Shown: one piece after another, positions 1 through 64,000 of the stretch
Layout of the letters: each line of letters opens with the position of its first letter
Numbering within the stretch: position 1 is the first letter of the stretch
Assembly (NCBI GenBank): GCA_964509455.1
Contig: CAZDXS010000075.1
Location: forward strand, 7,131 to 71,130
Origin: an uncultured Enterobacteriaceae bacterium
Lineage (GTDB): Bacteria; Pseudomonadota; Gammaproteobacteria; Eutrophobiales; Eutrophobiaceae
Direction of reading: 5' to 3'
Length of the DNA: 64,000 nucleotides
Notes under the pieces: generated by a model
What the model was told of the DNA's origin: nothing
The model's database searches: none
The model's input: the letters and a program-made list of their open reading frames with translations, nothing else
Made by a program: the position numbers and the translations under genes

Positions 1-1475
1 ATCACCTGTTCGCGGTGGGCGATGACGACCAGTCCATTTACGGCTTTCGCGGCGCGCGCATGGAGAACATACAGCGCTTCGAAAAGGACTTCCCAGACGC
101 GTCGCTGTTCCGGCTGGAACAGAACTATCGCTCCACGACCAACATCCTGAACGCCGCCAACGCCCTGATTGCCAACAACGCAACGCGCCTGGGCAAGAAC
201 CTGTGGAGCGACGGCGCCGAGGGCGACAAGCTGGAGTTGTACGAGGCCGCCAATGAATACGAGGAGGCCCATTTCGTGGCGGAGCGCATCCGGACGGCGC
301 GGCGCAACGGCGCCGACTACCGCGACAACGCCATCCTCTACCGGGTCGGCGCCGCGTCGCGGGTATTCGAGAACGTGTTGCGCCAGGAAGGAATGCCTTA
401 TCGCGTCTTCGGCGGCCTGCGCTTCTACGACCGCATGGAAATCAAGGACGCGCTGGCGTACCTGCGGCTCGCCGTCTTTCAGTATGACGACGCCGCTTTT
501 GAGCGCATTGTCAACACGCCCGCCCGGGACATCGGACAACGCACGTTGGAGGAGGTTCGCAACCGGGCGCGAGCGGACAACACGTCGTTGTGGCAGGGCG
601 CGGTCAGCCTGGCGGGCGGCGCCGACGGCGACCTGAAACCCCGCGCCCGGGCCGCACTGGGAAAGTTCATCGAGCTCGTGGAGCGCATGGCGCAGGACAT
701 ACAGGATAAATCCTTGGACGAGGCGGTGAGACTGGTAATTAAAAGCAGCGGCCTGGAGAAGCATTACCAAAAGGAAAAAAACGAAAAAGAACTGGACCGC
801 ATTGAGAACCTGAGAGAACTGGAGAACGCCGCCGAGGAGTTTGAAGTGAACGAGGACGTGCACGGCGAGCTGGAGCCCCTGCAGGCGTTCCTGTCTCAGG
901 CCGCCTTGGAGGCCGGCGAGGCCCAGGCCGGCGACCAGGACGATGCAGTCAGCCTGATGACCCTGCACACTTCCAAGGGGCTGGAGTTCCCGCAGGTGTT
1001 CCTGGTGAGCATGGAAGACGGCATGTTTCCGCACCAGCGCAGCCTGGACGAGCCGGCGCAATTAGAAGAGGAGCGGCGGCTGTGCTACGTGGGCATTACC
1101 CGGGCGCAAAAGCAGTTGACCCTGAGTTGCGCCCGCCGCCGGCGCCTGCACGGCAGGGACGTTTACCCGCTGCCCTCCCGCTTCCTGCGCGAGTTGCCGC
1201 AGGACTTGCTCAGCGTGGGATATGCGGCCGTTGCCGCCCTGCCCGTCAGCGCCGCCTCCCTTGGCGATGCCGCGGCAAACGGCAACGGCGCCCTAGCCGG
1301 CGGCGACAAGGACATTCCCTTCGGGCTGGGGCAGCGCGTGCGGCATGCCCGGTTTGGCGAGGGCACCGTGTTGAACATGGAGGGCCGGGGCGAGCACGCT
1401 CGCATCCAGGTCAACTTCAAGGACGCCGGCGCCAAATGGCTGGTGCTGGCGTACGCAAAACTGCAAGCCGCTTAG
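1..1475 (+). CDS. uvrD: DNA helicase II UvrD, C-terminal portion (5' end outside the window)
   Basis: The reading frame is open from base 1. The translation contains UvrD/Rep/PcrA helicase motifs (VGDDDQSIYGFRGA, LEQNYRSTTNILNAAN, TLHTSKGLEFPQVFLV, LCYVGITRA). The stop codon is at 1473-1475. Confidence 0.9.
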   Translation, partial: HLFAVGDDDQSIYGFRGARMENIQRFEKDFPDASLFRLEQNYRSTTNILNAANALIANNATRLGKNLWSDGAEGDKLELYEAANEYEEAHFVAERIRTARRNGADYRDNAILYRVGAASRVFENVLRQEGMPYRVFGGLRFYDRMEIKDALAYLRLAVFQYDDAAFERIVNTPARDIGQRTLEEVRNRARADNTSLWQGAVSLAGGADGDLKPRARAALGKFIELVERMAQDIQDKSLDEAVRLVIKSSGLEKHYQKEKNEKELDRIENLRELENAAEEFEVNEDVHGELEPLQAFLSQAALEAGEAQAGDQDDAVSLMTLHTSKGLEFPQVFLVSMEDGMFPHQRSLDEPAQLEEERRLCYVGITRAQKQLTLSCARRRRLHGRDVYPLPSRFLRELPQDLLSVGYAAVAALPVSAASLGDAAANGNGALAGGDKDIPFGLGQRVRHARFGEGTVLNMEGRGEHARIQVNFKDAGAKWLVLAYAKLQAA

Positions 1476-1557
1476 GGACACGGCGAGGGACACGGCGAAT
1501 GAAAGCGGCGCAGGGTCGGGGAATGACGAGGGGCTTGCCCTTTCTGGGAGGCGGTTC

Positions 1558-2853
1558 ATGAGCGCCGGCGCAACCGCGGCGGTGCCCCACTTGACCACGG
1601 CCTTGACCGGGCCGCTGAACCTCGTGGAGAGCGCCATCCTGGCCCGGCAACCCGCCATCGAGTCCTGGTTCCGTTCGCAGTGGCGGCGCACGCCGGCGCC
1701 GTTCTACGCCTCCGTTGACCTGCGCAACGCCGGCTTCAAGATAGCGCCCATAGACACCAACCTGTTCCCGGGCGGGTTCAACAATCTCAACCCGGCGTTC
1801 GAACCCCTGTGCGTGCAGGCCGTCCAGTCCGCCATAGAGCGCCTGCCGGCGCCGGTGGACCGCATCGCCATCATCCCCGAAAACCACACGCGCAACCGGC
1901 ATTACCTGCAAAATGTGGCGGCCTTGCAACGCATACTGGAAAAAGCCGGCTTTGAAGTGCGGGTAGGCTCCCTGCTGAAAGACCTGGACGCGCCCCTGGC
2001 GCTGGACCTGGACGACGGCCATTCCCTGCAACTGGCGCCGGTGCGCCGGCAGGGCGCCGCCCTGTTCGTCGACGACTTCCGCCCGGACCTGGTGTTGCTG
2101 AACAACGACCTGTCCGCCGGCGCCCCGGAGGTGTTGCGGGACGTAGAGCAACCGGTCCTGCCCGCCCTGGGTCTGGGCTGGTCGGAGCGCCTGAAGTCCG
2201 TGCATTTTGGTTTTTACCGGGACATCGCCCAGGAGTTTGCCCAGGTGCTGGACATTGACCCCTGGCTGATTGACCCCATGTTTCGCAACTGCGGGGAAGT
2301 GGATTTTATGAAGCGGGAAGGCGAGTCCTGCCTGACCCTGAACGTGGGAGCATTGTTAGCCGAGATTCGTAAAAAATACGATGAATACGGCATCAGCGAG
2401 GAGCCGTTCGTCATGATCAAGGCGGATTCGGGCACCTACGGCATGGGCATCATGTCCGTGCACAGCGTGGAGGAGGTGAGCGAGTTGAACCGCCGCCAGA
2501 GAACGAAAATGGCCACCATCAAAGAGGGGCAGAAAGTAACCAAGGCCATCATACAGGAGGGGGTTCACACCAATGAAACCTGGGGGGCGCCGGAGATGGT
2601 GGCGGAGCCGGTGGTGTATCTGGTTGACCAAAACGTGGTGGGCGGTTTTTACCGGGTGCACCCGCAACGGACCACCCGGGAGAACCTGAACTCCCCCGGC
2701 ATGTACTTCGAGCGCCTGGCTTTCGAGGAGTGTTGCAACTCGCCCGACAAGGAGCAGTCGCCGGACGCCCACACGAATCGCTTTTACAGCTACGGCGTCA
2801 TCGCCCGCCTGGCGTTGTTGGCCGCGGCGCGGGAGGCGCACAGCCTGGGCTGA
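1558..2853 (+). CDS. gshA: Glutamate--cysteine ligase, small proteobacterial (Acidithiobacillus-type) GshA family; tentative
   Basis: The 431-aa ORF has a good RBS (GGGAGG 6 nt upstream of the ATG). Motifs FYASVDLRNAGFKIAPIDTNLFPGGFNNL are remembered from the rare GshA family of about 430 aa. The family assignment is from memory and was not checked by search. Confidence 0.6.
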   Translation: MSAGATAAVPHLTTALTGPLNLVESAILARQPAIESWFRSQWRRTPAPFYASVDLRNAGFKIAPIDTNLFPGGFNNLNPAFEPLCVQAVQSAIERLPAPVDRIAIIPENHTRNRHYLQNVAALQRILEKAGFEVRVGSLLKDLDAPLALDLDDGHSLQLAPVRRQGAALFVDDFRPDLVLLNNDLSAGAPEVLRDVEQPVLPALGLGWSERLKSVHFGFYRDIAQEFAQVLDIDPWLIDPMFRNCGEVDFMKREGESCLTLNVGALLAEIRKKYDEYGISEEPFVMIKADSGTYGMGIMSVHSVEEVSELNRRQRTKMATIKEGQKVTKAIIQEGVHTNETWGAPEMVAEPVVYLVDQNVVGGFYRVHPQRTTRENLNSPGMYFERLAFEECCNSPDKEQSPDAHTNRFYSYGVIARLALLAAAREAHSLG

Positions 2854-3720
2854 GGCGGAGCGGCCGGGCGCGGCGGCGTTCACTCCGGGCGCAGTGGCGC
2901 TCACTCGGGCGAGGCTGGGCGTGCGGCGTTCACTCCAGCCGCGGCGAGTCGCACCACGGCCCGCCCGCCACACAACGCAGGAAAGCCTGCTCCAAGTCGG
3001 GGGCGTGGAAGCGGCGGCGACAGTCCGCCGGCGCACTCCCCGAACCGCCACAGCTACGGCGTCATCGCCCGCCTGGCGTTACCGGCCGCGGCGCGGGAGG
3101 CGCACAACTTGGACTGAGGCGGAGCGGCGGCGCTCCTGCCGGGCGCGGCGGCGTTCACTCCAGCCGCGGCGAGTCGCGCCACGGCCCGCCCGCAACGCAA
3201 CGCAGGAAAGCCTGCTCCAAGTCGGGGGCGTGGAAGCGGCGGCGACAGTCCGCCAGCGTCCCCAGGCAACGGATTTTTCCCTGGTGCAACAGCGCCGCCC
3301 GGCGTTCATGCCGGACGCGGCGCGGGTTGCACACAGACTGAACCGAGAGGCGCGGCGGCGTTCACTCCAGCCGCGGCGGTTCGCGCCGTGGCCCGCCCCC
3401 AACGCAACGCAGGAAAGCCTGCTCCAAGTCGGGGGCGTTGAAACGGCGGCGACATTCCGCCGGCGTCCCCAGGCAACGGATTTCCCCCTGGCGCAACAGC
3501 GCTCACGGCAGGACGCGGCAGCGCACTCCTGCCGGGCGTAGCGGGGCGCGGCGGCGTTCAGGCCGGGCGGTAGCGCCGCCCGGCGTTCATGCCGAGCGCA
3601 GCGGTTCGCGCCGTTACCCGCCCGCCACGCAACGCAGGAAAGCCTGCTCCAAGCCGGGGGCGTTGAAGCGGCGGCGACAATCCGCCGGCGTCCCCAGGCA
3701 ACGGATTTTCCCCTGGTGCA
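2790..3720. repeat. Diverged tandem duplication of a convergent gene junction: 2 copies of the gshA 3' end and 4 copies of the ABC-ATPase 3' end (unit about 215-222 bp)
   Basis: The string acgcaggaaagcctgctccaag recurs at about 2976, 3195, 3409 and 3632. The gshA C-terminus YSYGVIARLALLAAAREAHSLG* is repeated as HSYGVIARLALPAAAREAHNLD* at about 3048-3117. On the minus strand each unit re-encodes QGKIRCLGT.ADCRRRF.AP.LEQAFLRCVAGG of the ABC ATPase. Confidence 0.85.
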
Positions 3721-4336
3721 AAAACGCCGCCCGGTCGCACAACTGCTCGGCGTCCGCCGCCAGGTGGGTGCTGAACAGGCAGGTATGCCCCTGTCGTTTC
3801 AGACGCAACAGGCAATGGCGCAGGGACAAGCGCGCCGCGGGGTCCAGCCCGCTCAGCGGCTCGTCCAGGACCAGCAACTTCTTGCCGCTCAACAGGCAAG
3901 CGGCCAACCCCAGTTTCTGCGCCGTTCCCTTGGACAAAAGCCCGGCGGGCTTGTCCAGCGCGGCGGCGTCCAAGCGCAGGCTGCGCAACACCGACGCGGC
4001 CGCCGCGGCATCGAAGCCGGCGCCGTGCAACGCCCCCATGTAACCCAGAAAGTCGCGGCCGCTGAGACAGCCGGGCGGCGCAAACTTCTCCGGCAAGTAC
4101 GCAACCTGCGCCCGGGCGGCGGGCGCGCCGTGGTCCCGCCCGAAGAGGGCAATGTCGCCGGAGGTTACGGCGTCCAGGTCCAGCAGGCACTTCAGCAGGG
4201 TGGTCTTGCCGGCGCCGTTCTCCCCCAACAACCCCAGGAACTCGCCGGCGAACACGTCCAGGTCAAGTCCCGCCAGCACCGCCCGGCCGCCGCGGCACCG
4301 GGTTACCTGCCGCAGGCGGACGGCCGGCGGCGGCAC
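3614..4336 (-). CDS. ABC transporter ATP-binding protein (ABC-2/PilH-like)
   Basis: Walker A GENGAGKTTLLK, ABC signature LSKGTAQKL and Walker B LLVLDEP are present. The start is uncertain. The ORF track extends to 4495, but that overlaps the upstream pilin gene. A GTG at 4336 lies 8 nt after the pilin stop, and an ATG at 4411 is the alternative. Confidence 0.7.
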   Translation of the reverse strand: MPPPAVRLRQVTRCRGGRAVLAGLDLDVFAGEFLGLLGENGAGKTTLLKCLLDLDAVTSGDIALFGRDHGAPAARAQVAYLPEKFAPPGCLSGRDFLGYMGALHGAGFDAAAAASVLRSLRLDAAALDKPAGLLSKGTAQKLGLAACLLSGKKLLVLDEPLSGLDPAARLSLRHCLLRLKRQGHTCLFSTHLAADAEQLCDRAAFLHQGKIRCLGTPADCRRRFNAPGLEQAFLRCVAGG

Positions 4337-4343
4337 GGCGGCG

Positions 4344-5141
4344 TCAGTACAGGAACAGGGCGTTGCAGCGCGTGTTGTCACTGTCGACGTTCCAGGAAGA
4401 ACCCGCCGCATCGGCGTTGTTGATGCAAGGGGCGCCGCCGGCTGCGGACCACAGGATGACCTCGTTGCCGGGTGCGCCGCCGGCGCCAAAATCATCGCCG
4501 CCCACCGCCCTTTCGCCGGACTTTGCCGCGCTCACGGCGCCGCGCACGATGCCGCGCCCCGGGTCGCCGTCATCCAGCTTCACGTCCAGTTCCCGCAACA
4601 GGGCCGGCGTAGCGCCGGCGCCGAACGCATAGGCAAGGCGCACGACGGAACCGGCGCCGCCGCCGTCATAATCGTCGGTGAGCCCCAGCAACACCGGTTG
4701 CTGAAAAGCGTTGCCCGGCACCTGCCCGGTCAATACCCCCGCCGCGTATTGCGCGGCGCCGGCCGTGTTGCCGGCGTAAGCGCCGTTCAGCAACCGCGCC
4801 TGGGACAGGTGCGCCCAGACCGCGCCGGCCTCCTCCCAGCGGTCGATGCGGCCGTTCTGGTTGCCACCGGTGGTAGGGGCGCCGCCGCAGTCGGGGTCCA
4901 CTTCCGAGCCGATGGCGCGGCACGCCAGCGCCGCCGGCATATCGCCCGGCGCCTGGCGAAAACGATCAATGAAGCTGTAATAGGCGGCTTGCACGCCGGA
5001 GCTCTGCTCTGCCATGTTGCGCACCCGGGCGCCGTTGACCAGCTGTTGCCCTTTCAAGACGCCGCCCAACAACAGGCCCACCAGGACCAGGACGACGGCG
5101 ATTTCCACCAGGGTAAAACCCGGCTGCTTGCGTGTTTTCAT
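4344..5141 (-). CDS. Prepilin-type N-terminal cleavage/methylation domain protein (type IV pilin or minor pilin, 265 aa)
   Basis: The N-terminus MKTRKQPG|FTLVEIAVVLVLVGLLLGG is a class-III signal peptide with Gly-Phe at the cleavage site, Glu+5 and a hydrophobic helix. Confidence 0.8.
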   Translation of the reverse strand: MKTRKQPGFTLVEIAVVLVLVGLLLGGVLKGQQLVNGARVRNMAEQSSGVQAAYYSFIDRFRQAPGDMPAALACRAIGSEVDPDCGGAPTTGGNQNGRIDRWEEAGAVWAHLSQARLLNGAYAGNTAGAAQYAAGVLTGQVPGNAFQQPVLLGLTDDYDGGGAGSVVRLAYAFGAGATPALLRELDVKLDDGDPGRGIVRGAVSAAKSGERAVGGDDFGAGGAPGNEVILWSAAGGAPCINNADAAGSSWNVDSDNTRCNALFLY

Positions 5142-5220
5142 ACATTACTCCTTATACGGGGTTGAGGATTGTTATATGCCGACGACGGGCGGCGCCCGGC
5201 GCCGACGGTGTTGACTCCGG

Positions 5221-5907
5221 TCAGCGCATGCCGGCGGCCGGAACCTGCGCCGGCGCGGCGGCGCCGACGCGACTGCGGTTGCCCATGTCGGGCGGCGCAC
5301 CCGGATGCACCGCGGCATACGGAGGCAAGCGGGTCGCCCAAGGCGGCGCCGCGCCGCGGGCCAGGCGCAACGCGGCGGCGTAGCGCGCCGCCAGTTGCGG
5401 GTCTTGCAGGCGATGCCGGGCGATGTGAACCCCGTGCAACATCCAGGGCCAGCGGCCGGCCGGGTCGTCGAGAAAGCGCTGGTGAATGAACCTCAGCATC
5501 TGCCGGGTGCGAGCGCGGTCCGGCACGGCCGCGTACAGGCGGGCGGCGGACAACAGCGGGTACTGGAATCCTTCGTCCAGCGCCAGCACGGCGCTCAGCC
5601 AGTCCGCGACCCGGTCATAATCCAGCCGGGCGAACGGAATGTTAAGCCCCCGCTGATTGTCAAAGGACTGCAACCACAGCATCAAGGTCCGTGCCAGGGC
5701 GGCCGACTCCCCCAGGCTGAGCAGGCGCAACAGCGGCTCGGGCGGTGCCGGCGGCAGAGCCGCCGCCGTTGCCGGCGGCGGCGGCCGTGCGCAACTCCAG
5801 GCAACTTGGGCCAGCAAGGCGGCGACCAACAACGCCCGCACCAGGGGCGGAACTCGCGCCAAGGGTCTTTCTTCACGAGCGCCGAGTGCTGTTTTCAGGG
5901 ACAACAT
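5221..5907 (-). CDS. Hypothetical secreted/membrane protein
   Basis: The ORF sits between the permease and pilin genes. The N-terminus has a hydrophobic stretch (LVRALLVAALLAQVAWSCA). The start was taken at the first Met after the upstream stop. No recognisable family. Confidence 0.4.
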   Translation of the reverse strand: MLSLKTALGAREERPLARVPPLVRALLVAALLAQVAWSCARPPPPATAAALPPAPPEPLLRLLSLGESAALARTLMLWLQSFDNQRGLNIPFARLDYDRVADWLSAVLALDEGFQYPLLSAARLYAAVPDRARTRQMLRFIHQRFLDDPAGRWPWMLHGVHIARHRLQDPQLAARYAAALRLARGAAPPWATRLPPYAAVHPGAPPDMGNRSRVGAAAPAQVPAAGMR

Positions 5908-5917
5908 CACGGGTGCG

Positions 5918-6673
5918 CTATACGTTTTTCCGGTACAGGTCAAACATGCCCACCGCCGCCAGGACCGCCAGGTAGAGCGCGGTCTGGACCAACACCGTCC
6001 CCAGGGCGGCGGCCGGGACGCCGTGCGCCAGCCAGCCGCTGCGGGTGAACGCCGCCAGGTCCGGCAACAGCAACGCCAGCGCGGTTACCGCCAGGCGGAT
6101 GAAATCCAGGAACGGTGCGCCGGATTCCAGCAACGGGCTGACGCTCAACAGCCGCAGCGTCTCCAGGCTGCGCGCCAGCAGGTAGAACATCATGGCGGCG
6201 GCGAACGCCGGCGTCGCATCACGGAACGTGAACAGGCACGCCAGGCTGAGGGCGACGACCAGCAACAGCTCGCACGCCAGGGACAGGGCCCAGCAGGCAA
6301 CGGCGAACGGCGGCGCGTACAGGAACAACGGCAGACTGAACGCCGCCGCCAGGGCCAGGGCCAGGAACCCGTGGCCGCACAGCTTGCCCAGCAAGTAGTG
6401 ATGCCGGGGCATGGGCATGGCTAGGAGGAGCTCTAGGCTCTTGTCGTGCAACTCCCTCAAGCCGCTGGTAATCACAAACAGGCAGACGCCGACTACTGCG
6501 AACAGGCGCAACAGGGCGGCGGCGATGGGCGCTTGCACCTGCTCGGACTCGGCAAGGCTCAGGGCGCCGCTGAACTCCGCCAGGCCGCACAGCCCGGCGC
6601 CAACCGCCGCCGCCGGCAACCACAGGCGCCGGCGCCAGGCCTCGATCACGGTGAAACGTGCGATGGCGAACAT
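5918..6673 (-). CDS. ABC-2 family transporter permease (NosY/PilI-like)
   Basis: It has 6 predicted TM helices. The N-terminus MFAIARFTVIEAWRRRLW and the motif SGLRELHDKSLELLLAMPMPRHHYLLGK are typical of ABC-2 permeases. Confidence 0.65.
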   Translation of the reverse strand: MFAIARFTVIEAWRRRLWLPAAAVGAGLCGLAEFSGALSLAESEQVQAPIAAALLRLFAVVGVCLFVITSGLRELHDKSLELLLAMPMPRHHYLLGKLCGHGFLALALAAAFSLPLFLYAPPFAVACWALSLACELLLVVALSLACLFTFRDATPAFAAAMMFYLLARSLETLRLLSVSPLLESGAPFLDFIRLAVTALALLLPDLAAFTRSGWLAHGVPAAALGTVLVQTALYLAVLAAVGMFDLYRKNV

Positions 6674-7700
6674 GGATCAGGGCAAGCGGCCGGCGGTGAC
6701 CATTCCGTAATACAAGCGCGGGCGCGACAGCCATACCACGATGTCGTCAAACGGCGCCGCCGCGAGATTGTTAGGCGCACCGCCCTGGTACAGGGGCTCG
6801 CCGTCGGGGCAGGCCGTGCCGCCCGGGTTGTAGCCGGTGGCGTTGCCGCAGGGAGCGCCTTCAAAGTCGGCGTTGGCGCCGTCCGGCCGCAGGTTGGCGC
6901 CGGTGGAGTAAATGACGGCCGCGGGCGACTCCGTGGGCGCGGTCAACAACCCGCCCCGCTCATTTTGCGCCGGCAGCCACAGGCGCCGGCGCCAAGCCTC
7001 GATCACGGTGAAACGTGCGATGGCGAACATGGATCAGGGCAGGCGGCCGGCGGCGACCATTCCGTAATACAAGCGCGGGCGCGACAGCCATACCACGAGG
7101 TCGTCAAACGGCGCCGCCGCGAGATTGTTAGGCGCACCGCCCTGGTACAGGGGCTCGCCGTCGAGACAGGCCGTGCCGCCGCCCGGGTTGTAGCCGGCGG
7201 CGTTGGCGCCGTCCGGGCGCAGGTTGGCGCCGGTGGAGTAAATGACGGCCGCGGGCGGCTCCGTGGGCGCGGTCAGCAGCCCGCCCCGCTCATCTTGCAC
7301 CGGCAGCCACAGGCGCCGGCGCCAGGCCTCGATCACGGTGAAACGGGCGATGGCGAACATGGCTCAGGGCAACCGTCCGGCGGTGACCATTCCGTAGTAC
7401 AGGCGCGGGCGCGACAGCCATACTACGATGTCGTCAAACGGCGCCGCCGCGAGATTGCTGGGCATACCGCCCTGGTACAGGGGCTCGCCGTCGGGACATG
7501 CCGTGCCGCCGCCCGGGTTGTAGCCCGTGGCGTTGCCGCAGGGAGCGCTTTCAAAATCGGCGTTGGCGCCGTCCGGCCGCAGGTTGGCGCCGGTGGAGTA
7601 AATGACGGCCGCGGGCGGCTCCGTGGGCGCGGTCAACAGCCCGCCCCGTTCATCCCGTACCGTCAGGTTGTCCGTTGCCGCCCGGCTCAGAGTGAACGGA
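6614..7700. repeat. 3 diverged tandem copies (about 330-357 bp) of the pilin 3' end fused to the permease 5' end. They generate two chimeric ORFs (7034-7360 and 6677-7030).
   Basis: ORFs 7034..7360 and 6677..7030 both begin with the permease N-terminus MFAIARFTVIEAWRRRLWLP. Both then continue as variants of the pilin C-terminus (.QDERGGLLTAPTE.PAAVIYSTGANLRPDGANA...GYNPGG.TAC.DGEPLYQGG.P.NLAAAPFDD.VVWLSRPRLYYGMV.AGRLP*). Confidence 0.85.
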
Positions 7701-8155
7701 TTCGCGGCATCGCTGAAGCTGCGGTCCACCCGGTAGCGCCAGTAGCCGTTGAACGGGTCGGCAGCGGCCTGGCGCGGCGTTCCCCACGGGTCCGCCTCGG
7801 GCAACCCCAAGGTGCGCCAGGGCAGGTATCCCTCCGCCGCCGGCGCGGCAGAGCAGGCGGGCGGCGCCATGCCGTAGTCGGCGGCGCCGGGGTCGGCGGC
7901 GGTGGTCGGGCACGGCAGGTAACCGTGGACCATGGCGAACCCCATCAGGGCTTCCCGGGCGCGCTCCAGCTCCTTCATCGCAGCCGCCCGCTGGCGCCCT
8001 TCCAGGAGCAACCCCAGGGGATTGATCATGCCGCCCAGCGCCAGGGAGGCGATGAGCAACACCAGCGTCAACTCCAGCAGGGAAAATCCCGCTTGACGCG
8101 GTCGGCCGGCCGGCGCGGTGCGCCGCTCAGGGAGAAACAACCACCAACTGGTCAT
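7364..8155 (-). CDS. Prepilin-type protein (type IV pilin-like, with a C-terminal disulfide-loop region)
   Basis: It contains ...RPRQAG|FSLLELTLVLLIASLALGG (Gly-Phe cleavage site, Glu+5). The C-terminus has a Cys...Cys loop (SAPCGNATGYNPGGGTACPDG). The start is uncertain. The ORF track extends to 8236, overlapping the upstream gene. Confidence 0.7.
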   Translation of the reverse strand: MTSWWLFLPERRTAPAGRPRQAGFSLLELTLVLLIASLALGGMINPLGLLLEGRQRAAAMKELERAREALMGFAMVHGYLPCPTTAADPGAADYGMAPPACSAAPAAEGYLPWRTLGLPEADPWGTPRQAAADPFNGYWRYRVDRSFSDAANPFTLSRAATDNLTVRDERGGLLTAPTEPPAAVIYSTGANLRPDGANADFESAPCGNATGYNPGGGTACPDGEPLYQGGMPSNLAAAPFDDIVVWLSRPRLYYGMVTAGRLP

Positions 8156-11093
8156 TGAATGTGTCCGTGCGTTCGCCGGCGGTGAACAGGTCATCGGCAT
8201 ACAGGGTCGCGTTGTCTTCCTCGTAATAATCGGCAAGCAGGCCGGAGGAGCGCCGTTGCCCCGGCAGAGCCATGCCGGCGGCGGCCGCCAGCGCCGGCCG
8301 GTCGTCCATCACAACCGCCGGCCCGCGCACGCCTAGGCAATCGATGCCGGCCGCGCAGGCGCCGCGGCCGCCGGGCGCGAAACCGGCGGCGTAGGCGACG
8401 TAGAGCAACTGGCGCCAGCGGTTTTTTACGAACCAGTGCGGCAAATCGCCGGAGGTCTCGGCCGGGTAATAATCAATGGCGTCCGCGCGCACCGCGCCGC
8501 GAGCGCCGCGCGGCGGCACGGTCAATGCCAGCCGCGCCGCCGGGACGTCATCGTCCAGGAGTTCCAGGAGCGCCAGGGGTCTGCCGACCCGGTAAGCGTC
8601 CCCGGGCTGAAAGTCATTGTTCGCGCCGCCGTCCAGGGCCGCCACGCCCAGGGAGCGGGAGGCGACCGTCGTCACCATGCCCGCCGAGCCGTCGGCCAAG
8701 TTAAACACCGTGTCGCCCGGCAACACGCCGCGGCGCAGGAAGTCCCCGGCGGCGTCTTCCAGGACGACGGCGCTGCCGGCGCCGCCGGCCGTGCCGCCGC
8801 CGACGTCATAATGCGGCAGGGGGACGGCCGCCGGGGCGCTCGCGCAGGCGGCGCCGTACCCCAGGCAGACACTGCGTTGTCGCCGCCCGGCCGCGACCCC
8901 GACGACCTCGTTGCCCTGGTAGCGCAGGTTGAGCCGGTAACGGCGGCGGTTCACGTAACCGTGGTAAACCGCGTAATCGTCCCCCGCCCGGTAGCGGTTG
9001 GTCGCGCCGCCGTGCAACGCGGCGCTGAGCCGGGAGCCAGAGACGGCAGTCACCAGCCCGAAAGAACCATCTGTTGTGTTTTCCACCAAGTCGCCCACCC
9101 GCACGCCGGCCCGGGCGAAATCCCGGGTCGAGTCATGCAAGCGGTCGCCGCTCGCGGCGTCCGTCCTGCCGTCCAGGCGGCGCAGGGCGGCCTTGATGCG
9201 ATAACGACCGGCGGCCGCCGGGTCCGGCAACAGCGGCGCCAGCCCTTGCATGGTCAGCGCCGCGGCACCGGCGAGTCCCGTGACGACCGCGACATACGGC
9301 TCGTAGATGAGGTCGCCGCGAGCAATGCCGGCGCGGGTAAAATCCTGCGCCGGGTCCAGCAACAGGACGCTCGTGGAACCGGGCGCCGCCGTGCCTTCCA
9401 GATACGGGGCGACGGCGCTACGGCCGGCGCAATCCGCCGTGCGCGCATTGAGCCAGGCGCACCGGCCCTGGGCAGCGGCGATGCCGACCCCCCCAACGGG
9501 GGACTGGCGCACCGCCGCGGCGAGGGCGGGACGCAGGCCGGGCACGGAGCCGGTGACCACGCCGCCGGAGCGCAGACGCCAGGTCGCGGTAAAACCCGTG
9601 GGAAACACCGCGCCCGGCGTGTGTATGGCCAACATGCCCTTGCGCGCGCCGGCGCGGCCGTTGGTGCGGGGCAAGCGGTAGCCGTCGCCGGGGCGGAACG
9701 CATTGTTCCTGCCGAAATCAAGCCCGGCGACCGTCAGGGCGGCGGGGCCGGCGACGACGCCGACATGCCCCGATGAGCCGTCCGCCAGGTTTTCCACTAG
9801 GTCGCCGGGCAGCACGCCGCGAGCGATGAAGTCCCCGTGGGGGTCCGCCAGGATCAAGCCGCGGCTGCCGGCGCCGGCCGTGCCGGTGTTGCCGCGCAGG
9901 CGCCAGGATTCCCCGACGTCAAAATCGTTTTCCACGCCGCCGTGAAGGGCGGCGACCGTCAGCGACGTCCTGGTCACCGCCGCAACCGAGCCCCGCGACC
10001 CGTCGTCCAGGTTTTCCACCACGTCGCCGGCCGTCACGCCCAGCTTGCGGAAGTCCCGGGAAACGTCTTTCAGCACCCGGCCGCGGCTGCCGGCGCCGGC
10101 CGTGCCCGCCAGTGCGCGGGCCGGGTCGCGCCGCTCAATGAAATAAACGTCGCCCCGGTCAAAATCGTTTTCCAGTCCGGCGGACGGCGCGCTCAGGCGC
10201 AACGTCTTGGGGGTTACCGCCGTTACCTGCGCCACGGAACCGTCGGTGATGTTGCGCACCACGTCGTGAACGGCAATCCCCCAGTCGCCAAAGTCCGCGC
10301 CCTTGTCCGTGAGTTGCGCCGCGTTGTCGCCGCCGCTGTGGCGGCCGCGCACGATGCGGCCGGCGGCGCGCGGGTCGGCGAACGGCGTCAGCGGGGGATA
10401 GACCCCGTGGGCGGCGTAGTGGCGGGCCAGCAGGGCCCGCACCTCGTGCAACGCCCGCCGCTCCACCACCGCCATCAACTCCGCCCGGCTGACGGCCGCG
10501 ACCTGGTCGTTGCCCGCCGTGGTGGAGAACTTGCCGGCGCCCGCATCGGCGTTGCCGCCTTCCAGGTAGGCGGCGGGGTCATTGCCGGGACGCGCGTGCT
10601 GGGCGCCCACGGGCGCCCCGGGGGCGATGATCACCGCGACCATGTCGCCCACCCCGTCCAGGCTCAGCTCGCCCGGGGTCTCGCTGTTGATAATCGCATC
10701 GTTGGACTGCGCATTTTTGAAGTTGGCGGACAGGGCGTACCATAATCTCTCGCCGGCGGCGTCCCTGGGGTCGTCCAGCCCCAGGATGGTGAACGGCAGG
10801 CGCCCCAGGGTGGTGCCGGCGCCCGCCGAGCAGTTGGTTTCCGGCCTGCCGTCGTTGTTGCGGTCGGGACAGGGCAGAAAACCCGGCCCCTTCTCCTGGT
10901 TGTCGCGCAGGTCGGCGTAGTTCATCGCATAGTGCAACAGGGCGCGCCGGGCCTGGTTCAACGCCTCCTTGCTAACGGCGCGACGAGCATAGGAGCGGGC
11001 ATGCTCGTTCAGGCCGGACAGCAACGTCCAGCCGGCGCCCACCACCAGCGCCAACATGAGCGTCAGCAACGCCGCGCCGCGAGCGCGCCTCAC
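8127..11093 (-). CDS. Large pilus-associated repeat protein (MshQ-like by size and position; about 988 aa) with an N-terminal signal/anchor
   Basis: A likely GTG start at 11093 overlaps the upstream stop as GTGA. The N-terminus is VRRARGAALLTLMLALVVGAGWTLLSG. There are six internal repeats of about 60 aa with consensus DF.R.GV..GD.V.NL.DGS.G.V..V....L.V.AL.GG..N.F..GD.YR. Confidence 0.65.
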   Translation of the reverse strand: MRRARGAALLTLMLALVVGAGWTLLSGLNEHARSYARRAVSKEALNQARRALLHYAMNYADLRDNQEKGPGFLPCPDRNNDGRPETNCSAGAGTTLGRLPFTILGLDDPRDAAGERLWYALSANFKNAQSNDAIINSETPGELSLDGVGDMVAVIIAPGAPVGAQHARPGNDPAAYLEGGNADAGAGKFSTTAGNDQVAAVSRAELMAVVERRALHEVRALLARHYAAHGVYPPLTPFADPRAAGRIVRGRHSGGDNAAQLTDKGADFGDWGIAVHDVVRNITDGSVAQVTAVTPKTLRLSAPSAGLENDFDRGDVYFIERRDPARALAGTAGAGSRGRVLKDVSRDFRKLGVTAGDVVENLDDGSRGSVAAVTRTSLTVAALHGGVENDFDVGESWRLRGNTGTAGAGSRGLILADPHGDFIARGVLPGDLVENLADGSSGHVGVVAGPAALTVAGLDFGRNNAFRPGDGYRLPRTNGRAGARKGMLAIHTPGAVFPTGFTATWRLRSGGVVTGSVPGLRPALAAAVRQSPVGGVGIAAAQGRCAWLNARTADCAGRSAVAPYLEGTAAPGSTSVLLLDPAQDFTRAGIARGDLIYEPYVAVVTGLAGAAALTMQGLAPLLPDPAAAGRYRIKAALRRLDGRTDAASGDRLHDSTRDFARAGVRVGDLVENTTDGSFGLVTAVSGSRLSAALHGGATNRYRAGDDYAVYHGYVNRRRYRLNLRYQGNEVVGVAAGRRQRSVCLGYGAACASAPAAVPLPHYDVGGGTAGGAGSAVVLEDAAGDFLRRGVLPGDTVFNLADGSAGMVTTVASRSLGVAALDGGANNDFQPGDAYRVGRPLALLELLDDDVPAARLALTVPPRGARGAVRADAIDYYPAETSGDLPHWFVKNRWRQLLYVAYAAGFAPGGRGACAAGIDCLGVRGPAVVMDDRPALAAAAGMALPGQRRSSGLLADYYEEDNATLYADDLFTAGERTDTFNDQLVVVSP

Positions 11094-11880
11094 GGGACCG
11101 CTCCCGTTGCGTCCAGCACGGCGCCGCGACGCGGATCGTAGGACTGGCCGGAGCGCAGCCTCACCACCACGCCGCCGGGCAATCGGACAGCCGCCTGGTC
11201 GGCCGGGGCGCCGGTCGCCGCCGGGCACCGCGCCAGGGCCTCGCCGCCGCCGCTGAGCCAAGCGGCCGTGCGCCCGTTGCGCCCCTGGATGAAACCCCTG
11301 AACGTGATAACCGGCGCGGGTTGCGCCGTGGGCGCGGCAACGCTCGCGGCGGCGGAGCGGGCGGGGGGCGAGGCGCCGTGTTGTCCGGCGCGGCGGCGCT
11401 CGTCCAGGTATTGCCGCTCGGCGGGCATGGTGAACAGCCGTCCGGACAGCAACGTCCAGCCGGCGCCCACCACCAGCGCCAACATGAGCGCCGGCAACGT
11501 TGCGCCGCGAGCGCGCCTCACGGGACTGCTCCCGTTGCGTCCAGCACGGCGCCGCGGCGCGGGTCGTAGGACTGGCCGGGGCGCAACCTCACCACCGCGC
11601 CGCTGGGCAACTTGACAGCCATCTGGTCGGCCGGGGCACCGGGCGTCGCCGGGCGCCGCGCCAGTGCCTCGCCGCCGCTGAGCCAAGCGGCCGTGCGCCC
11701 GTTGCGCCCCTGGATGAAACCCCTGAACGTGATGACGTTCGCGGGCGCGGCCGCGGGTTGCGCCGTGGGCGCGACCAGGGGTGCGGCGGCGGAGCGGGCG
11801 GGGGGCGAGGCGCCGTGTTGCCCGGCGCGGCGGCGCTCGTCCAGATATTGCCGCTCGGCGGGCGTGGTGAACAGCCGTCC
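11030..11880. repeat. 2 diverged tandem copies (about 425 bp) spanning the lipoprotein-gene 3' end and the large-protein 5' end
   Basis: The string ccaccagcgccaacatgagcg.c.gcaacg..gcgccgcgagcgcgcctcacggga occurs at about 11041 and 11468. The C-terminus ...SYDPRRGAVLDATGAVP* is encoded twice, ending at 11518 and at 11090. Confidence 0.85.
11090..11521 (-). pseudogene. Chimeric duplicate ORF: the N-terminal signal/anchor of the large protein fused to the body of the small lipoprotein
   Basis: The translation is VRRARGATLPALMLALVVGAGWTLLSG|RLFTMPAERQYLDERRR...DATGAVP*. Its start overlaps the upstream stop as GTGA. Whether it is expressed is unknown. Confidence 0.4.
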
Positions 11881-11970
11881 GAACGGCAACGGCTCCGCGT
11901 GGGAGCAACAGGCGCACAGGGCCAGGGCCGCCAGGGCCAGGCAGCGCCGGCGGCCGCGCCCGGCACTCAT
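11518..11970 (-). CDS. Small secreted/lipoprotein-like pilus-operon protein (PilP/MshK-like by position)
   Basis: The N-terminus MSAGRGRRRCLALAALALCACCSHA is a signal peptide. The RBS GGAGAG lies 8 nt upstream. The start overlaps the upstream stop as ATGA. Confidence 0.55.
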   Translation of the reverse strand: MSAGRGRRRCLALAALALCACCSHAEPLPFGRLFTTPAERQYLDERRRAGQHGASPPARSAAAPLVAPTAQPAAAPANVITFRGFIQGRNGRTAAWLSGGEALARRPATPGAPADQMAVKLPSGAVVRLRPGQSYDPRRGAVLDATGAVP

Positions 11971-12560
11971 GCGCCGCTCTCCGGTTGAAGGGAAAACCAC
12001 TGCAGGGTGCAAGTCGCCGCCAGGTTGCCGACGGCGGGGTCGGCCGCCGGCCGTGCGACGCTGCGGATCAGTTCGCATGCGGACACGGTGTGCAGTCCCC
12101 TGCCCCGTTCATCCAGCAACGCCAGCAATGCAAACAGGTCGCCTTCGTGCAACAGTTGCAGGTCCAGGTTCATTTCGCTGGCGAAGACCCCGTAGTTCCC
12201 CGCCGGCAGGGGAAGCCCGGACTGGTAGGGACGCCGGGCGCTGATCTCGTAAGCCAGGGACGGCAACCCCAGGCCGGCGCCGGCTTCTTGCAGGACTTCC
12301 ACCCAATTCAACCGCTGTTCTTCTCCCAGCAGGCCCGTATCTCCCAGGGCGGTGAATGCCGGCAGGTAGTCCTGCACCAGTTGCTCCTCCTCGTCCAGCG
12401 CCCGGTAGCGCTCGCCGGCGGCGCGCAAGCGCTCGCCGGCATGCTGGAACTCTTGCTCCATGCGCCGCTCGTACAGGAAGGCGCCGGCCACCAAGACGGC
12501 GGCAACCGCCGCAGCGGCGACAAAAAACGCCACGGCGCCGCGCACATAATCCCAGTCCAT
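11967..12560 (-). CDS. PilO/MshJ-like inner-membrane pilus assembly protein (single N-terminal TM plus coiled-coil)
   Basis: The sequence is MDWDYVRGAVAFFVAAAAVAAVLVAGAFLYERRMEQEFQHAGERLRAAGERYRALDEEEQ. The architecture and operon position fit PilO/MshJ. The start was chosen as the first Met after the upstream stop. Confidence 0.5.
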   Translation of the reverse strand: MDWDYVRGAVAFFVAAAAVAAVLVAGAFLYERRMEQEFQHAGERLRAAGERYRALDEEEQLVQDYLPAFTALGDTGLLGEEQRLNWVEVLQEAGAGLGLPSLAYEISARRPYQSGLPLPAGNYGVFASEMNLDLQLLHEGDLFALLALLDERGRGLHTVSACELIRSVARPAADPAVGNLAATCTLQWFSLQPESGA

Positions 12561-12564
12561 GCCG

Positions 12565-14193
12565 TTACGTTCCCAGGTCATGGGCGGTCGCCAGGCGCAG
12601 GGCGAACTGCGCCTGGTCCGGGGCGGCGCGGGAATCGCCTTGCAAGGCGGCGCCGGAGCCCAGGTCCAGGGGCAGGCTGAGGATCTCGACGCGGGGCGCC
12701 GGCGTCTGCTTCCGCAAGACGTCGGCGAAGCGCTTGACCAGGGCGATGGCTGCCCTGAAATCGCCGTCAAAAGGATCAATGACGCCTTCCAACAAGGCCA
12801 CGTGGGAAACCGCCCAGCCGCGGCCTGGGGATACGGCGGCGGCTGGACCGGCGGCGGGAGATGCGGCGGCGCGGCCGGGCGCGGCGGCCGTAGCCGGCGC
12901 CGCAACTCTGGCTGGGTCGGCGGCGACGCTCCAGGTCAATCGGTTCACCCGAATGTTGGGGAAACGCTCCAGCCCCTTGCTGAGCAACTGCGCCGCGGCC
13001 AGGGGAGACGACTTGTAACGCGCCAGCAACCCGGCAATATCCACCGCCGCTTTCAGGTCCGCCGGCGCCGCCGGCAGGTCCGGCAACTGTTCCCGGGCCT
13101 GCTCAATCCTGGCGGCGTAATGCTGCGCCTGGGCGGCGGCCGCGGCGGCCTGCCGTTTCAAGCTCAACCCCCGCCACAGCTCCGCGCCGCTCCAGCCCGC
13201 ACTGCCCAGCAGGGCCAGGACGCCGGCGCCTGCCGCCAAGCCGCGCAGGCGGCGCATGGAAAAATAGCGCATTTCCGCCGCGCCGGCGTAGCAGTTCACC
13301 GGGCGCCGCGCCAGCAGTTGCTGAATGAAGAACAGGTCGCTGAACGGCGCGGGAGTCGCAGGGGTAAAACCGAGCCGCGCCGCCGTCTCATCCAGGTCGC
13401 AGAAATGGCAGATGATGCTTTCCTGGCGCTGGTATTCATTACGCAACTCCCGTTGCAACTCGCCGCCCAGCAGGAAATAGACGTGCAGGGGCGCCTGCGG
13501 AGTGACCAGGCGCAACTCGTCCAGGCCGCGGCAGGTTTTTTCCAGGGCGGAATGGATGTGCGGAGCGTACGACTCGCTCCCGTAAACAGGCATCCGCGCC
13601 AGGCGGCTCAGGCGCAGCCTGCCGTTGTGGAAAAAAGACTGGCGCAGGCCGCTGACGCTTTGCAGGCTGAGCACCAACTGGTGCGCGGCGGGTGCGCCCA
13701 GCAGTTTCAGCAGGGCGCCCGTGAACAGCGGCAGTGAGTAAATGCACGCCAGCGGCGTCTTCGTCTCCTCCAGGATGCTGGTCCAGCGCCTGACCACGTC
13801 CGGCCGGGTTATCGCGGTCAGCAACACTTGGTCTTCCGTGCGCCCGGTGCGTCCGAGCAACTGGTGAAAATAATACGGCGTGTTTCTGAACAGGCGCCGG
13901 GCGCGGCGTTGCAACACGGCGCGGCGGTCGCGGCGGGATACTCGCGGAACGGCTTCCAGCCGATACTCCTCCTCGAACACGTCAACCAAGATGTAACACG
14001 GGGACGCGCCAGTCTCCTCCAGGCAACGCCGAAAATCCTCGCGGCCTGCGTCGGTCGCCTCGAACCCGCGAGCGGGCGCCAGGGCGCCGCCGCGCCAGTG
14101 GTACAGGTCCGCCCGCTGGGCGCCGATGAACAGGGCCAGACGCTCCCGCAACCCCTGCCAGGGCTCATATATCGATGCCGGCAACGAGATCAT
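12565..14193 (-). CDS. MshI-like (PilM-like domain fused to a PilN-like TM/coiled-coil domain) pilus assembly protein
   Basis: The ORF is 542 aa with an internal TM segment (LAAGAGVLALLGSAGWSGAELW) at about residue 330, followed by a coiled-coil. Operon context supports the call. Confidence 0.55.
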   Translation of the reverse strand: MISLPASIYEPWQGLRERLALFIGAQRADLYHWRGGALAPARGFEATDAGREDFRRCLEETGASPCYILVDVFEEEYRLEAVPRVSRRDRRAVLQRRARRLFRNTPYYFHQLLGRTGRTEDQVLLTAITRPDVVRRWTSILEETKTPLACIYSLPLFTGALLKLLGAPAAHQLVLSLQSVSGLRQSFFHNGRLRLSRLARMPVYGSESYAPHIHSALEKTCRGLDELRLVTPQAPLHVYFLLGGELQRELRNEYQRQESIICHFCDLDETAARLGFTPATPAPFSDLFFIQQLLARRPVNCYAGAAEMRYFSMRRLRGLAAGAGVLALLGSAGWSGAELWRGLSLKRQAAAAAAQAQHYAARIEQAREQLPDLPAAPADLKAAVDIAGLLARYKSSPLAAAQLLSKGLERFPNIRVNRLTWSVAADPARVAAPATAAAPGRAAASPAAGPAAAVSPGRGWAVSHVALLEGVIDPFDGDFRAAIALVKRFADVLRKQTPAPRVEILSLPLDLGSGAALQGDSRAAPDQAQFALRLATAHDLGT

Positions 14194-14600
14194 AAACAGG
14201 TCCCAGCACGGAGAACACGACCCAGCCGCTGAGGCCGCCCAGCACCAGGGTCAGCAACGGCTCCATGAGTGATTGCAGGTGCGCCACGGCCGCGCGGGCG
14301 GGGCGCGTGTAGAAATAGGCGACATTTTCCAGGGCGGGCGCCAAAGCGCCGTCGCGCGTGTAGAAATAGGCGACGTTTTCCAGGGCGGGCGCCAAAGCGA
14401 CGCCGCGCCTGTGGTACAGGTCCGCCCGCCGGGCGCCGATGAACGACGCCGGACGCCCCCGACACTCCGGTCGGGGCGGGCGCCAGGGCGCCGCCGCGCC
14501 AGTGGTACAGGTCCGCCCGCTGGGCGCCGATGAACAGGGCGCGGCGCTCCCGCAACCCTTGCCAAGGATCATATATCGATGCCGGCAACGAGATCATAAA
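14165..14600. repeat. Tandem duplication (about 404 bp) of the platform-gene 3' end joined to the MshI-like 5' end
   Basis: MISLPASIY.PWQGLRER.ALFIGAQRADLYHWRGGALAPA is encoded at 14193 (real) and again at 14597. ...AVA.LQSLMEPLLTLVLGGL.GWVVFSVLGPVYDLVAGIDI* ends at 14569 (real) and again at 14165. The join falls at the shared GALAPA microhomology. Confidence 0.85.
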
Positions 14601-15771
14601 CAGGTCCCAACACGGAGAACACGACCCAGCCGATGAGGCCGCCCAGCACCAGGGTCAGCAACGGCTCCATGAGTGATTGCAAGCGCGCCACGGCCTCGCG
14701 GGCGTCGCGCGTGTAGAAATAGGCGACGTTTTCCAGGGCGGGCGCCAGGGCGCCGGTGGTCTCGCCCACCCGCAACATGCGTTGCGCCAGGGGCGGAAAC
14801 AGGCCGCCGTCCGCAAAACCGTCCGCCAGGGTGCTGCCGGCCGCCACCGCCCTGCCGACGTTTTGCAAGGCCTGCTCAACGGCGCGGTTGCCGGCGATGC
14901 GCTCGCAGGCCTCCAGGCAGTCAATGACGGTGATGCCGGACGAGTACATCATGGCGAAGCAGGCGGAGACGCGCGCCAGGATGAGTTTCTCCAGCACCGG
15001 CCCCAGCACCGGCGTCTTTAGTTTCAACCGGTCCAGGGCCCGCCGGAGGCCGGGGCTGAGCCGGGCGGCGCCGGCGACCATGCCGACAAGCAACGGCGGC
15101 GCCGCTAACATCGCGTGCCAGTACTGCGTAACCCACCCCGAGACGCGGATCAACAGCCGGGTATGGACCGGCAACGTTGACCCGGTATTCTTGACGAACG
15201 TCAACAGCTCCGGCGCCAGGTAGATCATCAAGAAGAACACCGTGCCGATAACGGCGACGCCGGCGACCAGCGGGTAGATCATCAGCTTCCGAAAAGAGGA
15301 CGCTTGCTCGTCCTGCCACTTCAGGTTCTTGCCCAGCCGCTCCAGCACCCGGTCCAGCTCCCCGGCCTGCTCCCCGGCGCGCACCAGGTTGACGAACACG
15401 TCGGAAAAAACGCCCGGAAAAGCGCCCAGGGACTGGGACAGGGTCTTGCCGCCCTCTATGGCTTCCGACATGGCCGTTACGATTTCGCGCAGGCGCGGAT
15501 TGTCGGCGGCGGTGCGCAGGTCCCGCAGGCCTTCCAGCAGCGGCACGCCGGCGCGCGCCGTCTGCTCCAAGTGAAAGCAAAACAGGGCCAGGTCGCGGCG
15601 CCCCACGCGCGCGGCGCGGCGCCAGGCCGGGGCGAGCCGCAACCGGCAACTGACCAGCTCCAGCCCCATGCCGCGCAGGCGCAACTCCAAGTCGGCCTCG
15701 TTGGCGGCGTCCATGCGGCCGGTGGTCGCCCTGCCGGCCGCGCTGATCCCCTTGTAACGATAAGACGCCAT
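14569..15771 (-). CDS. Type II secretion/type IV pilus platform protein (GspF/PilC/MshG family)
   Basis: The 400-aa ORF has duplicated GspF domains and 3 TM regions. Motifs include GETTGALAPALENVAYFY. Confidence 0.9.
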   Translation of the reverse strand: MASYRYKGISAAGRATTGRMDAANEADLELRLRGMGLELVSCRLRLAPAWRRAARVGRRDLALFCFHLEQTARAGVPLLEGLRDLRTAADNPRLREIVTAMSEAIEGGKTLSQSLGAFPGVFSDVFVNLVRAGEQAGELDRVLERLGKNLKWQDEQASSFRKLMIYPLVAGVAVIGTVFFLMIYLAPELLTFVKNTGSTLPVHTRLLIRVSGWVTQYWHAMLAAPPLLVGMVAGAARLSPGLRRALDRLKLKTPVLGPVLEKLILARVSACFAMMYSSGITVIDCLEACERIAGNRAVEQALQNVGRAVAAGSTLADGFADGGLFPPLAQRMLRVGETTGALAPALENVAYFYTRDAREAVARLQSLMEPLLTLVLGGLIGWVVFSVLGPVYDLVAGIDI

Positions 15772-15777
15772 TTCGCC

Positions 15778-17493
15778 TTACTCGCGGCGCAGGCCGCCGC
15801 CCAGGTCCACGACGCGGGCAATCTCTTCGAGGCTGGTGACGCCCTCCAGGACCTTGGCGACGCCCATGTCCGCCAGCGGCTGAAAGCCTTTTTCCAGGGC
15901 CGCCCGCGCCAGTTCCCGGGGCGTTGCCCGGCGGGCGACCAGCTCGTCCAGGTCCGGGTCGAAAGGCAGGATCTCCATCAGCGCCAGGCGCCCCCGGTAG
16001 CCCTGCCCGGCGCAGGCGCGACAACCCCTGGCGCGGTACAGGACCGGCGGCTCCGCCGCCTGCGGCCGCCCCGCCAGGGCGCACTCCGCCGCGGCGGCCG
16101 GCGCCGGTTCCCGACACTCCTCGCAAAGCCGCCGCACCAGCCGTTGCGCCGCTGCGCCGCTGACGTTGCCCGCCAGCACGTCCGACTTGATGCCCAGGTC
16201 CAGCAACCGGGGAACGGCGCCCACCGCCGAGTTGGCGTGCAACGTGGAAAACACCTGGTGGCCGGTCATGGCGGCGCGCAACGCCATGGAGGCGGTGTCT
16301 TCGTCGCGAATTTCGCCCACCAGGATAATGTCCGGGTCCTGGCGCATCATGGAGCGAATGCCGTTGGCGAATCCCAGCCGGGACTTCTCGCTGACCGCGG
16401 TCTGCCGAATCATGGCAGCGGGGTATTCCACCGGGTCCTCCAGGGTCATAATGTTGACGGACTCGGAGTTCAAGTGGTGCAAAATCGAGTACAAGGTGGT
16501 GGTTTTGCCGCTGCCGGTGGGGCCGGTCACCAGCACCAGTCCTTCCGGGCGCGCCATGATGCGCTTCAATGCCGCCAGCTCAGCGGCCGCCAGCCCCAGC
16601 TGCTCTAAGGCGAGAATGCCGCGATGGCGGTCCAGGATGCGCAGGACAATGTTCTCGCCGTGCAAGGTGGGCAGCGTCGACACGCGAAAATCCACCTGGC
16701 GGCCCGCCAGCGACAGGGAAATGCGCCCGTCCTGCGGTGCGCGGGTCTCGGCAATATCCAGACCCGCCATTACTTTCAGGCGCACCGCCAGGGCGGACCA
16801 GTAGTTGCGGTGCAGGCTGCGCACCTGCCGCAACACGCCGTCAATGCGGTAACGGAAACGCAGGAACCCCGCCTCCGGCTCGAAGTGCACATCGGAGGCG
16901 GAGCGCTTGACCGCATCCGCCAACAGCGCGTTGACCAGGCGCACCACCGGCTGGCTGTACTCGTCGCTCTCGGCGGACAGGCTCTGGTGATCTACTTCGC
17001 CCGTCTCTATTTCGTGCAAGATGCCGTCAACGGACAGTTCGAAGCCGTAGAAGCGGTCAATGGACTTTTCGATTTCGGCCTCGCCGGCCAGCACCGGCGC
17101 CAGCTCCGCCGCGCCCGCCAAGTGGGCGTTGAGCTGGTCCAGGACCACGATGTTGAACGTGTCCGCCATGGCCACCGTCAGCACGCCGGCGGCGGGGTCG
17201 TGGGTGACCGGCGCCACCCGCAGGCGCCGCGCCAGCTCCTCGGGAATCATGGCGATGGCCTCGCTGTCCGCCACGACGCGATTCAGATCAACGCGCGGCC
17301 GCCCCGCCACGCCGCTGATGACGTCGTGAATGACGGCCTCCGTGGCGAACCCCAGGCGCACCAGGATCTTGCCCAGCAACTCCCGGGTGCGCCGTTGCTC
17401 CGTCAAGGCGATTTCCACCTGGTCGGAGGTGACAATGCCCTTGCGGAGCAGCATCTCCCCCAGGCGCAGCGGTTGCCCGGCGGCGCCGCTCAC
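15778..17493 (-). CDS. GspE/PilB/MshE-family secretion ATPase
   Basis: Walker A GPTGSGKTTTLYS, the Asp box, the His box and the C-terminal tetracysteine CRAC....C..C motif are present. A GTG start overlaps the upstream stop as GTGA. Confidence 0.9.
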   Translation of the reverse strand: MSGAAGQPLRLGEMLLRKGIVTSDQVEIALTEQRRTRELLGKILVRLGFATEAVIHDVISGVAGRPRVDLNRVVADSEAIAMIPEELARRLRVAPVTHDPAAGVLTVAMADTFNIVVLDQLNAHLAGAAELAPVLAGEAEIEKSIDRFYGFELSVDGILHEIETGEVDHQSLSAESDEYSQPVVRLVNALLADAVKRSASDVHFEPEAGFLRFRYRIDGVLRQVRSLHRNYWSALAVRLKVMAGLDIAETRAPQDGRISLSLAGRQVDFRVSTLPTLHGENIVLRILDRHRGILALEQLGLAAAELAALKRIMARPEGLVLVTGPTGSGKTTTLYSILHHLNSESVNIMTLEDPVEYPAAMIRQTAVSEKSRLGFANGIRSMMRQDPDIILVGEIRDEDTASMALRAAMTGHQVFSTLHANSAVGAVPRLLDLGIKSDVLAGNVSGAAAQRLVRRLCEECREPAPAAAAECALAGRPQAAEPPVLYRARGCRACAGQGYRGRLALMEILPFDPDLDELVARRATPRELARAALEKGFQPLADMGVAKVLEGVTSLEEIARVVDLGGGLRRE

Positions 17494-17680
17494 GGCCGCT
17501 GCGCTCCGCCCCAGTCAACGCGGCAATGCGCCGGGCGACCTGCCGCCTGTTGATGCGCCGCTGCCCCGTCAGGGCGCCCAACCTGGCGGTCAGCGACCAT
17601 GCCCTTGCGGAGCAACATCTCCCCTAGGCGCAACGGTTGCCCGGCGGCGCCGCTCACGGCCGCTGCCCTCCGGACAAGGC
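17437..17680. repeat. 2 diverged tandem copies (about 162 bp) spanning the TPR-gene 3' end and the ATPase 5' end
   Basis: gtgagcggcgccgccgggcaaccg.tgcgcct.ggggagatg.tgctccgcaagggcat occurs twice on the minus strand, at 17493 and 17657. The upstream copy makes a 56-aa chimeric ORF. Confidence 0.8.
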
Positions 17681-18403
17681 GGCAATGCGCCGCAGAACCT
17701 GTTCCATGTTGGCAGGCCGGGCGGACTGCCCCGCCAGGGCGACGGCATGGCGATAATAACCCAGCGCCGCCGCGCCGTAGCCCAACCGGTCCAGGCTGAC
17801 GGCCAGGTTCAGGGCGTGGGCGGGGTTGGCGGGGTCCAGCCGGTAGGCGTCGAAAAAGGACTGTTGCGCCTGGGGCCAGTGCGCTTGCGCCGCCTGGATG
17901 CGACCCAGGGTGAAATGCAAAAAGGAGTCATTCGGATGCTGTTGCAACAGCCCCTTGATGAGGTCTTCCTCGCGCCGTCCCGGCCGGGCGCGCCCAATGC
18001 TGATCAATGCCGCACGGGGCAGTGCGTCCTGCGGATCCCGCAGCGCCAGGCGGCGGTACAGGGCGGCGGCCGTGTCCACGTCGTTGGCCGCCAGGGCGCA
18101 GGCCGCCAGCCCCAACATCGCGTCGCGGTTGTGCGGGGCGACCCGCAGGGCCGCGGCGTAGGCGCGGGCGGCGGCGGCCGGGTCGCCGGCCTGGTAGGTC
18201 TGGTACGCCGCGGCAATCATGTCGTCTGCCTCTGCCGGCGCTTGGGTGCGGGTGATTGCGAGCGCGGCGTCCGCCGCCCCGGGCGCGGCAAGCGGGGCGG
18301 CGCCCGGCAACAAGACGGCCGCCAGCAACGCCAGGGGCGCACGGCAACGCAACGCCCGGCGTCTGCCCGCCGCCCATGCCGTGCCCAGGTTGCCGACGCT
18401 CAT
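17654..18403 (-). CDS. TPR-repeat protein (MshN-like pilus biogenesis protein) with a signal peptide
   Basis: TPR-like helices are visible (AYQTYQAGDPAAAARAYAAALRVAPHN...). It sits between the secretin and the ATPase. Confidence 0.65.
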   Translation of the reverse strand: MSVGNLGTAWAAGRRRALRCRAPLALLAAVLLPGAAPLAAPGAADAALAITRTQAPAEADDMIAAAYQTYQAGDPAAAARAYAAALRVAPHNRDAMLGLAACALAANDVDTAAALYRRLALRDPQDALPRAALISIGRARPGRREEDLIKGLLQQHPNDSFLHFTLGRIQAAQAHWPQAQQSFFDAYRLDPANPAHALNLAVSLDRLGYGAAALGYYRHAVALAGQSARPANMEQVLRRIAALSGGQRP

Positions 18404-20079
18404 CGCTTCTCTCCGGGGAAAAACGCCTTGTAGGCGCTAAAGTCCCCGTCCAGGCCGGGGTTGCGGATGATGAGGGGGCGCAGGAAAACGACCAGCTCGG
18501 TTTTCTCGCGCTCGCGCTGTTGCGTGCGGAACGCGGCCCCTAAGAGCGGAATGCGGGAAAGCCCGGGGATCGCGTTGTTGCGGCCGCGGTCTTCATTTTG
18601 CATTAGCCCGCCCATGACCGCCACCTGGCCGTCGTTCAGTTGCAGCACGGATTCCATTTCCCGCACGCGGATTTCCGGCACCGGGCTGGCGATGGTCAAG
18701 GCCGGGTTGGGGTCGTTGACGAAACGGTTAATGCGGGAGATGCTGGGACGCACATTGAGGATGACGGAATCATCGGCGTTGATTCGCGGCGTGATGGTCA
18801 TCACGATGCCCACCGGCACGGTTTTTACAACGGTTTCGAAAGCGTTGGTGGCCACGCCCTGGGTGGTACTGGTCTCCTGCTCTATTTCAAAATAAACCAC
18901 GTTGTCGACCACTTTCAGGATGGCGGACTGGTTGTTCAGCGCCATGATTTGCGGACTGGACAACACGTTCACGTCGCCGAACTCCTCTAACAGCCGGAGC
19001 GCGGCGCTGAGGGCGCGGCCGCGTCCCGGGTCGTTGTCGTCGTAGCGCAGGGAGAAAAAGGAGGCGGTGTTGACCGGCGGCGACGTGATGGTGCTGGAAA
19101 CCGCGCTCAACCCCTCCAGCCCGGCCTGGTTCAGGACCTGCCAGTCAATGCCGGCCTGGTGCTGGTTCGACAGCCCCACTTCCACGATGGTCGCCTGTAT
19201 CAGCACCTGGCGGGCGGCGCTGCGCCGGGTCTCCGCCAGCAATTGTTGCACCAGCTCGTGTTGGGCCGCGGTCGCTTTCACGACCAGCACGCCCGATTCG
19301 GGATGGGGGATGACGGCATGGCTGACGCCCGACCCGTCGGTTTCGGACGCACCGGGTGCGCCGTGCGGTTCCAGGACGGCGGAGACGCTCGCGACCAGGT
19401 TGGCCCAAAAGTGGTTGGTCAGGGCGCTGGCAATGGTGGTGGCGGAGTTGTTGGCGGCGGCGCCGGCCGCCGCGCCGCCGGTTGCACCGGCGCTGGCGAT
19501 TTGCGACCCCACTTGCACCACGTGGGACGTGTCCCGCTTCATGTCCAGGTAGTCAACCCGGTACGTGTGGAAATACGGCTCGTCGGGGGTGATGAGCACG
19601 TTGGCGCCGTCCAGCGTGTAGCGCAGGCTGAGTTGCGCCGCTATGCGCCGCAACAGTTGCGGCAGGGTCTGCTCCACCGCGTTCATGGTGACGGCGCCGG
19701 CAACGCCCGGGGCGATGTCCACGTTCACCCGCGCGTCCCGCGCCAGGGCGAACAACAGCTCCCGCACGGGGACTTCGTTGACCACCACCGTGTATTTTTC
19801 TTGGGGGCGCGGCGGCGCCGGCGGCGGCACGGGCGGCGTCTGCCCGACAATGGCGGGAATGGCGGCGGGCGCGGGCGCGGCAACGGCGGGTGCGGCGATA
19901 TGACCCGCAGAGGGCGTTATCGGGCTTGGGGCGAACGGGGCGCAGGCGGCGCCGGCCAGGCAACAAGCAAGGAGTGGGAAAAAACGGCGGCCAGCGGCCC
20001 TGCCCCTCCCGGCTCCAAAAAACGATCCATACGCAAACGCGCCGATCCGATGCGGTAATCCACAATACAGAGATCCCAT
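18400..20079 (-). CDS. Secretin (PilQ/GspD/MshL family), lipoprotein-type N-terminus
   Basis: The secretin C-domain is present (VLSSPQIMALNNQSAILKVVDNVVYFEIEQ..., GLSRIPLLG). A lipobox-like LLACCLAGAAC lies at the N-terminus. The exact start is uncertain. Confidence 0.85.
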   Translation of the reverse strand: MGSLYCGLPHRIGAFAYGSFFGAGRGRAAGRRFFPLLACCLAGAACAPFAPSPITPSAGHIAAPAVAAPAPAAIPAIVGQTPPVPPPAPPRPQEKYTVVVNEVPVRELLFALARDARVNVDIAPGVAGAVTMNAVEQTLPQLLRRIAAQLSLRYTLDGANVLITPDEPYFHTYRVDYLDMKRDTSHVVQVGSQIASAGATGGAAAGAAANNSATTIASALTNHFWANLVASVSAVLEPHGAPGASETDGSGVSHAVIPHPESGVLVVKATAAQHELVQQLLAETRRSAARQVLIQATIVEVGLSNQHQAGIDWQVLNQAGLEGLSAVSSTITSPPVNTASFFSLRYDDNDPGRGRALSAALRLLEEFGDVNVLSSPQIMALNNQSAILKVVDNVVYFEIEQETSTTQGVATNAFETVVKTVPVGIVMTITPRINADDSVILNVRPSISRINRFVNDPNPALTIASPVPEIRVREMESVLQLNDGQVAVMGGLMQNEDRGRNNAIPGLSRIPLLGAAFRTQQREREKTELVVFLRPLIIRNPGLDGDFSAYKAFFPGEKR

Positions 20080-20199
20080 GGGGCTCCCTTGTCTTCCTCA
20101 TGCGGCGGACCAAAGGTCGCGCCAACCCTACGAATGGGGGGCAGTATACACGGGGCTTTTGCGCATTGCAAGTAAAATTTTCGGCGGGGCGGGATGTAG

Positions 20200-20440
20200 C
20201 GGGCGGCGCTCGCCGGAGGCGGAAACGGTGCTACGGCACACGGCTCAACCCGATGCCGGGGCCGGGAACGGCGGCGGGCGGCGCTCGCCGGGGGCGGAAA
20301 CGGTGCTACGGCACATGGCTCAACCCGATGCCGGGGCCGGGAACGGCGGCGGCGCAACGGGTCGCTCCGGGCGGCCGGGAGCGGGCCGGCGGCGGCCGGC
20401 GGCCGGGCGCGGCAGCGCGCGGCTCAGCCCGATGCCGGGC
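20200..20440. repeat. About 71-bp direct repeat (2 full copies and 1 partial) derived from the 3' end of the EamA gene
   Basis: gcggcgctcgccgg.ggcggaaacggtgctacggcaca.ggctcaacccgatgccggggccgggaacggcgg occurs twice. The copies resemble the EamA stop region tcagcccgatgccgggcgcag. Confidence 0.75.
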
Positions 20441-21368
20441 GCAGTGCCAGGAATATGCCGGCGGCAATCAGCGCCGCACAGATGACGTGATAGACGTACA
20501 GGCGCTCGCCCAGGAGCGTCACCGCCAACAATGTTGCGAAAACGGGCACCAGGTTAATGAACAGGGCGGCGCGGCCGGGGCCAACGGCCCGGTTGCCGTA
20601 GTTCCACGCCAGCATGCCCAGCACGGAGGTCGCCAGCGCCAGGACGGCGATGGCGGATACGGCCGCGGCGGTGAACGGCACAGGCTTGTAAAACAGCGTT
20701 TCAGCAACATACGCGGGCGCCAGCGCCAGGCAACCCGTTACGATGATGGCGAACAGGGTTTCCGCGGCCGTCAGCCCCGCTGGTATTTTTCGCAGGTTGA
20801 GCGCATACAGCGCGGCGCTGACGGCGGCCAGCAACACCAGCAGGTCGCCGCCGTTGAACTGCAGGCCCAGCAAGCGCCCGGGGTCCATTGCCGTGATCAT
20901 CGCCGTAACGCCGACCAGCCCCAGCGCAACCCCGACCAGTTGCATCGGGCGCGACCGGTCGCGCAACCACAGCGCCGCCAGCAACACGGTGAACACGGGT
21001 TGCGTGGCGTTGATGATGGACGAGTTGATGGCCGTGGTGAAACGCACGCCCACCAGCATCAACGTGGTGCTGAACAGCATCAGGCAACCCAGCAGGGCGA
21101 AAGAGCGGAGATGGGCGAGGATGAGCGGCGCACTGACCCGCAACCGGGGATAAATCACCGGAAGCAGGAGCAAGGCGCCCCCCAGCCAGCGCCAGAAAGA
21201 CAGGCCCACGGGCGGCACTTCCGCCCGTGCGCCGCGCCCCACCACGTGGGAGACGGCAAAAGAAAACGCGGCAAAAGCCAGCGCCAGGCAGGCAAGCGCC
21301 GCCGCGCCGGGCGAACGAACATCGCCGGTGGTTGCCCCAGGCGGGGCGGAAGAGTCGTTGCCTCGCAT
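20424..21368 (-). CDS. EamA/DMT-family transporter (10 TM helices)
   Basis: Duplicated EamA domains are present. The start was taken at MRGNDSS..., because the ORF-track N-terminal extension overlaps the tRNA. Confidence 0.7.
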   Translation of the reverse strand: MRGNDSSAPPGATTGDVRSPGAAALACLALAFAAFSFAVSHVVGRGARAEVPPVGLSFWRWLGGALLLLPVIYPRLRVSAPLILAHLRSFALLGCLMLFSTTLMLVGVRFTTAINSSIINATQPVFTVLLAALWLRDRSRPMQLVGVALGLVGVTAMITAMDPGRLLGLQFNGGDLLVLLAAVSAALYALNLRKIPAGLTAAETLFAIIVTGCLALAPAYVAETLFYKPVPFTAAAVSAIAVLALATSVLGMLAWNYGNRAVGPGRAALFINLVPVFATLLAVTLLGERLYVYHVICAALIAAGIFLALRPASG

Positions 21369-21377
21369 TGCAGTGAA

Positions 21378-21464
21378 TGGTGCCGGGAGAGAGAATCGAA
21401 CTCTCACTCTGTTGCCAGAACCGGATTTTGAGTCCGGCGCGTCTACCAGTTCCGCCACCCCGGC
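21378..21464 (-). tRNA. tRNA-Leu (anticodon CAA), type II with a long variable arm and encoded CCA
   Basis: The reverse complement reads GCCGGGGTGGCGGAACTGGTAGACGCGCCGGACTCAAAATCCGG(TTCTGGCAACAGAGTGAGAG)TTCGATTCTCTCTCCCGGCACCA. It folds as a cloverleaf. Confidence 0.85.
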
Positions 21465-21791
21465 TGCCGAAAAAACAGGATGGACGGTGGATTATAAGGA
21501 AACCCGGGGAATTGTTAAAGGGAATTATGAACTGCGGCGGCCGGGCGGCCGGATGCCGCTCACAAAACGCCGGGCGGGCGCGGCCGGGCGGCAAGAACAG
21601 CGGCAGGCGGCTGGGCGGGCATTGGAAACACTACGGGGACGGGGGCATCCCTGCAGTCCGACAGGGGAAGCTCTGTGCGGCACGCACCCTGGGAAGCGTC
21701 CGCCAAGCGTTTACATCGCACGCGGGGGCGCGTCTCCCGCACGGATGAAAACCCGACGCCCGAACCAGCGCCGGGCGGTACGGGGTATCGG

Positions 21792-24700
21792 TCAGGCGGT
21801 AACCAGAGCTACGTCCGGATCCACGATGAAACTGCCGGCGGCGCCGGCGTACTGCTCGTAGTTCTCGCCGGCCACGGCGACATCGTCGCCCCGGGTGAAG
21901 TCGTCCAGGTCAAAACGCAGGGTGTCGTCGCCATCGCCGTCGATGCGAAGCTGATAGTTGCCGTCGCCGGCCGCCAGGACTGCCAGCGCTTCGGCGGAAA
22001 TGGTCAGGTCCGTGCTGCCGGCGCCTGCGCCCGCTAAGTCGATGTGCGCAACGCCCGCCAGGAGAGTGGCATCCACGGGAAGAAGCGCGGCGGCGGAGCC
22101 TGCCGATGCCGCGGTCTGCAACTCGGACACGACATCGAGGCCCGCAGAGTACGTAAAGCCGTCCAAGGCGCCGGGGCCGGCATTGCTCCAGCCGGACGCC
22201 AACAGCAAACCGTCCCCATCGTGAAAAGCCACCGTGTAGGCGGGGCCGGCGCCCAACAACGTTATCGTGTGCACCACCGGGTTGCCGGCGGCGCCCCACT
22301 GCCCGTGGAACTCCAGCCGCTCCAGCATGCCGTCGTTGTCGCTGTCGTAACCCACCCAGTCCGGCTTGCCGTTGGCGTCGTGGTCATAGCGGTGTTCGTC
22401 GATGGCGCCGTCCCCGTCCTCATCAACACTGGAGCGTTCCACGATGCCGTCATCGCCCTCATCGTAATCGGTGCGCACCACGGCGCCGGCCGCATTGCGC
22501 GTGTAGATCTCGGAGCGAATGACGGCGCCCTCTCCCATGTCATCCAACATGGCCTCAAACAGAGTGCGCACGACGGCCTCGTCAGCGGCAATGGTTTCCT
22601 GGCCGGCAACGCCCCGCGCACCGGGGCCGCCAGCGGCAGAGCGCCCCAGGCTGCCGCCGCCCGCTTCTCCGGATGCGGGGCCCTCGTCCTCGGCAGGCTC
22701 GCCGCTGAATACCATCACTTTCTTGGTCAGCCGCCCCTGGGCGTCGTAGGTATAGGTCTCGATGCGGTCCAGCGTGCCGTCGCCCTCATCATCGAACGTT
22801 GCTCGGTCCGTGGTCCCGTCCGCATCGTCATCGTAATCGGTCTGGATGACGTCCCCGGCGGCGTTCCGCACGTAGGACTCGGTGCGGTCCACCGTGCCGT
22901 CGCCCTCATCATCGAACGCGGCTCGGTCCGTGGTCCCGTCCGCGTCGTCATCAAAATCGGTCTGAATGACGTCCCCGGCGGCGTTCCGCGCGTAGGACTC
23001 GGTGCGGTCAACGCCGCCGTTCGCATCGTCATCAAAGTCCGTGCGAGTGATGTTGCCCTCGGCATCCCGCGCGTAGGCATCAATGCGGTCCGCCGTGCCG
23101 TCCCCATCGTCATCAAAGCGGGTGCGGATTATCTCGCCATTGGCGCCCCGCCGCACATAGTGCTCGATACTGGTGCGGATTATCTCGCCATTGGCGTCCC
23201 GCGTGAACGTCTCGGCGCGATAAGTATAGATATCCTGGTCCCGCAAACGGGGCATGGCGCCAAAAAAGGAAGAACTCTCATAACGGGCAAACTCGGTGCG
23301 GATGACATGGCCGGCGGCATCCCGCGTGTGGGTCTCAAGGGAGTATCTCGTATCCCCCACCCACGATGTCCGATAGAGGTCCCGATCAATATAGCCGTCC
23401 GCATCATCATCGTACTCGGCACGGACTAAAATGCGACCGCCCAACCACCTCCTGTAGGTCTCAATTCGGTCAACAACGCCGTCCGCATTCGGGTCGAAGT
23501 GGGCGCGATCCGCCGTGCGGTCCGCATCGTCATAGAAATCCGTGCGAGTGACGTCGCCCTCGGCATTTCGCGTATAGGACTCCCTACGGTCAGCGACGCC
23601 GTCCCCATCGTCATCGTAACTGGCGTGGATGATACGGCCATTGGCATCCCGCACGAAAGTCTCGAAGCGGTCAGTATCGTAGTCCGCATCATCATCGTGG
23701 TGAACGCGGTCAATACGGCCGTCATCATCGTCATCAAAATCGGAGCGGATGCCAACCCGCTTGCCGGCGCCGTCCCGCGCGTAGGATTCAATGCGCTCAG
23801 CGGTGCCGTCCCCATCCTTATCGTGACTGGCGCGGGCAACCCTGCCATTGGCGTCTCGCTCGTATGTCACGACGCGCTCAGCAGTACCATCCCCATTATC
23901 ATCGTAGCTTTCGCGGATTATTTCGCCATTGGCGTCCCGCGTGAACGTCGCGATGCGGTCCGCGACGCCGTCCGCACCGTTGTCAGTCTTGGTCCGGATG
24001 ATACGACCGGCGGCGTCCCGCTCATGAGTTATGATGCGAAAAGGGTCGACATCCCGCAAAAACACAGAGGGCAGGGTGCCATACGCGAATAGGTCGGGCC
24101 CATAACGAGCAAGTTCGGTGCGGATGATATGACCGTCGGCATCCCGCGCGTAGGTACTAAGGAGACTCCCATGGAGTTCCCGGTCAACATAGCCGTCCGC
24201 ATCATCATCGTACTCGGCGCGGTGTAATCCGCGACGACCATTGGCTCCCCACACGTAGGTCTCAATACGGTCAACAACGCCGTCCGCATTCGGGTCGAAG
24301 TGGGAGCGATCATAATAGCCGTGCGCACCGTCATAGAAATCCGTGCGAGTGACGTTGCCATCGACATTCCGCGTATAGGCCTCCCTGCGGTCAATGACGC
24401 CGTTTGCATCGTCATCGAAATCGATGCGAACCAACCAGCCTTTGCTGTCCCGCGTGAACGTCTCGGTGCGGTCCGCGTTGCCGTCCGCGTCCAGGTCGAT
24501 GCCAGCACGGTCCATGAGGCCGTCCCCATCCTCATCAAAGTCGGTGCGAGTTATCCCGCCATTGGCGTCCCGCGTGTATGTCGAGGTCACGACGCGATCA
24601 ACAGTGCCGTCCCCATTATCGTCGTGGCGGACGCGGTCGCGGTCGGCACGGCCGTCATTATCGTCATCGAAAACGGCGCGGATTACTTCGCCGTTGGCGT

Positions 24701-27700
24701 CCCGGGTGTATGTCGCGACGCGATCAGCGGCGCCGTCCCCATCCTCATCGTAACTGGTGCGGACTATTGCGCCGTTGGCGTCCCGCGCGTATGTGACGAC
24801 GCGGTCAGCAGTACCGTCCCCATCCTCATCGTAACTGGCGCGGATTATTGCGCCGTTGGCGTCCCGCGTGAACGTCTCGGTACGGTCCACGGAGCCGTCG
24901 GCGTCATCATCAAAATCGGTGCGAGTCACGCGGCCGTCATTGTCCCGCACGTAGAACCCGATGCGGTCCGCCGTGCCGTCGGCATTCGGGTCGAAATGGT
25001 CGCGGTCAACACGGCCGTCCGCATCATCATCGAAGCCGGTGCGGATTATCCCGCCATTGGCGTCCCGCGTAAACGTCTCGGCACGGTCCACGGCGCCGTC
25101 CGCGTCATCATCAAAATCGGTGCGAATTATGCGGTTGTGGCTGTCCCGCGTGTGGGTCTCGATGCGGTCCGCCGTGCCGTCGGCATTCGGGTCGAAATGG
25201 TCGCGGTCAACCTGCCAGTCCGCATCATCATCGAAGCCGGTGCGGATGATTTCTTTACCATCGTTTCGTTGGTAGGTCTCACCGCGGTCAAAAATGCCGT
25301 CGCCATCCAGATCAAAGAAAATCCAATCGATATGACCATCCAGATCCACATCGGTTCCGTATGTGAGTGCGGGCGGAATGTGCGGCAACCCAGTTTGTCT
25401 CGGCGCCTCGGTGCGGTCCGCCGTGCCGTCGGCATCGTCATCAAAATCGGTCCGTATCACGGCCCCGGCCTCATTCAGCGTATACGTCTCGGTGCGGTCC
25501 GCCGTGCCGTCGACATCGTCATCGAAGTCCGTCCGTATTACGGCCCCGGCCTCATTCCGCGCATACGTCTCGGCGCGGTCCGCCGTGCCGTCGACATCGT
25601 CATCGAAGTCCGTCCGCATTACGGCCCCGGCCTCATTCCGCGCATACGTCTCGGCGCGGTCCGCCGTGCCGTCGACATCGTCATCGAAGTCCGTCCGTAT
25701 TACGGCCCCGGCTTCATTCCGCGCATACGTCTCGGCGCGGTCCGTCGTGCCGTCCGCATCGTCATCGAAGTCCGTCCGTATTACGGCCCCGACTTCGTTC
25801 CGCACGTAGGTCTCGGTGCGCTCCGCCGGCGCCTGGTAGCGCAGGATGCCTCTCTTATCCGCGCCGAATACAAGTTCCGGCGCCTGGTCTCCGTCCAGGT
25901 CCGCAAATGTCGGCGCGGTGTCTCTAAAGCGACCAGCCTCGTCATAAACAGGGATGGAAGCAACGCCCAGCATCGGCGTAAACGCCGGCGCCTCAGCGTT
26001 GCCGGTGTTCTCAAAGTAGTCGAAGCCGCCTTTTCTCCCGCCCACCACCAGATCCAGGTCGCCATCGCCGTCCAGATCTGCGAACGCCGGCGTGGAATCA
26101 CGCCCGCCGCCAATGTCATGGAAAGGGTTGGCGCCGGCGCTCGTACGCTCCACAAACGTCGGAGTCGACGCGCTCCCCGTGTTCTCATAATAGCCGATGC
26201 CGCCGTCTCCCTTGCCCACTGCCAGGTCCAGGTCGCCGTCGCCGTCCAAGTCTGCGAATGTCGGGGCGGAACGACGCTCCTCAATGCCATGAAAAGGATT
26301 GTCGGCGGCGCCCGTTCGCTCTACAAACGTCGGGGCCGAGGCGTCGCCCGTGTTCTCATAATAGTCGATGGCGCGATCATGTATGCCCACCACCAGGTCC
26401 AGGTCCCCATCGCCGTCCAGGTCTGCGAGGGCCGGCGCGGCATTGTTAGAGTCGTACTCCCCCTCCGCATCTATGCCGTAAAAGGGATTGTTCGCGCCCT
26501 CCAGCGCCGTGAGCGTCAAGGCGCCGGCAAGGCCGCCGGTCTCATCATAGACGCTGTCGTTGCGGTAGTAATGCAAGGCATCGGAGTCGTCCTCGCCCAC
26601 CGCCAGGTCCAGGTCCCCATCACCGTCCAGGTCCGCGAATGTCGGCTTGACAGACCAATAGATACCGCCGAGTATGTTGTCGGCAACGGGTAGATTGGCG
26701 CCGACAACGGGTATAGTGTTGCCGAGGGTGAAGAGGCGGCTCCGGTCGGCATGATCATCGCCGTTGTCATCGAAGTCGATGCGATACAACTCGCCGTTGT
26801 CATTCCGCACGTAGGTCTCGGAGCGGTCCACCGCGCCGTCTGCGTCCGGGTCGAAGCGAACGCGATCAACGAGGCCGTCCAAATCGTCATCGAAATCTGT
26901 GCGGACTATGCCGCCATTGCTGTCCCGCGTGAACGACTCGATGCGGCCACCGTGGTAAACATGGTCGATATGGCCGTCCGCATCGTCATCGTATCCGGTG
27001 CGGACGATACGGCCGTTGGCGTCCCGCGTGAATGTCTTGATGCGGTCACCGTAGTTGACACGGTCGATATGGCCGTCCGCATCGTCATCGTAATCGGTGC
27101 GGACGATATGTCCATTGGCGTCCCGTGCAAACGTCTCGGTGCGGTCCACCGCGCCGTCGGCGCCGTCATCGAAATCGATGCGGATAATGTTCTCGGCACG
27201 GTTTCGCACGTAGGACTCAACGCGGTCCACCGTGCCGTCCGCGTCCGGGTCGAAGCGGACGCGGTCGCTGTAGCCATCCAAATCGTCATCGAAATCAGTG
27301 CGGACTATGCCGCCATTGCTGTCCCGCGTAAAAGTTTCGGTGCGGTCAACGACGCCATTACCATCGTCATCGTGGCGGGCGCGGTCGATATGGCCGTCAT
27401 CATCGTCATCGAAGTCGATGCGGACGCCAACCAGATCGCCATTGGCGTCCCGCACGTAAGACTCAATGCGATCAACAGTACCGTCCCCATCATCATCAAA
27501 ACTGGTGCGCTCGATCGCGCCATTGGCGTCCCGAACGTAAGACTCAATGCGCTCAGCAACGCCGTCTCCGTCATCATCAAAATTGGTGCGCGCGATCGCG
27601 CCATTGGCGTCCCGCACGTAAGCCTCAATGCGGTCAGCAACGCCGTCTCCGTCATCGTCAAAATTGGTGCGAGCGATCGCGCCATTGGCGTCCCGCACGT

Positions 27701-29954
27701 AAGCCTCAATGCGGTCAGCAGTACCGTCCCCATCGTCATCGTGACGGGCGCGGTCGATACGGCCATCCGCATCGTTATCGTAATCGGTGCGGATGATATG
27801 GCCGTTGGCGTCCCGCGTGAACGTCTCGATGCGGTCCCCGGTCCCGTCCGCATCGTCATCGTAATCGGTGCGGGAAATGCGGCCGTTGGCATCCCGCGTG
27901 AACGTCTCGATGCGGTCCCCGGCCCCGTCCGCATCGTCATCGTAATCGGTGCGGGAAATGCGGCCGTTGGCGTCCCGCGTGAACGTCTCGATGCGGTCCC
28001 CGGTCCCGTCCGCATCGTCATCGTAGTCGGTGCGGGAAATGCGGCCGTTGGCGTCCCGCGTGAACGACTCGGTGCGGTCCACGGCGCCGTCCGCATCGTC
28101 ATCGTAATCGGTGCGGACGATACGGCCGTTGGCGTCCCGTGTGAACGTCTCGATGCGGTCCACGGCCCCGTCCGCATCGTCATCGTAATCGGTGCGGACG
28201 GTACGGCCGTTGGCGTCCCGCGTGAACGTCTCGATGCGGTCCACAAGATCAACCAGGCGAGCGATGCCGTCAAAGCCCGTACGGCGGTAACCGAGGAAAC
28301 CGGCAATGCCGTCGTCATTGTAGTGGGCGCGGTCGACGCGGCCGTCATCATCGTCATCGAAATCTGTGCGGACGCCGACGAACGACATTTTATTAACGGC
28401 GGTATACCGCGCGTATGTCTCAATGCGATTAGCAACGCCGTCTCTATCATCGTCGAAAAAGTGAGTGCGGATGATGATACGACCGGTGGCGTCCCGCTCG
28501 TAGGTCTCGATGCGGTCCACGACGCCGTCCGCATCGTCATCATAATCGGTGCGGATGATACGGCCGTTGGCGTCCCGCTCGTAGGCATCGATGCGGTCCG
28601 CCGTGTCGTCCCCATTGTCATCGTAGTAAACACGGTCGATATGGCCATCCGCGCCATAATCGTGACTAGTGCGACTGATGCCGCCGTCGCCGTGCCGCCG
28701 CGTGAGAATAATGCGGTCATTGGCGCCGTCCCCATTCAAGTCGAAGTCAGAGTGGACGCGGCGGTCAATGACGCCGTCCGCATCGTCATCGTAATCGGTG
28801 TAGATAATATTGTTGCCCGCCCCGCCGTCACTGGCGGCGCGAAGGCGCACGGGATTGGCGTCCCACGCGTAGGTCTCAATTCGGTCCACGGCGCCGTCCG
28901 CATCGTCATCAAAATCCGTGCGAATGACATTGCCATGGATGTCCCGCGCATAGTGCTCGACGCGGTCCACGGCGCCGTCCCGGTCGTCGTCAAACTCGGC
29001 GCGGAATATAAAACGGTTTACAACGCCGTCATTGTCCCCCGCATAGTCCTCAATGCGGTCCAGCGTGCCGTCTGCATCGTCGTCAAACCCGGTGCGATCA
29101 ATGGAACCGTCCTGGTCGTCATCAAAATCGACGCGAACGATGTCGCCGTCGCCGTCGTACGTGTGGAATTCGACGCGATCAACGGCGCCGTCCCCATTGT
29201 CGTCATGCGCGGTGCGCCGGATGGAAAGCGCATTACGAGTCGGCGAAGGGCGATATCCAACATAGATGCGCTCCGCGATGCCGTCTGCGTCATCATCCCT
29301 GGCGAGCTGGAGTGTGGCCCGCTGAGAGGAGGGGGTCGGGGGGGGTCTGACGTCCAGCGTATAGTGCTCGACGCGGGAATTACCAAATTCGGTGCGAATT
29401 ATCCTGCCGTCAAAGCTCCGCGTATGGACTTGAGTTTCGTCAATGGCGCCGTCGCCGTTCCTGTCGTGTTCGAAACGAATTACATTGCCGTTGGCGTCCC
29501 GCGTGTAGATCTCGCTGCGATGAATGACGCCGTGGACGTTCTCATAATAGTCGGTGCGAACAACTCGGTCAGAGGCGTCCAGCGTGCGGACTATGACGCG
29601 GTTGGCAATGCCGTCCGTCCCTCTGGAAATCAGCCCGGAGCTAGATCGGACAGGGTGGTCGTAATAGTCGTAGTACGTGATCTCGCGCACAGCGCCGTCA
29701 GCATCCGTCTTCCTTACGGTGAACCATGCGGGGAACCCCCCCCATTGCGGATCGAACCTGCCCCACGAACCGTCCACGAAACTGTACCTGCCCTCCAGCA
29801 ACGGACCGGTTGCGGATATGCCGAAAAATTCGCGGCCAACGGGCCGGGCGCCTGCGCCCGGCGCGACCTGAGGCTCTATCGCCCCCGGGTCGTGAGGGTC
29901 TAGCGCCTCCGGGTCGTGATACTCTATTGCCGTCGGTTCAGCAACCATGATCAT
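21792..29954 (-). CDS. Giant repeat protein (2720 aa): FG-GAP-like propeller repeats, dozens of 24-aa Asp-rich YD-like repeats, a conserved C-terminal domain of about 150 aa, no signal peptide
   Basis: The 8.2-kb ORF has an RBS GGGGGAGAG upstream. Repeats of the form D.DDDADG.vDRiEtYtRDANGrIiRTd occur more than 40 times. FADLDGDGDLDLVVG....YYENTG units are present. The C-terminus ...HIDLAGAGAGSTDLTISAEALAVLAAGDGNYQLRIDGDGDDTLRFDLDDF..GDDVAVAGENYEQYAGAAGSFIVDPDVALVTA* is shared with the two plus-strand paralogs. Confidence 0.85.
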   Translation of the reverse strand: MIMVAEPTAIEYHDPEALDPHDPGAIEPQVAPGAGARPVGREFFGISATGPLLEGRYSFVDGSWGRFDPQWGGFPAWFTVRKTDADGAVREITYYDYYDHPVRSSSGLISRGTDGIANRVIVRTLDASDRVVRTDYYENVHGVIHRSEIYTRDANGNVIRFEHDRNGDGAIDETQVHTRSFDGRIIRTEFGNSRVEHYTLDVRPPPTPSSQRATLQLARDDDADGIAERIYVGYRPSPTRNALSIRRTAHDDNGDGAVDRVEFHTYDGDGDIVRVDFDDDQDGSIDRTGFDDDADGTLDRIEDYAGDNDGVVNRFIFRAEFDDDRDGAVDRVEHYARDIHGNVIRTDFDDDADGAVDRIETYAWDANPVRLRAASDGGAGNNIIYTDYDDDADGVIDRRVHSDFDLNGDGANDRIILTRRHGDGGISRTSHDYGADGHIDRVYYDDNGDDTADRIDAYERDANGRIIRTDYDDDADGVVDRIETYERDATGRIIIRTHFFDDDRDGVANRIETYARYTAVNKMSFVGVRTDFDDDDDGRVDRAHYNDDGIAGFLGYRRTGFDGIARLVDLVDRIETFTRDANGRTVRTDYDDDADGAVDRIETFTRDANGRIVRTDYDDDADGAVDRTESFTRDANGRISRTDYDDDADGTGDRIETFTRDANGRISRTDYDDDADGAGDRIETFTRDANGRISRTDYDDDADGTGDRIETFTRDANGHIIRTDYDNDADGRIDRARHDDDGDGTADRIEAYVRDANGAIARTNFDDDGDGVADRIEAYVRDANGAIARTNFDDDGDGVAERIESYVRDANGAIERTSFDDDGDGTVDRIESYVRDANGDLVGVRIDFDDDDDGHIDRARHDDDGNGVVDRTETFTRDSNGGIVRTDFDDDLDGYSDRVRFDPDADGTVDRVESYVRNRAENIIRIDFDDGADGAVDRTETFARDANGHIVRTDYDDDADGHIDRVNYGDRIKTFTRDANGRIVRTGYDDDADGHIDHVYHGGRIESFTRDSNGGIVRTDFDDDLDGLVDRVRFDPDADGAVDRSETYVRNDNGELYRIDFDDNGDDHADRSRLFTLGNTIPVVGANLPVADNILGGIYWSVKPTFADLDGDGDLDLAVGEDDSDALHYYRNDSVYDETGGLAGALTLTALEGANNPFYGIDAEGEYDSNNAAPALADLDGDGDLDLVVGIHDRAIDYYENTGDASAPTFVERTGAADNPFHGIEERRSAPTFADLDGDGDLDLAVGKGDGGIGYYENTGSASTPTFVERTSAGANPFHDIGGGRDSTPAFADLDGDGDLDLVVGGRKGGFDYFENTGNAEAPAFTPMLGVASIPVYDEAGRFRDTAPTFADLDGDQAPELVFGADKRGILRYQAPAERTETYVRNEVGAVIRTDFDDDADGTTDRAETYARNEAGAVIRTDFDDDVDGTADRAETYARNEAGAVMRTDFDDDVDGTADRAETYARNEAGAVIRTDFDDDVDGTADRTETYTLNEAGAVIRTDFDDDADGTADRTEAPRQTGLPHIPPALTYGTDVDLDGHIDWIFFDLDGDGIFDRGETYQRNDGKEIIRTGFDDDADWQVDRDHFDPNADGTADRIETHTRDSHNRIIRTDFDDDADGAVDRAETFTRDANGGIIRTGFDDDADGRVDRDHFDPNADGTADRIGFYVRDNDGRVTRTDFDDDADGSVDRTETFTRDANGAIIRASYDEDGDGTADRVVTYARDANGAIVRTSYDEDGDGAADRVATYTRDANGEVIRAVFDDDNDGRADRDRVRHDDNGDGTVDRVVTSTYTRDANGGITRTDFDEDGDGLMDRAGIDLDADGNADRTETFTRDSKGWLVRIDFDDDANGVIDRREAYTRNVDGNVTRTDFYDGAHGYYDRSHFDPNADGVVDRIETYVWGANGRRGLHRAEYDDDADGYVDRELHGSLLSTYARDADGHIIRTELARYGPDLFAYGTLPSVFLRDVDPFRIITHERDAAGRIIRTKTDNGADGVADRIATFTRDANGEIIRESYDDNGDGTAERVVTYERDANGRVARASHDKDGDGTAERIESYARDGAGKRVGIRSDFDDDDDGRIDRVHHDDDADYDTDRFETFVRDANGRIIHASYDDDGDGVADRRESYTRNAEGDVTRTDFYDDADRTADRAHFDPNADGVVDRIETYRRWLGGRILVRAEYDDDADGYIDRDLYRTSWVGDTRYSLETHTRDAAGHVIRTEFARYESSSFFGAMPRLRDQDIYTYRAETFTRDANGEIIRTSIEHYVRRGANGEIIRTRFDDDGDGTADRIDAYARDAEGNITRTDFDDDANGGVDRTESYARNAAGDVIQTDFDDDADGTTDRAAFDDEGDGTVDRTESYVRNAAGDVIQTDYDDDADGTTDRATFDDEGDGTLDRIETYTYDAQGRLTKKVMVFSGEPAEDEGPASGEAGGGSLGRSAAGGPGARGVAGQETIAADEAVVRTLFEAMLDDMGEGAVIRSEIYTRNAAGAVVRTDYDEGDDGIVERSSVDEDGDGAIDEHRYDHDANGKPDWVGYDSDNDGMLERLEFHGQWGAAGNPVVHTITLLGAGPAYTVAFHDGDGLLLASGWSNAGPGALDGFTYSAGLDVVSELQTAASAGSAAALLPVDATLLAGVAHIDLAGAGAGSTDLTISAEALAVLAAGDGNYQLRIDGDGDDTLRFDLDDFTRGDDVAVAGENYEQYAGAAGSFIVDPDVALVTA

Positions 29955-30094
29955 CTACTCTCCCCCGCGAGTTACAAAAAGGTCCGCGGACGCCTGCCAG
30001 TATAGTACTGTTTGTCAATATGTCAACTCACTCACACAAGCCTGTCCGCGCAACACCCACTGATATCGCCCAGCATGGGCATCGTTACGCAGAA

Positions 30095-30152
30095 ATCGGG
30101 GGCACGACATCCGGATCCATGATGAAGCTACCGGTGCCGGCACCGGGGGCTC
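30095..30152 (-). pseudogene. Relic of a giant-protein C-terminus (..APGAGTGSFIMDPDVVPPISA*) lying upstream of the giant gene
   Basis: On the minus strand gcccccggtgccggcaccggtagcttcatcatggatccggatgtcgtgcccccgatttctgcgtaa translates to a variant of the conserved ...G.TGSFIVDPDV.LVTA* terminus. An in-frame TAG lies about 35 codons upstream. Confidence 0.5.
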
Positions 30153-30390
30153 CCGGCATTGTGCGGTGCCGGGACGGGGTGATTCCGCACCTAGGTTGCG
30201 AGCTGGGCGCAACGACTACTTTGTCAAGGAGAAGATCAAGCGGCGGATTTGATGCGTCTGCGACAAGCCCCGGTGAACGGCGCGTCGGCCCCGGTCGTTG
30301 GCATCGATGCGAGGTTGCTTAAATAAAAATCGGCGATCATGTTATACTTCGGCCAACTCCGACAACCAAGAGTAGTGAAAGAGGATCGAT

Positions 30391-30804
30391 ATGGCCGACG
30401 GCAAACCAGACATTGCCCCGTATGAACGGGCGATCGAGCGGCTGAAAGAAACGCTGGCGCGGTACCAGGCCGACATCTCGGATACCGATGTGCGCGACAG
30501 CTTGGTGCATCGATTCGAATTCACCTACGAACTCAGCCCCCAGATGCTGAAACGCTATCTTGAATACGCGGTGGGCTCCTCCGAGAAGTTTAATACGATG
30601 GCGTTCCCAGACCTGATACGCACCGCAAACGAACATGGGCTGTTGCTGGGCGACTGGTTGAGTTGGAAAGAGTTCCGCAAGATGCGCGGCAAGACCAGCC
30701 ATTCTTACGACGAGAAGACCGCGCTGGAAGTGGTTGCGGAGATTCCGCAGTTTTTAGAAGAAGCTGCTTACCTGCGCGACCGGTTGCGGGAGCGGCTGGC
30801 ATGA
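30391..30804 (+). CDS. HEPN-domain protein, HI0074 family (nucleotidyltransferase substrate-binding protein); partner of MNT in a type II/VII TA pair
   Basis: Motifs RFEFTYELSPQMLKRYLEY and R.GKTSHSYDE (the R..xHxY motif) are present. The ORF is 137 aa. Confidence 0.8.
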   Translation: MADGKPDIAPYERAIERLKETLARYQADISDTDVRDSLVHRFEFTYELSPQMLKRYLEYAVGSSEKFNTMAFPDLIRTANEHGLLLGDWLSWKEFRKMRGKTSHSYDEKTALEVVAEIPQFLEEAAYLRDRLRERLA

Positions 30805-31148
30805 GCGCGGCGCCGCCCGTGGACCTGCAACCTGAGCAGCTGACAATTGTCCGCGACATCCTGCGCCGCCGCGTACCAGGGCGGGAAGTGGCCGCATTCG
30901 GATCGCGCGCCACCCGAACGGCGCGTAAGTACTCTGACCTGGATCTTGCCGTCCTGGGCGAAGTTCCCATGCCGCTGTTCGTATCCGCGGCTCTAACAGA
31001 CGACTTCACCGAATCCGACCTGCCGTTCAAGGTCGATGTCATCGACTGGGCGCAACTGGAAGAATCTTTCCGCGACATCATCCGCCGCGACCTGGTGGTG
31101 GTACAAGAGCATCCCGGCCGTTCTGCGGGCGGGCGCCGCGGCGGCTAA
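30801..31148 (+). CDS. Minimal nucleotidyltransferase (MNT, HI0073 family)
   Basis: The start overlaps the HEPN stop as ATGA. The motif AFGSRATRTARKYSDLDLAVL (GS...SDxD) is present. The ORF-track N-terminal extension was rejected. Confidence 0.8.
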   Translation: MSAAPPVDLQPEQLTIVRDILRRRVPGREVAAFGSRATRTARKYSDLDLAVLGEVPMPLFVSAALTDDFTESDLPFKVDVIDWAQLEESFRDIIRRDLVVVQEHPGRSAGGRRGG

Positions 31149-31255
31149 GTTGCGGCGGATGGGGCCTGGCGATTGTGCGGGGGGCAACGCCGCGTTCGCC
31201 CCCGGCGGGCGACCTGTCGTGAGCCCGCGCGCCCACCGCTGGTTTTTACTGTATA

Positions 31256-31783
31256 ATGGCGCCCGTGAAACGAAGTTACCCGATTATTATGCTGGCGTGC
31301 TTGTGGAGTGCGCCGGCGCCCGCCGATTTCAACAACGGGGTCTATGCCTACTCCAGGGGTGAATACGCCAGGGCCTACCACACCATGCGCTCGCTGGCGG
31401 AAGCCTCCGACCATGCGCTGGCGCAGTACTATCTCGCCATGATGTACCTGAGAGGGCAGGGCGTGGAGCAAAACTACGAAGAAGCGGCCAAGTGGTTTCG
31501 GCAGGCGGCGGAACAACGCATCAAGCAGGCGCAGTACCAGTTGGCCAAGTTGTACATGGCCGGCCGGGGCGTCCCCCGGGATTACGAGTACGCTTACGCC
31601 TGGTATCGGGCGGGCGCAGAACACCGGCACCAGGGGGCGATGGCGGAGTTGCAAAAAGCGCGCGACAGCCTGGCGCCGGAAGAATTGGAGGAGGCCGAAA
31701 AACTCTCGCGGCAGTTCCTCAGAAAGTACGGACCGTTGCCGGCGGACCAGCAGCCGGGCAACGCGCCGAACCAGCCGCAGTAA
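31256..31783 (+). CDS. Sel1-repeat (TPR-like) secreted protein
   Basis: The signal peptide is MLACLWSAPAPA. Sel1 motifs include AQYYLAMMYLRGQGVEQNYEEAAKWFRQAAEQ and AQYQLAKLYMAGRGVPRDYEYAYAWYRAGAE. The start may be the internal Met at 31289. Confidence 0.7.
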   Translation: MAPVKRSYPIIMLACLWSAPAPADFNNGVYAYSRGEYARAYHTMRSLAEASDHALAQYYLAMMYLRGQGVEQNYEEAAKWFRQAAEQRIKQAQYQLAKLYMAGRGVPRDYEYAYAWYRAGAEHRHQGAMAELQKARDSLAPEELEEAEKLSRQFLRKYGPLPADQQPGNAPNQPQ

Positions 31784-31849
31784 GGCGCCGGCGGGCAACC
31801 GGCATCCTCCCCAAGCGCCCCGTACGAACGCACGGCCAGGGCAAGCACC

Positions 31850-32035
31850 GCCGGACAAGACGCACCCGACTCTGGGGCAGGTCCCGGGGACGGTCGATGT
31901 CGCGCCGCCGGATAGCCGGCGCCGTTCCTAATGCGCTCCGTGCGGGTGCGCGGCCGGACAAGATACGCCTGACCCTGGGGCAGTCCTCCGGGAGCAGACG
32001 CTGTTGGCCGTCGGGCTACGGCGTCTGCCGCCCCT
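31850..32035. repeat. Degenerate duplicate(s) of the DUF2064-transferase 3' end downstream of the real stop
   Basis: On the minus strand ...RRRDIDRPRDL.. is encoded at 32034-32120 (real) and again at about 31873-31925. Confidence 0.6.
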
Positions 32036-32672
32036 ACCCGTTGCGGCTCCAGGCGGGCGGCCGCCAGGCCAGATGCGCCAGGTCCCGGGGGCGATCAATG
32101 TCGCGCCGCCGCGGCAACTCGCACACTTTCAACTGCAACCGCGCCGCCCGCGCCCGGGTGCGCCGCAGCACCGTGCCGCTCCCCCAGTCAATGCCGCTGA
32201 ACAGCGGTTCGTGCAGTCGGCTCATGCCCGCCAGGTAATAACCGCCGTCCCGGGTCGGCCCCAGCACGAGGTCGCAACCGCCGCGCAGTTGCGCCAGCGC
32301 CAGGTCAAGGTCGGCGGCGGCCAGGTCGGCGCAGTCGCTGCCCACCAGCACCGCGTGGCGATACTTGCCCAGGGCCTGCCGCAGGGCGATGCGCATGCGC
32401 TCGCCCAGGTCGCCGCCCCGTTGGCGCACCGGCGTCAGGGCGAAGCGGCGGGCATATTCAGACAGCGCACGATGCCGGGCGGTGGGGGCGCACCACAACT
32501 CTATATCCGTCAGCGCGGAGCGCCGCGCCGTCTCCAGGGTGCGCCGCAACAGGTAGTTGTGGAGCGCGGCGGCGCGCGCCGCGCCCAGAACGGGAACCAG
32601 GCGGGTCTTGACCCGGCCCGGCACGGGTGCGCGGGTGAAGACCAGCAACACCGCATCTTGCTCAGCCGTCAT
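32034..32672 (-). CDS. DUF2064 nucleotidyl/glycosyl-transferase-like protein (radical-SAM/selenodomain-associated 'transferase 1' family)
   Basis: The start is taken as MTAEQDAVLLVFTRAPVPGRVKTRLVP. It lies two genes downstream of the rSAM/Cys-rich protein, beyond the GT2 gene. Confidence 0.65.
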   Translation of the reverse strand: MTAEQDAVLLVFTRAPVPGRVKTRLVPVLGAARAAALHNYLLRRTLETARRSALTDIELWCAPTARHRALSEYARRFALTPVRQRGGDLGERMRIALRQALGKYRHAVLVGSDCADLAAADLDLALAQLRGGCDLVLGPTRDGGYYLAGMSRLHEPLFSGIDWGSGTVLRRTRARAARLQLKVCELPRRRDIDRPRDLAHLAWRPPAWSRNG

Positions 32673-33415
32673 GCAGCACGCACGGGGACGGCGCAGGACG
32701 CGGGGCGGGCGCCGCGGCGCAATGGGGACCGCTGCCGTGACGCCGGGCGCGCAACAGCGGCGCAACACGGCCGCCGCCGGGCAACGGAAACAGGCCGCGG
32801 GCGGAAGTCCCGGATTGTCGCCGTGGACGTCGCGCCGCGGCGCGAACGACGACCGCCGCCGCCCGCCCCGACTCAGTCATACTGCCGCGCCAGGGCGGCG
32901 GGGTTCGCCCCCAGGGCGTACCAGCCGCGCAGCTTCCACCTCAGCAGGATGGTCCTGATGACGCCGTGCGTCATGCAGCACGCACGGGGACGGCGCAGGA
33001 CGCGGGGCGGGCACCGCGGCGCAATGGGAGCCGCTGCCGTAACGCCGGGTGCGCAACAGCGGCGCAACACGGCCGCCGCCGGGCAACGGAAACAGGCCAT
33101 AGGTGGAAGCACCGGGCCGGCGCGCCCAGGGCGGGAACCAGGCGGGTCTTGACCCGGCCCGGCACGGGTGCGCGGGTGAAGACCAGCAACACCGCATCTT
33201 GCTCAGCCGTCATGCAACACGCACGGGGACGGCGCAGGAACGCGGGGCGGGCGCCGCGGCGCAATGGGGACCGCTACCGTGACGCCGGGCGCGCAACAGC
33301 GGCGCAACACGGCCGCCGCCGGGCAACGGAAACAAGCCGCGGGCGGGCGCCCCGGATTGTCGCCGTGGACGTCGCGCCGCGGCGCGAACAACGACCGCCG
33401 CCGCCCGCCCCGACT
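32673..33415. repeat. 3 diverged copies (about 240-300 bp) of the GT2-3'/intergenic/DUF2064-5' junction
   Basis: ILL.WKLR.WYALGANPAALARQYD* is encoded ending at 33415 and again at 32873. MTAEQDAVLLVFTRAPVPGRVKTRLVP is encoded starting at 32672 and again at about 33212. The motif gcagcacgcacggggacggcgcagga... occurs three times. Confidence 0.85.
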
Positions 33416-34089
33416 CAGTCATACTGCCGCGCCAGGGCGGCGGGGTTCGCCCCCAGGGCGTACCAGCAACGCAGCTTCCACATCAGCAGGATGGTCCTGG
33501 CGACGCCGTGCGTCTCCCAGCGGCGCGCGGAACTCAACGCCGGCTGCTCCATGCGCACCGGCGGCGCCAGCCGCCGGAGCCGGGCGCACAGCTCGATGTC
33601 TTCCATCAACGGCAGATCCGCGTAACCGCCCAGCCGCTGAAACAACCGCCTGCCCACAAAAATCGCCTGGTCGCCGGTGGCGATGCGGGTGAGGCGGGAA
33701 CGCAGGTTCATCAGCGTTTCAATGCACCGGAACACCGGGCGCTCACTCGCCAGGCGGGCGGTGAACCAGCCCCAGTTCTCTGCGCCAACCCGGCGCTGGT
33801 TCAGTGCCAAGTCAAAATCCCCAGGCAACAGGGTGTCCGCATGCAGAAACACCAGGACGGCGCCGGCGGCGCGGGCGGCGCCCCGGTTCATCTGCCGGGC
33901 GCGGCCCGGCGCACATTCCAGCACCTGGTCCGCCTGGTTCGCGGCCGCCGCGACAGTGCCGTCGACGCTGCCGCCGTCCGCCAGCAACACCTCGCAACCC
34001 CGCCGCCGGGCGGCTTGCAGGCGCTCTAAGGTCGCTCCCAAGCAACCAGCCTCGTTGCGTGCTGGGATGATGACCGAGTACCGCGGCAT
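33415..34089 (-). CDS. Family-2 glycosyltransferase (radical-SAM/selenodomain-associated 'transferase 2' family)
   Basis: The sequence begins MPRYSVIIPARNE and contains the DXD-type region LADGGSVDGT. The start overlaps the rSAM stop. Confidence 0.75.
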   Translation of the reverse strand: MPRYSVIIPARNEAGCLGATLERLQAARRRGCEVLLADGGSVDGTVAAAANQADQVLECAPGRARQMNRGAARAAGAVLVFLHADTLLPGDFDLALNQRRVGAENWGWFTARLASERPVFRCIETLMNLRSRLTRIATGDQAIFVGRRLFQRLGGYADLPLMEDIELCARLRRLAPPVRMEQPALSSARRWETHGVARTILLMWKLRCWYALGANPAALARQYD

Positions 34090-35051
34090 CAGGACAGGGC
34101 CCCGCCGCAGCTGCTGCCCTGCCCCGCCGTGCAACCGTAGCAATGGTCGCGCACGGTCACCGGCATGCCGGCAATGTCCGTGGTCAACAGGTCCCGCAAG
34201 TGCAACCGCCGCCCTGCGGCGCCGCCCAGCCCCAGTCCCAGCATCTGGTTGAAGTCACAATCGAACAGGCGGCCGCGCCAGTCCACGCTCACCAGGGTGC
34301 GACACATGACCGCCGACAGGTTCTCCGCCCGGTGCGCATCGCAGAGCAACGCCAGGTAATCCTGCAACCGTCCCTGGGAAACCAGCTCCTTGCCGAAGCG
34401 GTTGATGGGCATGTTGGCCAGGGTGAACAACTGGTTGAAGACGATGCCGTGCCGCTCGCGCAACTCCTGCTTGTAGCGCGCCTCCAGCTCCGCTTGCGGC
34501 GGCGGCAGGGCGGGCCCTTGCGGGTTATAGACCAGGTGCAACACCAGGCCCCGGTCCGGGTCGCCGTAGCCCAGCCGATTCAGCGTCTGCAAGGCGCGAA
34601 TGCTGGCCGCAAATACGCCCGCGCCCCGTTGCCCGTCCACGTTTTCCTCGCTGTAGCAGGGCAGCGAGGCGATGATTTCCACTTGTTGCGCCGCCAGGAA
34701 CGCCGCCAGGTCTTCGTAGCCGGGTTGTTCCAATATGGTCAGGTTGCAACGGTCGATGACCCGCGCGCCCAGTTCCCTGGCCGCCTGGACCAACCGGCGA
34801 AAGTCCTCGTGCATTTCCGGCGCGCCGCCGGTGACGTCCAGCGTTCCCAGCCCCAGCCGCTCCAGCACGGCAATGACCAGTTCGATGGTCTCCCGCGTCA
34901 TTTTCTCCCGCCGCCGGGGGTTGCTGTTGGTGTGACAGTGCAGGCAGGCCTGGTTGCACCTAAGCCCGATGTTGACTTGCAAGGTCTCTAAACGGGCGCG
35001 GCGCAACGGGGGGAAATCCGCGGGCGCCGGGCGAGACGGACTATTGTGCAT
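34089..35051 (-). CDS. Radical SAM protein with a C-terminal Cys-rich ('selenodomain'-type) domain, all-Cys version
   Basis: The CNQACLHC (CxxxCxxC) motif is present. The C-terminus is ...DHCYGCTAGQGSSCGGALS. The ORF is 320 aa. Confidence 0.75.
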   Translation of the reverse strand: MHNSPSRPAPADFPPLRRARLETLQVNIGLRCNQACLHCHTNSNPRRREKMTRETIELVIAVLERLGLGTLDVTGGAPEMHEDFRRLVQAARELGARVIDRCNLTILEQPGYEDLAAFLAAQQVEIIASLPCYSEENVDGQRGAGVFAASIRALQTLNRLGYGDPDRGLVLHLVYNPQGPALPPPQAELEARYKQELRERHGIVFNQLFTLANMPINRFGKELVSQGRLQDYLALLCDAHRAENLSAVMCRTLVSVDWRGRLFDCDFNQMLGLGLGGAAGRRLHLRDLLTTDIAGMPVTVRDHCYGCTAGQGSSCGGALS

Positions 35052-35127
35052 GCTTAATGCCTCAGGTTTTTCGATAAGCGAACGCCGCTACGGGTTATAA
35101 TACGCGCAACGCGGTTTTTTCGGCAAC

Positions 35128-35204
35128 GCCCCGGTAGCTCAGCAGGATAGAGCGTCCGCCTCCTAAGCGGAAGGTCAGAGGTTCGAATCCTCTCCGGGGC
35201 GCCA
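35128..35204 (+). tRNA. tRNA-Arg (anticodon CCT)
   Basis: GCCCCGGTAGCTCAGCAGGATAGAGCGTCCGCCTCCTAAGCGGAAGGTCAGAGGTTCGAATCCTCTCCGGGGCGCCA folds as a cloverleaf with anticodon loop CTCCTAA. Confidence 0.85.
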
Positions 35205-35288
35205 GTTCACGGCGCTGAACAGGACCGGGCGCGGCGGCGCCGGGGGCGGCCGGGCCGCCCGGGCCCGAAAACAGCCCGAGCCCGACAC

Positions 35289-36902
35289 GTGCATCAACCC
35301 ATGGTTACACGAGACGACACCCCGCTGGTCAAGACCCGCGCCTGGCGCAGGCTGGAAAAGCACCGGCGGCGGGCGGGCGAATTATGCTTGCGCGAGGCGT
35401 TCAGACAAGATCCGGACCGCGCCCGCCGGTTTTCCCTGGACCTTGGCGCCCTGTTCATCGATTACTCCCGCAATCTCATTACCGCAGAAACCCTGTCCCT
35501 GTTGTTGCAACTGGCGGAAGAACGCGCCCTGGGGGAAAAAATCCAGGGGCTGTTCAACGGCGAGCGGCTGAACGTCACGGAACGGCGTCCGGCCCTGCAC
35601 ACGCTGTTGCGGGCCCCGGAGGGCGCTTCCCTGGAGGCGGACGGAGTCGACCTGGCGCGACAAGCCAGGGCGGGGTTGCAACGAATGTTGCGGCTGGCCG
35701 CCGACCTGCGCGGCGGGCGGGTCCAGGGGGCTTCCGGAGAGACCATTGACCGGGTGGTGAACATCGGCATCGGCGGTGCGGACTTAGGCCCGCGCCTGCT
35801 CGCAGACGCCTTGGGCGAATTCTGTGCCGGCGCCCCGGCGCTGGATTTTGTCGCCAACGTGGACCCCGTCGAGTTGGAGCGCGTCCTGGCGCGCGCCAAT
35901 CCGCACACGACGCTGTTCGTGGTCTCTTCCAAGTCGTTCGCCACGGCGGAGACGCTGGCCAACGCCGCCCGCGCCCGGGACTGGTTGCAAAGCCATGGTT
36001 GCACCGCGACCGACAAGCACTTCATAGCGGTCTCGGGCAATACCGCCGCCGTCGCCCGCAGCGGGCTGGAGGCGCGCGCCCGTTTTGACGTTCCGGAATG
36101 GGTGGGCGGGCGCTACTCGGTGTGGTCGTGCGCCGGCCTGACCGCCGCGGTCGGCATGGGGGAGGAGAACTTTCGGCGCTTCCTGGCCGGCGGCCATGCG
36201 GTTGACCAGCATTTTCGCAGCGCCGCGTTCAGCGCAAACGCGCCGGTCGTCCTGGGCTTGCTGAGCGTCTGGCACAACAACTTCCTTGGCGTCGGCGCCC
36301 ATGCCGTCGTGCCGTACGAACAACGGTTGCGGCTCCTGCCGGCCTACCTGGGGCAACTGGTCATGGAGAGCAACGGCAAGTCGGTCACCGCGGACGGGTC
36401 GCCGACGGCAACGCCCACGGCGCAGGTTACCTGGGGCGGCACGGGCAGCAATGCGCAACATGCTTTTTTTCAGTTCCTGCACCAAGGCGCCCGCCGCTCT
36501 TCCGTCGACCTGCTGTTGCCCCTGGGCGGCCCTCATGACGACCGGCGGCGCGAGATGCTGGCGGCGGCTTGCCTGGCCCAGGGCGAGGCCCTGATGCGCG
36601 GCTGCGAGGACCCGGAGCCGGCGCGGCGCCTGGAGGGCAATCGCCCCGCCGTCACCATCCTGTACGATGCGCTGAGCCCCAGGACCCTGGGCATGTTGCT
36701 GGCCCTCTACGAGCATAAGACGTTCGTGGAAGCCGCCGTCTGGGGCATCAATCCCTTTGACCAGTGGGGCGTTGAGCTGGGAAAACAGCTGGCGGGGCGC
36801 ATCGCCGAAGAGCTGGAGCAAGGAGAGATCGACCCAGGCCACGACGCCTCCACCCGCTTGTTGATGGAGAAATACCTAACGGCCAGGGGGAGGCGCCGAT
36901 GA
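35289..36902 (+). CDS. pgi: Glucose-6-phosphate isomerase
   Basis: Motifs VVNIGIGGADLGPRL, FVVSSKSFATAETLANA and the pattern of conserved residues typical of PGI are present. The ORF is 537 aa. Confidence 0.9.
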   Translation: MHQPMVTRDDTPLVKTRAWRRLEKHRRRAGELCLREAFRQDPDRARRFSLDLGALFIDYSRNLITAETLSLLLQLAEERALGEKIQGLFNGERLNVTERRPALHTLLRAPEGASLEADGVDLARQARAGLQRMLRLAADLRGGRVQGASGETIDRVVNIGIGGADLGPRLLADALGEFCAGAPALDFVANVDPVELERVLARANPHTTLFVVSSKSFATAETLANAARARDWLQSHGCTATDKHFIAVSGNTAAVARSGLEARARFDVPEWVGGRYSVWSCAGLTAAVGMGEENFRRFLAGGHAVDQHFRSAAFSANAPVVLGLLSVWHNNFLGVGAHAVVPYEQRLRLLPAYLGQLVMESNGKSVTADGSPTATPTAQVTWGGTGSNAQHAFFQFLHQGARRSSVDLLLPLGGPHDDRRREMLAAACLAQGEALMRGCEDPEPARRLEGNRPAVTILYDALSPRTLGMLLALYEHKTFVEAAVWGINPFDQWGVELGKQLAGRIAEELEQGEIDPGHDASTRLLMEKYLTARGRRR

Positions 36903-37215
36903 CGGCGGCCGCCGCACCGGCGCCCGCGGCATGAAAGCCGTCATCCTGGCGGCCGGCGTCGGGCGACGCCTGGGGACCGCCGGCGGCGGCCAAGGGGAGG
37001 CGCCCATGACGGCGGCGGCGGCCGCACCGGACGCCGCGGCATGAAAGCCGTCATCCTGGCGGCCGGTGTCGGGCAACGCCTGGGGACCGCCGGCGGCGGC
37101 CAGGGGAAGGCGCCGATGACGGCGGCGGCCGCCGCGCCGGCGCCCGCGGCATGAAGGCCGTCATCCTGGCGGCCGGCGTCGGGCGGCGCCTGGGGACCGC
37201 CGGCGGCGGCGCACC
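36884..37215. repeat. 3 tandem copies (110-bp period) of the pgi-3'/nucleotidyltransferase-5' junction, with chained ATGA overlaps
   Basis: gcggcATGAA.GCCGTCATCCTGGCGGCCGG.GTCGGGC..CGCCTGGGGACCGCCGGCGGCGGC occurs with its ATG at 36931, 37041 and 37151. Only the last continues into the full gene. The first two make 39-aa chimeric ORFs (MKAVILAAGVGRRLGTAGGGQGEAPMTAAAA...). Confidence 0.85.
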
Positions 37216-37891
37216 CAAGTGCTTGTTGCGGTTCGGCGGCAAGTCCCTGTTGCAACGCCACTTGGAAAACCTGCGGCGCCTGGGCGTGCGGCGGGTCGTC
37301 GTGGTAACAGGCTACCGGCAGGACGCCGTGGCGGCCGCGTTGCGCGACCTGGCGCCGGCGATGCCGGTCGTTGCCCTGTTCAATCCGGACTACCGCCAGG
37401 GCAGCCTGCTGAGCTTGCACCGCGCCCGCGACCACCTGCAAGACGGCGCGGACGTCCTGCTGATGGACGCCGACGTGTTGTATGAACCGCGCCTGCTGGC
37501 CCGCCTGCTGGACACGAAGAAAGCCAACTGCTTCTTGCTGGACCGCGACTTTGAACCGGGCGATGAGCCGGTGAAACTGTGCGTGGCGGGCGGGGCCCTG
37601 GTGGAATTCAGCAAGAAAATAGCGCAAAATCAGCACTATGATTACCAGGGCGAATCCGTGGGTTTTTTTCGCTTCGACGCGGCGGTTGCGGCGCGTCTCG
37701 CCGTGCGCGCCGCCGCGTACATCGCCGCCGGACAACGGCAGGCGCCTTACGAGGAGGCAATCCGCGACCTGCTCCTGGAAACGCCGGAGGCGTTCGGCTT
37801 CGAGGATGTCACCGGGTGCGCCTGGATCGAGATTGATTTTCCCGCCGACGTGGCCCGTGCGCAAGCGCTCGTAGGCGGGATTGACGCCTGA
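37151..37891 (+). CDS. Sugar-phosphate/phosphonate nucleotidyltransferase (NTP-transferase domain, LicC/CMP-AEP-synthase-like)
   Basis: The N-terminus MKAVILAAGVGRRLG is a GXGXR motif. It is adjacent to PEP mutase. Confidence 0.7.
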   Translation: MKAVILAAGVGRRLGTAGGGAPKCLLRFGGKSLLQRHLENLRRLGVRRVVVVTGYRQDAVAAALRDLAPAMPVVALFNPDYRQGSLLSLHRARDHLQDGADVLLMDADVLYEPRLLARLLDTKKANCFLLDRDFEPGDEPVKLCVAGGALVEFSKKIAQNQHYDYQGESVGFFRFDAAVAARLAVRAAAYIAAGQRQAPYEEAIRDLLLETPEAFGFEDVTGCAWIEIDFPADVARAQALVGGIDA

Positions 37892-37894
37892 GCC

Positions 37895-39544
37895 ATGACC
37901 GCGGCGACCGGCGCGACAACCCCAGGGGACAGCAAGGCCCGGCAACTGCGGCGCCTGGTGGAATCGCCGCAACTGGAATTCATCATGGAGGCCCACAACG
38001 GCATTTCGGCGCGCCTGGCGCAACAGGCCGGCTTCAAGGGAATATGGGCCGGCGGCTTGGCCCTGTCCGCCCAGTTCGGCGTGCGGGACAGCAACGAGGC
38101 CAGCTGGACCCAGGTGGTGGACATGCTGGAGTTCATGTCGGACGCCGCCGACATTCCCATCTTGCTGGACGGCGACACCGGTTACGGCAATTTCAACAAC
38201 ATGCGGCGGCTGGTCAGGAAGCTGGAGCAACGCGACATTGCCGGCGTCTGCATAGAAGACAAGCAGTTCCCCAAGACCAACAGCTTCATCGCCGGCGAGC
38301 GCCAGGCGCTGGCCGACCCGGAAGAGTTCTGCGGCAAGATCAAGGCGGGGAAAGACAGCCAGTCCGATCCGGACTTTTGCATCATCGCGCGGGTGGAGGC
38401 GCTGATCGCCGGCCGCGGCATGGACGAGGCGCTGGAGCGAGCGGCGGCCTACGCCGCGGCCGGCGCCGACGCCGTCCTGGTTCACAGCAAGCGGGCGCGC
38501 CCCGACGAAATCCTCGCCTTCGCCAGGGACTGGGACGGCGCCGCGCCCCTGGTCATCGTGCCCACGAAATACTACAGCACGCCCGCCGACGTGTTCAGGG
38601 AAGCCGGCGTCAGCCTGGTGATCTGGGCCAACCACCTGATTCGCGCCGCTGTCGCGGCCATGGAAAACGTCAGCCGCCAGATCTTCGAGCAGGAATCGCT
38701 CACCGGCGTGGAAGACCGCATTGCCGGCATCGAGCGGATTTTCGAGTTGCAAGGCGCTGCGGAGCTGTTGCGGGCGGAAGAGCGCTACCTGGAAAAGCCG
38801 CGGGATTGTCGCGCCGTCGTGCTGGCGGCCAGTCGCGGCAACAACCTGTACGAGCTGACCGAAGACCGCCCCAAGACCATGCTGCGCATCGGCGGCAAGC
38901 CCCTGTTGCAGAGGCTGGCGGACGAGTTCCGGCGCCAATCCGTCCATCGCGTAACAGTGGCGGCCGGTTACCGGGCGGAGGCGCTGACCGTTGACGGCAT
39001 AGACGTCTGCCTCAACCCGGATTACGCGACCACGGGCGAGTTGCGCTCCTTGGTCTGCGCCCGGGAACGGTTCAGCGATGAGATGGTGATCGTCTATGGC
39101 GACTTGCTGTTCCGTTCCTACATCCTGCGGGACCTGCTGGAATGTGCGGCGGAAATCGTCATCGTCGTCGATTCCCTGGCCGCCGCGACGCCGCCCAGCG
39201 GCACGCCGGATTACGTCTATTGCGACCGCCCCGACGACCGCGCCATGTTCATGCGCCCCGTTGCGTTGCAGCGGGTCGAGTCGGGGCAGGTCCCGGACCA
39301 GGGCCGGCCGGCGGGGCGCTGGGTCGGGATGATGAAAGTCAGCGGCGGCGGCCGGGCGCAACTGGAGGAGGCGCTGACGGCGCTGGAGCAACAGGATGAC
39401 TTTGACCAGCTGGCGATGCCCGACCTGCTCAACTGCCTGGTGCGCCAGGGCAGGGTCGTGACCGTCCTCTATGTGACCGGGCACTGGCTGGACGTGAACT
39501 CCATCGATGATCTGTCCCTGGCCGGCGATTTTACCGCCGCCTGA
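37895..39544 (+). CDS. Phosphoenolpyruvate phosphomutase fused to a C-terminal nucleotidyltransferase domain
   Basis: The N-terminal half carries PEP-mutase motifs ([36 protein letters not shown]). The C-terminal roughly 230 aa is an NTP-transferase-like fold. Confidence 0.8.
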
Positions 39545-39619
39545 GACGGGCGCGGGGCCGCGCGGGCGCGGCGGCGAGCGCAGGCACGGCGAGCGCCGCC
39601 GCGAACCTGTAACGCACTC

Positions 39620-40777
39620 ATGATCGAGGCACGGACTTTCGTGGAAGCCGCGGCGGAGCGCGGGTTCAGCCGTTACGTCGGCGTTCCCTGTTCCTACCTT
39701 ACGCCTTTCATCAACTACGTCATCAACGACCCCGGGCTGGACTACGTCTCATCCGCCAACGAGGGGGACGCGGCGGCGACGGCGGCGGGACTGGCTACGG
39801 GCGGCGAACGCGCCATCGTGATGTTGCAGAACTCCGGCCTGGGCAACGCGGTGAACCCCCTGACCTCCCTGGCGATGGTGTTCGACGTTCCCATGTTGCT
39901 CATCGTCACCCACCGGGGCAAGCCGGACCAAAAGGATGAGCCGCAACACCAGTTGATGGGACGCATCACCACGAACCTGTTCGAGCTGATGGAGATCCCC
40001 TGGGCGCCGTTTCCCGCCAGGGCGCAGGAAGTCCCCGCGGCGCTGGACCGGGCCGACCGGTTCCTGCGGGAGCGGCAACAACCTTACGCCCTGCTCATGG
40101 AGCGAGACACGGTGTCTCCCCACCCCCTGGAGGGGGAAGCCGTTCCCAGCCGCGCCGGCGCCGCCTGCCGGCGGCAACGCTTTCCGGGCGGGGAAGACGC
40201 CGAGCTGGTCTCCAGGCAAGCGGCCCTGCGGGAGATCGTGCGTTGCGCGCCCCTGGAAAACGCCGTGGTGATAGCCACCACCGGCTACACCGGGCGGGCA
40301 CTGTACGCGCTGGAAGACCGCAACAACCAGCTGTACCTGGCGGGCTCCATGGGTTGCGCCTCGGCGTTCGCCCTGGGGCTGGCCCGGGCGCACCCGGACC
40401 TGGCGACGGTGGTCATCGACGGCGACGGCGCCGCGCTCATGCGCCTGGGCAATTTCGCCACTCTCGGCAGTTACGGAGCGGACAACCTGGCGCACATACT
40501 GCTGGACAACGAGATGCACGAATCGACCGGCGGCCAGGCCACAACGGCCGCCAACGTGGAGTTTGCCGACCTGGCGGCGGCCTGCGGTTACGGGCTGGCT
40601 TTCAGCGGCCGCAACCCGGCATTGATCGGGGCGGCCTGCACTGCTGACGGGGTGAACGGGGCCCGTTTTGCGCACCTGAAAACAGCGCCGGGAACGCCCG
40701 CCGACCTGCCGCGCCCGCAAATAGCGCCGCGAGACGCGTTGCGGCGGCTGATGGCGCACATCGGCGCCGCTTTTTAG
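39620..40777 (+). CDS. Phosphonopyruvate decarboxylase (TPP-dependent, sulfopyruvate-decarboxylase-like)
   Basis: The ORF is 385 aa. The N-terminal TPP-Pyr region reads GVPCSYLTPFINY. The C-terminal TPP-PP region contains GDGAALM. It lies immediately downstream of PEP mutase. Confidence 0.75.
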   Translation: MIEARTFVEAAAERGFSRYVGVPCSYLTPFINYVINDPGLDYVSSANEGDAAATAAGLATGGERAIVMLQNSGLGNAVNPLTSLAMVFDVPMLLIVTHRGKPDQKDEPQHQLMGRITTNLFELMEIPWAPFPARAQEVPAALDRADRFLRERQQPYALLMERDTVSPHPLEGEAVPSRAGAACRRQRFPGGEDAELVSRQAALREIVRCAPLENAVVIATTGYTGRALYALEDRNNQLYLAGSMGCASAFALGLARAHPDLATVVIDGDGAALMRLGNFATLGSYGADNLAHILLDNEMHESTGGQATTAANVEFADLAAACGYGLAFSGRNPALIGAACTADGVNGARFAHLKTAPGTPADLPRPQIAPRDALRRLMAHIGAAF

Positions 40778-40950
40778 CGCTGGCCAGCGCCAGCTCCCGA
40801 ATAAACCGCAACAGCGCCGGGAACGCCCGCCGACCTGCCGCGTCCGCAGGTAGCGCCGCGAGACGTGTTGCGACGGCAGACGGCGCACAGCGGCACCGCA
40901 CTTAGCGCCGCCCGGCGCCGGGGCTTGCGCAACCGGTCGGCAGCTCTCGA
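40660..40950. repeat. 2 diverged copies (about 145 bp) of a convergent junction (decarboxylase 3' end plus dxs 3' end)
   Basis: agcgccgggaacgcccgccgacctgccgcg.ccgca..tagcgccgcgagacg.gttgcg.cggc and ctc.cgaataaaccgcaaca.cgcc each occur twice. Confidence 0.8.
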
Positions 40951-42788
40951 ATAAACCGCAACAACGCCGCGGCGGTGAGTTGTGCGTCCTCCAACATGTC
41001 CTGTTGTGAGCCGTGGGGGATCAGGCGGTCCGGCAAACCGTAGTTGACGATGCGGCAGGTGCGGCCCGCCGCCGCCAGACATTCATTGACTGCGCTGCCG
41101 GCGCCGCCCTGCACTGCATTCTCCTCCACGGTGACCAGCAACTCATACTCCGCCGCCAGTTGCAGAACCAGATCCTGGTCCAGGGGCTTGACGAAACGCA
41201 TGTTGGCCACGGCGGCGTCCAGCTCCTCGGCCGCTTCCAGCGCCGCCGCCAGCGGGGAGCCAAACGCCAGCAAGGCGATCTTGCTGCCCGAGCGGCGCAT
41301 CTCTCCCTTGCCCAGGGGCAGGGCCGTCATCTCTTCTTGCACTGGAACGCCCGGCCCGGCGCCGCGCGGGTAGCGCACCGCCGCGGGCTGGTCCAGCAAA
41401 AACCCGGTGTACAACATCTGCCGACATTCGTTTTCATCCGCCGGCGCCATGATCGCCATGTTGGGCAGGCAACGCAGGAAACTGAGGTCGTAGGCGCCGT
41501 TGTGCGTGGGGCCGTCGGCGCCCACCAGGCCGGCGCGGTCAATGGCGAACAGCACCGGCAGGTTCTGGTTCACCACGTCATGCACCACCTGGTCGTAGGC
41601 CCGTTGCAAGAAAGTGGAATAGATGGCGACCACGGGCTTTAGGCCGCCGCATGCCATGCCCGCGGCGACGGCAACGCTGTGTTGCTCGGCAATGGCCACG
41701 TCAAAATAGCGCTCCGGATATTCCTGCTCGAACCGCACCAGCCCGGAGCCTTCCCGCATCGCCGGCGTGATGGCGACCAGGCGCGGGTCCCGAGCCGCCA
41801 TGTCGCAGAGCCAATCGCCGAAGACCTTGCTGTACGTGGGCCCGGCGCCGCCGGAGGACTTCTCCATGCCGATTTCCGGGTCGAACGGGCTTACCGCGTG
41901 GTACTTGACCGGGTCGGCTTCCGCCGGCGCATAACCCTTGCCCTTGCGGGTGATTACGTGCAGGAACTGCGGCCCCTCCAGCCGGCGGATGTTGCGTATG
42001 GTCTCCAGCAACGTGGGCAGGTGGTGGCCGTCAATGGGGCCGATGTAGTTGAAGCCGAACTCCTCGAACAGCACGCCCGGCACGATCAACCCCTTGATGT
42101 GCTCCTCGGCGCGGCGGGCGACCTCCCATGCGGGCGGCATGCGGGACAGCACTTTCTTGCCCGTTTTGCGGACGGTGGTATACAACTTGCCGGACAGCAC
42201 CTGGGCGAAGCGGTTGGCCAGGGCGCCCACGTTGGGCGAGATGGACATGTTGTTGTCGTTGAGCACCACCAGCAGGTCGGCGTCCACGGCGCCGGCGTGG
42301 TTCAGCGCTTCAAACGCCATGCCCGCCGTCAGCCCGCCGTCGCCGATGACGGCAACGGCCCGGTGCGCGGCGCCGGTGTTGCGGGCCGCCAGGGCCATCC
42401 CCAGGGCGGCGCTGATGGAAGTGCTGGAATGTCCCACCCCGAACGTGTCGTAAGGGCTTTCGTCCCGCTTGGGAAACGGCGCCAGCCCGCCGCGCTTGCG
42501 GATGGTATGCAACCGGTCGCGGCGCCCGGTGAGAATCTTGTGGCCGTAGGCCTGGTGTCCCACGTCCCACACCAGCTGGTCATCCGGCGTATTGAATACG
42601 TAATGCAAGGCGATGGTGAGCTCCACCGCGCCCAGGCTGGCGGCAAAGTGCCCGCTGTTGCGACTGGCCCAGTGCAACAACACCGCGCGCAACTCCTGCG
42701 CCAGCGGCTCTAAGCGCTCCTCCGGCAACCGCCGCAGGTCGGCGGGCGAGTTGATGTTGTCCAGTATGGGGGTGCTTGGTTCTGACAT
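40902..42788 (-). CDS. dxs: 1-deoxy-D-xylulose-5-phosphate synthase
   Basis: The TPP motif [18 protein letters not shown] is present. Motifs [12 protein letters not shown] and [13 protein letters not shown] are present. The start was chosen at [21 protein letters not shown]. The ORF-track N-terminal extension was rejected. The C-terminal tail runs into the repeat. Confidence 0.9.
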
Positions 42789-43266
42789 TACGGTTCTATT
42801 ATACCGTTGCCCGGCTCCTGGCTGGTTATTTTCCGCGATAACTTTGTTGGCGCACTCCCTCACTGCGGTCGATGTATTGGATATACACCTCCCTTGTTCA
42901 GTCGTGCGCCGCCGCGTTCTCACGCAAAATTCCTGCGCTAGGGTCGACCTCGTCATTCAGCCGGGTCTCCGCAAAGCAGGCAACGCCGGAATTTCGCTGT
43001 TGCCTGAGCAAAACGCGGTTGCCCGGCTCCCGGCTGGTTGTTTTCCGCGATAACTGCGTTGGCGCTGCTCTCTTGCGACCGAACGAGGCAGGCCGGCGAT
43101 GCATAACGGAAAACAGGCAAGCCAGGTTCCTGGCGCAGGATATTTTCTGGAAGGCGAGCCGGGCAACGAGTGAGGGAGAGAGATGTACACGTAGTACATT
43201 GACCGACCGAACGAGGCAGGCCGGCGATGCATAACGGAAAATAGACGCGCCAGGCAAGCCAGGAGA
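42789..43266. promoter_or_regulatory. Lower-GC intergenic region upstream of dxs with two pairs of direct repeats and one inverted repeat
   Basis: gttgcccggctcc.ggctggtt.ttttccgcgataact occurs at about 42816 and 43019. cgaccgaacgaggcaggccggcgatgcataacggaaaa occurs at about 43075 and 43203. gagccgggcaac at about 43153 is the inverted partner. Confidence 0.4.
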
Positions 43267-44538
43267 TTAGAAACTGTACGTCAGGCTCATTTCAATGAAG
43301 CTGTCGCGGCGCGTGGGATAATGAACGTCCCGCCGGTCAATGCCCAGCAGCAACAACGCTTCCAGTCCCAGGGACCAGCGGTCCGAGAGCCGCCGGTCCA
43401 GCCCCAGCGCCAGGGAGCGGGTGGAGCGCCCCAGGTCGCCCAGGAAGCTGACGGTCAGCTCGGTGCTTTGCACGTCGTTGAGCGCCAAGCGGGCGGCCGT
43501 GAAGAGCTCGTTTTCAAACGCGCCGGGCGTGCGTCCCGGGGTCGCGTTGCGCCCCCGGTCGTCATAATGCCACTCGGCGAACAAGGTGAGGTCGGCGGCG
43601 GAGCCCAGCAGGGAGTGGAACGCGTACTCGCCGCCCAGCACGGCGGCCAGGTAGTTCTCCCGGCGCCCTTGCAGGTTCAAGGCCCCGGTGCGCCGGATGG
43701 CCTCCAGCTTGAGCAGCCAGGCGCCCAGCGTCAACTGCGCTTCCAGCCCCAGCTGGCGGATTTTGGAATAGTACTGGAGCAGGCGCGTCTCCCCGCCCGG
43801 GGTCGCCTCCAGTTGCGCGAACGGCTCCCGGGCGGCGCCGTCAAACACGCTCAATCCCAGGTCCAGGGGCCCTAAGTTGCGGCTGTAGCGCGCGGCCAGG
43901 TCCAGGCGCCATTCCTCCGCCTTGCCTTCATAGCGAATCTCGTCATCGTCTATGACCAGCGGCAGGCGCAGGCGCCCGCGGCGGCCTGGGAAAGTGCGGG
44001 CGCGATGGTACGGCAAGCCAAACAGCTCCAGTGCGCCCCAGCCGCCGGACAGGGTGACGTGGGCCATGGGTTGCCCCAGTTTCGCGGTGCCGTCGGGATG
44101 TTCGACCAGGTCCACCTGGTTGATGACGTCCACCAGGCGTTGCGACTCGACCACCCCCCAGAACACCCGGTCCACGCCCAGGCGCAACTCCCACTCGTGG
44201 GCGCCCATCCCGCCGAACAGGAGCAGGAAAGCCTCCCGCAAGTCAACATGGGTGCGCCGGGAGTCCGCGGCGTCGTAGCGAAAGAACGGGGCCAGGGTGA
44301 AACTCCTGCCGCGCTCGTCTTCCAGATACAACTCCGGCTCCAGTACAAAACCGCCGGCGTGGTCGCGTTGGCCGGCGTGCAGAGCAGACTGCGGATGCCA
44401 GCGGCTTTCGAAAGACAGGGAACCGGAAAAGTCGCGGACGGCGAGGGCCGCGGCGGCGCCCCCCGGCCACAAGGACGCAAGCAACAACCCGGCGGCGCCG
44501 GCAAGCGCCCGGCAAGCCGTTGCGCCGCCCGCCATCAA
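43267..44538 (-). CDS. Outer-membrane beta-barrel protein (DUF1302-like)
   Basis: A signal peptide is present. The C-terminus ends in Phe (SLTYSF). Alternating amphipathic strands are visible. It is adjacent to LolA-like and RND genes. Confidence 0.55.
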   Translation of the reverse strand: MMAGGATACRALAGAAGLLLASLWPGGAAAALAVRDFSGSLSFESRWHPQSALHAGQRDHAGGFVLEPELYLEDERGRSFTLAPFFRYDAADSRRTHVDLREAFLLLFGGMGAHEWELRLGVDRVFWGVVESQRLVDVINQVDLVEHPDGTAKLGQPMAHVTLSGGWGALELFGLPYHRARTFPGRRGRLRLPLVIDDDEIRYEGKAEEWRLDLAARYSRNLGPLDLGLSVFDGAAREPFAQLEATPGGETRLLQYYSKIRQLGLEAQLTLGAWLLKLEAIRRTGALNLQGRRENYLAAVLGGEYAFHSLLGSAADLTLFAEWHYDDRGRNATPGRTPGAFENELFTAARLALNDVQSTELTVSFLGDLGRSTRSLALGLDRRLSDRWSLGLEALLLLGIDRRDVHYPTRRDSFIEMSLTYSF

Positions 44539-45359
44539 CGGGCCCGCTTCAATCCCGTGGGGGTGAAGTCCCGGTCAGCCAGGTTGGTGCGGAAGCGATA
44601 GTCCGACCAGGTCAACACGGTGCTTTTGCCGGTCAGGTGGTTCTCCATGGTCAGGACGCCGGCGTACCAGTATTTTCCCAGGTACTGCGCATAGTCGCTC
44701 ACGGTGAGCGTCTTGAGCAACTCGTTGCGGCGGTCGTAGTATTCCACTTTCCAGGTGCGCAACTGGTCCCGGTCCTGCCACGCCAGCTGGCGGCTGTAGC
44801 CGGAGCGGCGGTCGGCGGGAATGCGCTCGGTGACGGCGCAGGTCAGCGCCCCGCAGGGCTCGTCGCGCAGGTAGCGGTAGGAGTACTTCTCCACCTCCTG
44901 GGCGGCCATGTCTTCGTAGGAAAACTCGCTGCCCATGAAAGAACCAGAGCGGTTGGCGGAGCTGATGCGCTTGACTCGCTTCAGGGCGGGCAGGTACAGC
45001 CACTGGTCGTCCGCTTCCGTCTTGTGCGTGTGCACCAGGAAGGCCGTGCCTTCCACGTCGCGCGGCTCGTCAAATACGAACAGGATCTTGTTGCCGTCGT
45101 CTGCCGTCTCCAGGGTCTTCACCCGGAGTGCGCGGCGGCTTTCCTGGCCTCTCTTGTTGCGCAACACCATGACCTGGCGGGCGGTGAAATCGCCGAAGCC
45201 CTGGGCCCGCTGGTCGGCTTCCCGGGCGATGGCCAAACCCAGCGCCGCCGCGTCGGCGCCGCCCGCCGCGGCCTCGGCGCCGCCCGCCGCGGCGGCATCG
45301 GCGCCCAGCGCCGCCGGCGCCCCGCCCCAGCACGTCGCCGCGATGAAAAACGCACCCAT
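44535..45359 (-). CDS. LolA-like outer-membrane lipoprotein-sorting family protein (DUF1329-like)
   Basis: The ORF is about 275 aa with the signal peptide MGAFFIAATCWGGAPAALG. It is in a conserved trio with the RND gene. A GADAAAAGG x2 low-complexity repeat lies near the N-terminus. Confidence 0.5.
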   Translation of the reverse strand: MGAFFIAATCWGGAPAALGADAAAAGGAEAAAGGADAAALGLAIAREADQRAQGFGDFTARQVMVLRNKRGQESRRALRVKTLETADDGNKILFVFDEPRDVEGTAFLVHTHKTEADDQWLYLPALKRVKRISSANRSGSFMGSEFSYEDMAAQEVEKYSYRYLRDEPCGALTCAVTERIPADRRSGYSRQLAWQDRDQLRTWKVEYYDRRNELLKTLTVSDYAQYLGKYWYAGVLTMENHLTGKSTVLTWSDYRFRTNLADRDFTPTGLKRAR

Positions 45360-45406
45360 GCCCTGGACGCCGCGCCGCCCGCGACGGGCGAATGAACGAA
45401 AGGAGC

Positions 45407-47758
45407 TCATAGCTTCCCCCGGTCCACGGTCAGCAACAGCGGCGGCAACAGCAGAAAATCAGCAAGCAACGCAAACACGATGGCGCCGCTCACCATCAAC
45501 CCCAGGGACCAGCTGACCTCGAACCCCGACAAGGTGAAGACCAAAAAGCCCGCGGCCAGCATCAGGGTGGTGGTCCACAGGGCCGGCCCCACGGTGCGGA
45601 ACGTGTAGCGCACCGCCTCCGCTGCCGGGTTTCCCGCGCGCCGCGACGCCAGGTACTTGCTGAGAAAATGCGTCGTGTCGTCGACGATGACGCCGAACGC
45701 GATGGCGGTCATCACGGACCCGGCCAGCCCCACCTTGCCCACCAGGTAGCCCCAGGCGCCGGAGCTCATGGCCGCGGGAATGAGATTGGGCGCCAGGCTG
45801 AGCAACCCCAGGCGCGCGCTTCGGAACGCCAGGACAAACACGAAAGAGATGACGACCATGGCGATGATCGTGGCGCGCAGCATGCTCTCGATGTTGCGTT
45901 GCGACAAGTGGGCAAAGGTGATGCTGAGGCCGGTAGCGGGCGTTGCAAGGTCGGGCTCGTTGGTGCGCAACCAGGCCTGGGCGCGCGCGTCCAGTTCGCG
46001 CAACTGTTGCGAGGACACGTGGCCGCGCACCGTTGCGGTCAGGCGGGCGGCGGACCGGGCCGTGTCCAGTCGGTGGTTGAGATCCATGCCGAAAGGCAAC
46101 GACAACTCGTACAGCAACAGGTACTGGGCGGCGAGTTCCGCGGCGCCGGGCAGACGATAAAAGGCCGGGTCATCGCCGTGCATGTTGCGGTTGAGGCGCT
46201 TCATCACGTCCGTGAAAGCCTGGACGTGGGAGACCTCCGGTTGCTCACGCAACCAGGCGGCGAACTCATCGACGGCGCGCAGGTAGTCGGGCTCGGTAAT
46301 GCCGCCGGCGCGCCCGGCTTCCAGGGAGTATTCCAGCGTCTCCATGCCGGTCAGGTTTGCCAGCACGAAGTCCGTATCGCGCCGAAACCGGTACTTCTCG
46401 TCGAAGTACTGCGTCCAGTTGTCGGTCAGCTCGTTGCGGGGAATGCCCGCCAGCAACGCCAGCACCAGCAGGGAAACCGACCAGAGCAACGCCCGGCGGC
46501 GGGCGATGACAAACTCGGCGAGGCGTTCAGCGATGCGCGGCCGGCGGGCGCGTCGCGGCCGCAACGGCAACACGCACAGCAGGGCCGGCAACAAGGTCAT
46601 GGAATAGACCAAGGCGCACAACACGCCGCACGCCACCAGGTTGCCCAGCACGTGAAACGGCGGCGAATCCGAAGAGTTCAGGGTGAGAAACCCGCCGGCG
46701 GTGGTGACCGAGGTGAGCAACACCGGCCAGGCGTTGCTGCGCAGCGAGGCGCGCACCGCCGCCCTTTTCTCCAGCCCGGCGGCCATGCCGGCCAGCACGG
46801 TGGCGATGATGTGAATGGAATCCGCCACGGCAATGGTCATGATGATGAGCGGCACGCCGGCGTTGACGGGATTGAACACCGTGCCGATCCAGCCGGCGAA
46901 TCCCATGGCGGTGTTCACGGTGAACATCACCACGAGGAGGGTCGCTATGACGCCCGGCACGGAACGCAGCAACAGGGCGCCCGCCAACAGGATGACCAGC
47001 AACACGACCGGCGCCAGGTTTTCCATGTCGTCCCTGGCGGCGTCCGCAAAAGCGCGGTTCAACGGCACGTCGCCGGTGAGATAACAGCGGATTGCCGGGC
47101 GGGACGCACACTCTTGTTCCAGCAATGCATCCAGGTAGTCGGTGATCTCCAGCACCGCCGCGTCCTGGTTTTCCGGCAGGGCGAAGCTGATGACGACACC
47201 CGCCGCGCGTCCGTCCCGGGCGACCAGGCGCCCGACCAGCTCGGTCGAACCCAGGGCAATCTCCGCCGCGCGCGCCAGGCCGGCGTCATCCAGGGAAGCC
47301 CCCCCGGTGACCAGGGGTTGCACTACCAGGTCGTCCCCCTGCGCTTCGCTGTGGTTGTAGTTGGTGAGGGAGTCGACCCGGGCGGCGTACGGCGCGCGCC
47401 AGGCCGCCTCGGTCACGGCCTCCACCGCGCCCAGGGCCTGGCGGGTGAACACCGTGCCGGACTGCGGCGCCACGGCGATGAGCGCCGCGTTGGATCGGGC
47501 ATAGGTTGCTTCCATGGCGTCGAACGCCGCCAGGTGCGGGTTGTCCGCCGCGAACAGGCTGCGGTAATCATTGGTTGTGCCGATGAAGCGGGCGCCGCCG
47601 GTCATGCCCAACATGAACAGGGTCGCCAGCGCGAGGACCGGCCAGGGGCGCCGCAGGATGAAATCAAGGCAGGTCTCCAACAGCGCCGGCAACCGGGTGA
47701 CGACCATGACGGACGATAAGGAAACAGCGCGACGGGAGCCGGCGACCCTTCTGGTCAC
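45407..47758 (-). CDS. RND-superfamily (MMPL/HpnN-like) exporter
   Basis: The ORF is 783 aa with 12 TM helices in two 6-TM bundles and periplasmic loops. It is adjacent to LolA-like and beta-barrel genes. Confidence 0.8.
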   Translation of the reverse strand: MTRRVAGSRRAVSLSSVMVVTRLPALLETCLDFILRRPWPVLALATLFMLGMTGGARFIGTTNDYRSLFAADNPHLAAFDAMEATYARSNAALIAVAPQSGTVFTRQALGAVEAVTEAAWRAPYAARVDSLTNYNHSEAQGDDLVVQPLVTGGASLDDAGLARAAEIALGSTELVGRLVARDGRAAGVVISFALPENQDAAVLEITDYLDALLEQECASRPAIRCYLTGDVPLNRAFADAARDDMENLAPVVLLVILLAGALLLRSVPGVIATLLVVMFTVNTAMGFAGWIGTVFNPVNAGVPLIIMTIAVADSIHIIATVLAGMAAGLEKRAAVRASLRSNAWPVLLTSVTTAGGFLTLNSSDSPPFHVLGNLVACGVLCALVYSMTLLPALLCVLPLRPRRARRPRIAERLAEFVIARRRALLWSVSLLVLALLAGIPRNELTDNWTQYFDEKYRFRRDTDFVLANLTGMETLEYSLEAGRAGGITEPDYLRAVDEFAAWLREQPEVSHVQAFTDVMKRLNRNMHGDDPAFYRLPGAAELAAQYLLLYELSLPFGMDLNHRLDTARSAARLTATVRGHVSSQQLRELDARAQAWLRTNEPDLATPATGLSITFAHLSQRNIESMLRATIIAMVVISFVFVLAFRSARLGLLSLAPNLIPAAMSSGAWGYLVGKVGLAGSVMTAIAFGVIVDDTTHFLSKYLASRRAGNPAAEAVRYTFRTVGPALWTTTLMLAAGFLVFTLSGFEVSWSLGLMVSGAIVFALLADFLLLPPLLLTVDRGKL

Positions 47759-48921
47759 CAGTCGCGGGTGCGCTCCGCCGCCGCGGCGTCCGGCAACACG
47801 TAGCTGATGCCATGCCGTTCATAGTGGGAGATGTGCGCTATCATCTCGAAGCTGTGGGAAATGCGGCTGGAAATCCAGCGGTTGGCGAAAGCGGTCGCCC
47901 GTTGCTCTAGGGCGAAAAAGAGCAGACTCCCCCAGGTGTTCAGCTTGGGGTATTGCAACGCGTCCGCCAGTTCATCGCCGATGAGCGCGCGGGACAGGCG
48001 GAACACCCGGCGCACCAGCCGCTGGGCGACGCGCCCGTCGACGCCCACCAGTTCCGGCACCGAGTTGATCAGGGTGTTCGCCATCACCACCGACTCCAGG
48101 GAAGGCGGGGGCTCGCACAACAGGGCCAGGTCGAACAGGGTTTTCGCTCTTTCCTCGTCGTCGGTGAGCAACGCTTCCGGCACGCCCATGAGGTAGCCCA
48201 CGTAACGCCAGATCAGCATGAAGCTTTGCCGCTCCTCGGCGGTGGGGCGCAGATACAGCAGGCGCTGAATGTGCTTCAACACCCGCGCGGAAAACACCGT
48301 GTTGGCCAGAGCCATGTGGGCGGCGCTGGCGGGAATGCCCCAGGCGTCGGTTTCCCAGTCCGTCTGGGCGCTTACCAGGCGCCGGATCTGCGCATGCACC
48401 AAGCGAATGCGTATGGACAGCTTCCAGCCCTCGTTGTACGGCTCCAGTCCGTGGGGCAGGAAAATCTCCATCTGGTGCCGGTTGTTCTGCTTCAGCCGGC
48501 GCTTGCCCTGGTCGCCGGTCAACAACCGCCCGGTGTACATGAACGTCTTGGCGATGCCGCTGGTGAAGCCCTCCACCAGGCCGGCGCCGGCCAGGGCGGC
48601 GGTGAACACGTAAGGATAGCGATAGAATAGCCTTGAGCCGGGCAGGGTCGCCGCCGGGTCGAACCAGTCGGGCCGGGTCTCCAGCTCCTCGAACAAGGCG
48701 ATAAGGGACGCCGGCGCGTCTTGCAGGCCTTTCTTGTCCCGCGCCATGGCCGCCTCGATGAAACGGGCGGATTTTTCCCGCCCCAGCGGCGCTAGGTCTT
48801 CAATGACCGCGTCCGCCGCCGGGTCGCCGATAAACAGGTGCTCGAGGTACGAAGCCGCCAGCTCGGGGTTCACGGCCCGGGCTTTTTCGTAGCCGTCGGC
48901 GTAATCTGATGGTATGCGCAT
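47755..48921 (-). CDS. DUF2236/MpaB-family oxygenase-like protein
   Basis: The ORF is 388 aa. The family assignment is tentative and rests on the overall motif pattern (YTGRLL, HAQIRRL). Confidence 0.45.
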   Translation of the reverse strand: MRIPSDYADGYEKARAVNPELAASYLEHLFIGDPAADAVIEDLAPLGREKSARFIEAAMARDKKGLQDAPASLIALFEELETRPDWFDPAATLPGSRLFYRYPYVFTAALAGAGLVEGFTSGIAKTFMYTGRLLTGDQGKRRLKQNNRHQMEIFLPHGLEPYNEGWKLSIRIRLVHAQIRRLVSAQTDWETDAWGIPASAAHMALANTVFSARVLKHIQRLLYLRPTAEERQSFMLIWRYVGYLMGVPEALLTDDEERAKTLFDLALLCEPPPSLESVVMANTLINSVPELVGVDGRVAQRLVRRVFRLSRALIGDELADALQYPKLNTWGSLLFFALEQRATAFANRWISSRISHSFEMIAHISHYERHGISYVLPDAAAAERTRDW

Positions 48922-49474
48922 TGCTTGCTGTCAGTCGTGTTTGTGTGCGCGTACGGAACCGGGCACGCATTGCGTCAACAGGAGAACCAGCCCTGCAAAT
49001 CCGCCATGCGGGACGCCGCGCAACAGGGGTTTGCCGCGTTGCCGCCCCAGGACCCGCTTTGCGGTCCTGGGCGCACACGACGCCCCGCAGTATACCGCTT
49101 TGAGCGGCGGGCTGTCCACCTGTTTTGCCTTGCCCCGCCGGCGCAAATTCTGGCTGGCCTCCGTTCTCAAGGTCAAGATATCGTTCCCGGTCGCTGTGCA
49201 AGAGTAGCAGAACCGGGTTGCGTTTGCCGGTTTTTGTGCCGGCGGCTCGCATGTCTGGCGCGATTCCGGACAAAACATTGCAATTTTTACGGCGGTGTAC
49301 TATGCTCCGGAGCAGGACGTGGTTGAACTGACTTGTATGTTGCACTGTGAGGGCTATGAGAAAAGACATCGCTGTTCGTTTCCGGGCATGCCCGCGGCCT
49401 GTTCCGGCACGGCCGTGTGCGCCTGGTGCACAGGAACAATCGTCTGATTTACTGCCTGGGAGGGGGTTTTGAGT

Positions 49475-52400
49475 ATGAAGCAGATAACCAGAGTGCTGGA
49501 TGAACACGGCAGGGAGATCCTTGCCCGCCTTGATTTTAACGGCGACGGGACGGTCGAACGCGTGGTGCGCTACGTGCGGAATGACGACGGCAACATAATC
49601 CGCACCGATTACGACAACAACGCAGACAGCTGGATTGAGCGCATCGTTTTTGACCATGATGCGGATGGCGTCGCGGATCGTACCGAATACTGGCGAAACT
49701 ATGCGGATTCGATTCATGTCGATGTCAGCGGCGACAGTTTCAGCGGCATACCTTGGGCTGATTCTGGCAGGGACAGGGACGGCGCCGTGGATTCGGTCAA
49801 GTATTCCACGCGGGATGAGAGTCGTAACTTGGCTTACTATGACCATGATGAGGGGGCGGACGGCATCCTGGATAGGACTGTCGTGCAGACGCTGAATGAG
49901 GCCGGTCGCCTCAAGGAGTCCAGATGGTATGACCCGCCGTTTTCCTACAGGGTGGCGACCGATAATGGGAGTGCTGTTTTTTCTGCCGACATAGGTCGCA
50001 ACGCGGCGCCGGCGTTAGCGGACCTGGACGGCGACGGCGATCCGGACCTGGTGGTTGGCTCCAGGTCCGGCGAAATTCATTACTTTGAGAACACCGGCAA
50101 CGCCGCGGCGTCGACGTTCACGCAGCGGACGGGCGCAGAAGCTGACGATAATCCCAACCCCAACCCGTTCCATGACATTGACGTGGGACCTGACGATGAG
50201 GAAGACCTCATTGTCAACGCCATGCCGGTGCTGGCGGACCTGGACGGGGACGGCGACCTGGACCTGGCGGTGGGCAGGGACGATGGGACCATCGAGTATT
50301 ATGAAAACACAGGCAACGCGACATCCCCGGTGTTCACGGACCGAACGGGTGAAGATGCCGACCCTTTCCGCAATCTTGACGGAATCGGCGACCGCCCGGC
50401 GCCGACGTTCGAGGACTTAGACGGCGATGACGACCTGGACCTGGTGGTAGGCAAAAACGACGGCAGCATCGGCTATTACGAGAACACGGGCGGCGCCGCG
50501 GTGCCGACGTTCACAAAACGGACGGGCGCCGGCGTCAATCCTTTTCATGGCGTTGTCGGCGCGAGCTCCGGTGCCGCGCCGGCTTTCGTGGATGTAGACC
50601 GGGACAGCGACCCGGACCTGGTGGTGGGCCGCAGCGACGGCGGCTTCGCCTACTATGAGAACACCAGCAACCGTAGCGTTTCGGGGAACGCCGGTAGTGT
50701 TGCGGCGCTGACATTCACCAGGCGGGAGGGCGACGCCAACCCTTTCAACGACCTGGTCACAGAGAGATGGTCGGCGCCGGCTTTCGCGGTCTGGGGCATT
50801 GCTCCGGTGCCGGAACTCGTGGTTGGAGACCAAGAGGGAACGCTCACCTATTATGAGCCGACGCTTTCCTCCTATAGCTTGTTCGTGCGGGGTGCGGGAG
50901 GGCCCGACGCACGGATAATGCGGGTGGGCAGCGATGAGGATGGGGACGGCGCCCTGGACCGGATTGCACACATCACGCACGGTCCTTTCAGCAATATTGC
51001 CAGCAGCAGAATCCGCACGGATGTTGTCGAAGGTGCGGGGCTGGACATCAACGACGACCTTGACGTCAACCGGATTGATCATACCTACTTTTACCCCAAT
51101 GCGAACGGCGCCACGGCTCGTCGAGAGCACTACACGCGCGATGCCGCCGGCAACAAAATCCGCACGGAAGTTGACAAGGAGGCGGACGGCGTCCTGGACT
51201 GGGTTGAAGCATACACCCTGAATGCCGCCGGTCATCGCACCAAGGTTGCCCGGTATGACTTTCCCCTGTCCTACGAGACCGGGGGCGCCAACCTCCTTGC
51301 TTTCGACGATGCCACCGTGGACGTGGGTGATTATTCTGCGCCGGTATTCGAGGACCTGGACGGCGACGGAGACCTTGACTTGATAGTAGGCGAAGGCCTC
51401 GGCAACATTAAGTACTTTGAGAACACCGGCAATGCCGCGGCGCCGGCGTTCGAGGAACGGACGGGCAACACGGGCAACAATCCCAATCCTTTTGACGGCA
51501 TTGACGTGGATGATCGTTCGACTCCGACGTTCGCGGACCTGAACGACGACGGCGACCTGGACCTGGTATTGGGCAGGGACGACGGGACCCTCGTCTATTA
51601 CGAGAACACGGGCGGTGCCACGGCACCGGCGTTCACCAAACGGACGGGCGCCAAGGGCAACGACAACCCCAACCACGATCCTTTCCATGGTTTTGACGTG
51701 GGCGACCGTTCGGCGCCGACATTCGTGGACCTGGACGACGACGGCGACCTGGATCTGGTGGTGGGCAAAAACGACGGCGCCATCAAGTATTACGAGAACA
51801 CGGGGGATGCGGCGGCGCCGGAATTTACGGAACGGACGGGCGCCGGGAGCGCCGAAAACCCAGACCACAACCCTTTCGAGGGCATTGACGCGGGGTCCAA
51901 CGCCGCGCCGACGTTCACGGACTGGGATAGGGACGGCGACCTGGACCTAGTGGTGGGCGAGCGTGACGGCACATTAGAGTATTACGAGAACACCGGCAGC
52001 GAATCGGCGCCGGCGTTCGAGGAGCGGACGGGCGACACGGGCGATCATCCCAATCCTTTCCATGGCTTCGACGCAGGTTCCAGGTCAACGCCGGTTTTTG
52101 CGGATCTGAACGGCGACAGCGTATCGGAGCTTATGGTCGGCGCCTCTTCCGGCAAAATCAAGCGCCATGAGCCAATGCTTTCCCGGGTTGAAACCTACAC
52201 TCTGGATGGAAACGGGGATGTGGTGCGGACTGCTTTCGATGACGACGCGGACGGAACCGTGGACCGGGTGGAGCATTACACCTTGGACGCCGGCCGCCGG
52301 ACGCAAGCCAGGATAGACAACGACGCGGACGGAACCGTGGACCGGATAGAGCATTACGCCCTGAACGACGCCGGCCACCGGACGCACGCAAGAATGGACA

Positions 52401-54685
52401 ACGATGCGAACGGCGTCGTGGAGCAGCTTGAGGTCTACGTTTTGGACGCGAACGGGGACCGCACGAAGACCACTACCCATGATCTGCCCCTGTCCTACGA
52501 AGCCGGGGGAGGAACTCTCTTCGACCTGATCGACGTGGGTGATCTGGCAACGCCGAAATTCGTTGACTTGGACGACGACGGCGACCTGGACCTGGTGATT
52601 GGCGAGTCGGACGGCAACATCCGTTATTTTAAAAATATCGGTAGTGCGTTGGCGCCAAGTTTCGAGATGCAACCGGATGATAGCTCCAACCCTTTTAACG
52701 GCATTGCCGTGGATGATAATTCAGCGCCGGCGTTTGCAGACCTGGACGACGACGGCGACCTGGACCTGGTAATTGGCGAGAGAGATAGTGGAATTCTTTA
52801 CTTCGAAAATACCGGCGATGCCGAGGAGGCGGAGTTCACAAAGCGGCAGGAAAGCACAGATGCTAATCCTCTCCCGGACGCCTCCGCTACTCGTCGCCCC
52901 GCGCCGGTATTCGTGGATTTGGACGGCGACGGCGACCTGGACCTGGTGGTGGGGAACAGCTCCGGCAGCGTCAATTATTTTGAGAATATCGGTAGCGCCT
53001 CAGCGCCGAACTTTACGCCGCGGACGAGTGAAAATTCCAACCCGTTCCACGGCATCCGTGCGTTATCGAGCTCGACTCCGACATTCGTGGACCTGAACGG
53101 GGACTCGGTGCCGGAACTTGTGGTCGGCAACAAGGCCGGAGGGCTCGCATACTACCAGCTTGTGTCTTCCCGGGTTGAGACTTACGTGCTTCACGCCGCC
53201 GGGCCGGTAACGCAGACCCATATCGACGCCGATGGGAACGGCACTATCGACCAAATAGAGTTTGACTATGACGCGGACGGACGCATCGACGTTGTCAAGC
53301 ATTACACGTTTGCCCAGAGCGGAGCGGCATCCTCCGCGCGAACCGAGTATTTTGGCAACGACAGCGATAGCGTGGCGGTTAAAACCGAATACGACAGCAA
53401 CGCGGACGGCACGGTGGACCGAATTGAACTGGACGAAGATGCGGACGGCACGGTGGACTGGATCGAGCGCCTCAGGGAATGGAACGCCGCCGGCGCGGCG
53501 ACGCGGCGCGATATTGACCGGGACGGCGACGGCACGATTGACGTTATCGAATGCTACAAGCTTAATGTTAACGGCGTTGCCCTCCAGAAAACGTACAAGC
53601 GCCCTGCCCCGCCCAACTCCTACGAGAAGATCGAGTTCTTTGATGGGCAGGAGCGCTTGTTGGCCGAGGTCAAGGATACTGACGGAGACGCAACCCTGGA
53701 CACTCTGAACTATGAGTCCGGGGTTGAGGTTACGTCCCGGCTGGTGGTTGCCGCGACCGCCGGTCCGGTAGTGGGTCATATTGACGCCAATGATCTGGCG
53801 GGCGTAAACCGGATCAACCTGGCGGGCGCCGGCGACGGCAACACGGACCTGACCATTTCCACCGAGGCGCTGAATATTTTTGTGCCGGCTAACGACAACA
53901 GCAGTTACCAATTGCGGATTGACGGCGATGGCGGTGACACCCTGCGGTTCGTTGCGAGTGACTTCACCAAGGGGGCTGATGTTACCGTTGACGACGTGCG
54001 CTACGAGAAATACAGCTGGGCGACCCGCAGTTTTATCGTTGCCTCGACCGTGGAGATTGAAGCGGTCAGAACAGTCCGCACTGATTTTTATGACGATGAC
54101 GGCAGCCATATTGACCGTTCCGAGTTCGACGCCGACGGGGACGGCGCCAGGGACCGGGGCGAGCGCTACGATCGGAACGCCGCCGGCGCCGTTGTTCAGA
54201 AAACGCACACGGGCGCTGACGGCTCTACCGAGCGCGTCGAGTTCCTTGATGAGGATGGGCGCCGGTTGGCCGAGTTCATAGATACTGACGATGAAGACGC
54301 TTCCCTGGACCGCCTCAGCTACAGCGAGGAGATTGGTGTTGTTTCCGAGATATTGGCCATGGCGGCCGGGCCGCCGGCGGCAGGCCGCATTGATGCGAAC
54401 GATCTGGTTGGCGTAACGCACATCGACCTGGCGGGCGCGGGCGCCGGCAACACGGACCTGACCATATCCGCCGATGCCCTGCGCGTGCTGGCGAAAAACA
54501 ACAACGATTACCAGCTGCAAATTAACGGCGACGGCGATGACACACTGCGCTTCGACTTGAATGAGTTCATCCAGGGAGACGACGTTGATGTCGGCGGTGA
54601 GAACTACGAGCAATATACCGCCGCCGGCGACTTCACCGGCAGTTTCATCGTGGATGCGGCCGTGATGACCCCGGTTGCCGCGTAA
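49475..54685 (+). CDS. Giant repeat protein paralog (about 1736 aa): FG-GAP-like propeller repeats, Asp-rich YD-like repeats, shared C-terminal domain, no signal peptide
   Basis: The RBS GGGAGGGGG lies 8 nt upstream of the ATG. More than 14 FG-GAP-like units (FADLDGDGDLDLVVG...YYENTG) are present. The C-terminus is ...NTDLTISADALRVLAKNNNDYQLQINGDGDDTLRFDLNEF...GSFIVDAAVMTPVAA*. Confidence 0.85.
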   Translation: MKQITRVLDEHGREILARLDFNGDGTVERVVRYVRNDDGNIIRTDYDNNADSWIERIVFDHDADGVADRTEYWRNYADSIHVDVSGDSFSGIPWADSGRDRDGAVDSVKYSTRDESRNLAYYDHDEGADGILDRTVVQTLNEAGRLKESRWYDPPFSYRVATDNGSAVFSADIGRNAAPALADLDGDGDPDLVVGSRSGEIHYFENTGNAAASTFTQRTGAEADDNPNPNPFHDIDVGPDDEEDLIVNAMPVLADLDGDGDLDLAVGRDDGTIEYYENTGNATSPVFTDRTGEDADPFRNLDGIGDRPAPTFEDLDGDDDLDLVVGKNDGSIGYYENTGGAAVPTFTKRTGAGVNPFHGVVGASSGAAPAFVDVDRDSDPDLVVGRSDGGFAYYENTSNRSVSGNAGSVAALTFTRREGDANPFNDLVTERWSAPAFAVWGIAPVPELVVGDQEGTLTYYEPTLSSYSLFVRGAGGPDARIMRVGSDEDGDGALDRIAHITHGPFSNIASSRIRTDVVEGAGLDINDDLDVNRIDHTYFYPNANGATARREHYTRDAAGNKIRTEVDKEADGVLDWVEAYTLNAAGHRTKVARYDFPLSYETGGANLLAFDDATVDVGDYSAPVFEDLDGDGDLDLIVGEGLGNIKYFENTGNAAAPAFEERTGNTGNNPNPFDGIDVDDRSTPTFADLNDDGDLDLVLGRDDGTLVYYENTGGATAPAFTKRTGAKGNDNPNHDPFHGFDVGDRSAPTFVDLDDDGDLDLVVGKNDGAIKYYENTGDAAAPEFTERTGAGSAENPDHNPFEGIDAGSNAAPTFTDWDRDGDLDLVVGERDGTLEYYENTGSESAPAFEERTGDTGDHPNPFHGFDAGSRSTPVFADLNGDSVSELMVGASSGKIKRHEPMLSRVETYTLDGNGDVVRTAFDDDADGTVDRVEHYTLDAGRRTQARIDNDADGTVDRIEHYALNDAGHRTHARMDNDANGVVEQLEVYVLDANGDRTKTTTHDLPLSYEAGGGTLFDLIDVGDLATPKFVDLDDDGDLDLVIGESDGNIRYFKNIGSALAPSFEMQPDDSSNPFNGIAVDDNSAPAFADLDDDGDLDLVIGERDSGILYFENTGDAEEAEFTKRQESTDANPLPDASATRRPAPVFVDLDGDGDLDLVVGNSSGSVNYFENIGSASAPNFTPRTSENSNPFHGIRALSSSTPTFVDLNGDSVPELVVGNKAGGLAYYQLVSSRVETYVLHAAGPVTQTHIDADGNGTIDQIEFDYDADGRIDVVKHYTFAQSGAASSARTEYFGNDSDSVAVKTEYDSNADGTVDRIELDEDADGTVDWIERLREWNAAGAATRRDIDRDGDGTIDVIECYKLNVNGVALQKTYKRPAPPNSYEKIEFFDGQERLLAEVKDTDGDATLDTLNYESGVEVTSRLVVAATAGPVVGHIDANDLAGVNRINLAGAGDGNTDLTISTEALNIFVPANDNSSYQLRIDGDGGDTLRFVASDFTKGADVTVDDVRYEKYSWATRSFIVASTVEIEAVRTVRTDFYDDDGSHIDRSEFDADGDGARDRGERYDRNAAGAVVQKTHTGADGSTERVEFLDEDGRRLAEFIDTDDEDASLDRLSYSEEIGVVSEILAMAAGPPAAGRIDANDLVGVTHIDLAGAGAGNTDLTISADALRVLAKNNNDYQLQINGDGDDTLRFDLNEFIQGDDVDVGGENYEQYTAAGDFTGSFIVDAAVMTPVAA

Positions 54686-54802
54686 CAATGCCCCTGCCTG
54701 GCAATATCAGCGGGTATTGCGTGTGCAAGATTGTGCCGACAGTGCTATGCTTGCAGATATCCGCGGACTTGTGTTCCCGACCCGCGGGGAGGGTAAGTGA
54801 AA

Positions 54803-57800
54803 ATGACGACTGAAACGACGATAATAGGGCATCCTGAGTATTATCCCCTGCCGGATGGGGGTTATTATTATTATGACTACCTGCCGGGCGTGGGTCATTT
54901 TATAGATTACCTACCGGAATTTCCGGTCGAAAACACCCGTCCCGTTGGTACGGCGGATACCGGTGGACGCGGGGCCCGCATCGATAGTAATGGGGACGGC
55001 ACCGTTGACCGCATTGAGCTCTACGCGCGAGACGCCAATGGGCGCATCATTCGCACCGACATCGATGATGGTGCGGATGGTACCGTTGACCGCGTTGAGG
55101 TCTATACGCGGAATGCCGAGGGCAATATCATTCGCACGGATTTTTATGACGATGCGCACGGCGCCGCCGATCGCGTCGAGTTCTACACGCGGGACGCTCA
55201 GGGCAATATTATCCGCACCGACTTCGATGACGATGCGAACGGCACGGTGGATCGCACCGTGTCGCATCCACAGGATCCTGGGAATACCGCACCGCCGCCT
55301 GCGGTCTCCCCACCGCAACCGCCCGAGGATTCCTCTCCGGAACAGGACGGGGTTAACACGCAGTCCGGCGCCATCGAAGTCGATGCGGACCGGGATGGGC
55401 ACGTCGACTGGATTGCTTTCGACACGGACGGAGACGGCGCGTTTGACCGCGTCGAAACCTACCAGCGCAACGACAACGGCGACATCATCTTCACCGGCTT
55501 CGATGACGATGCGGACGGCGCCGTCGACCGCACCGAGACCTACGCGCGGAACGACAATAGCGGATTGGCCCGCATCGACTTCGATGACGACGCGGATGGG
55601 CATGTCGACCGGAGCATGTTCTTCGACGGCGGCAGTTTTCTCGCCGTTGATGCGGGGCGGGCCTCCAAGCCGGCGTTCGCAGACCTGGACGGCGACGGCG
55701 ACCTGGACCTGGCGGTGGGAGACCGCTACGGCGCCCTGCATTACTATCGCAACGACAGCGTTTATGACGGGGCCGGCGGCCTTGTCGACGCCCCGGCGTT
55801 CACGGCGCTGGAGGGCGCGGACAATCCTTTTGACGGCATAAACGATAACGTGAACTGGGCGGACGCCCATAGCCGCCAGGCCGCGCCGACCCTGGCGGAC
55901 CTGGACGGCGACGGCGACCTGGACCTGGCAGTGGGCAGAAAAACCGGCGGCGTCAGCTACTACGAGAATGTGGGCAATACCGCCGCCGCGGCGTTTGTGG
56001 AACGGACGGGCGCCGGCGACAATCCTTTCCATGGCCTTGCGGTGGGGAGCAGGACCTTGCCGACGCTGGCGGATCTGGACGGAGACGGCGACTTGGACCT
56101 GGTAGCGGGCAAGAAAAAAGGCGTCATCAACTATTTTGAGAATACGGGGAGCGCTTCGGCGCCGGCGTTCGTAAAACGGAAAGGGGCGGATAATCCGTTC
56201 AGCGGCTTCGAGGCGGATGTTCGTTCCGCGCCGGCGCTCGCAGACCTGGACGGGGACGGCGACCTGGACCTGGTAGCGGGCAGAAGAAACGGCGGCGTCA
56301 AATACTATGAGAATGTCGGCACTGCCGCGGCGCCGACGTTCGTGGAAAGGGCGAGCGATGCGGGCGCCGGCGCCAATCCTTTTCACGGCATCAATGTAGG
56401 CTGGCTCGCCGCGCCCGCCGTTGCGGACCTGGACGGGGACCAGGCGCCTGAGTTCGTTTTCGGCATGCTCACGGGGAAACTCCTCTACTACCAGTCCTTG
56501 CAGTCTTTGCAACCCCGCATTGAATCCTACGCACGGGACGCCCAAGGCAATATTATTCGCACCGATTTTGATGACGATGGGGACGGCACGACGGATCGCA
56601 CCGTGACGCACCCGCAGGATTCCGGGAATGCCGCCCCGCCGCCTGCGGTCGCCCCGCCGCAGCCGCCTGATGACTCCTCTCTGGAACAGACCGGGGTTAC
56701 CATGCAGTCCGGCGCCATCGAAGTCGATGCGGACCGGGACGGCCGCGTCGACTGGATTTTCTTTGACCCGGACGGAGACGGCGCGTTTGACCGCGTCGAG
56801 GTATATGTGCGCAACGACAACGGCGACGTCATTCTCACCGGCTACGATGACGATGCGGACGGCCATGTTGACCGCGACCATTTCGACCCGAACGCCGACG
56901 GCGCAGTAGATCGCATCGAGACCCATACCTGGGACGGCAACGGCCGCATCGCCCGCACCGCTTTCGATGACAATGCGGACGGGTCGGCGGACCGCATCGA
57001 GACATACGTGCGGAACAGCGACGGGGACGTCATCCAGACCGACTTCGATAGCGACGCCGACGGCATCGTCAATCGCCGCGAGTTTGATGCGGACGCCGAC
57101 GGCGCCCCGGAGCGCACCGCAACGGATGGGGACGATGACGGCACGATGGACCGAGTCGCATTTGACGCCAATGAGGACGGCACGGCGAACCGCATCGAGC
57201 ACGACGATGACGGCGATGGGCATGCCGACCGGGTGGAGTTTGACGCGAACGATGACGGCGTGGTGGACCGCATCGAGTCCCACGAGCGGGACGGCGCCGG
57301 GCGCATCATCCGCATCGAGTCCCACGAGCGGGACGGCGCCGGGCGCATCGAGTCCTACGGGCGGGACGGCGCCGGTCGCATCATCCGCATCGTCTTTGAC
57401 GATGACGCCGACGGTACGGCAGAGCGCATCGAGTCCTACACCCGGGACGGCGCCGGGCGCATCGCCCGCACCGCCTTTGACGACAATGCGGACAGCACGC
57501 TGGATCGCATCGAGACCTATGTACGCAACGGCGCCGGGGGCGTTATCCAGACCGATGTTGACAGCGACGCCGACGGCATCGTCAATCGCCGCGAGTTTGA
57601 CGCGGACGGCGACGGCGCCCCGGAGCGCACCGCAGTGGATGGGGACGATGACGGCACGATGGACCGGGTGGCATTTGACGCGAACGAGAACGGCACGGCC
57701 GAGCGCATCGAGTACGATGACGACGGCGATGGGACTGCCGACCGGGCCGGGTTTGACGCCGATGAAGACGGCACGGCCGAGCGCACCGAGACGTATGTGC

Positions 57801-59641
57801 GGAACGGCGCCGGCGGCATCATCCAGATCGACATCGATGACGATGCGGACGGGCGGACCGACCGCACCCACTTTGACGCCAATGCGGACGGCGCCCCGGA
57901 GCGCACCGAGGCCTACGCGCGGCTCCCCAATGGTCATATTCAGCGCACCGACTTCGATGACGACGCCGACGGCGCAGTAGATCGTATCGAGACCTACCTG
58001 CGCTACCCCAACGGCAATGTTCTGCGCACTGATTTTGACGATGATGCGGACGGGACAACAGACCGCATTGAAGTCTATGTGCGCAACGGCGCCGGCGAGG
58101 TCATTCGCATGGACGCCGACGACGATGCGGACAACCATATTGACCGCACCATCTTCGACGCCAATGCGGACGGCGCCCCGGAGCGCACCATTTCCTACGC
58201 GCGAAACAGCGACGGCGACATCATTCGCACCGACTACGACGACAACGGCGACGGCCGGGTGGACCGCAGCCACATTGATCCGAACGGGGACGGCGTTCTG
58301 GACCGCATCGAAACCTATTACGAGCGGGACGACCAAGGCAACAGCCGCCGCACCGGGTTTGACGACGATGCGGACAACACCGTGGACCGCATTGAGTCCT
58401 ACGCGCGGGACGTCAACGGCCGCATCATCCGCGCGGATTTTGACGACGATGCGGACGGCACGGCGGACCGCGTGGAGGTCTATGCGTGGAACACCGCCGG
58501 CGCCGTTATTGGCACGTACTACGATGACAACGTGGACGGGGTCATCGACCGGGCCGCGTTCGATGACGAGGGCGACGGCACGGTGGACCGCATTGAGACT
58601 TACTCCTACGACGCCCACGGGAACCTGATCAAAAAAGTGATGGCGGTGGGCGGCGAGGGGGATGCCGGGGACGCCCCCGCCGCGGAGCCCGAGGGCGCCG
58701 GCCTGGGGCGCTCTGCCGCGGGCGCTCCTGATGCGCGGGGCGTTGCCGGCAAGGAAACCGTGGCCGCCGGCGCGGCGGTCGCGCGCACTCCGTTCGAGTC
58801 CATGCTGGATGATCTGGGAGACGGCGCCGTCATTCGCTCCGAGACCTACACGCGCAATGCGGCCGGGGACGTGGTGCGCACCGATTACGATGAGGGCGAT
58901 GACGGCATCGTGGAGCGTTCCAGTTTTGATGAGGCCGGAGACGGCATCGTGGACCGCTCCGAGACCTACGCGCACAATGCCGCCGGGGGCGTGGTGCGGG
59001 CCGAGGTGGAGCAGGACGGCGATGCTCTCGTGGATGAATACCGCTACGACCACGACGCCAACGGCCGGGTTGACTGGGTGGGCCGCGACGGCGACAACGA
59101 CGGCATGATGGAGCGGCTGGAGTTTCACGGGCAGTGGGGCGCCGCCGGCAATACGGTCGTACACACGATAACGTTGTTGGGCGCCGGCCCCGCCTACACG
59201 GTCGCTTTCCACGATGGCGACGGTTTGCTGTTGGCGTCCGGCTGGAGCAATGCCGGCCCCGGCGCCCTGGACGGCTTTGCGTACTCCGCCGGCCTTGATG
59301 TCGTGTCCGAGTTGCAGCCCGCGGCAACGCCAGGCGTTGCTAACGCGACTCTCCCTATTGATGCCACCCTCCTGGCGGGCGTTGCGCACATCGACCTGGC
59401 GGGTGCAGGCGCCGGCAGCACGGACCTGACCCTATCCGCCGCGGCGCTGGCGGTGCTGGCGGACGGCGACGGCAACTACCAGCTTCGCATTGACGGCGAC
59501 GGCGACGACACGCTGCGCTTCGACTTGGACGACTTCGCCCGGGGCGACGACATCGCCGTGGCCGGCGAGAACTACGAGCAGTACGCCGGCACAACCGGCA
59601 GCTTCATCGTGGATCCGGACGTAACCCTGGTCACCGCATAA
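54803..59641 (+). CDS. Giant repeat protein paralog (about 1612 aa), same architecture
   Basis: The RBS GGGGAGGG is present. Long runs of the 24-aa D.DDDADG..DR.E.Y.R...G.I.RTD repeat occur. FG-GAP-like units are present. The C-terminus ...GSFIVDPDVTLVTA* is nearly identical to that of the 2720-aa paralog. Confidence 0.85.
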   Translation: MTTETTIIGHPEYYPLPDGGYYYYDYLPGVGHFIDYLPEFPVENTRPVGTADTGGRGARIDSNGDGTVDRIELYARDANGRIIRTDIDDGADGTVDRVEVYTRNAEGNIIRTDFYDDAHGAADRVEFYTRDAQGNIIRTDFDDDANGTVDRTVSHPQDPGNTAPPPAVSPPQPPEDSSPEQDGVNTQSGAIEVDADRDGHVDWIAFDTDGDGAFDRVETYQRNDNGDIIFTGFDDDADGAVDRTETYARNDNSGLARIDFDDDADGHVDRSMFFDGGSFLAVDAGRASKPAFADLDGDGDLDLAVGDRYGALHYYRNDSVYDGAGGLVDAPAFTALEGADNPFDGINDNVNWADAHSRQAAPTLADLDGDGDLDLAVGRKTGGVSYYENVGNTAAAAFVERTGAGDNPFHGLAVGSRTLPTLADLDGDGDLDLVAGKKKGVINYFENTGSASAPAFVKRKGADNPFSGFEADVRSAPALADLDGDGDLDLVAGRRNGGVKYYENVGTAAAPTFVERASDAGAGANPFHGINVGWLAAPAVADLDGDQAPEFVFGMLTGKLLYYQSLQSLQPRIESYARDAQGNIIRTDFDDDGDGTTDRTVTHPQDSGNAAPPPAVAPPQPPDDSSLEQTGVTMQSGAIEVDADRDGRVDWIFFDPDGDGAFDRVEVYVRNDNGDVILTGYDDDADGHVDRDHFDPNADGAVDRIETHTWDGNGRIARTAFDDNADGSADRIETYVRNSDGDVIQTDFDSDADGIVNRREFDADADGAPERTATDGDDDGTMDRVAFDANEDGTANRIEHDDDGDGHADRVEFDANDDGVVDRIESHERDGAGRIIRIESHERDGAGRIESYGRDGAGRIIRIVFDDDADGTAERIESYTRDGAGRIARTAFDDNADSTLDRIETYVRNGAGGVIQTDVDSDADGIVNRREFDADGDGAPERTAVDGDDDGTMDRVAFDANENGTAERIEYDDDGDGTADRAGFDADEDGTAERTETYVRNGAGGIIQIDIDDDADGRTDRTHFDANADGAPERTEAYARLPNGHIQRTDFDDDADGAVDRIETYLRYPNGNVLRTDFDDDADGTTDRIEVYVRNGAGEVIRMDADDDADNHIDRTIFDANADGAPERTISYARNSDGDIIRTDYDDNGDGRVDRSHIDPNGDGVLDRIETYYERDDQGNSRRTGFDDDADNTVDRIESYARDVNGRIIRADFDDDADGTADRVEVYAWNTAGAVIGTYYDDNVDGVIDRAAFDDEGDGTVDRIETYSYDAHGNLIKKVMAVGGEGDAGDAPAAEPEGAGLGRSAAGAPDARGVAGKETVAAGAAVARTPFESMLDDLGDGAVIRSETYTRNAAGDVVRTDYDEGDDGIVERSSFDEAGDGIVDRSETYAHNAAGGVVRAEVEQDGDALVDEYRYDHDANGRVDWVGRDGDNDGMMERLEFHGQWGAAGNTVVHTITLLGAGPAYTVAFHDGDGLLLASGWSNAGPGALDGFAYSAGLDVVSELQPAATPGVANATLPIDATLLAGVAHIDLAGAGAGSTDLTLSAAALAVLADGDGNYQLRIDGDGDDTLRFDLDDFARGDDIAVAGENYEQYAGTTGSFIVDPDVTLVTA

Positions 59642-59828
59642 CAGCCGATACTCTGCCCGGCAACGCCCGGCCGGTCATTCCCGCCCCCGCCCGCGCCGGT
59701 TCTTCTCCGCCTGCACGGCGCCGCCGCGTTGCCTGCGGCGCACAGGCGCCCTGGCGGGCGCTTCCGCCCCGCCCGTCCTGGCGGGAATTCCACCGCTTGA
59801 CGCCTCCCGCCGGCGTTGCCCCATAAGG

Positions 59829-59857
59829 AAAAAGCCGATCCGAGGACCGGCTTTTTC
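59829..59857. terminator. Bidirectional rho-independent terminator
   Basis: aaaaaGCCGATCcgagGACCGGCttttt is a GC-rich hairpin flanked by an A-run and a T-run. It lies between convergent genes. Confidence 0.7.
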
Positions 59858-59877
59858 GGTTCAGCAAGCCAAGCGAG

Positions 59878-60162
59878 CTACTGCAACAGTTTCCTGTAGG
59901 TCAGCATTGAATCGATGGTCTTGATGGCGCACTCAAGCCCTTCTCGGACCACCGCATCTTCAAGGCTTTCCTTGCTTTTGGCGCGCGAGCTCTTGGAGGC
60001 GTTTTCCCGAACCTTGTCGTACGCACGGTCGACAAGCTCCGGTTTTACCTCCTTGAACGCGCACTTGAGCAACGTCTCCCGCGCCTCGGCCATGAAAGGA
60101 CTGGCGACGGCAGTGCTGCCCAGCACAAAAAGCAGGACAACCAATAACATGTATCTCTTCAT
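59878..60162 (-). CDS. Small secreted hypothetical protein (about 94 aa)
   Basis: The signal peptide is MKRYMLLVVLLFVLGSTAVASP. The remainder is helical and Lys/Glu-rich. Confidence 0.5.
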   Translation of the reverse strand: MKRYMLLVVLLFVLGSTAVASPFMAEARETLLKCAFKEVKPELVDRAYDKVRENASKSSRAKSKESLEDAVVREGLECAIKTIDSMLTYRKLLQ

Positions 60163-60344
60163 CAGGTTTCTCCCGTGGTGTGACCCGCGAGGGATGACTG
60201 ACGCCCAAGGGCGCGTCACCGCCCCTGGGTTGGTTGCTGTGTAACATGTCCATAGAGGACATGATCATCCCGCGTAGCGGGTATGATTCCTGCGGCGCTT
60301 CCGGCCCGACCGAAAACGCCGCGGCGATGCCGCGAAGAAGCGCA

Positions 60345-61484
60345 TCACCAGTATCTCGCACAAAAGTTCCAACCGCCGGGGGTCGAGGTGAACAAGCAAC
60401 ACATGCCGGGCACGGGGTAGTACGGGCGGGTATCCCCGGGGCACCTGTCGGCGCACGGTATCGCGCCGTCGACCACCCGTTCTTCCGTTTCGCAGTTCCT
60501 CAGGGTGCGGGTCTGGGTCAGCGCGAAGCCTTCGCACGCGGTGTCTTGATGCGGACTCCAGTCGGCGGCGGGGCAACTCCGGCACGCTTTTTGTCCCGTC
60601 GTGCGGCGCTGTTGCCTGTCGCAGTTCGCCAGGGTGCGGGACTGGACAAACTCCAGGTCGTTGCACACCTCGGCGGCGACCGGGGACCAGTCGGCGGCGG
60701 GGCAAACGCCGCAGGACTTGGTCCCGGCGATCATGCGCCGCTGAACAGTGCAGTCCGCCATGGTGCGAGTCTGCGCCATGTCCACGTCGGCGCACACGGC
60801 GTTCCGGTCCGGGGACCAATCGCCGGCCTCGCAAGCGGCGCAGGATTTGACGCCGGCGACCACCCGTTGCTCGGTTTCGCAGTTTTCCAGGGTGCGGGTC
60901 TGGGTTATTTCCACGTCGTCGCAGGCGGTGCTGCGGGCCGGGGTCCAGTCGGTAGCGGCGCAGGTCGGCGGCTCGGGTTCGCAGGGGCCGTTGTCGACCC
61001 GGCGGGAGCGGGTTTCCGCAGGCGCCGCGCAGGTGTTGGGACAGGGATTGACGGCGCCGCCCGTGGAACAGGTGCGCCGCTCCGTATATTGATGGACGCC
61101 GCAGGCGCTGGGGACGGGGTCTGTTGCGGCCCACGCCGACCACGGGTTCTCGATGAACTCGCACCAGTTCTTGTCGGCCCGGTTCTTGATGTGGTCCAGG
61201 AAGTTGTCAAACGCCGCCCGGTCTTTCAGCACCACGGGAAAACCGCCGCTGCGGGCCGGGTCCACCCACAGCTTGTAGGGATGGCCGGCGGCGCTGCGGT
61301 AGCGCCGCACGATGTTCATATCGTCCGCCGGCCACAGGATCATGATGTCCGGCTGGCCCGCCTGCCAGTAGCCGTGGTCGCCGGCGGCATTGCGACTCTT
61401 GATGGTGTCGCTGATGGTTTGCGCGGCGGCGGGCAGCCACGCCGCCGCCGGCAACAGGAACAGGAACAGGATGAAAATACGCAT
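60345..61484 (-). CDS. Secreted Cys-rich protein with five tandem repeats of about 35 aa
   Basis: The signal peptide is MRIFILFLFLLPAAAWLPAAA. The repeat consensus is C.aADWSP....C.D.e..QtRTL.NC....R...G.K.C, 5 copies. Confidence 0.6.
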   Translation of the reverse strand: MRIFILFLFLLPAAAWLPAAAQTISDTIKSRNAAGDHGYWQAGQPDIMILWPADDMNIVRRYRSAAGHPYKLWVDPARSGGFPVVLKDRAAFDNFLDHIKNRADKNWCEFIENPWSAWAATDPVPSACGVHQYTERRTCSTGGAVNPCPNTCAAPAETRSRRVDNGPCEPEPPTCAATDWTPARSTACDDVEITQTRTLENCETEQRVVAGVKSCAACEAGDWSPDRNAVCADVDMAQTRTMADCTVQRRMIAGTKSCGVCPAADWSPVAAEVCNDLEFVQSRTLANCDRQQRRTTGQKACRSCPAADWSPHQDTACEGFALTQTRTLRNCETEERVVDGAIPCADRCPGDTRPYYPVPGMCCLFTSTPGGWNFCARYW

Positions 61485-61494
61485 GATTCCGCCC

Positions 61495-62112
61495 TCAGGG
61501 GTTGATGTTGATGTCGTTGAACGTGCCGCTGGAGCCGACGATGATGTCGGCCTCCACGGTGCCGGTAGCCGCGGCGTTGCGGGCCCGGAGACGAAACACG
61601 TCGGTCAAGGAGTTCTGGTTCAGGTCCAGCGCATCGCCGATGCCGGCGGCAAAGCGCAGCTGGCCGGTCATCTCGTCGCCGGCCCGTTGCACGAACTCGT
61701 CCAGCAGGGCCAGGTCGGTGGGGTCGGCGAAACCCACGGTGAGCAGGTTGCCGGCGACCTGGGCGACGGCGCCCAGGCGCGCCGCCGTGCGCGCCGCCTG
61801 GGCGTTGCTCTCCGCCTGGTACTGTATGATCAGCCCCGGCGGGGTGGTGTTGACGAAAGAGAAGTCCGGGTCCGGGTCCCACACCGGCAGGTAACCGGCG
61901 GCGACCAGCGCGGCGATGTCCGCGGCGTAACTGCCGGCGCCCGGGTTGGCGGGGTCGGAGATGAACCGGTGCTGCGCCAGGGCCAGCTGCACGATGGTGT
62001 TTTGCACCCGGTCCGGTTCCAGGGAGCGGGCGCGCTCTTCTATGCGCAGACTCAGCCCCAGGGACATCATGCCGAAAATCAGCATGAAATAGATGGTGGG
62101 AAGCACGTTCAC
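61495..62112 (-). CDS. Membrane-anchored hypothetical protein (single N-terminal TM)
   Basis: The N-terminus is MNVLPTIYFMLIFGMMSLGLSL. It is operonic with the genes below. Confidence 0.45.
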   Translation of the reverse strand: MNVLPTIYFMLIFGMMSLGLSLRIEERARSLEPDRVQNTIVQLALAQHRFISDPANPGAGSYAADIAALVAAGYLPVWDPDPDFSFVNTTPPGLIIQYQAESNAQAARTAARLGAVAQVAGNLLTVGFADPTDLALLDEFVQRAGDEMTGQLRFAAGIGDALDLNQNSLTDVFRLRARNAAATGTVEADIIVGSSGTFNDININP

Positions 62113-62561
62113 AGCGGGTCACAGGAGAAGTCGCGGCCGGCGTAGGCCAACAGGTTGTAGCTGCTGTTGGCCGCCCGAAAGAAGGTGAGGTCCTGCTGCG
62201 GCAGGAAGGTGTAGGAGCCGTCCGCTTCGAACGCGCCCAGGGTGCGGCCGGCCAGGAAGGCCTGGAAGCCGTTGTTGCCGCGCACGTTGATGCTGAGGCC
62301 CGGGTGCGCCGCCAGCCGCCAAGTAATCACCGCGCCTTGGTCGTCGAAGCCGGCAGGCAGGCTGCCCGCCGCCCGCAACTGGGCGGCGTCGGCCACGCCC
62401 GGCAGGGCGGCGCAGTGGTTGCCGACGTAGTGGACGGCGGCTGCTTGCAGGTCCTCCAGCGCCTGCTGGTACCGGCGGTCGCGGCGGTGCGGCTCCATGG
62501 CCAGGACCATGCCCGCGGCGAACAGCGACGACAGGACGAAGTAGTGCAACAGGGCGACCAT
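62109..62561 (-). CDS. Membrane-anchored hypothetical protein
   Basis: The start was taken at MVALLHYFVLSSLFAAGMVLA, after the upstream stop. The ORF-track extension was rejected. Confidence 0.4.
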   Translation of the reverse strand: MVALLHYFVLSSLFAAGMVLAMEPHRRDRRYQQALEDLQAAAVHYVGNHCAALPGVADAAQLRAAGSLPAGFDDQGAVITWRLAAHPGLSINVRGNNGFQAFLAGRTLGAFEADGSYTFLPQQDLTFFRAANSSYNLLAYAGRDFSCDPL

Positions 62562-62563
62562 GA

Positions 62564-63004
62564 TCACTCGATCCGCACGGTCAAGGTGCCGCCGGCGCAT
62601 CGGTGGTCGGCGTCGGCGTCTGTTACGTTCTGCCAGAACTCGTTCCGCGCCCGTTGCAACAGCCAGTTGCAACTTTCCGGGTCGCCGGCGTCGTAGGTGA
62701 CAATGGGGATGCCAGCCAACGGCAAGGCGGTGATGGTGGTCTCGATGATGCTTTCATCGGTGCCGTTGTTGTAGCGCTCGGAGTCCAGGTAGCCGTTGGT
62801 CACCAGGGCGGCGAAATTGTTCCCGACGCCGACGGCGTTGCGGTTGATCCAGGCATACTCCGAGGCGGCGTTGACGATGTTGATGACCTCCGCCTCCATG
62901 TTCTGGTTCTCCACGTTGTTCACCAGGGGCGACAGGGCGTTGTAGGCTCCGGCGCCGACCACGGTAGCGATGATCAATCCAAATACTATGGCGACTTGAT
63001 TCAC
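62564..63004 (-). CDS. Small N-terminally anchored protein, possibly pilin/pseudopilin-like
   Basis: The N-terminus is MNQVAIVFGLIIATVVGAGAY. It lies immediately downstream of a GspF-domain gene. There is no canonical GFTLIE motif. Confidence 0.4.
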   Translation of the reverse strand: MNQVAIVFGLIIATVVGAGAYNALSPLVNNVENQNMEAEVINIVNAASEYAWINRNAVGVGNNFAALVTNGYLDSERYNNGTDESIIETTITALPLAGIPIVTYDAGDPESCNWLLQRARNEFWQNVTDADADHRCAGGTLTVRIE

Positions 63005-63028
63005 GAGATTTCTCCTAATGGATGGTGG

Positions 63029-63988
63029 TTAAAGTTGCATGCCCATCCCCATGGCGGCCAGCGCAAAGGGAATGGTCACGAGCAGGCTGACGCCCAGGGA
63101 CGCCAGCAGGTAAAAAAATCGGTACGCGGCAACGGCCGTATCCAGCTGGATTTGCAACATGCGCGCCGCCGCTTCGCAACCGGACGCCAGCTCTTCCGGC
63201 GTCTCGTTGGGGGCGCAGGACTTGATGTGGGCGCAGGTGCGCGGGGAGAGGACTCCCTCCAGGACCTGCGCCAAGGACGTTTCCGTCAACCGGCGGCGGC
63301 CTTGCTCCAGCCTCTCGACGAACAGGCGGTCGCGCCGGAAAGCCTGTTGCATGACCAGCAGGAACTCGCCGGCCGGCAACCGGGCCCGCACCAGGGGCTG
63401 GGCAATGGCCAGGAACTGCAACTCCAGCAGCATGGCGTACAGGTTGAAACAACCCAGGCGCCGCAACATCCCCCGGGCCGGCTCCCCCAAGCGGTACAAG
63501 GCCCAGCGATACAACAAGGCGATGACGGCGGCCGCCAGGGCCAGGGGCAACCACCAGGTCTGGATGAAGAGCAGGCCGTCGAAGAACCACTGGTAGCCGC
63601 GCGAATAGGCCTGCAGGTACGGCAGGGCGTACAGGGACAACACGATCATGACCAGCGTCAAGAAGAGCCACTGGAAGCAGGGGGCAAGCACCCGCAGGAC
63701 GACGGCGCCGCGGTCAATCCGGTTGTCCAGCAACAGTTGCGCCGCCTGCGCCAGGCAATCGTGGCGCTCGCCCAGGATGAGCAGGGCGGTCTCCGTTTCA
63801 TTGAAGAAGCCGGCCTCGTGGTAGTGGGCGGCGAAAGGCTGGTTGTTGCGAATGGCTTTCTTGCTCAGCCGCGCGATTTCCTGGAAGGCCGGCATGCTTT
63901 CCTGTTGCTGAACGGCGTCGAAGATCTGCAACAGGGCGAAGCGGCTGCGGGTGTATTCGCGCAACGTGGCGTAAAAACAGGCGCGCAC
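63029..63988 (-). CDS. Single-domain T2SS-F family protein (TcpE/BfpE/TadB-like pilus platform); may be truncated by the window end
   Basis: GspF-type motifs LLILGERHDCLAQAAQLL are present, with TM segments on either side and a C-terminal TM. The ORF reaches to within 12 nt of the window end. Confidence 0.5.
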   Translation of the reverse strand: MRACFYATLREYTRSRFALLQIFDAVQQQESMPAFQEIARLSKKAIRNNQPFAAHYHEAGFFNETETALLILGERHDCLAQAAQLLLDNRIDRGAVVLRVLAPCFQWLFLTLVMIVLSLYALPYLQAYSRGYQWFFDGLLFIQTWWLPLALAAAVIALLYRWALYRLGEPARGMLRRLGCFNLYAMLLELQFLAIAQPLVRARLPAGEFLLVMQQAFRRDRLFVERLEQGRRRLTETSLAQVLEGVLSPRTCAHIKSCAPNETPEELASGCEAAARMLQIQLDTAVAAYRFFYLLASLGVSLLVTIPFALAAMGMGMQL

Positions 63989-64000
63989 GCTCTGGTTGAA

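Follow-up and report, generated by a model that had tools for sequence, protein, structure and literature searches.

Why should the ends of neighbouring bacterial genes be repeated in the space between them? We analysed a 64,000-nucleotide stretch of DNA (the window) from an uncultured gammaproteobacterium, in which the ends of the flanking genes are tandemly duplicated at ~40% of the gene-gene junctions over 43 kb. Bacteria are generally held to form tandem duplications often and to lose them soon, and fixed, diverged ones are rare. Literature searches returned no description of such a junction-duplication pattern, nor any paper naming the sequencing runs drawn on below.

Diverged tandem arrays at gene junctions

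Tandem Repeats Finder, a repeat finder and self-BLAST of the window called the arrays concordantly, with copies lying head-to-tail (Table 1). An earlier reading of the sequence alone (the sequence-only reading) had listed 11 duplicated loci and proposed a self-comparison; all three methods recovered the direct repeats, and nine of the 11 are clear diverged tandem duplications, with copies 77–97% identical. The remaining two did not stand as described: the DUF2064 3' end holds only a weak relic, and the giant-gene site at 30.1 kb has no junction duplication. Locus J, upstream of dxs, was absent from that list; the corresponding spacer of the relative described below is shorter by about 170 bp.

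Table 1. Arrays and relics, with positions counted from the first nucleotide of the window. Relay ORFs are the reading frames through the relics that are defined in the text.
Locus	Duplicated segment	Position	Strand	Copies, units and identity	Joint microhomology	Further positions
A	convergent gshA(+)/ABC ATPase(-)	2786..3734	.	gshA 3' end two copies, ABC 3' end four; relics 80–92% identical to functional copies		gshA 3' end: functional 2786–2853, relic 3050–3133; ABC 3' end: functional 3574–3727, relics 2917–3070, 3142–3295, 3349–3502
B	pilin 3'/permease 5'; pilin C-terminal ~96 codons plus first 20 permease codons	6611..7666	-	three copies, 357/330/360 bp, 86–94%	CGG	relay ORFs 7360 to 7034 (108 aa), 7030 to 6677 (117 aa); functional pilin end 7364, permease start 6673
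C	lipoprotein 3'/MshQ-like 5'	11014..11891	-	two copies, 428-bp unit, about 92%	CGG	relay ORF 11521 to 11090 (143 aa; 27 N-terminal MshQ-like residues fused to about 116 C-terminal lipoprotein residues), GTGA overlap at either end
D	T2SSF (platform) 3' end/542-aa protein 5' end	14072..14755	-	83–94%; 404-bp offset = about 262 bp plus nested 91- and 51-bp duplications	see text	relay ORFs 14597 to 14190, 14572 to 14165
E	TPR 3'/MshE 5'	17388..17741	-	two copies, unit about 165 bp, 82%	1–2 nt	relay ORF 17657 to 17490 (55 aa), GTGA overlap at either end
F	EamA stop region plus downstream spacer	20199..20440	-	75-bp unit; two copies 97% identical, third copy diverged		real EamA stop at 20424, in third copy
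G	GT2 3' end, spacer and DUF2064 5' end, nested duplications	32577..33521	-	units 541, 302 and 240 bp; 93–96%	GACG	
H	pgi stop region plus first 20 nucleotidyltransferase (NT) codons	36874..37227	+	three 110-bp copies, 88–96%	CGGC/GGCGGC	relay ORFs 36899–36934, 36931–37044, 37041–37154
I	convergent Ppd(+)/dxs(-)	40681..40919	.	two copies, 87%; unit ~151 bp originally, 129 bp now that the dxs relic has lost 22 bp	AAC(A)	
J	non-coding region upstream of dxs	42806..43254	.	two short duplications, offsets 212 and 128 bp		
DUF2064 relic	weak, old; downstream of DUF2064 stop	31850..32111	-	91% over 33 nt		31878–31910 versus 32079–32111
Giant-gene site	40–116-nt similarity to C-terminal regions of two giant repeat genes; not a tandem junction duplication	30.1 kb				

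Each array is built solely from its own flanking gene ends, with no cross-locus matches in the self-BLAST of the window. Dispersed intergenic repeats of the REP or MITE kind were rejected, as no element recurs at unrelated sites. Rfam and tRNA scans of the window found two tRNAs only, both outside the repeats.

To set the density in context, the identical scan was applied to 80 orthologous MshE loci from other Proteobacteria (1.37 Mb, GC 0.38–0.70), which yielded 2 such events. By the same criteria the first 43 kb of the window hold 7 junction loci, and about 11 in total. The excess claimed by the sequence-only reading is thus real, at roughly 100 times the density of comparable bacterial loci, and its proposal of a lineage-specific process is supported. 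These figures cover one 64-kb window of a 73,288-bp contig from a probable metagenome-assembled genome, and density along the window is uneven, with junction duplications absent from its last 21 kb.

Ancestral state and assembly

A relative of ~94% nucleotide identity was found in Logan, where public SRA sequencing runs are each assembled automatically into contigs, among runs other than that of the window. Its junctions are single-copy at TPR/MshE (locus E, contig L083), pgi/NT (locus H, contig L081) and Ppd/dxs (locus I), the related-strain comparison for which the sequence-only reading had called. The single-copy ancestral state is shown at these three loci. Four of the relative's eight contig ends lie inside loci A, D, F and G, which suggests that it shares the duplications there. 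Species-representative genomes scanned with MshE contained nothing nearer than 71% amino-acid identity and served solely as the background set. A metagenome scan with the T2SSF protein gave 61% identity at best and so added no other member of the lineage. A contig index gave no exact match to the Dxs, MshE, GshA or Pgi protein of the window, and a protein search with the permease gave no orthologue from the relative, the next match being 57%.

The two halves of an array differ in how far they have moved from the relative. Orthologues of window and relative diverge by 5.8/3.4/10.8% at codon positions 1/2/3, and by about 10% at four-fold sites. At locus E, mismatches number 7 in 105 sites (6.7%) for the functional MshE 5' end and 25 in 103 (24%) for the relic. 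Since the relic value exceeds the four-fold one, either the duplication is older and the relative has lost it, or change has been accelerated.

Could co-occurring strain variants have been strung in series, or false tandem copies made by the assembler? The source is probably a metagenome-assembled contig, copy divergence of about 3–18% is comparable to strain differences, and false haplotypic duplications in assemblies likewise appear as tandem, slightly diverged copies within a contig. Strain alleles, however, should differ chiefly at third codon positions, whereas pooled differences between functional and relic copies number 62:62:82 over positions 1/2/3. Unlike false haplotypic duplications, the copies are non-allelic and differ near-uniformly across codon positions; every array has novel microhomology joints, relics carry frameshifts and deletions, and relic halves lie farther from the relative than functional halves do, as at locus E. 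Independent contigs also break at the arrays, those of the relative at the four loci named above and a same-strain Logan contig, made by another assembler and 100% identical to the window, at 17637, exactly at the edge of the locus E repeat. Locus E contains a 33-nt exact repeat (17470–17502 and 17634–17666), and if this repeat has two contexts in the reads, 17637 is the required break of a unitig at k=31, which we take to be the Logan setting. The novel joints themselves are crossed by no independent contig. We regard an assembly or strain-mixture origin as very improbable, and the sequence-only reading's remark that diverged copies are not an assembly collapse is supported by the copy identities. 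Machine-generated repetitive sequence was rejected as well, given the contigs in a public sequencing run that are 100% identical to the window. So high a density of junction-spanning duplications speaks for a genome that evolves in an unusual way, and not for an artefact.

Decay of redundant copies and continuity of reading frames

The redundant halves decay near-neutrally. In comparison with the relative, conservation is confined to the retained functional halves; the substitution spectrum comprises T>C 39, C>T 38, G>A 33, A>G 31 and A>C 17, with no A>T, and the functional-versus-relic transition:transversion ratio is about 1.8, without adenine bias. A diversity-generating retroelement, or other targeted cassette mutagenesis, was rejected because substitutions are not adenine-specific. 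Protein-level selection on the chimeras was rejected on the pooled codon-position counts.

These counts and the near-neutral decay also tell against a proposal of the sequence-only reading, selection for variant gene-end cassettes, under which copies would be retained as a reservoir of variant C termini or as functional small chimeric proteins. In its favour, locus B has two truncated, promoterless pilin C-terminal copies directly behind the pilin gene, resembling the silent pilin cassettes (pilS) of Neisseria; differences there run 14:6:23, lowest at codon position 2, and the chimeric ORFs are all open at coupled junctions. The locus B counts nevertheless fit a constrained functional copy paired with a neutral relic (no significant difference, p about 0.1), and the chimeric proteins have no homologues outside the source contig, their protein clusters holding only NCBI members of that contig. 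Unlike pilS, the same architecture recurs at TPR/MshE and at the housekeeping junctions pgi/NT, Ppd/dxs and gshA/ABC. Retention as cassettes or new genes is accordingly very unlikely, and pilS-like antigenic variation by silent cassettes was rejected, since the arrays are not confined to a surface protein and decay near-neutrally.

At all five tightly coupled co-directional junctions (B, C, D, E and H), the relics form an unbroken relay ORF that runs from the upstream stop to exactly the next start codon. The chance probability is 0.37 x 0.33 x 0.53 x 0.34 x 0.10 = 0.002, a statistic devised post hoc and subject to the caveat that at 70% GC long ORFs arise readily. Indels at coupled junctions keep the frame (-30, -3; +3, -11, -1; -3), the first pair being those of locus B; indels at uncoupled or convergent loci break it (-22, +1, -1, and at A many that are not multiples of 3). 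The in-frame chimeric ORFs that the sequence-only reading described thus hold up as predicted reading frames, but its dismissal of translational coupling was too hasty in light of relay ORFs at every coupled junction. The pattern suggests that selection acts on ORF continuity rather than on protein sequence.

Origin of the junction arrays

We put at about 70% the probability that the arrays are fixed microhomology-mediated duplications that survived at junctions, decayed near-neutrally and, in coupled operons, passed a filter for relay ORFs. Ancestral breakpoints carry short direct repeats, 3–6 nt at B, C, G, H and I and 17–18 nt at D, where every joint falls within the repeat GGCGCCCTGGCGCCCGC, which codes for GALAPA in both genes; at E the joint microhomology is merely 1–2 nt. 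Short-homology tandem duplication, as the sequence-only reading had proposed, agrees with the direct copies, the microhomology at their joints and the single-copy relative. Duplications of 75–540 bp would most likely form between short GC-rich direct repeats, through slipped replication, a switch of template or unequal exchange. One that ends in two different genes, or in spacer, would spare an intact copy of each gene, and one within a single gene would disrupt it and be purged. Survivors would sit at junctions because only a boundary-spanning duplication leaves both genes intact. After fixation, the outer halves would stay functional and the inner, redundant halves would become pseudogene relics; at locus H, the fully redundant middle copy has diverged most. 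In coupled operons a second filter may apply, under which a duplication or a later indel persists only if the relay ORF stays open, presumably because such a frame maintains translational coupling or spares the downstream gene from polarity. The lineage would continuously gain and lose duplications, which could build up through frequent formation, weak removal or both. Relaxed purifying selection is one hint at the cause.

The location at gene ends invites another account, in which local template switching follows breaks or stalled forks where transcription or translation terminates, or at operon junctions, and duplications form preferentially at gene ends. All 11 events contain a gene boundary or fall in spacer, and several loci have been struck repeatedly, with four copies at A and three at B, D, G and H. 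A survivorship filter alone, however, is expected to leave the identical fixed pattern, and an existing tandem repeat offers long homology for more unequal exchange, so that repeat hits are expected too. The break points lie 60–370 nt within genes at ordinary GC-rich microhomologies rather than at a shared motif or at stop or start codons. Of the gene-end targeting in the sequence-only reading, the location stands and the targeting itself is unneeded; we consider it unlikely. Purifying selection could thus shape where structural mutations survive and thereby imitate a targeted process.

Fixed duplication followed by decay has partial counterparts elsewhere. Microhomology-mediated tandem duplications have reportedly been described in Schizosaccharomyces pombe and E. 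coli, and are mostly transient and subclonal, with identical copies. The arrays resemble them in being head-to-tail segments bounded by a short direct repeat, with a single-copy ancestor, and in being reversible through recombination between copies; they differ in being fixed, diverged and present at a large share of the junctions in the 43-kb stretch. In the tandem duplication-random loss of animal mitochondria, a boundary-spanning duplication leaves one functional copy of each gene and the others become pseudogene relics in spacer. Redundant copies decay in the same manner here, but only gene ends are involved, gene order is unchanged, and the genes stand in operons on a bacterial chromosome.

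A broader claim, which we advance tentatively and think doubtful, is that the lineage is in a heritable hyper-duplication state, in which junction duplications are a main mode of change across the chromosome and selection keeps the relay ORFs of operons. The cause could then lie in defective or peculiar replication or repair, or in tandem repeats being removed very inefficiently. Were the window typical, the chromosome would be expected to hold relics in numbers of the order of a thousand, and duplication of about four junctions in ten would show how drastically a natural lineage can tip the balance between gaining and losing them. Relay ORFs would hand ribosomes from the stop codon of one gene to the start codon of the next and so provide a naturally occurring record from which the rules of translational coupling could be read; if their pattern held genome-wide, operon junctions would accept insertions only with ORF continuity to the next start codon. 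Chimeric ORFs, if expressed, would be steadily supplied as raw material for new genes, and those of the window, which look expressed and join the N terminus of one protein to the C terminus of its neighbour, illustrate a plausible route.

Diverged tandem copies at gene junctions

Tandem Repeats Finder, a direct-repeat finder and self-BLAST of the window all agreed in placing diverged head-to-tail copies at nine loci (units 75–541 bp, identities 77–97%). In these arrays, the outer halves form the functional gene copies and the redundant inner halves are relics. The tandem duplications that the sequence-only reading had described across gene junctions are thereby confirmed, and its gene names match the Pfam annotation of the flanking ORFs. 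Nine of its listed loci are clear; the entry 3′ of DUF2064 is weaker, since that downstream region holds only a decayed relic of 33–63 nt, and its "relic" at 30.1 kb is not a tandem junction copy. Array J was absent from its list.

Repeat arrays in the window and the relay ORFs that run through their relics (from upstream stop to downstream start)
Locus	Flanking genes or position	Repeat array	Relay ORFs
A	gshA/ABC ATPase (convergent)	2786-3734	
B	pilin/permease	6611-7666	7360->7034; 7030->6677
C	lipoprotein/MshQ-like	11014-11891	11521->11090
D	T2SSF/542-aa protein	14072-14755	14597->14190
E	TPR/MshE	17388-17741	17657->17490
F	EamA 3′	20199-20440	
G	GT2/DUF2064	32577-33521	
H	pgi/NT (nucleotidyltransferase)	36874-37227	36899->36934; 36931->37044; 37041->37154
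I	Ppd/dxs (convergent)	40681-40919	
J	non-coding, upstream of dxs	42806-43254	

Relics are present at about 40% of junctions in the first 43 kb of this bacterial chromosome stretch, which is part of one contig of a metagenome-assembled genome. For a background, we scanned 80 loci centered on the MshE gene of other Proteobacteria (1.37 Mb in total, GC 0.38–0.70) under criteria identical to the window's: offset of 1500 bp or less, length of 70 bp or more and identity of 80% or more. This yielded 2 events, against 7 junction loci in the first 43 kb of the window (about 11 overall). The density thus exceeds bacterial expectation, as had been proposed, and the background loci did not show the equal frequency that would make it a trivial property; high GC alone is therefore not the source of the pattern. 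Literature searches turned up no account of anything similar.

The two ends of each duplicated segment always lie in separate genes or in a spacer, and one intact copy of each flanking gene is left. A duplication inside one gene would disrupt that gene, so survivors would sit at junctions. Because purifying selection alone suffices to give this location, at co-directional and convergent junctions alike, the targeting to gene ends suggested earlier is unnecessary, although fixed events alone are also compatible with it.

Several neighboring features were recorded. Two giant repeat-protein genes, alike on opposite strands (21792–29954, minus strand, 2720 aa; about 49000–59650, plus strand), contain many 81-bp (27-aa) and 171–201-bp internal repeats. 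The 81-bp periodic repeats (21.8–30 kb and 49–59.6 kb) are ordinary protein repeats, separate from the junction duplications. Over 116 nt, the fragment at 30035–30150 is 75% identical to the opposite strand of 54620–54735, and over 40 nt it is 80% identical to the C-terminal end of the first giant gene (21811–21847). This short stretch thus resembles C-terminal regions of both giant genes and appears to be a stray fragment of their family, located upstream of the first one. The window also carries tRNA-Leu(CAA) (21378–21464, minus strand) and tRNA-Arg(CCT) (35128–35204, plus strand). A long EamA ORF starting at 21458 runs through the tRNA-Leu gene, and the real EamA start must therefore lie further downstream. 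Between dxs and the next gene, the non-coding motif GGCAGGCCGGCGATGCATAACGGAAAA occurs in two copies (43076–43126 and 43204–43254); it has no Rfam match and is conserved in a relative (L085, about 7000–7060).

Single-copy junctions in a relative and the joints of the duplications

In the protein collection, the window's proteins are products of one NCBI contig of 73,288 bp. Outside that contig, the nearest Pgi homologue reaches only 63% identity, and the closest MshE in species-representative genomes, from uncultured Gammaproteobacteria, is 70–71% identical. Cluster look-ups of the window proteins led to Logan contigs of other sequencing runs; such contigs are assembled automatically from single public SRA runs. 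Contigs L084 and L087 (run SRR16090826) are 100% identical to the window; L081/L082, L083, L085 and L086 (runs SRR23238410 and SRR23264968) come from a relative with about 94% nucleotide identity. Nothing closer than these contigs was found in JGI metagenomes.

The comparison with a related strain that the earlier reading had called for found three junctions single-copy in the relative: pgi/NT and TPR/MshE, each with an ATGA overlap, and Ppd/dxs, with the genes 20 bp apart. Aligned with this single copy, the window in each case carries two or three copies of a single contiguous segment. We infer that the duplications are real and derived. Contig L084, from the same strain as the window, terminates at window position 17637. 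At locus E, the two copies share only one exact repeat that reaches 31 nt; it is 33 nt long (17470–17502 and 17634–17666), and 17637–17667 is the last 31-mer unique to its right-hand context. With the k=31 that Logan assembly uses, a unitig has to break at 17637 if, and only if, the reads contain both contexts. Among the relative's contig ends, four of eight lie within loci A, D, F and G, which make up about 14% of the first 43 kb, and one relative contig end lies exactly 30 nt inside the D repeat edge. These four loci are probably common to the relative, and E, H and I would be either younger or lost there through recombination between copies.

Measured against the relative's single copy, the ancestral break points carry short direct repeats, CGGC/GGCGGC for pgi/NT and AAC(A) for Ppd/dxs. 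With the functional copies as reference, the repeats are CGG (loci B and C), GACG (G) and, at D, one of 17–18 nt. In both genes the D repeat, GGCGCCCTGGCGCCCGC, codes for GALAPA; three successive duplications made use of it. The short-homology, lineage-specific mechanism put forward earlier is supported, and it matches microhomology-mediated tandem duplication. In evolutionary terms the pattern follows the tandem-duplication-random-loss model known from mitochondrial genomes, and locus B superficially resembles silent pilin cassettes. Unlike all three systems, the relics here are fixed and diverged, involve gene ends only and occupy this large a share of junctions in a bacterial chromosome.

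Near-neutral decay of the redundant copies

Compared with the relative, the outer, functional halves have stayed conserved, unlike the redundant inner ones. For the MshE 5′ end at locus E, the functional version shows 7 mismatches in 105 sites and the relic 25 in 103; at locus H, divergence is greatest in the middle copy, which is wholly redundant (88% identity to the relative versus 94–96% for the outer copies). Pooled across loci, functional-versus-relic differences fall 62:62:82 over codon positions 1, 2 and 3, with equal site numbers at each; the transition:transversion ratio is about 1.8, without any adenine bias. Thirteen orthologues shared with the relative (L081, L083, L085 and L086) differ by 5.8, 3.4 and 10.8% at the same positions and by 9.9% at four-fold sites. 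The redundant DNA is decaying near-neutrally. Allelic strain variants as a source of the differences are disfavored by this contrast in codon-position distribution, and the spread of relic differences likewise speaks against proteins under selection. Selection for gene-end cassettes, an earlier suggestion, is not supported by such decay.

The MshE 5′ relic (17554–17657), whose duplication is absent in the relative, differs from the relative by 24%, above the roughly 10% at four-fold sites, which would favor an old origin followed by loss, or accelerated change.

Position-2 divergence is about 0.34 of four-fold divergence across the 13 genes, a higher ratio than is usual in free-living bacteria, and for two strains this closely related the non-synonymous share is unusually large. 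This ratio would fit weak purifying selection, under which DNA of slight cost could be retained. More frequent formation, or inefficient removal by recombination, is equally possible as the cause of the many duplications; the genes that bear on this choice lie outside the window.

Two retained genes have altered ends. The functional ABC ATPase gene stops at 3614–3616, about 13 codons before its own relics (3142–3502) and the relative's gene (L086), with TTA where these have GGC or TGG; the retained copy was therefore shortened since duplication. The dxs C-terminus (40900–40925 versus L081:7277–7301) extends about 8 residues further in the window than in the relative, and the dxs stop now shares bases with that of the Ppd relic (CTTAG, read from either strand). 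A stop-codon shift accompanies the duplication.

Relay ORFs at coupled junctions

Five junctions (B, C, D, E and H) are co-directional and tightly coupled. In each, the native overlap with the upstream stop contains a relic start codon from which a relay ORF runs. These ORFs close either by overlapping the next start as ATGA or GTGA or 3 nt short of it. When random junction-spanning duplications were simulated on reconstructed ancestral junctions, the chance of a relay outcome was 0.37, 0.33, 0.53, 0.34 and 0.10, respectively (joint 0.002, a statistic devised after seeing the data). Later relic indels leave the frame intact: −30 and −3 (B), +3, −11 and −1 (C) and −3 (H). At locus E, the gaps in the copy-to-copy alignment (+2, +5, −6) do not add up to whole codons, but the ORF nevertheless stays uninterrupted over its full length. 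In relics at convergent or uncoupled junctions, indel lengths are not divisible by 3 (I, −22 and +1; G, −1; A, many).

Relic amino-acid sequence drifts freely, and with the frame preserved this points to a constraint on ORF continuity rather than on chimeric proteins. Such a constraint would concern ribosome delivery to the downstream start or avoidance of polarity. Translational coupling, dismissed in the sequence-only reading, is thus likely to constrain the relics after all, given relay ORFs at all five coupled junctions.

The native T2SSF/542-aa gene overlap spans 29 nt in different frames (14165–14197 and 14569–14597), and this long overlap was copied with the duplication. At 36899–36934, an 11-codon mini-ORF (MTAAAAPAPAA) joins the pgi stop to the NT start via two ATGA overlaps; a 1-nt difference in the relative fuses it in frame to NT, which is called there at 258 aa versus 246 aa in the window.

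Follow-up and report, generated by a model that had tools for sequence, protein, structure and literature searches.

A probable MSHA-lineage type IV filament operon with its own ABC module in uncultured Gammaproteobacteria

In the scheme of Denise et al. (2019; PMC6668835) the MSH pattern is a single locus without a prepilin peptidase, and MshM is a mandatory component of the model. The window analysed here, a stretch of 64,000 nucleotides, carries 13 co-directional genes on the minus strand, running from 20079 to 3614 (Table 1), and shares with the MSH pattern the single locus without a prepilin peptidase. It departs from the MSH model in lacking MshM, which is absent from the window; in distant relatives an ExeA/MshM-like AAA protein adjoins the secretin. 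The map of open reading frames and the HMM scans agree with the original prediction of a single operon with the 13 genes in the listed order, down to the exact size of its largest product (988 aa), and bear out the absence from it of a PilT-type ATPase and a prepilin peptidase, neither of which turned up in a scan of the large ORFs in the rest of the window. The gene order is unlike that of the Vibrio msh locus, as had been proposed, and is conserved across relatives. We consider it probable that these genes form an intact operon encoding a type IV filament machine from the MSHA lineage, representing a conserved, uncharacterised subfamily of uncultured Gammaproteobacteria, including Burkholderiales, that carries its own ABC module.

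Table 1. Features of the operon and its surroundings, in order of transcription (positions are those of the window).
Feature	Size	Position	Strand	Basis or remark
Tandem repeat	75-nt unit	20199..20348		2 copies, partial third at 20406-20439
Promoter-like site		20143..20171	-	consensus scan, 9/12 matches (weak); ~65 nt upstream of secretin start
Lipoprotein secretin, MshL type	559 aa	18400..20079	-	PF00263 E 4.6e-43
TPR protein, MshN/TadD position	249 aa	17654..18403	-	TPR_19 and TPR_16 matches
Bridge ORF 1	55 aa	17490..17657	-	duplicated ATPase 5' end fused to duplicated TPR 3' end
Extension ATPase, PilB/MshE type	571 aa	15778..17493	-	T2SSE E 2.8e-127
Inner-membrane platform, GspF/PilC/MshG family	400 aa	14569..15771	-	T2SSF, two domains, E 6.7e-48
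Bridge ORF 2	135 aa	14190..14597	-	duplicated PilM/N-like start codon, 29 nt inside platform gene
PilM-like actin fold, membrane/coiled-coil helix, periplasmic alpha/beta domain	542 aa	12565..14193	-	AlphaFold2 and Foldseek
Protein in PilO/MshJ position	197 aa	11967..12560	-	conserved in all relatives
Secreted protein	150 aa	11518..11970	-	conserved FGRLFTTPxER motif; start overlaps upstream stop (ATGA)
Bridge ORF 3	143 aa	11090..11521	-	duplicated giant-pilin N-terminus (~30 aa) and duplicated 150-aa protein C-terminus, in frame
Putative giant minor pilin	988 aa	8127..11093	-	hhalign, conserved leader
Prepilin 1, minor-pilin candidate	263 aa	7364..8155	-	N_methyl E 6.9e-5; motif QAG/FSLLE
Bridge ORFs 4 and 5	108 and 117 aa	6677..7360 (7034-7360, 6677-7030)	-	three-copy repeat, spacings 330 and 357
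Divergent ABC-2-type permease	251 aa	5918..6673	-	ABC2_membrane_3 E 5e-4, below cutoff
Conserved hypothetical protein	228 aa	5221..5907	-	AlphaFold2 pLDDT 82.6
Prepilin 2	265 aa	4344..5141	-	N_methyl E 1.7e-6 and TIGR02532; leader MKTRKQPG/FTLVE
ABC ATPase	240 aa	3614..4336	-	ABC_tran E 7.8e-22; GTG start 7 nt past prepilin 2 stop
ABC ATPase 3' end and downstream sequence		2786..3727		4 diverged copies, spacings 225/207/225

The secretin scores above the MshL equivalog cutoff (TIGR02519, 254.9 versus 250.2 bits), and its lipobox cysteine is conserved in all orthologues, confirming the lipoprotein type first assigned to it. The ATPase begins with an MshEN domain (PF05157, E 2.2e-14) and passes the model of the MshE-related c-di-GMP motif (NF053729, 58.8 bits; cutoff 38). 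PilB structures align with the whole ATPase (5zfr, 429 bits), and the PilB and GspE models score it almost equally, all below cutoff. The TPR protein is longer in one relative (534 aa in L028). The 542-aa protein, which lacks any HMM (Pfam, NCBIfam) or PDB sequence match, gave an AlphaFold2 model (pLDDT 83.6) whose top Foldseek matches are PilM (5eoy, 5eou and 2ych, E about 2e-10), followed by FtsA and the cytoplasmic domain of GspL. A PilM-like fold, then a long helix and an alpha/beta C-terminal domain are what the earlier guess of a PilM/N fusion implied, and on this model the protein appears to have an MshI/GspL-type architecture; its family numbers 62 clusters. Two neighbouring assignments gained no support. 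The 197-aa protein had been called PilO-like, yet it had no match in Pfam or NCBIfam and no similarity to the PilM/N-like family in a profile-profile comparison. The 150-aa protein, likewise without a match in Pfam and NCBIfam scans, had been called a small lipoprotein, but the lipobox is not conserved in orthologues, several of which have a signal peptide without the lipobox cysteine. The predicted MSHA-like component set stands for the MshL secretin, the MshEN/c-di-GMP ATPase and the PilM/N-like protein; it is not supported for the PilO-like protein and does not hold for MshQ, the name proposed for the 988-aa protein.

Pfam and NCBIfam scans of that large protein found no match, and its N-terminal ~210 residues are homologous to the prepilin 1 family (hhalign probability 98.9%, E 4e-17). 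Its leader (MRRARG/AALLTLML) is GspK-like, lacks Glu5 and is conserved in orthologues. Since the N-terminus is a prepilin 1 paralogue without Glu5, we take the protein to be a giant minor pilin, with an N-terminal pilin-fold module, about six repeats of ~60 aa that were recognised by eye in the translated sequence, and a C-terminal module that is conserved; its family comprises 3196 representative clusters at E<=1e-3. Both predicted prepilins were confirmed, but this third pilin-like protein brings the number to three rather than two. Prepilin 1 overlaps the 3' end of the giant pilin gene by 29 nt, and a public gene product of 263 aa supports its start. Prepilin 2 has its own AAGGAG ribosome-binding site behind a 79-nt gap, and a cysteine pair near its C-terminus could form a disulphide loop. 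In size (265 aa) and conservation (about 80%) it resembles a T2SS pseudopilin more than an exposed major pilin.

Several of these properties would also suit a T2SS-like machine, in which a short periplasmic pseudopilus of prepilin 2 pushes substrates through the secretin and the ABC module could aid substrate handling. No protein of the system is better conserved than prepilin 2 (79-82% identity in relatives), and high conservation of that kind is the pattern of GspG. The leader of the giant pilin recalls GspK, the best NCBIfam match of the platform is GspF (280 bits, below its cutoff), the best solved matches of the secretin are GspD proteins, and GspL likewise combines a PilM-like domain with a membrane helix and a periplasmic domain. 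However, the secretin that passes the MshL model fails that of GspD (181 bits against a cutoff of 351), the ATPase carries MshEN and matches GspE over its C-terminal half only, and no match to GspC, GspM or GspG-J rose above cutoff. Nor does any conserved candidate substrate gene flank the locus in relatives, and a repeat-bearing tip pilin of 988 aa fits an adhesin better. We therefore regard the T2SS-like reading as unlikely and favour the type IV filament.

Intercalation of ABC genes in the pilus cluster, a feature that had been called unusual, proved to be a conserved part of the cluster across relatives. The permease belongs to a family of 122 clusters, in which ABC2_membrane_3 is matched by 12 of 13 members and ABC2_membrane_2 by 11 of 13, and whose source names are NosY-like or NatB-like. 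In the ABC ATPase the Walker A, Walker B, signature and H-loop motifs are conserved, and among solved bacterial structures the closest to it is NosF (7o0y, E 1.7e-33). HMM and PDB sequence searches with the hypothetical protein between the permease and prepilin 2 gave no match; its model has one N-terminal membrane helix and then an all-helical TPR-like domain, for which Foldseek returned weak generic TPR matches only (E >= 0.09). By alignment it lacks the C-terminal ~45 aa that most orthologues keep.

These three genes could be an unrelated transporter lodged among pilin genes: the homologues of the permease have generic source names, and the module is not universal, since the locus of Oxalobacteraceae bacterium A2-2 keeps the order up to prepilin 2, continues with a hybrid histidine kinase and a REC-GGDEF cyclase and has no adjacent ABC ATPase, and in one other relative (L021) the pilins are present but the ABC-2 permease and hypothetical genes are missing. 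We think such an insertion very improbable. The whole gene order, including the permease and the hypothetical gene, recurs in at least 15 species of uncultured Gammaproteobacteria and in one Oxalobacteraceae genome, and is identical over all 13 genes in L001-L010, L015, L017 and L024, so the ABC genes belong to the system. From prepilin 1 to the ABC ATPase it is kept in at least 15 species, down to platform identities of ~50%, whereas the genes flanking the locus are not conserved. Spacers to the neighbouring genes are only 3-10 nt, and the hypothetical protein, whose family of 81 homologue clusters is entirely without names or a Pfam domain, lies inside the pilus cluster in every fetched locus where it is present. 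The permease, the ATPase and the membrane-anchored TPR-like protein are probably a fixed accessory module of this subfamily.

The original prediction also held that most gene boundaries are start/stop overlaps. We find direct 4-nt overlaps at only 2 of the 12, secretin/TPR (ATGA) and 197-aa/150-aa. Besides the prepilin 1 overlap and the gap before prepilin 2, four boundaries have spacers of 4-10 nt, and the remaining four (TPR/ATPase, platform/PilM/N-like, 150-aa protein/giant pilin and prepilin 1/permease) are split by diverged tandem duplications of the junction itself, 160-690 nt long, as read from the metagenome-assembled contig. The original prediction had not included these duplications. 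The duplications create five extra "bridge" ORFs, chained by ATGA, GTGA or 3-nt spacers. The first is joined by a GTGA to the TPR stop at its start and by another to the real ATPase start at its end (repeats 17388-17576 and 17554-17741, 77% identical, start-to-start spacing 164). The second ends at the ATGA of the real PilM/N-like start at 14193 (14072-14351 and 14476-14755, 94% identical, spacing 404, with a 51-nt sub-repeat and a third partial copy), and the third has GTGA at both ends (11014-11454 and 11442-11891, 89% identical, spacing 428). The fourth and fifth each join the first 20 aa of the permease, in frame, to ~90 aa from the end of prepilin 1, and the ORFs are separated by spacers of 3 nt; copy B of this repeat has lost 9 aa, including a conserved cysteine, with the frame kept. 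Public annotation has products identical to three bridge ORFs (108, 117 and 143 aa), and at the platform/PilM/N-like junction a different 135-aa ORF (14165-14572). As each bridge ORF begins at a duplicated start codon and its stop either overlaps the next start or lies 3 nt ahead of it, translation would be continuous and coupled along the operon. The 75-nt repeat sits between an upstream transporter gene and the promoter region of the operon, and the last copy of the ABC ATPase 3'-end repeat includes a duplicate of the 3' end of the convergent gshA gene as well.

Such junctions might instead be assembly artefacts, with strain variants joined in tandem and the true junctions being plain overlaps. 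The source is a metagenome-assembled contig, the bridge ORFs were found in the NCBI record only and not in the Logan contigs, and a close relative from another sample (L027, ~92% identical) has no TPR/ATPase duplication and a plain 4-nt overlap there. Several observations make this explanation quite unlikely. An independent k=31 Logan assembly of SRR16090826 matches the contig at 100% outside the repeats and stops one base before the first 31-mer common to both copies. All eight relevant start-to-start spacings (164, 404, 428, 330, 357, 110, 110 and 239) fall in the one mod-3 class that ends a bridge ORF at the next start (chance (1/3)^6 to (1/3)^8, about 1e-3 to 1e-4), a regularity for which an artefact gives no reason, nor can it explain in-frame indels in non-functional copies. 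The redundant copies are disabled, by loss of the cysteine loop in copy B and by a 6-nt deletion and 5-nt insertion in the duplicated TPR end, so they are not functional alleles of another strain. Three to four copies of different lengths are present at two sites, and similar duplications occur at unrelated operons in the window. Short tandem duplications thus appear, from the sequence, to have hit four gene junctions in this lineage, the surviving versions leaving bridge ORFs.

For the filament machine that we favour, analogy with MSHA and type IVa pili suggests that c-di-GMP would bind the MshEN N-terminus of the ATPase, which would polymerise prepilin 2, likely the major subunit, on the GspF-type platform, which the PilM/N-like protein and two small envelope proteins would hold in place. 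Prepilin 1 and the Glu5-less giant pilin may prime growth as a tip complex, in which the repeat region of the latter would be exposed at the tip and act as an adhesin. The fibre would exit via the MshL-type lipoprotein secretin, aided by the TPR protein. The genes for the prepilin peptidase and for any retraction ATPase would lie outside the operon, the usual situation in MSH loci. The ABC module may export a co-factor; most likely, it would form a NosFY-like or GldAFG-like complex in which ATP drives a periplasmic assembly step through the TPR-like partner.

The operon is a co-directional minus-strand array that runs from 20079 down to 3614 in a GC-rich window (~62–73% in 2-kb windows). Gene starts were fixed by comparison with orthologues and from the boundary sequences, and the genes are listed below with the junction repeats discussed later. 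The original prediction of 13 genes in this order matches the ORF array, and its size of about 988 aa for the large protein is exact. Overall its observation was largely right, while its interpretation of the locus as an MSHA-like pilus operon found support in part only. An Rfam scan of the operon found no RNA element, c-di-GMP riboswitches included.

Operon genes, duplicated gene junctions and bridge ORFs (window coordinates)
Feature	Position	Strand	Size or repeat structure
Secretin	18400-20079	-	559 aa
TPR protein	17654-18403	-	249 aa
ATPase	15778-17493	-	571 aa
Platform	14569-15771	-	400 aa
PilM/N-like protein	12565-14193	-	542 aa
197-aa protein in PilO position	11967-12560	-	197 aa
Secreted protein	11518-11970	-	150 aa
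Giant pilin	8127-11093	-	988 aa
Prepilin 1	7364-8155	-	263 aa
ABC-2 permease	5918-6673	-	251 aa
Hypothetical protein	5221-5907	-	228 aa
Prepilin 2	4344-5141	-	265 aa
ABC ATPase	3614-4336	-	240 aa
TPR / ATPase junction	17388-17576 / 17554-17741		77% identity; start-to-start spacing 164
Platform / PilM/N-like junction	14072-14351 / 14476-14755		94% identity; spacing 404; with sub-repeats
150-aa / giant pilin junction	11014-11454 / 11442-11891		89% identity; spacing 428
Prepilin 1 / ABC-2 junction	6611-7666		three copies; 85-94% identity; spacings 330 and 357
ABC ATPase 3' end	2786-3727		four copies
75-nt repeat upstream of operon	20199-20348
Bridge ORF	17657 to 17490	-	55 aa
Bridge ORF	14597 to 14190	-	135 aa
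Bridge ORF	11521 to 11090	-	143 aa
Bridge ORF	7360 to 7034	-	108 aa
Bridge ORF	7030 to 6677	-	117 aa
PGI / nucleotidyltransferase junction	36880-37210	+	three copies; spacing 110; 37-aa bridge ORFs chained by ATGA
Glycosyltransferase / DUF2064-like junction, downstream of radical-SAM/DUF3641 gene	32577-33514	-	duplicated; spacings 239 and 302

Pfam and NCBIfam scans, from which the component identities were taken, recovered MshL, MshEN, T2SSE, T2SSF, ABC_tran and two N_methyl matches. The secretin matches PF00263 and narrowly passes the MshL equivalog TIGR02519 (254.9 bits, cutoff 250.2), while it scores far under the cutoffs for GspD (181 versus 351 bits) and PilQ (122 versus 284 bits); its lipobox cysteine is kept in all orthologues. 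TPR repeats are present in the 249-aa protein, which stands in the MshN position. The ATPase combines T2SSE with an N-terminal MshEN domain (PF05157, E 2.2e-14), exceeds the cutoff of the MshE-related c-di-GMP motif NF053729 (58.8 bits, cutoff 38) and carries the c-di-GMP motif RLGEMLLRKGIV...Q. It aligns end to end with PilB structures (5zfr, 429 bits), whereas GspE structures align to residues ~175–565 only; its N-terminus is therefore of the pilus/MshE kind rather than a GspL-binding one. The platform has two T2SSF domains and remains under cutoff for both GspF (280 bits) and PilC (253 bits).

The proteins in the I, J, K and Q positions have no Pfam or NCBIfam match of any kind. For the 542-aa protein, predicted to be a PilM/N fusion, a family profile also found no PDB sequence match. 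Its AlphaFold2 model (52 family members, pLDDT 83.6) consists of an N-terminal alpha/beta domain, a 60-residue helix (309–368) and a C-terminal alpha/beta domain, and Foldseek ranked PilM first (5eoy, 5eou, 2ych; E ~2e-10), then FtsA and then the GspL cytoplasmic domain. The PilM-first matches, together with the helix and the C-terminal domain, lend structural support to the fusion, and the predicted fold points to an MshI/GspL architecture. The names given to the following two proteins fared less well. "PilO-like" describes only the position of the 197-aa protein, whose family gave a negative profile-profile comparison, run as a PilO test, with the PilM/N-like family. The 150-aa "small lipoprotein" does not keep its lipobox: in several orthologues the signal peptide is a plain one, ending just before a conserved FGRLFTTPxER motif, and no HMM or profile supports an MshK-type component.

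Both prepilins carry N-terminal methylation motifs in Pfam/NCBIfam, that of prepilin 2 being a class III signal (N_methyl, TIGR02532). Similarity of prepilin 2 to MshA (9lab) is N-terminal only and non-significant (E 0.77), and a PDB sequence search with it returned nothing useful. It is the best-conserved protein of the system, with 79–82% identity compared to 70–75% for the ATPase and 61–69% for the platform (relatives including L002–L010 and L024). Prepilin 2 is the presumed major subunit, and surface-exposed major pilins are not usually so conserved. The 988-aa protein had been called MshQ-like. Its leader (MRRARG|AALLTLML), kept in every orthologue, resembles those of GspK-type tip pilins in having no Glu5. 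As a profile, its first ~250 residues align with the whole prepilin 1 family (probability 98.9%, E 4e-17), and the two have motifs such as LPCPD in common. On the basis of this alignment the giant pilin is a paralogue of prepilin 1 and no relative of MshQ. It carries a huge extension, in which visual inspection of the translation showed about six ~60-aa repeats, together with a conserved module at the C-terminus. Its family comprises 3196 representative clusters, nearly all without a name.

The lack of matches above cutoff to GspC, GspM and GspG–J, of which only the GspG/H methylation segments find an N-terminal counterpart here, speaks against the minority reading that the operon encodes a type II secretion-like machine. 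Such a machine would share the secretin, the GspE/GspF-family motor and platform, the GspL-like fusion architecture, the Glu5-less GspK-like tip pilin and the strongly conserved main subunit; however, MshEN takes the place of the GspL-binding N1 domain in the ATPase, and the secretin fails the GspD cutoff. The type IVa pilus (PilMNOPQ/PilBCT) also differs from the operon, in which the PilM-like fold is fused to a bitopic part and the secretin fails the PilQ cutoff, and ORF scans found no PilT in the window.

In several respects the operon follows the MSH pattern, which is a single locus without a prepilin peptidase and for which the TFFscan model makes MshM, an ExeA-like AAA ATPase, mandatory (Denise et al. 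2019, PMC6668835). We find an MshL-type secretin and an MshE-type ATPase with MshEN in a single locus without peptidase or PilT; the Pfam/NCBIfam gene content thus confirms the predicted absence of a prepilin peptidase and a retraction ATPase from the operon. The same scans revealed no MshM in or adjoining it. With Vibrio cholerae MSHA (MshI–Q) the operon has in common the MshL-type secretin, the TPR protein, the MshE-type ATPase with c-di-GMP-binding MshEN, the GspF-type platform and the PilM-like/bitopic fusion of the MshI type, as well as confinement to one locus that has neither prepilin peptidase nor retraction ATPase. Unlike V. cholerae MSHA, it has neither MshM nor MshF in the window and only three pilin-like genes, the 988-aa pilin paralogue replacing MshO/P/Q, and an ABC-2 exporter and a TPR-like membrane protein lie between its pilin genes. 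Its secretin-TPR-ATPase-platform block precedes the I/J/K-position genes, unlike in the Vibrio msh locus. Since the MSH features are matched but MshM is missing, the block order is different and the pilin set is reduced and different, we file the operon as a variant of the MSH kind outside the characterised MSHA family. It amounts to an uncharacterised derivative of MSH in which a conserved ABC-2 module is combined with a giant tip pilin; our literature search found no prior description of an ABC-containing MSH variant.

The ABC ATPase is clear-cut (ABC_tran, E 7.8e-22), with Walker A, Walker B, signature and H-loop intact across orthologues. Its nearest bacterial solved relative is NosF (E 1.7e-33), ABCA nucleotide-binding domains scoring higher overall. 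The permease is divergent: the window's protein reaches ABC2_membrane_3 only sub-threshold (E 5e-4). Across the family the matches are sub-threshold but consistent, with 12 of 13 members matching ABC2_membrane_3 (best E 4e-7) and 11 of 13 matching ABC2_membrane_2. Homologues bear the source names NosY-like or NatB-like, the family numbers 122 clusters, and its profile found no solved relative among PDB sequences. The 228-aa hypothetical protein is modelled by AlphaFold2 (62 sequences, pLDDT 82.6) as a single membrane helix followed by helical repeats, for which Foldseek gave generic, non-significant TPR matches only; its family profile found nothing useful among PDB sequences. In the window it is without the last ~45 residues kept in most orthologues. 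Its family (81 clusters) and that of the PilM/N-like protein (62) are nearly all without a name. The module resembles NosFY(D) and other ABC-2 (type V) exporters in its NosF-related ATPase, its NosY-like names and an envelope partner encoded alongside, but that partner is a single-helix-anchored TPR-like protein rather than the beta-helix NosD, and the operon has no link to copper enzymes.

To our knowledge, Myxococcus PilGHI is the only comparable case of an ABC transporter in a pilus cluster, and it has never been explained mechanistically. This precedent, which the original prediction named, is real in the literature: ABC transporter genes for PilG/PilH/PilI lie inside the pil cluster of Myxococcus xanthus (PMC6060248). 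By gene content only, the two clusters are alike in having an ABC ATPase, an ABC-2-type permease and a third accessory protein. The Myxococcus system is, however, a type IVa pilus with PilT, and in our operon the gene for the presumed major pilin interrupts the three ABC-module genes.

Among species-representative genomes, our scan identified 24 related loci. The complete 13-gene order occurs in L002, L004–L007, L009, L010, L015 and L024, and in L001, L003, L008 and L017 the same order holds up to the limit of the sequence or of the matches detected. In Oxalobacteraceae bacterium A2-2 (GCA_053572355.1) it holds through prepilin 2, after which come genes for a hybrid histidine kinase and a REC-GGDEF cyclase (L028, 12258–17752), with no ABC ATPase adjoining the cluster. 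More distant loci (L011, L012, L018, L021 and L022) have an ExeA/MshM-like AAA protein (AAA_22/TIGR03015-like) immediately upstream of the secretin, a further likeness to V. cholerae MSHA; L021 is without the ABC-2 and hypothetical genes. A histidine-kinase-like membrane protein lies between prepilin 1 and ABC-2 in L011 (18033–19715, minus), L022 (16520–18232, minus) and L018 (16769–18466, minus), assigned through HATPase_c in L011 and L022 and through ORF similarity only in L018. The kinases and the REC-GGDEF cyclase in the relatives' clusters fit c-di-GMP control. Between the hypothetical gene and prepilin 2, low-GC inserts occur in L001 (19855–20148), L002 (19311–19962) and L006 (13384–14017), with two small ORFs that resemble, by eye, a toxin-antitoxin pair (killer protein and HTH antidote).

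No flanking gene is common to the window and the relatives, whose conserved upstream genes are housekeeping ones (AhcY, MetF and a low-molecular-weight phosphatase). Upstream of the operon, at a distance of ~1.3 kb, is a tRNA-Leu(CAA) gene (21378–21464, minus); a DMT-family transporter gene occupies the space between the two. Given this proximity and the absent flanking synteny, the operon could be in an island-like region. Elsewhere in the window, giant repeat proteins of 2720 aa (21792–29954, minus), 1738 aa (49469–54685, plus) and 1614 aa (54797–59641, plus) consist of acidic repeats of 27 aa (81-nt period) together with FG-GAP-like ones; Pfam gave no confident match for the 2720-aa protein. 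We considered the three as candidate substrates and rejected this, as they are not conserved neighbours of the operon in relatives. In a phosphonate-type biosynthesis cluster (37151–40777, plus), a nucleotidyltransferase gene is accompanied by genes for a PEP mutase–nucleotidyltransferase fusion and a TPP-dependent decarboxylase-like enzyme. Another type IV filament-like locus, of a different kind (62564–63988, minus), is truncated by the window end and comprises a single-domain T2SSF protein (63029–63988), then a small pilin-like protein (MNQVAIVFGLIIATVVGAG...) and further unassigned ORFs, with no prepilin peptidase recognisable in the part seen.

Self-comparison of the window revealed diverged tandem repeats, missed in the original prediction, that sit exactly at gene junctions. 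No genuine gene is disrupted by the internal duplications, and each adds a chimeric ORF, which we call a bridge ORF; it opens at the duplicated start codon and closes with a stop codon either overlapping the next start or 3 nt ahead of it. The novel junctions created in the operon are located near 17576/17554, 14476, 11454/11442, 7306/7300 and 6968/6963. Bridge ORFs are the most unexpected feature of the system, and we found no description of their kind in the literature. All eight relevant spacings (164, 404, 428, 330, 357, 110, 110 and 239) fall in the residue class modulo 3 that gives start-coupled ends; with arrays counted once these are six independent events, which chance alone would give with a probability of (1/3)^6 = 0.0014. 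The pilin-derived copies differ by indels of 30 (or 27+3) and 3 nt, one of which deletes a conserved disulphide cysteine, so that the frame is kept and the domain is not. Codon-position counts in the pilin C-terminal copies (6/4/11) show no significant skew. A diversity-generating retroelement or pilS-like cassettes were considered as the source of these copies and rejected, since each repeat unit includes the ABC-2 start and unrelated junctions are affected too.

Local tandem duplications occur at roughly a dozen loci of the 64-kb window and in none of 22 of the 24 related loci. Within the window they include non-coding units of 128–212 nt upstream of dxs (42806–43254), a 129-nt unit at a convergent gene junction (40681–40919) and a 129-nt periodicity at 60449–60962. 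An array at the prepilin 1/ABC-2 junction of L017, taken up as a second case of junction duplication, proved to be a non-coding intergenic array (17756–18326; a 101-nt tandem unit in ~5.6 copies, each with a GC-rich hairpin) that fills the gap; L017 has further arrays with periods of 78, 138 and 250 nt.

Are the duplications real? A Logan contig (public assembly of a sequencing run) from SRR16090826, the one contig compared by BLAST, is 100% identical to the window over 1407 nt. A second Logan contig (2043 nt) matches the window exactly at both ends and stops exactly one base before the first 31-mer common to both TPR/ATPase copies, as expected of a k=31 graph at a true repeat. The relative L027 (SRR23238410, 91–94% identical) has a plain 4-nt TPR/ATPase overlap in single copy, and both of its contig ends coincide with window repeats. 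A degenerate pattern for independent copies of the duplication junctions had no match in JGI metagenome contigs, among which a scan for relatives found nothing closer than 61%. We consider it very probable that the junction duplications are real, and judge them to be recent and turning over.

ATGA/GTGA overlaps are linked to translational coupling by termination-reinitiation in two papers (PMC6728339, PMC10666635). The bridge ORFs recreate the 4-nt overlaps and very short spacers associated there with coupling; unlike in those papers, the coupled ORFs here would be junk chimeras born of junction duplications, whose reading frames seem to stay open for no purpose but to let ribosomes traverse the insert. 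The duplications that preserve the chain may be retained by selection, either for translation that stays coupled without a break or against Rho polarity. Junction duplications also pose a risk for annotation, since chimeric junk ORFs get called as genes.

Taken together, we tentatively put forward a two-part reading, to which we give somewhat less than even weight. First, the operon may represent an unrecognised class of MSH-derived machines, widespread in the environment, that has an ABC-2 exporter and a membrane-anchored TPR-like partner as a built-in second ATP-driven module, and a pilin of ~1000 aa as tip adhesin. Second, the lineage may undergo frequent short tandem duplication, of which only chain-preserving junction duplications survive within operons. 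The operon defines a conserved, apparently undescribed type IV filament subfamily, common in environmental Gammaproteobacteria and Burkholderiales, of minimal and testable composition: it has three pilins, including a giant tip pilin, and an ABC exporter hard-wired between the pilin genes. Oxalobacteraceae bacterium A2-2 has an isolate-style strain name and may be culturable, in which case the role of the ABC module would be open to experiment. The junction duplications show how operons tolerate insertions, each survivor keeping ribosomes moving from a stop to the next start, and we infer that they may provide evidence in the sequence itself for selection on translational coupling or against polarity. 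If this is true, the meaningless bridge ORFs would provide a natural experiment for selection on continuous coupled translation, or against Rho polarity.

Follow-up and report, generated by a model that had tools for sequence, protein, structure and literature searches.

Among the closest described counterparts of the locus considered here are giant RTX adhesins of the LapA/BapA/MpIBP type. A minimal definition of an RTX adhesin comprises a retention module, Ig-like extenders and a beta-roll plus signal (bioRxiv 10.1101/2025.09.30.679566). [quoted passage not shown] Three genes, called A, B and C here, lie in the 64-kb stretch of DNA that we analyzed (the window). Like the LapA/BapA/MpIBP-type adhesins, their products are giant, acidic, almost Cys-free and without a signal peptide, their bulk consists of calcium-binding-type tandem repeats broken by probable binding modules, and they end in an uncleaved C-terminal region with a putative export role; a homolog in another genome (L001) furthermore combines a BapA prefix with an adjacent LssB-type T1SS. 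Unlike those adhesins, A, B and C have neither a retention module nor a GGxGxD beta-roll, their extenders are predicted 27-residue hairpins rather than Ig-like domains of ~100 residues, and their shared tail fits no T1SS model. They fall outside the minimal definition of an RTX adhesin. We consider it most likely, with a probability of roughly 0.7, that A, B and C are calcium-dependent T1SS cargo whose T1SS is encoded outside the window. The features on which this reading is built, together with neighboring genes that bear on an alternative, are as follows.

14569-20079: MSHA-like cluster (secretin, TPR protein, MshE-type ATPase, platform protein)
21792..29954, minus strand: gene A, giant acidic repeat protein of 2720 aa (pI 4.2, 0 Cys, net charge -352)
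21795..22304, minus strand: A, shared C-terminal domain, 170 aa (core ~last 90 aa), up to the stop codon
22710..25799 (approximate), minus strand: A, second array, 27-aa and 13-aa units
25800..26672, minus strand: A, five FG-GAP units
26730..29699 (approximate), minus strand: A, first array of 27-aa units, predicted EF-loop/YD-hairpin, with scattered 13-aa loop-only units
49475..54685, plus strand: gene B, 1736 aa counted from ATG (ORF open from TTG 49469)
49991..50878, plus strand: B, FG-GAP cluster 1, four clear units and one degenerate
51320..52210 (end approximate), plus strand: B, FG-GAP cluster 2, five units
52532..53190 (end approximate), plus strand: B, FG-GAP cluster 3, four units
53555..54067, plus strand: B, internal copy of the C-terminal module (aa 1361-1531 of database protein P0010)
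54176..54682, plus strand: B, terminal copy of the C-terminal module (aa 1568-1735 of P0010)
54803..59641, plus strand: gene C, 1612 aa counted from ATG (ORF open from GTG 54797)
54974..55621, plus strand: C, first array of 27-aa units
55649..56520 (end approximate), plus strand: C, five FG-GAP units
56521..58690 (approximate), plus strand: C, second array, 27-aa and 13-aa units plus a single Pro-rich linker
59129..59638, plus strand: C, shared C-terminal domain, 90% identical to that of A
63029-63988: second T2SSF-like gene

The sequences bear out A, B and C as genuine genes and as paralogs of one another. A sequence-only reading of this DNA had proposed three paralogous ORFs occupying about 28% of the window, and all three are present as listed, with a total of 18.2 kb. 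Gene C lies on the same strand as B, 111 bp 3′ of it. In BLASTP alignments A and C share 44% identity across ~1560 columns and B and C 32% across ~1640 columns, while at the DNA level the final 605 nt of A match those of C with 88.6% identity. B counted from its ATG at 49475 is identical to P0010; separately, nine window proteins are present in the protein collection, and six are singletons there at the level of 90% identity. The three chains have pI values of 4.05-4.21, 0, 1 and 0 Cys, respectively, and net charges of -213 to -352, and this acidity, the scarcity of Cys and the calcium-binding-type repeats match the general traits of T1SS substrates. The lack of an N-terminal signal peptide, also proposed earlier, agrees with a hydropathy scan of the first 70 aa, where the maximal 12-residue Kyte-Doolittle mean was ≤1.0 and no hydrophobic N-terminal segment appeared; upstream extension of the ORFs is impossible, and A, B and C contain no transmembrane segment.

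The probable binding modules are FG-GAP clusters of four to five units each, with 5, 14 and 5 motif units in A, B and C. Pfam FG-GAP/FG-GAP_3 (PF01839 / PF13517) matched B at 3e-38 and 2.5e-31 and C at 1e-12; in A, PF01839 reached only 0.004, below the cut-off, yet five clear motif units are present, so the FG-GAP-like units first noticed in the sequence exist in all three proteins. Propellers, as proposed earlier for these units, would be seven-bladed in FG-GAP/VCBS proteins; each cluster here shows only 4-5 units. FG-GAP/VCBS proteins with RTX repeats, such as a Hoeflea sp. “calcium-binding protein,” have similar FG-GAP_3 clusters (45-50% identity), but lack the 27-residue array and the tail, with query coverage of only 11-24%. 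FG-GAP modules are common in T1SS-type cargo, given that many FG-GAP/VCBS proteins carry HemolysinCabind repeats.

The Asp-rich repeat has a period of 27 residues (81 bp) rather than the 24 originally assigned, and the consensus given with that assignment itself contains 27 letters. Distances from one DxDxDG loop to the next peak at 27 and 13 residues, the 13-residue short form being the loop only. TRF returned 81-bp arrays, among them, in gene A, those at 27766-28242 (5.9 copies, 93% match) and 25407-25828 (5.2 copies, 93% match). An HMM of the unit matched A, B and C 74, 18 and 43 times (47, 5 and 22 near full length). In each unit a 12-residue EF-hand-type loop, DxDxDGxVDRxE, precedes a predicted beta-hairpin, (Y/F)xRDxxGxIIRT, with D-D-D-A-D-G-T-A/V-D-R-I-E as the consensus at unit positions 3-14. 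DxDxDGxxD loops number 68 in A, 21 in B and 40 in C; 34, 8 and 14 loops conform to a strict 12-residue pattern, and nine loops have Pro at loop position 2.

As in EF-hands of the lanmodulin/calmodulin family, the unit consensus has a 12-residue loop whose ligand residues fall on positions 1, 3, 5, 7, 9, and 12, and the loop consensus D3-x-D5-x-D7-G8-x-V10-D11-R-x-E14 fits canonical EF-hand positions 1, 3, 5, 6, 8, 9, and 12. Among PDB sequences, EF loops of lanmodulin (E 8e-6) were the sole meaningful matches to the repeat; Symfoil beta-trefoil matches to the repeat profile were taken as compositional. No EF-hand Pfam family matched A, B or C, and unlike in EF-hands, each loop is predicted to lie between beta-strands rather than helices. 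According to these predictions the DxDxDG loop has another structural setting here than in the EF-hand, a helix-loop-helix that is usually paired.

The other half of the unit points to YD/RHS repeats (PF05593, TIGR01643), the beta-hairpin repeats with a Y-x-(Y/R)-D-x-x-G-x-(L/I) core that form Rhs, Tc-toxin and teneurin shells. We take the 27-residue unit for a variant of the YD repeat that includes a calcium loop, because its profile relatives pass Pfam RHS_repeat PF05593 on equivalent loop-plus-hairpin segments, and because an AlphaFold model of the repeat, of low confidence (pLDDT 62, pTM 0.35), has one beta-hairpin per unit and finds its best structural likeness in Rhs/teneurin YD shells. 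The idea of a YD-like repeat holds, while the repeat is not wholly novel as had been suggested, its relatives already passing PF05593. A, B and C do differ from known YD/RHS repeats in their 27-residue period, in the full 12-residue EF-hand-type loop linking the hairpins, and in having mostly (Y/F)xRD in place of “YD”; they stay below both model thresholds, and with E values allowed up to 10, neither PF05593 nor TIGR01643 matched A, B, C or a repeat block of 300 aa. At the same E limit, the thrombospondin type 3 (TSP3) and dockerin families were not among the matches listed for the block, in a search whose filters may drop weak matches above E ~0.1. TSP3 repeats also differ in cysteine content from A, B and C, which have 0-1 Cys. 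GGxGxD has zero matches in A, B and C, and PF00353 none. No Ig-like family was detected in them, their bulk being predicted 27-residue hairpin units. Unlike the Bordetella CyaA RTX block V with its C-terminal cap (PDB 9p6c, 6sus, 7rah), the three proteins have no nonapeptides, and the identity is only 15%. We found no Pfam or NCBIfam family for the repeat, and no description of this repeat or of the tail in the literature.

The C-terminal region that had been noted as conserved is indeed shared, in four copies with a mean column identity of 69%; the second copy in B, which lies internally, had been missed. An exhaustive HMMER scan of 1.84 billion representative proteins found the domain in 38, and the nothing returned by a word-indexed search with 145 aa of the tail is therefore a sensitivity artefact. 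Members from different genera share the conserved domain. In 27 of 36 family members no more than 6 residues separate its end from the stop, 13 members have multiple copies, and the 27-residue unit also occurs in 18 of the 38 proteins. The tail had been regarded as a feature of the extreme C-terminus. However, the domain recurs internally and lies far from the C-terminus in some members, such as P0140 and P0144; therefore, it cannot be a terminal signal alone. Its structure model is confident. Searches against Pfam and NCBIfam placed the tail in no family, whether related to secretion or not; TIGR03661, which had been named as a candidate, had no match at E up to 10 in three tail copies or in distant members. 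Low-scoring YaaA, DUF1949 and AcuR matches from the Pfam and NCBIfam searches with tail or repeat were set aside as compositional noise. Tail profiles gave nothing meaningful against PDB chains at the sequence level, and Foldseek comparison of the tail model with the PDB was not significant (best E 0.15).

Relatives of the tail connect it to type I secretion. P0121 and P0130 have a BapA_N domain and P0122 a BapA prefix below threshold, P0143 carries four RTX nonapeptide stretches immediately N-terminal to its tail, and P0148 and P0153 have RTX-type matches. L001, from an uncultured Rhodobacteraceae MAG (CANMTD010000001.1), is a hypothetical-protein gene at 7346-10339 encoding 997 aa, with a BapA prefix (NF033677, 48.3 bits vs. 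a cut-off of 35), ~25 27-aa units and a tail domain ending at the stop. Directly 3′ of it are a TolC-like gene, an LssB-type T1SS ABC transporter (TIGR03375, 696.7 vs. 693.1) and HlyD (TIGR01843, 308.5 vs. 208.65). This T1SS linkage of the tail family is seen at one locus, the sole genome locus recovered. At the loci of the homologs P0085, P0160, and P0161 we found transposases and housekeeping genes, and no T1SS genes. The single match from two metagenome scans (L004) proved spurious and frame-broken, and its neighboring ORFs are unrelated to the T1SS genes of L001. The L001 protein and the Ruegeria atlantica proteins WP_170565347.1 and WP_217356593.1 resemble A, B and C in a 27-residue unit, FDLDADGxxDRIETYTLNAAGQRT, and in a tail that ends at the stop. 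They are much shorter (267-997 aa) and without FG-GAP clusters, and L001 has a BapA prefix and a linked T1SS, A, B and C having neither.

A relative's tail adjoins a type I secretion machine, which makes secretion to the surface the most likely role for A, B and C, as proteins of unusual build. The conserved domain at the stop in all three is a putative T1SS export signal. The T1SS assignment made earlier from the lack of a signal peptide and the conserved C-terminus gains indirect support from the terminal position in 27 of 36 members, from the co-occurrence with BapA prefixes and RTX repeats and from the L001 operon, but loses some ground to the internal tails. As also noted then, the 64-kb window contains no T1SS ABC, MFP or OMP genes. 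Secretion, calcium-driven folding and adhesion are all what we infer for A, B and C, and the label “adhesin” is likewise our inference, the retention module being absent.

That label is what the best-surviving alternative disputes. A, B and C could be T1SS cargo of a non-adhesin kind, a released calcium-dependent matrix, an S-layer-like coat or a metal-sequestering scaffold acting through its acidic loops, which we think considerably less probable than the reading given above. No match to BapA_N, NF033677 or a retention module was found in A, B or C. The extreme loop density, the nine loops with Pro at position 2 and the lanmodulin match as the only one among PDB sequences would also suit such a role, but the FG-GAP modules and the BapA-prefix homolog L001 suggest surface binding, and the lanmodulin match is confined to generic EF loops. 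The YD likeness raises another alternative, that of a polymorphic-toxin-like protein of the T6SS or Tc type, in which a hairpin cocoon, perhaps plugged by the FG-GAP module, surrounds a C-terminal payload. The profile relatives that pass PF05593 speak for it, and in Tc toxins and teneurins shells are combined with propellers. However, the Rhs core/autoprotease motif DPxGL and a variable toxin tip are absent from A, B and C, PF05593 and TIGR01643 do not match them, the repeat model is of low confidence, PAAR, VgrG and immunity genes were not detected nearby, and the C-terminus, far from being polymorphic, is conserved from one paralog to the next and between genera. This makes a toxin improbable. 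Still less probable is that A, B and C serve the adjacent MSHA-like type IV pilus or T2SS-type machinery, as its substrates or its partners. The end of gene A is ~1.7 kb from the MSHA-like cluster and a further T2SSF-like gene lies at 63029-63988, but genes for an EamA transporter and a tRNA-Leu stand between gene A and the cluster, homologs elsewhere are unlinked to such machinery, and A, B and C lack the Sec or Tat signal that T2SS cargo requires. On these grounds we rejected the Rhs-toxin and T2SS-substrate readings. That the three are chance open frames in high-GC repetitive DNA, as overlapping antisense ORFs (e.g., 54911-59389 on the minus strand, 1492 aa, and 26751-29903 on the plus strand, 1050 aa) and a GC3 of 0.72-0.78, below that of neighboring genes, might suggest, is effectively refuted by Pfam FG-GAP matches in these frames down to 3e-38, homologs at 72% identity over 83% of length on other contigs, and a confidently modeled tail kept across genera.

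If A, B and C are calcium-dependent T1SS cargo, a route of export can be proposed. In the low-calcium cytoplasm the chains would stay unfolded, with net charges of -213 to -352, no more than one cysteine each, and DxDxDG loops, 21-68 per chain, that are empty. The uncleaved C-terminal domain would bind an LssB/HlyB-type ABC transporter, HlyD adaptor and TolC channel, exit first and fold outside the cell. Each 27-residue unit might then take up Ca2+ in its EF-hand-type loop and snap into a YD-type beta-hairpin, and hairpin folding would stop back-sliding, as in the ratchet of RTX proteins. Ligand binding would probably fall to the FG-GAP clusters, and the hairpin arrays would form a stalk or scaffold. 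Since an N-terminal retention module was not found, the proteins may go free instead of staying plugged in the outer membrane.

More tentatively, A, B and C may represent an RTX-free class of T1SS cargo, a joint proposal that we regard as possible rather than probable. The unmodelled C-terminal domain of ~90-170 residues would be both the export signal and the first folding nucleus, and internal tail copies in longer proteins could be intermediate ratchet points. The place of the GGxGxD beta-roll, and of the Ig-like extenders too, would be taken by the 27-residue EF-loop/YD-hairpin unit, and the arrays might close into Rhs/teneurin-like shells with five-unit FG-GAP modules as caps.

A, B and C reveal no new kind of cellular system. 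If our reading is right, two building blocks absent from current libraries, the rare tail domain and the calcium-loop YD repeat, become modellable, and the models would let annotators spot giants whose present label is “hypothetical” or no more than “FG-GAP repeat protein.” Calcium-switchable protein design would also find an attractive subject in the 27-residue unit, which is short and regular. For this family, the rare tail domain would mark probable T1SS cargo without RTX repeats, the calcium-loop YD variant would serve as its stalk, and the ratchet by which calcium-driven folding powers type I secretion would be buildable from EF-hand-type loops and YD hairpins, with no nonapeptide beta-roll.

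The three giant acidic ORFs A, B and C, which have a C-terminal domain (the tail) in common, are all present where a sequence-only reading had described them, and each lacks a hydrophobic N-terminal segment, in line with its claim of no signal peptide:

21792-29954, (-), A, ORF of 2720 aa
49469/49475-54685, (+), B, ORF open from 49469, ATG start at 49475
54797/54803-59641, (+), C, ORF

Their proposed paralogy is borne out, the final 605 nt of A and C being 88.6% identical. The proteins have pI 4.05-4.21, net charges of -213 to -352 and next to no cysteine (A 0, B 1, C 0). Neither a transmembrane segment nor a GGxGxD or DPxGL motif was found in any of the three. DxDxDGxxD loops number 68 in A, 21 in B and 40 in C, and FG-GAP clusters of four or five units each (one in A, three in B, one in C) are placed between hairpin arrays.

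The repeat had been assigned a period of 24 residues, which is corrected here to 27. DxDxDG loop spacing peaks at 27 and 13, and the 81-bp arrays reported by Tandem Repeats Finder reach 5.9 copies with a 93% match. In the consensus of 27 units at exact spacing, DFDDDADGTADRIETYTRDANGAIIRT, EF-hand loop positions 1, 3, 5, 6, 8, 9 and 12 (the loop being unit positions 3-14) are occupied by D, D, D, G, Ala/Val, D and E; the rest, (Y/F)xRDxxGx(I/V)xRT, is similar to the YD-repeat core, and the 13-residue form is the loop without the hairpin. A unit HMM matches 74 times in A, 18 in B and 43 in C. In A, B and C the unit goes unrecognised by Pfam and NCBIfam at any E up to 10. A repeat-block profile search retrieved 92 proteins at E <= 1e-5, 15 of them with PF05593 (RHS_repeat), and in the homologs P0171 (256-295) and P0181 (149-185) this match falls on a hairpin/DxDxDG-loop/hairpin segment like the window unit. 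The earlier description as a novel YD-like repeat therefore stands as to YD likeness, given PF05593 on equivalent segments of relatives, but not as to full novelty; the most apt description of the unit is a variant of the YD repeat that carries an EF-hand-type loop. An AlphaFold model of a repeat block, of low overall confidence (pLDDT 62, pTM 0.35; 80-86 in the first 40 residues), has one beta-hairpin per unit (strands RIETFTR and RIVRTDY) with the acidic loop between hairpins. Among solved structures, the only sequence relatives of the unit are lanmodulin EF loops (E 8e-6). Nine EF-type loops (six in A, three in C; e.g., HFDPNADGTADRIE) have Pro at loop position 2, as known from the lanthanide-selective EF hands of lanmodulin.

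The four tail copies, one each in A and C and a pair in B, have a mean column identity of 69%. The tail has no matching family in Pfam or NCBIfam, no match to TIGR03661, the model proposed earlier as a check, and no sequence match among PDB chains. When 1.84 billion representative proteins were scanned exhaustively with HMMER, only 38 had it at E <= 1e-3, and in 18 of these the 27-residue unit co-occurs. By these comparisons the tail is a rare family without an existing model. It lies at most six residues from the protein end in 27 of the 36 proteins containing the 3' part of the domain, and 13 proteins have multiple copies, a few hundred residues apart. The named members, from Ruegeria atlantica and Paremcibacter congregatus, are both labelled 'hypothetical protein'.

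Distant members carry hallmarks of type I secretion system (T1SS) cargo: BapA_N in P0121 and P0130, where it scores at or slightly under the Pfam cut-off, four RTX nonapeptide stretches immediately upstream of the tail in P0143, and RTX-type matches in P0148 and P0153. A scan of 185,579 species genomes gave a sole locus, L001, in an uncultured Rhodobacteraceae MAG (CANMTD010000001.1). Its 997-aa protein has a BapA prefix (NF033677, 48.3 vs cut-off 35) and about 25 units of FDLDADGxxDRIETYTLNAAGQRT, followed by the same tail as in A, B and C up to the stop. The genes 3' of it are:

next gene, TolC-like outer-membrane protein
second gene, ABC transporter, passing TIGR03375 type_I_sec_LssB (696.7 vs 693.1)
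third gene, HlyD adaptor, passing TIGR01843 (308.5 vs 208.65)

This linkage, seen at one locus, is the strongest T1SS evidence; at three other homolog loci the neighbours are transposases and housekeeping genes. As had been claimed, the 64-kb window holds no T1SS genes; in type I secretion generally, cargo is often encoded away from its transporter. We put the probability that A, B and C are T1SS cargo at roughly two in three (0.68). Of the earlier claim of a T1SS substrate and giant adhesin, the first part is indirectly supported by the L001 linkage and the family hallmarks; 'adhesin' is held with less confidence.

Beyond this observed anatomy, family distribution and linkage, we infer export, calcium dependence and adhesion. 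A, B and C would leave the cell C-terminus first through a T1SS whose genes lie in another part of the genome, their chains kept unfolded in the low-calcium cytoplasm, and would fold outside from the tail backwards, each loop binding Ca2+. Such folding would have parallels in RTX domains, for which a ratchet and templated folding have been described (PMC8486122, PMC9120197), and in RTX adhesins, whose extenders are stiffened by calcium (PMC7493085). Binding is the likely role of the FG-GAP clusters. Absence of a retention module suggests that the proteins are released, or anchored by other means. Roles as a released matrix or in metal binding count as variants of the T1SS-cargo explanation. 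An Rhs-type toxin cocoon agrees with the fold matches, but A, B and C have neither its core motif nor a variable tip, and no partner genes were detected nearby. The missing signal peptide speaks against export through the adjacent MSHA-like pilus/T2SS cluster; the window's genes of this type are:

4344-5141, (-), prepilin-type N-methylation-motif protein
14569-20079, (-), MSHA-like type IV pilus/T2SS-type cluster (secretin, TPR protein, ATPase with MshEN domain, T2SSF platform protein)
63029-63988, (-), second T2SSF-like gene, at the window end

Chance ORFs are excluded by Pfam FG-GAP matches (FG-GAP_3 3e-38 and FG-GAP 2.5e-31 in B, 1e-12 in C, weak in A), a homolog of C on another contig (72% identity, 83% coverage of C) and the tail family in other proteins. 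The database protein P0010 is identical to B read from its ATG. The frames listed are the coding ones; long ORFs on the antisense strand, as seen here, commonly arise from high-GC repeats.

Six of nine window proteins looked up are sole members of their 90% clusters. The giant genes (21.8-31.8 kb and 48-56 kb) have a GC of 0.59-0.64 vs 0.65-0.73 in neighbours and a GC3 of 0.72-0.78 vs 0.79-0.91, which could reflect horizontal acquisition or merely Asp-rich composition. A tRNA-Leu(CAA) gene (21378-21464, (-)) lies ~330 bp downstream of the A stop. In a related genome, at least four paralogs (P0002, P0003, P0005, P0008), two with duplicated tail modules as in B, share one 33,193-nt NCBI contig, so multi-copy expansion is a lineage trait. 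The homologs P0085, P0160 and P0161 (metagenome loci L002, L003 and L005, all ENA sample ERZ25068762) each sit amid IS/transposase genes, and P0085 is apparently fragmented downstream, which suggests mobile or decaying genes in that sample. Elsewhere in the window, 37151-40777 (+) encodes an NTP transferase, a PEP phosphomutase fused to a second NTP-transferase domain and a TPP-dependent decarboxylase-like enzyme, likely a phosphonate biosynthesis set. At 36880-37210 a 110-bp unit occurs three times (90% match), covering the phosphoglucose isomerase gene end and the MobA-like NTP-transferase gene start (ATGAAAGCCGTCATCCTGGCGGCCGGC...), so the 5' end of the latter appears triplicated. ORFs 8127-11261 (-), 1044 aa, and 12565-14193 (-), 542 aa, have no Pfam match; their GC3 is coding-like, and they lie in or beside the part of the window where GC is highest (0.72-0.73). 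Directly upstream of B on the opposite strand, 43267-48921 (-) carries genes for DUF1302-like (weak match) and LolA-like/DUF1329 proteins, an MMPL/RND-type transporter and an MpaB/Lcp-type oxygenase.

In function, A, B and C look like RTX-adhesin-type cargo. For an RTX adhesin, a working definition given recently requires a retention module, Ig-like extenders and a nonapeptide beta-roll (bioRxiv 10.1101/2025.09.30.679566); all three are missing in A, B and C, which are therefore not classed as RTX adhesins. The three proteins are relevant to annotation, T1SS biology and protein design.
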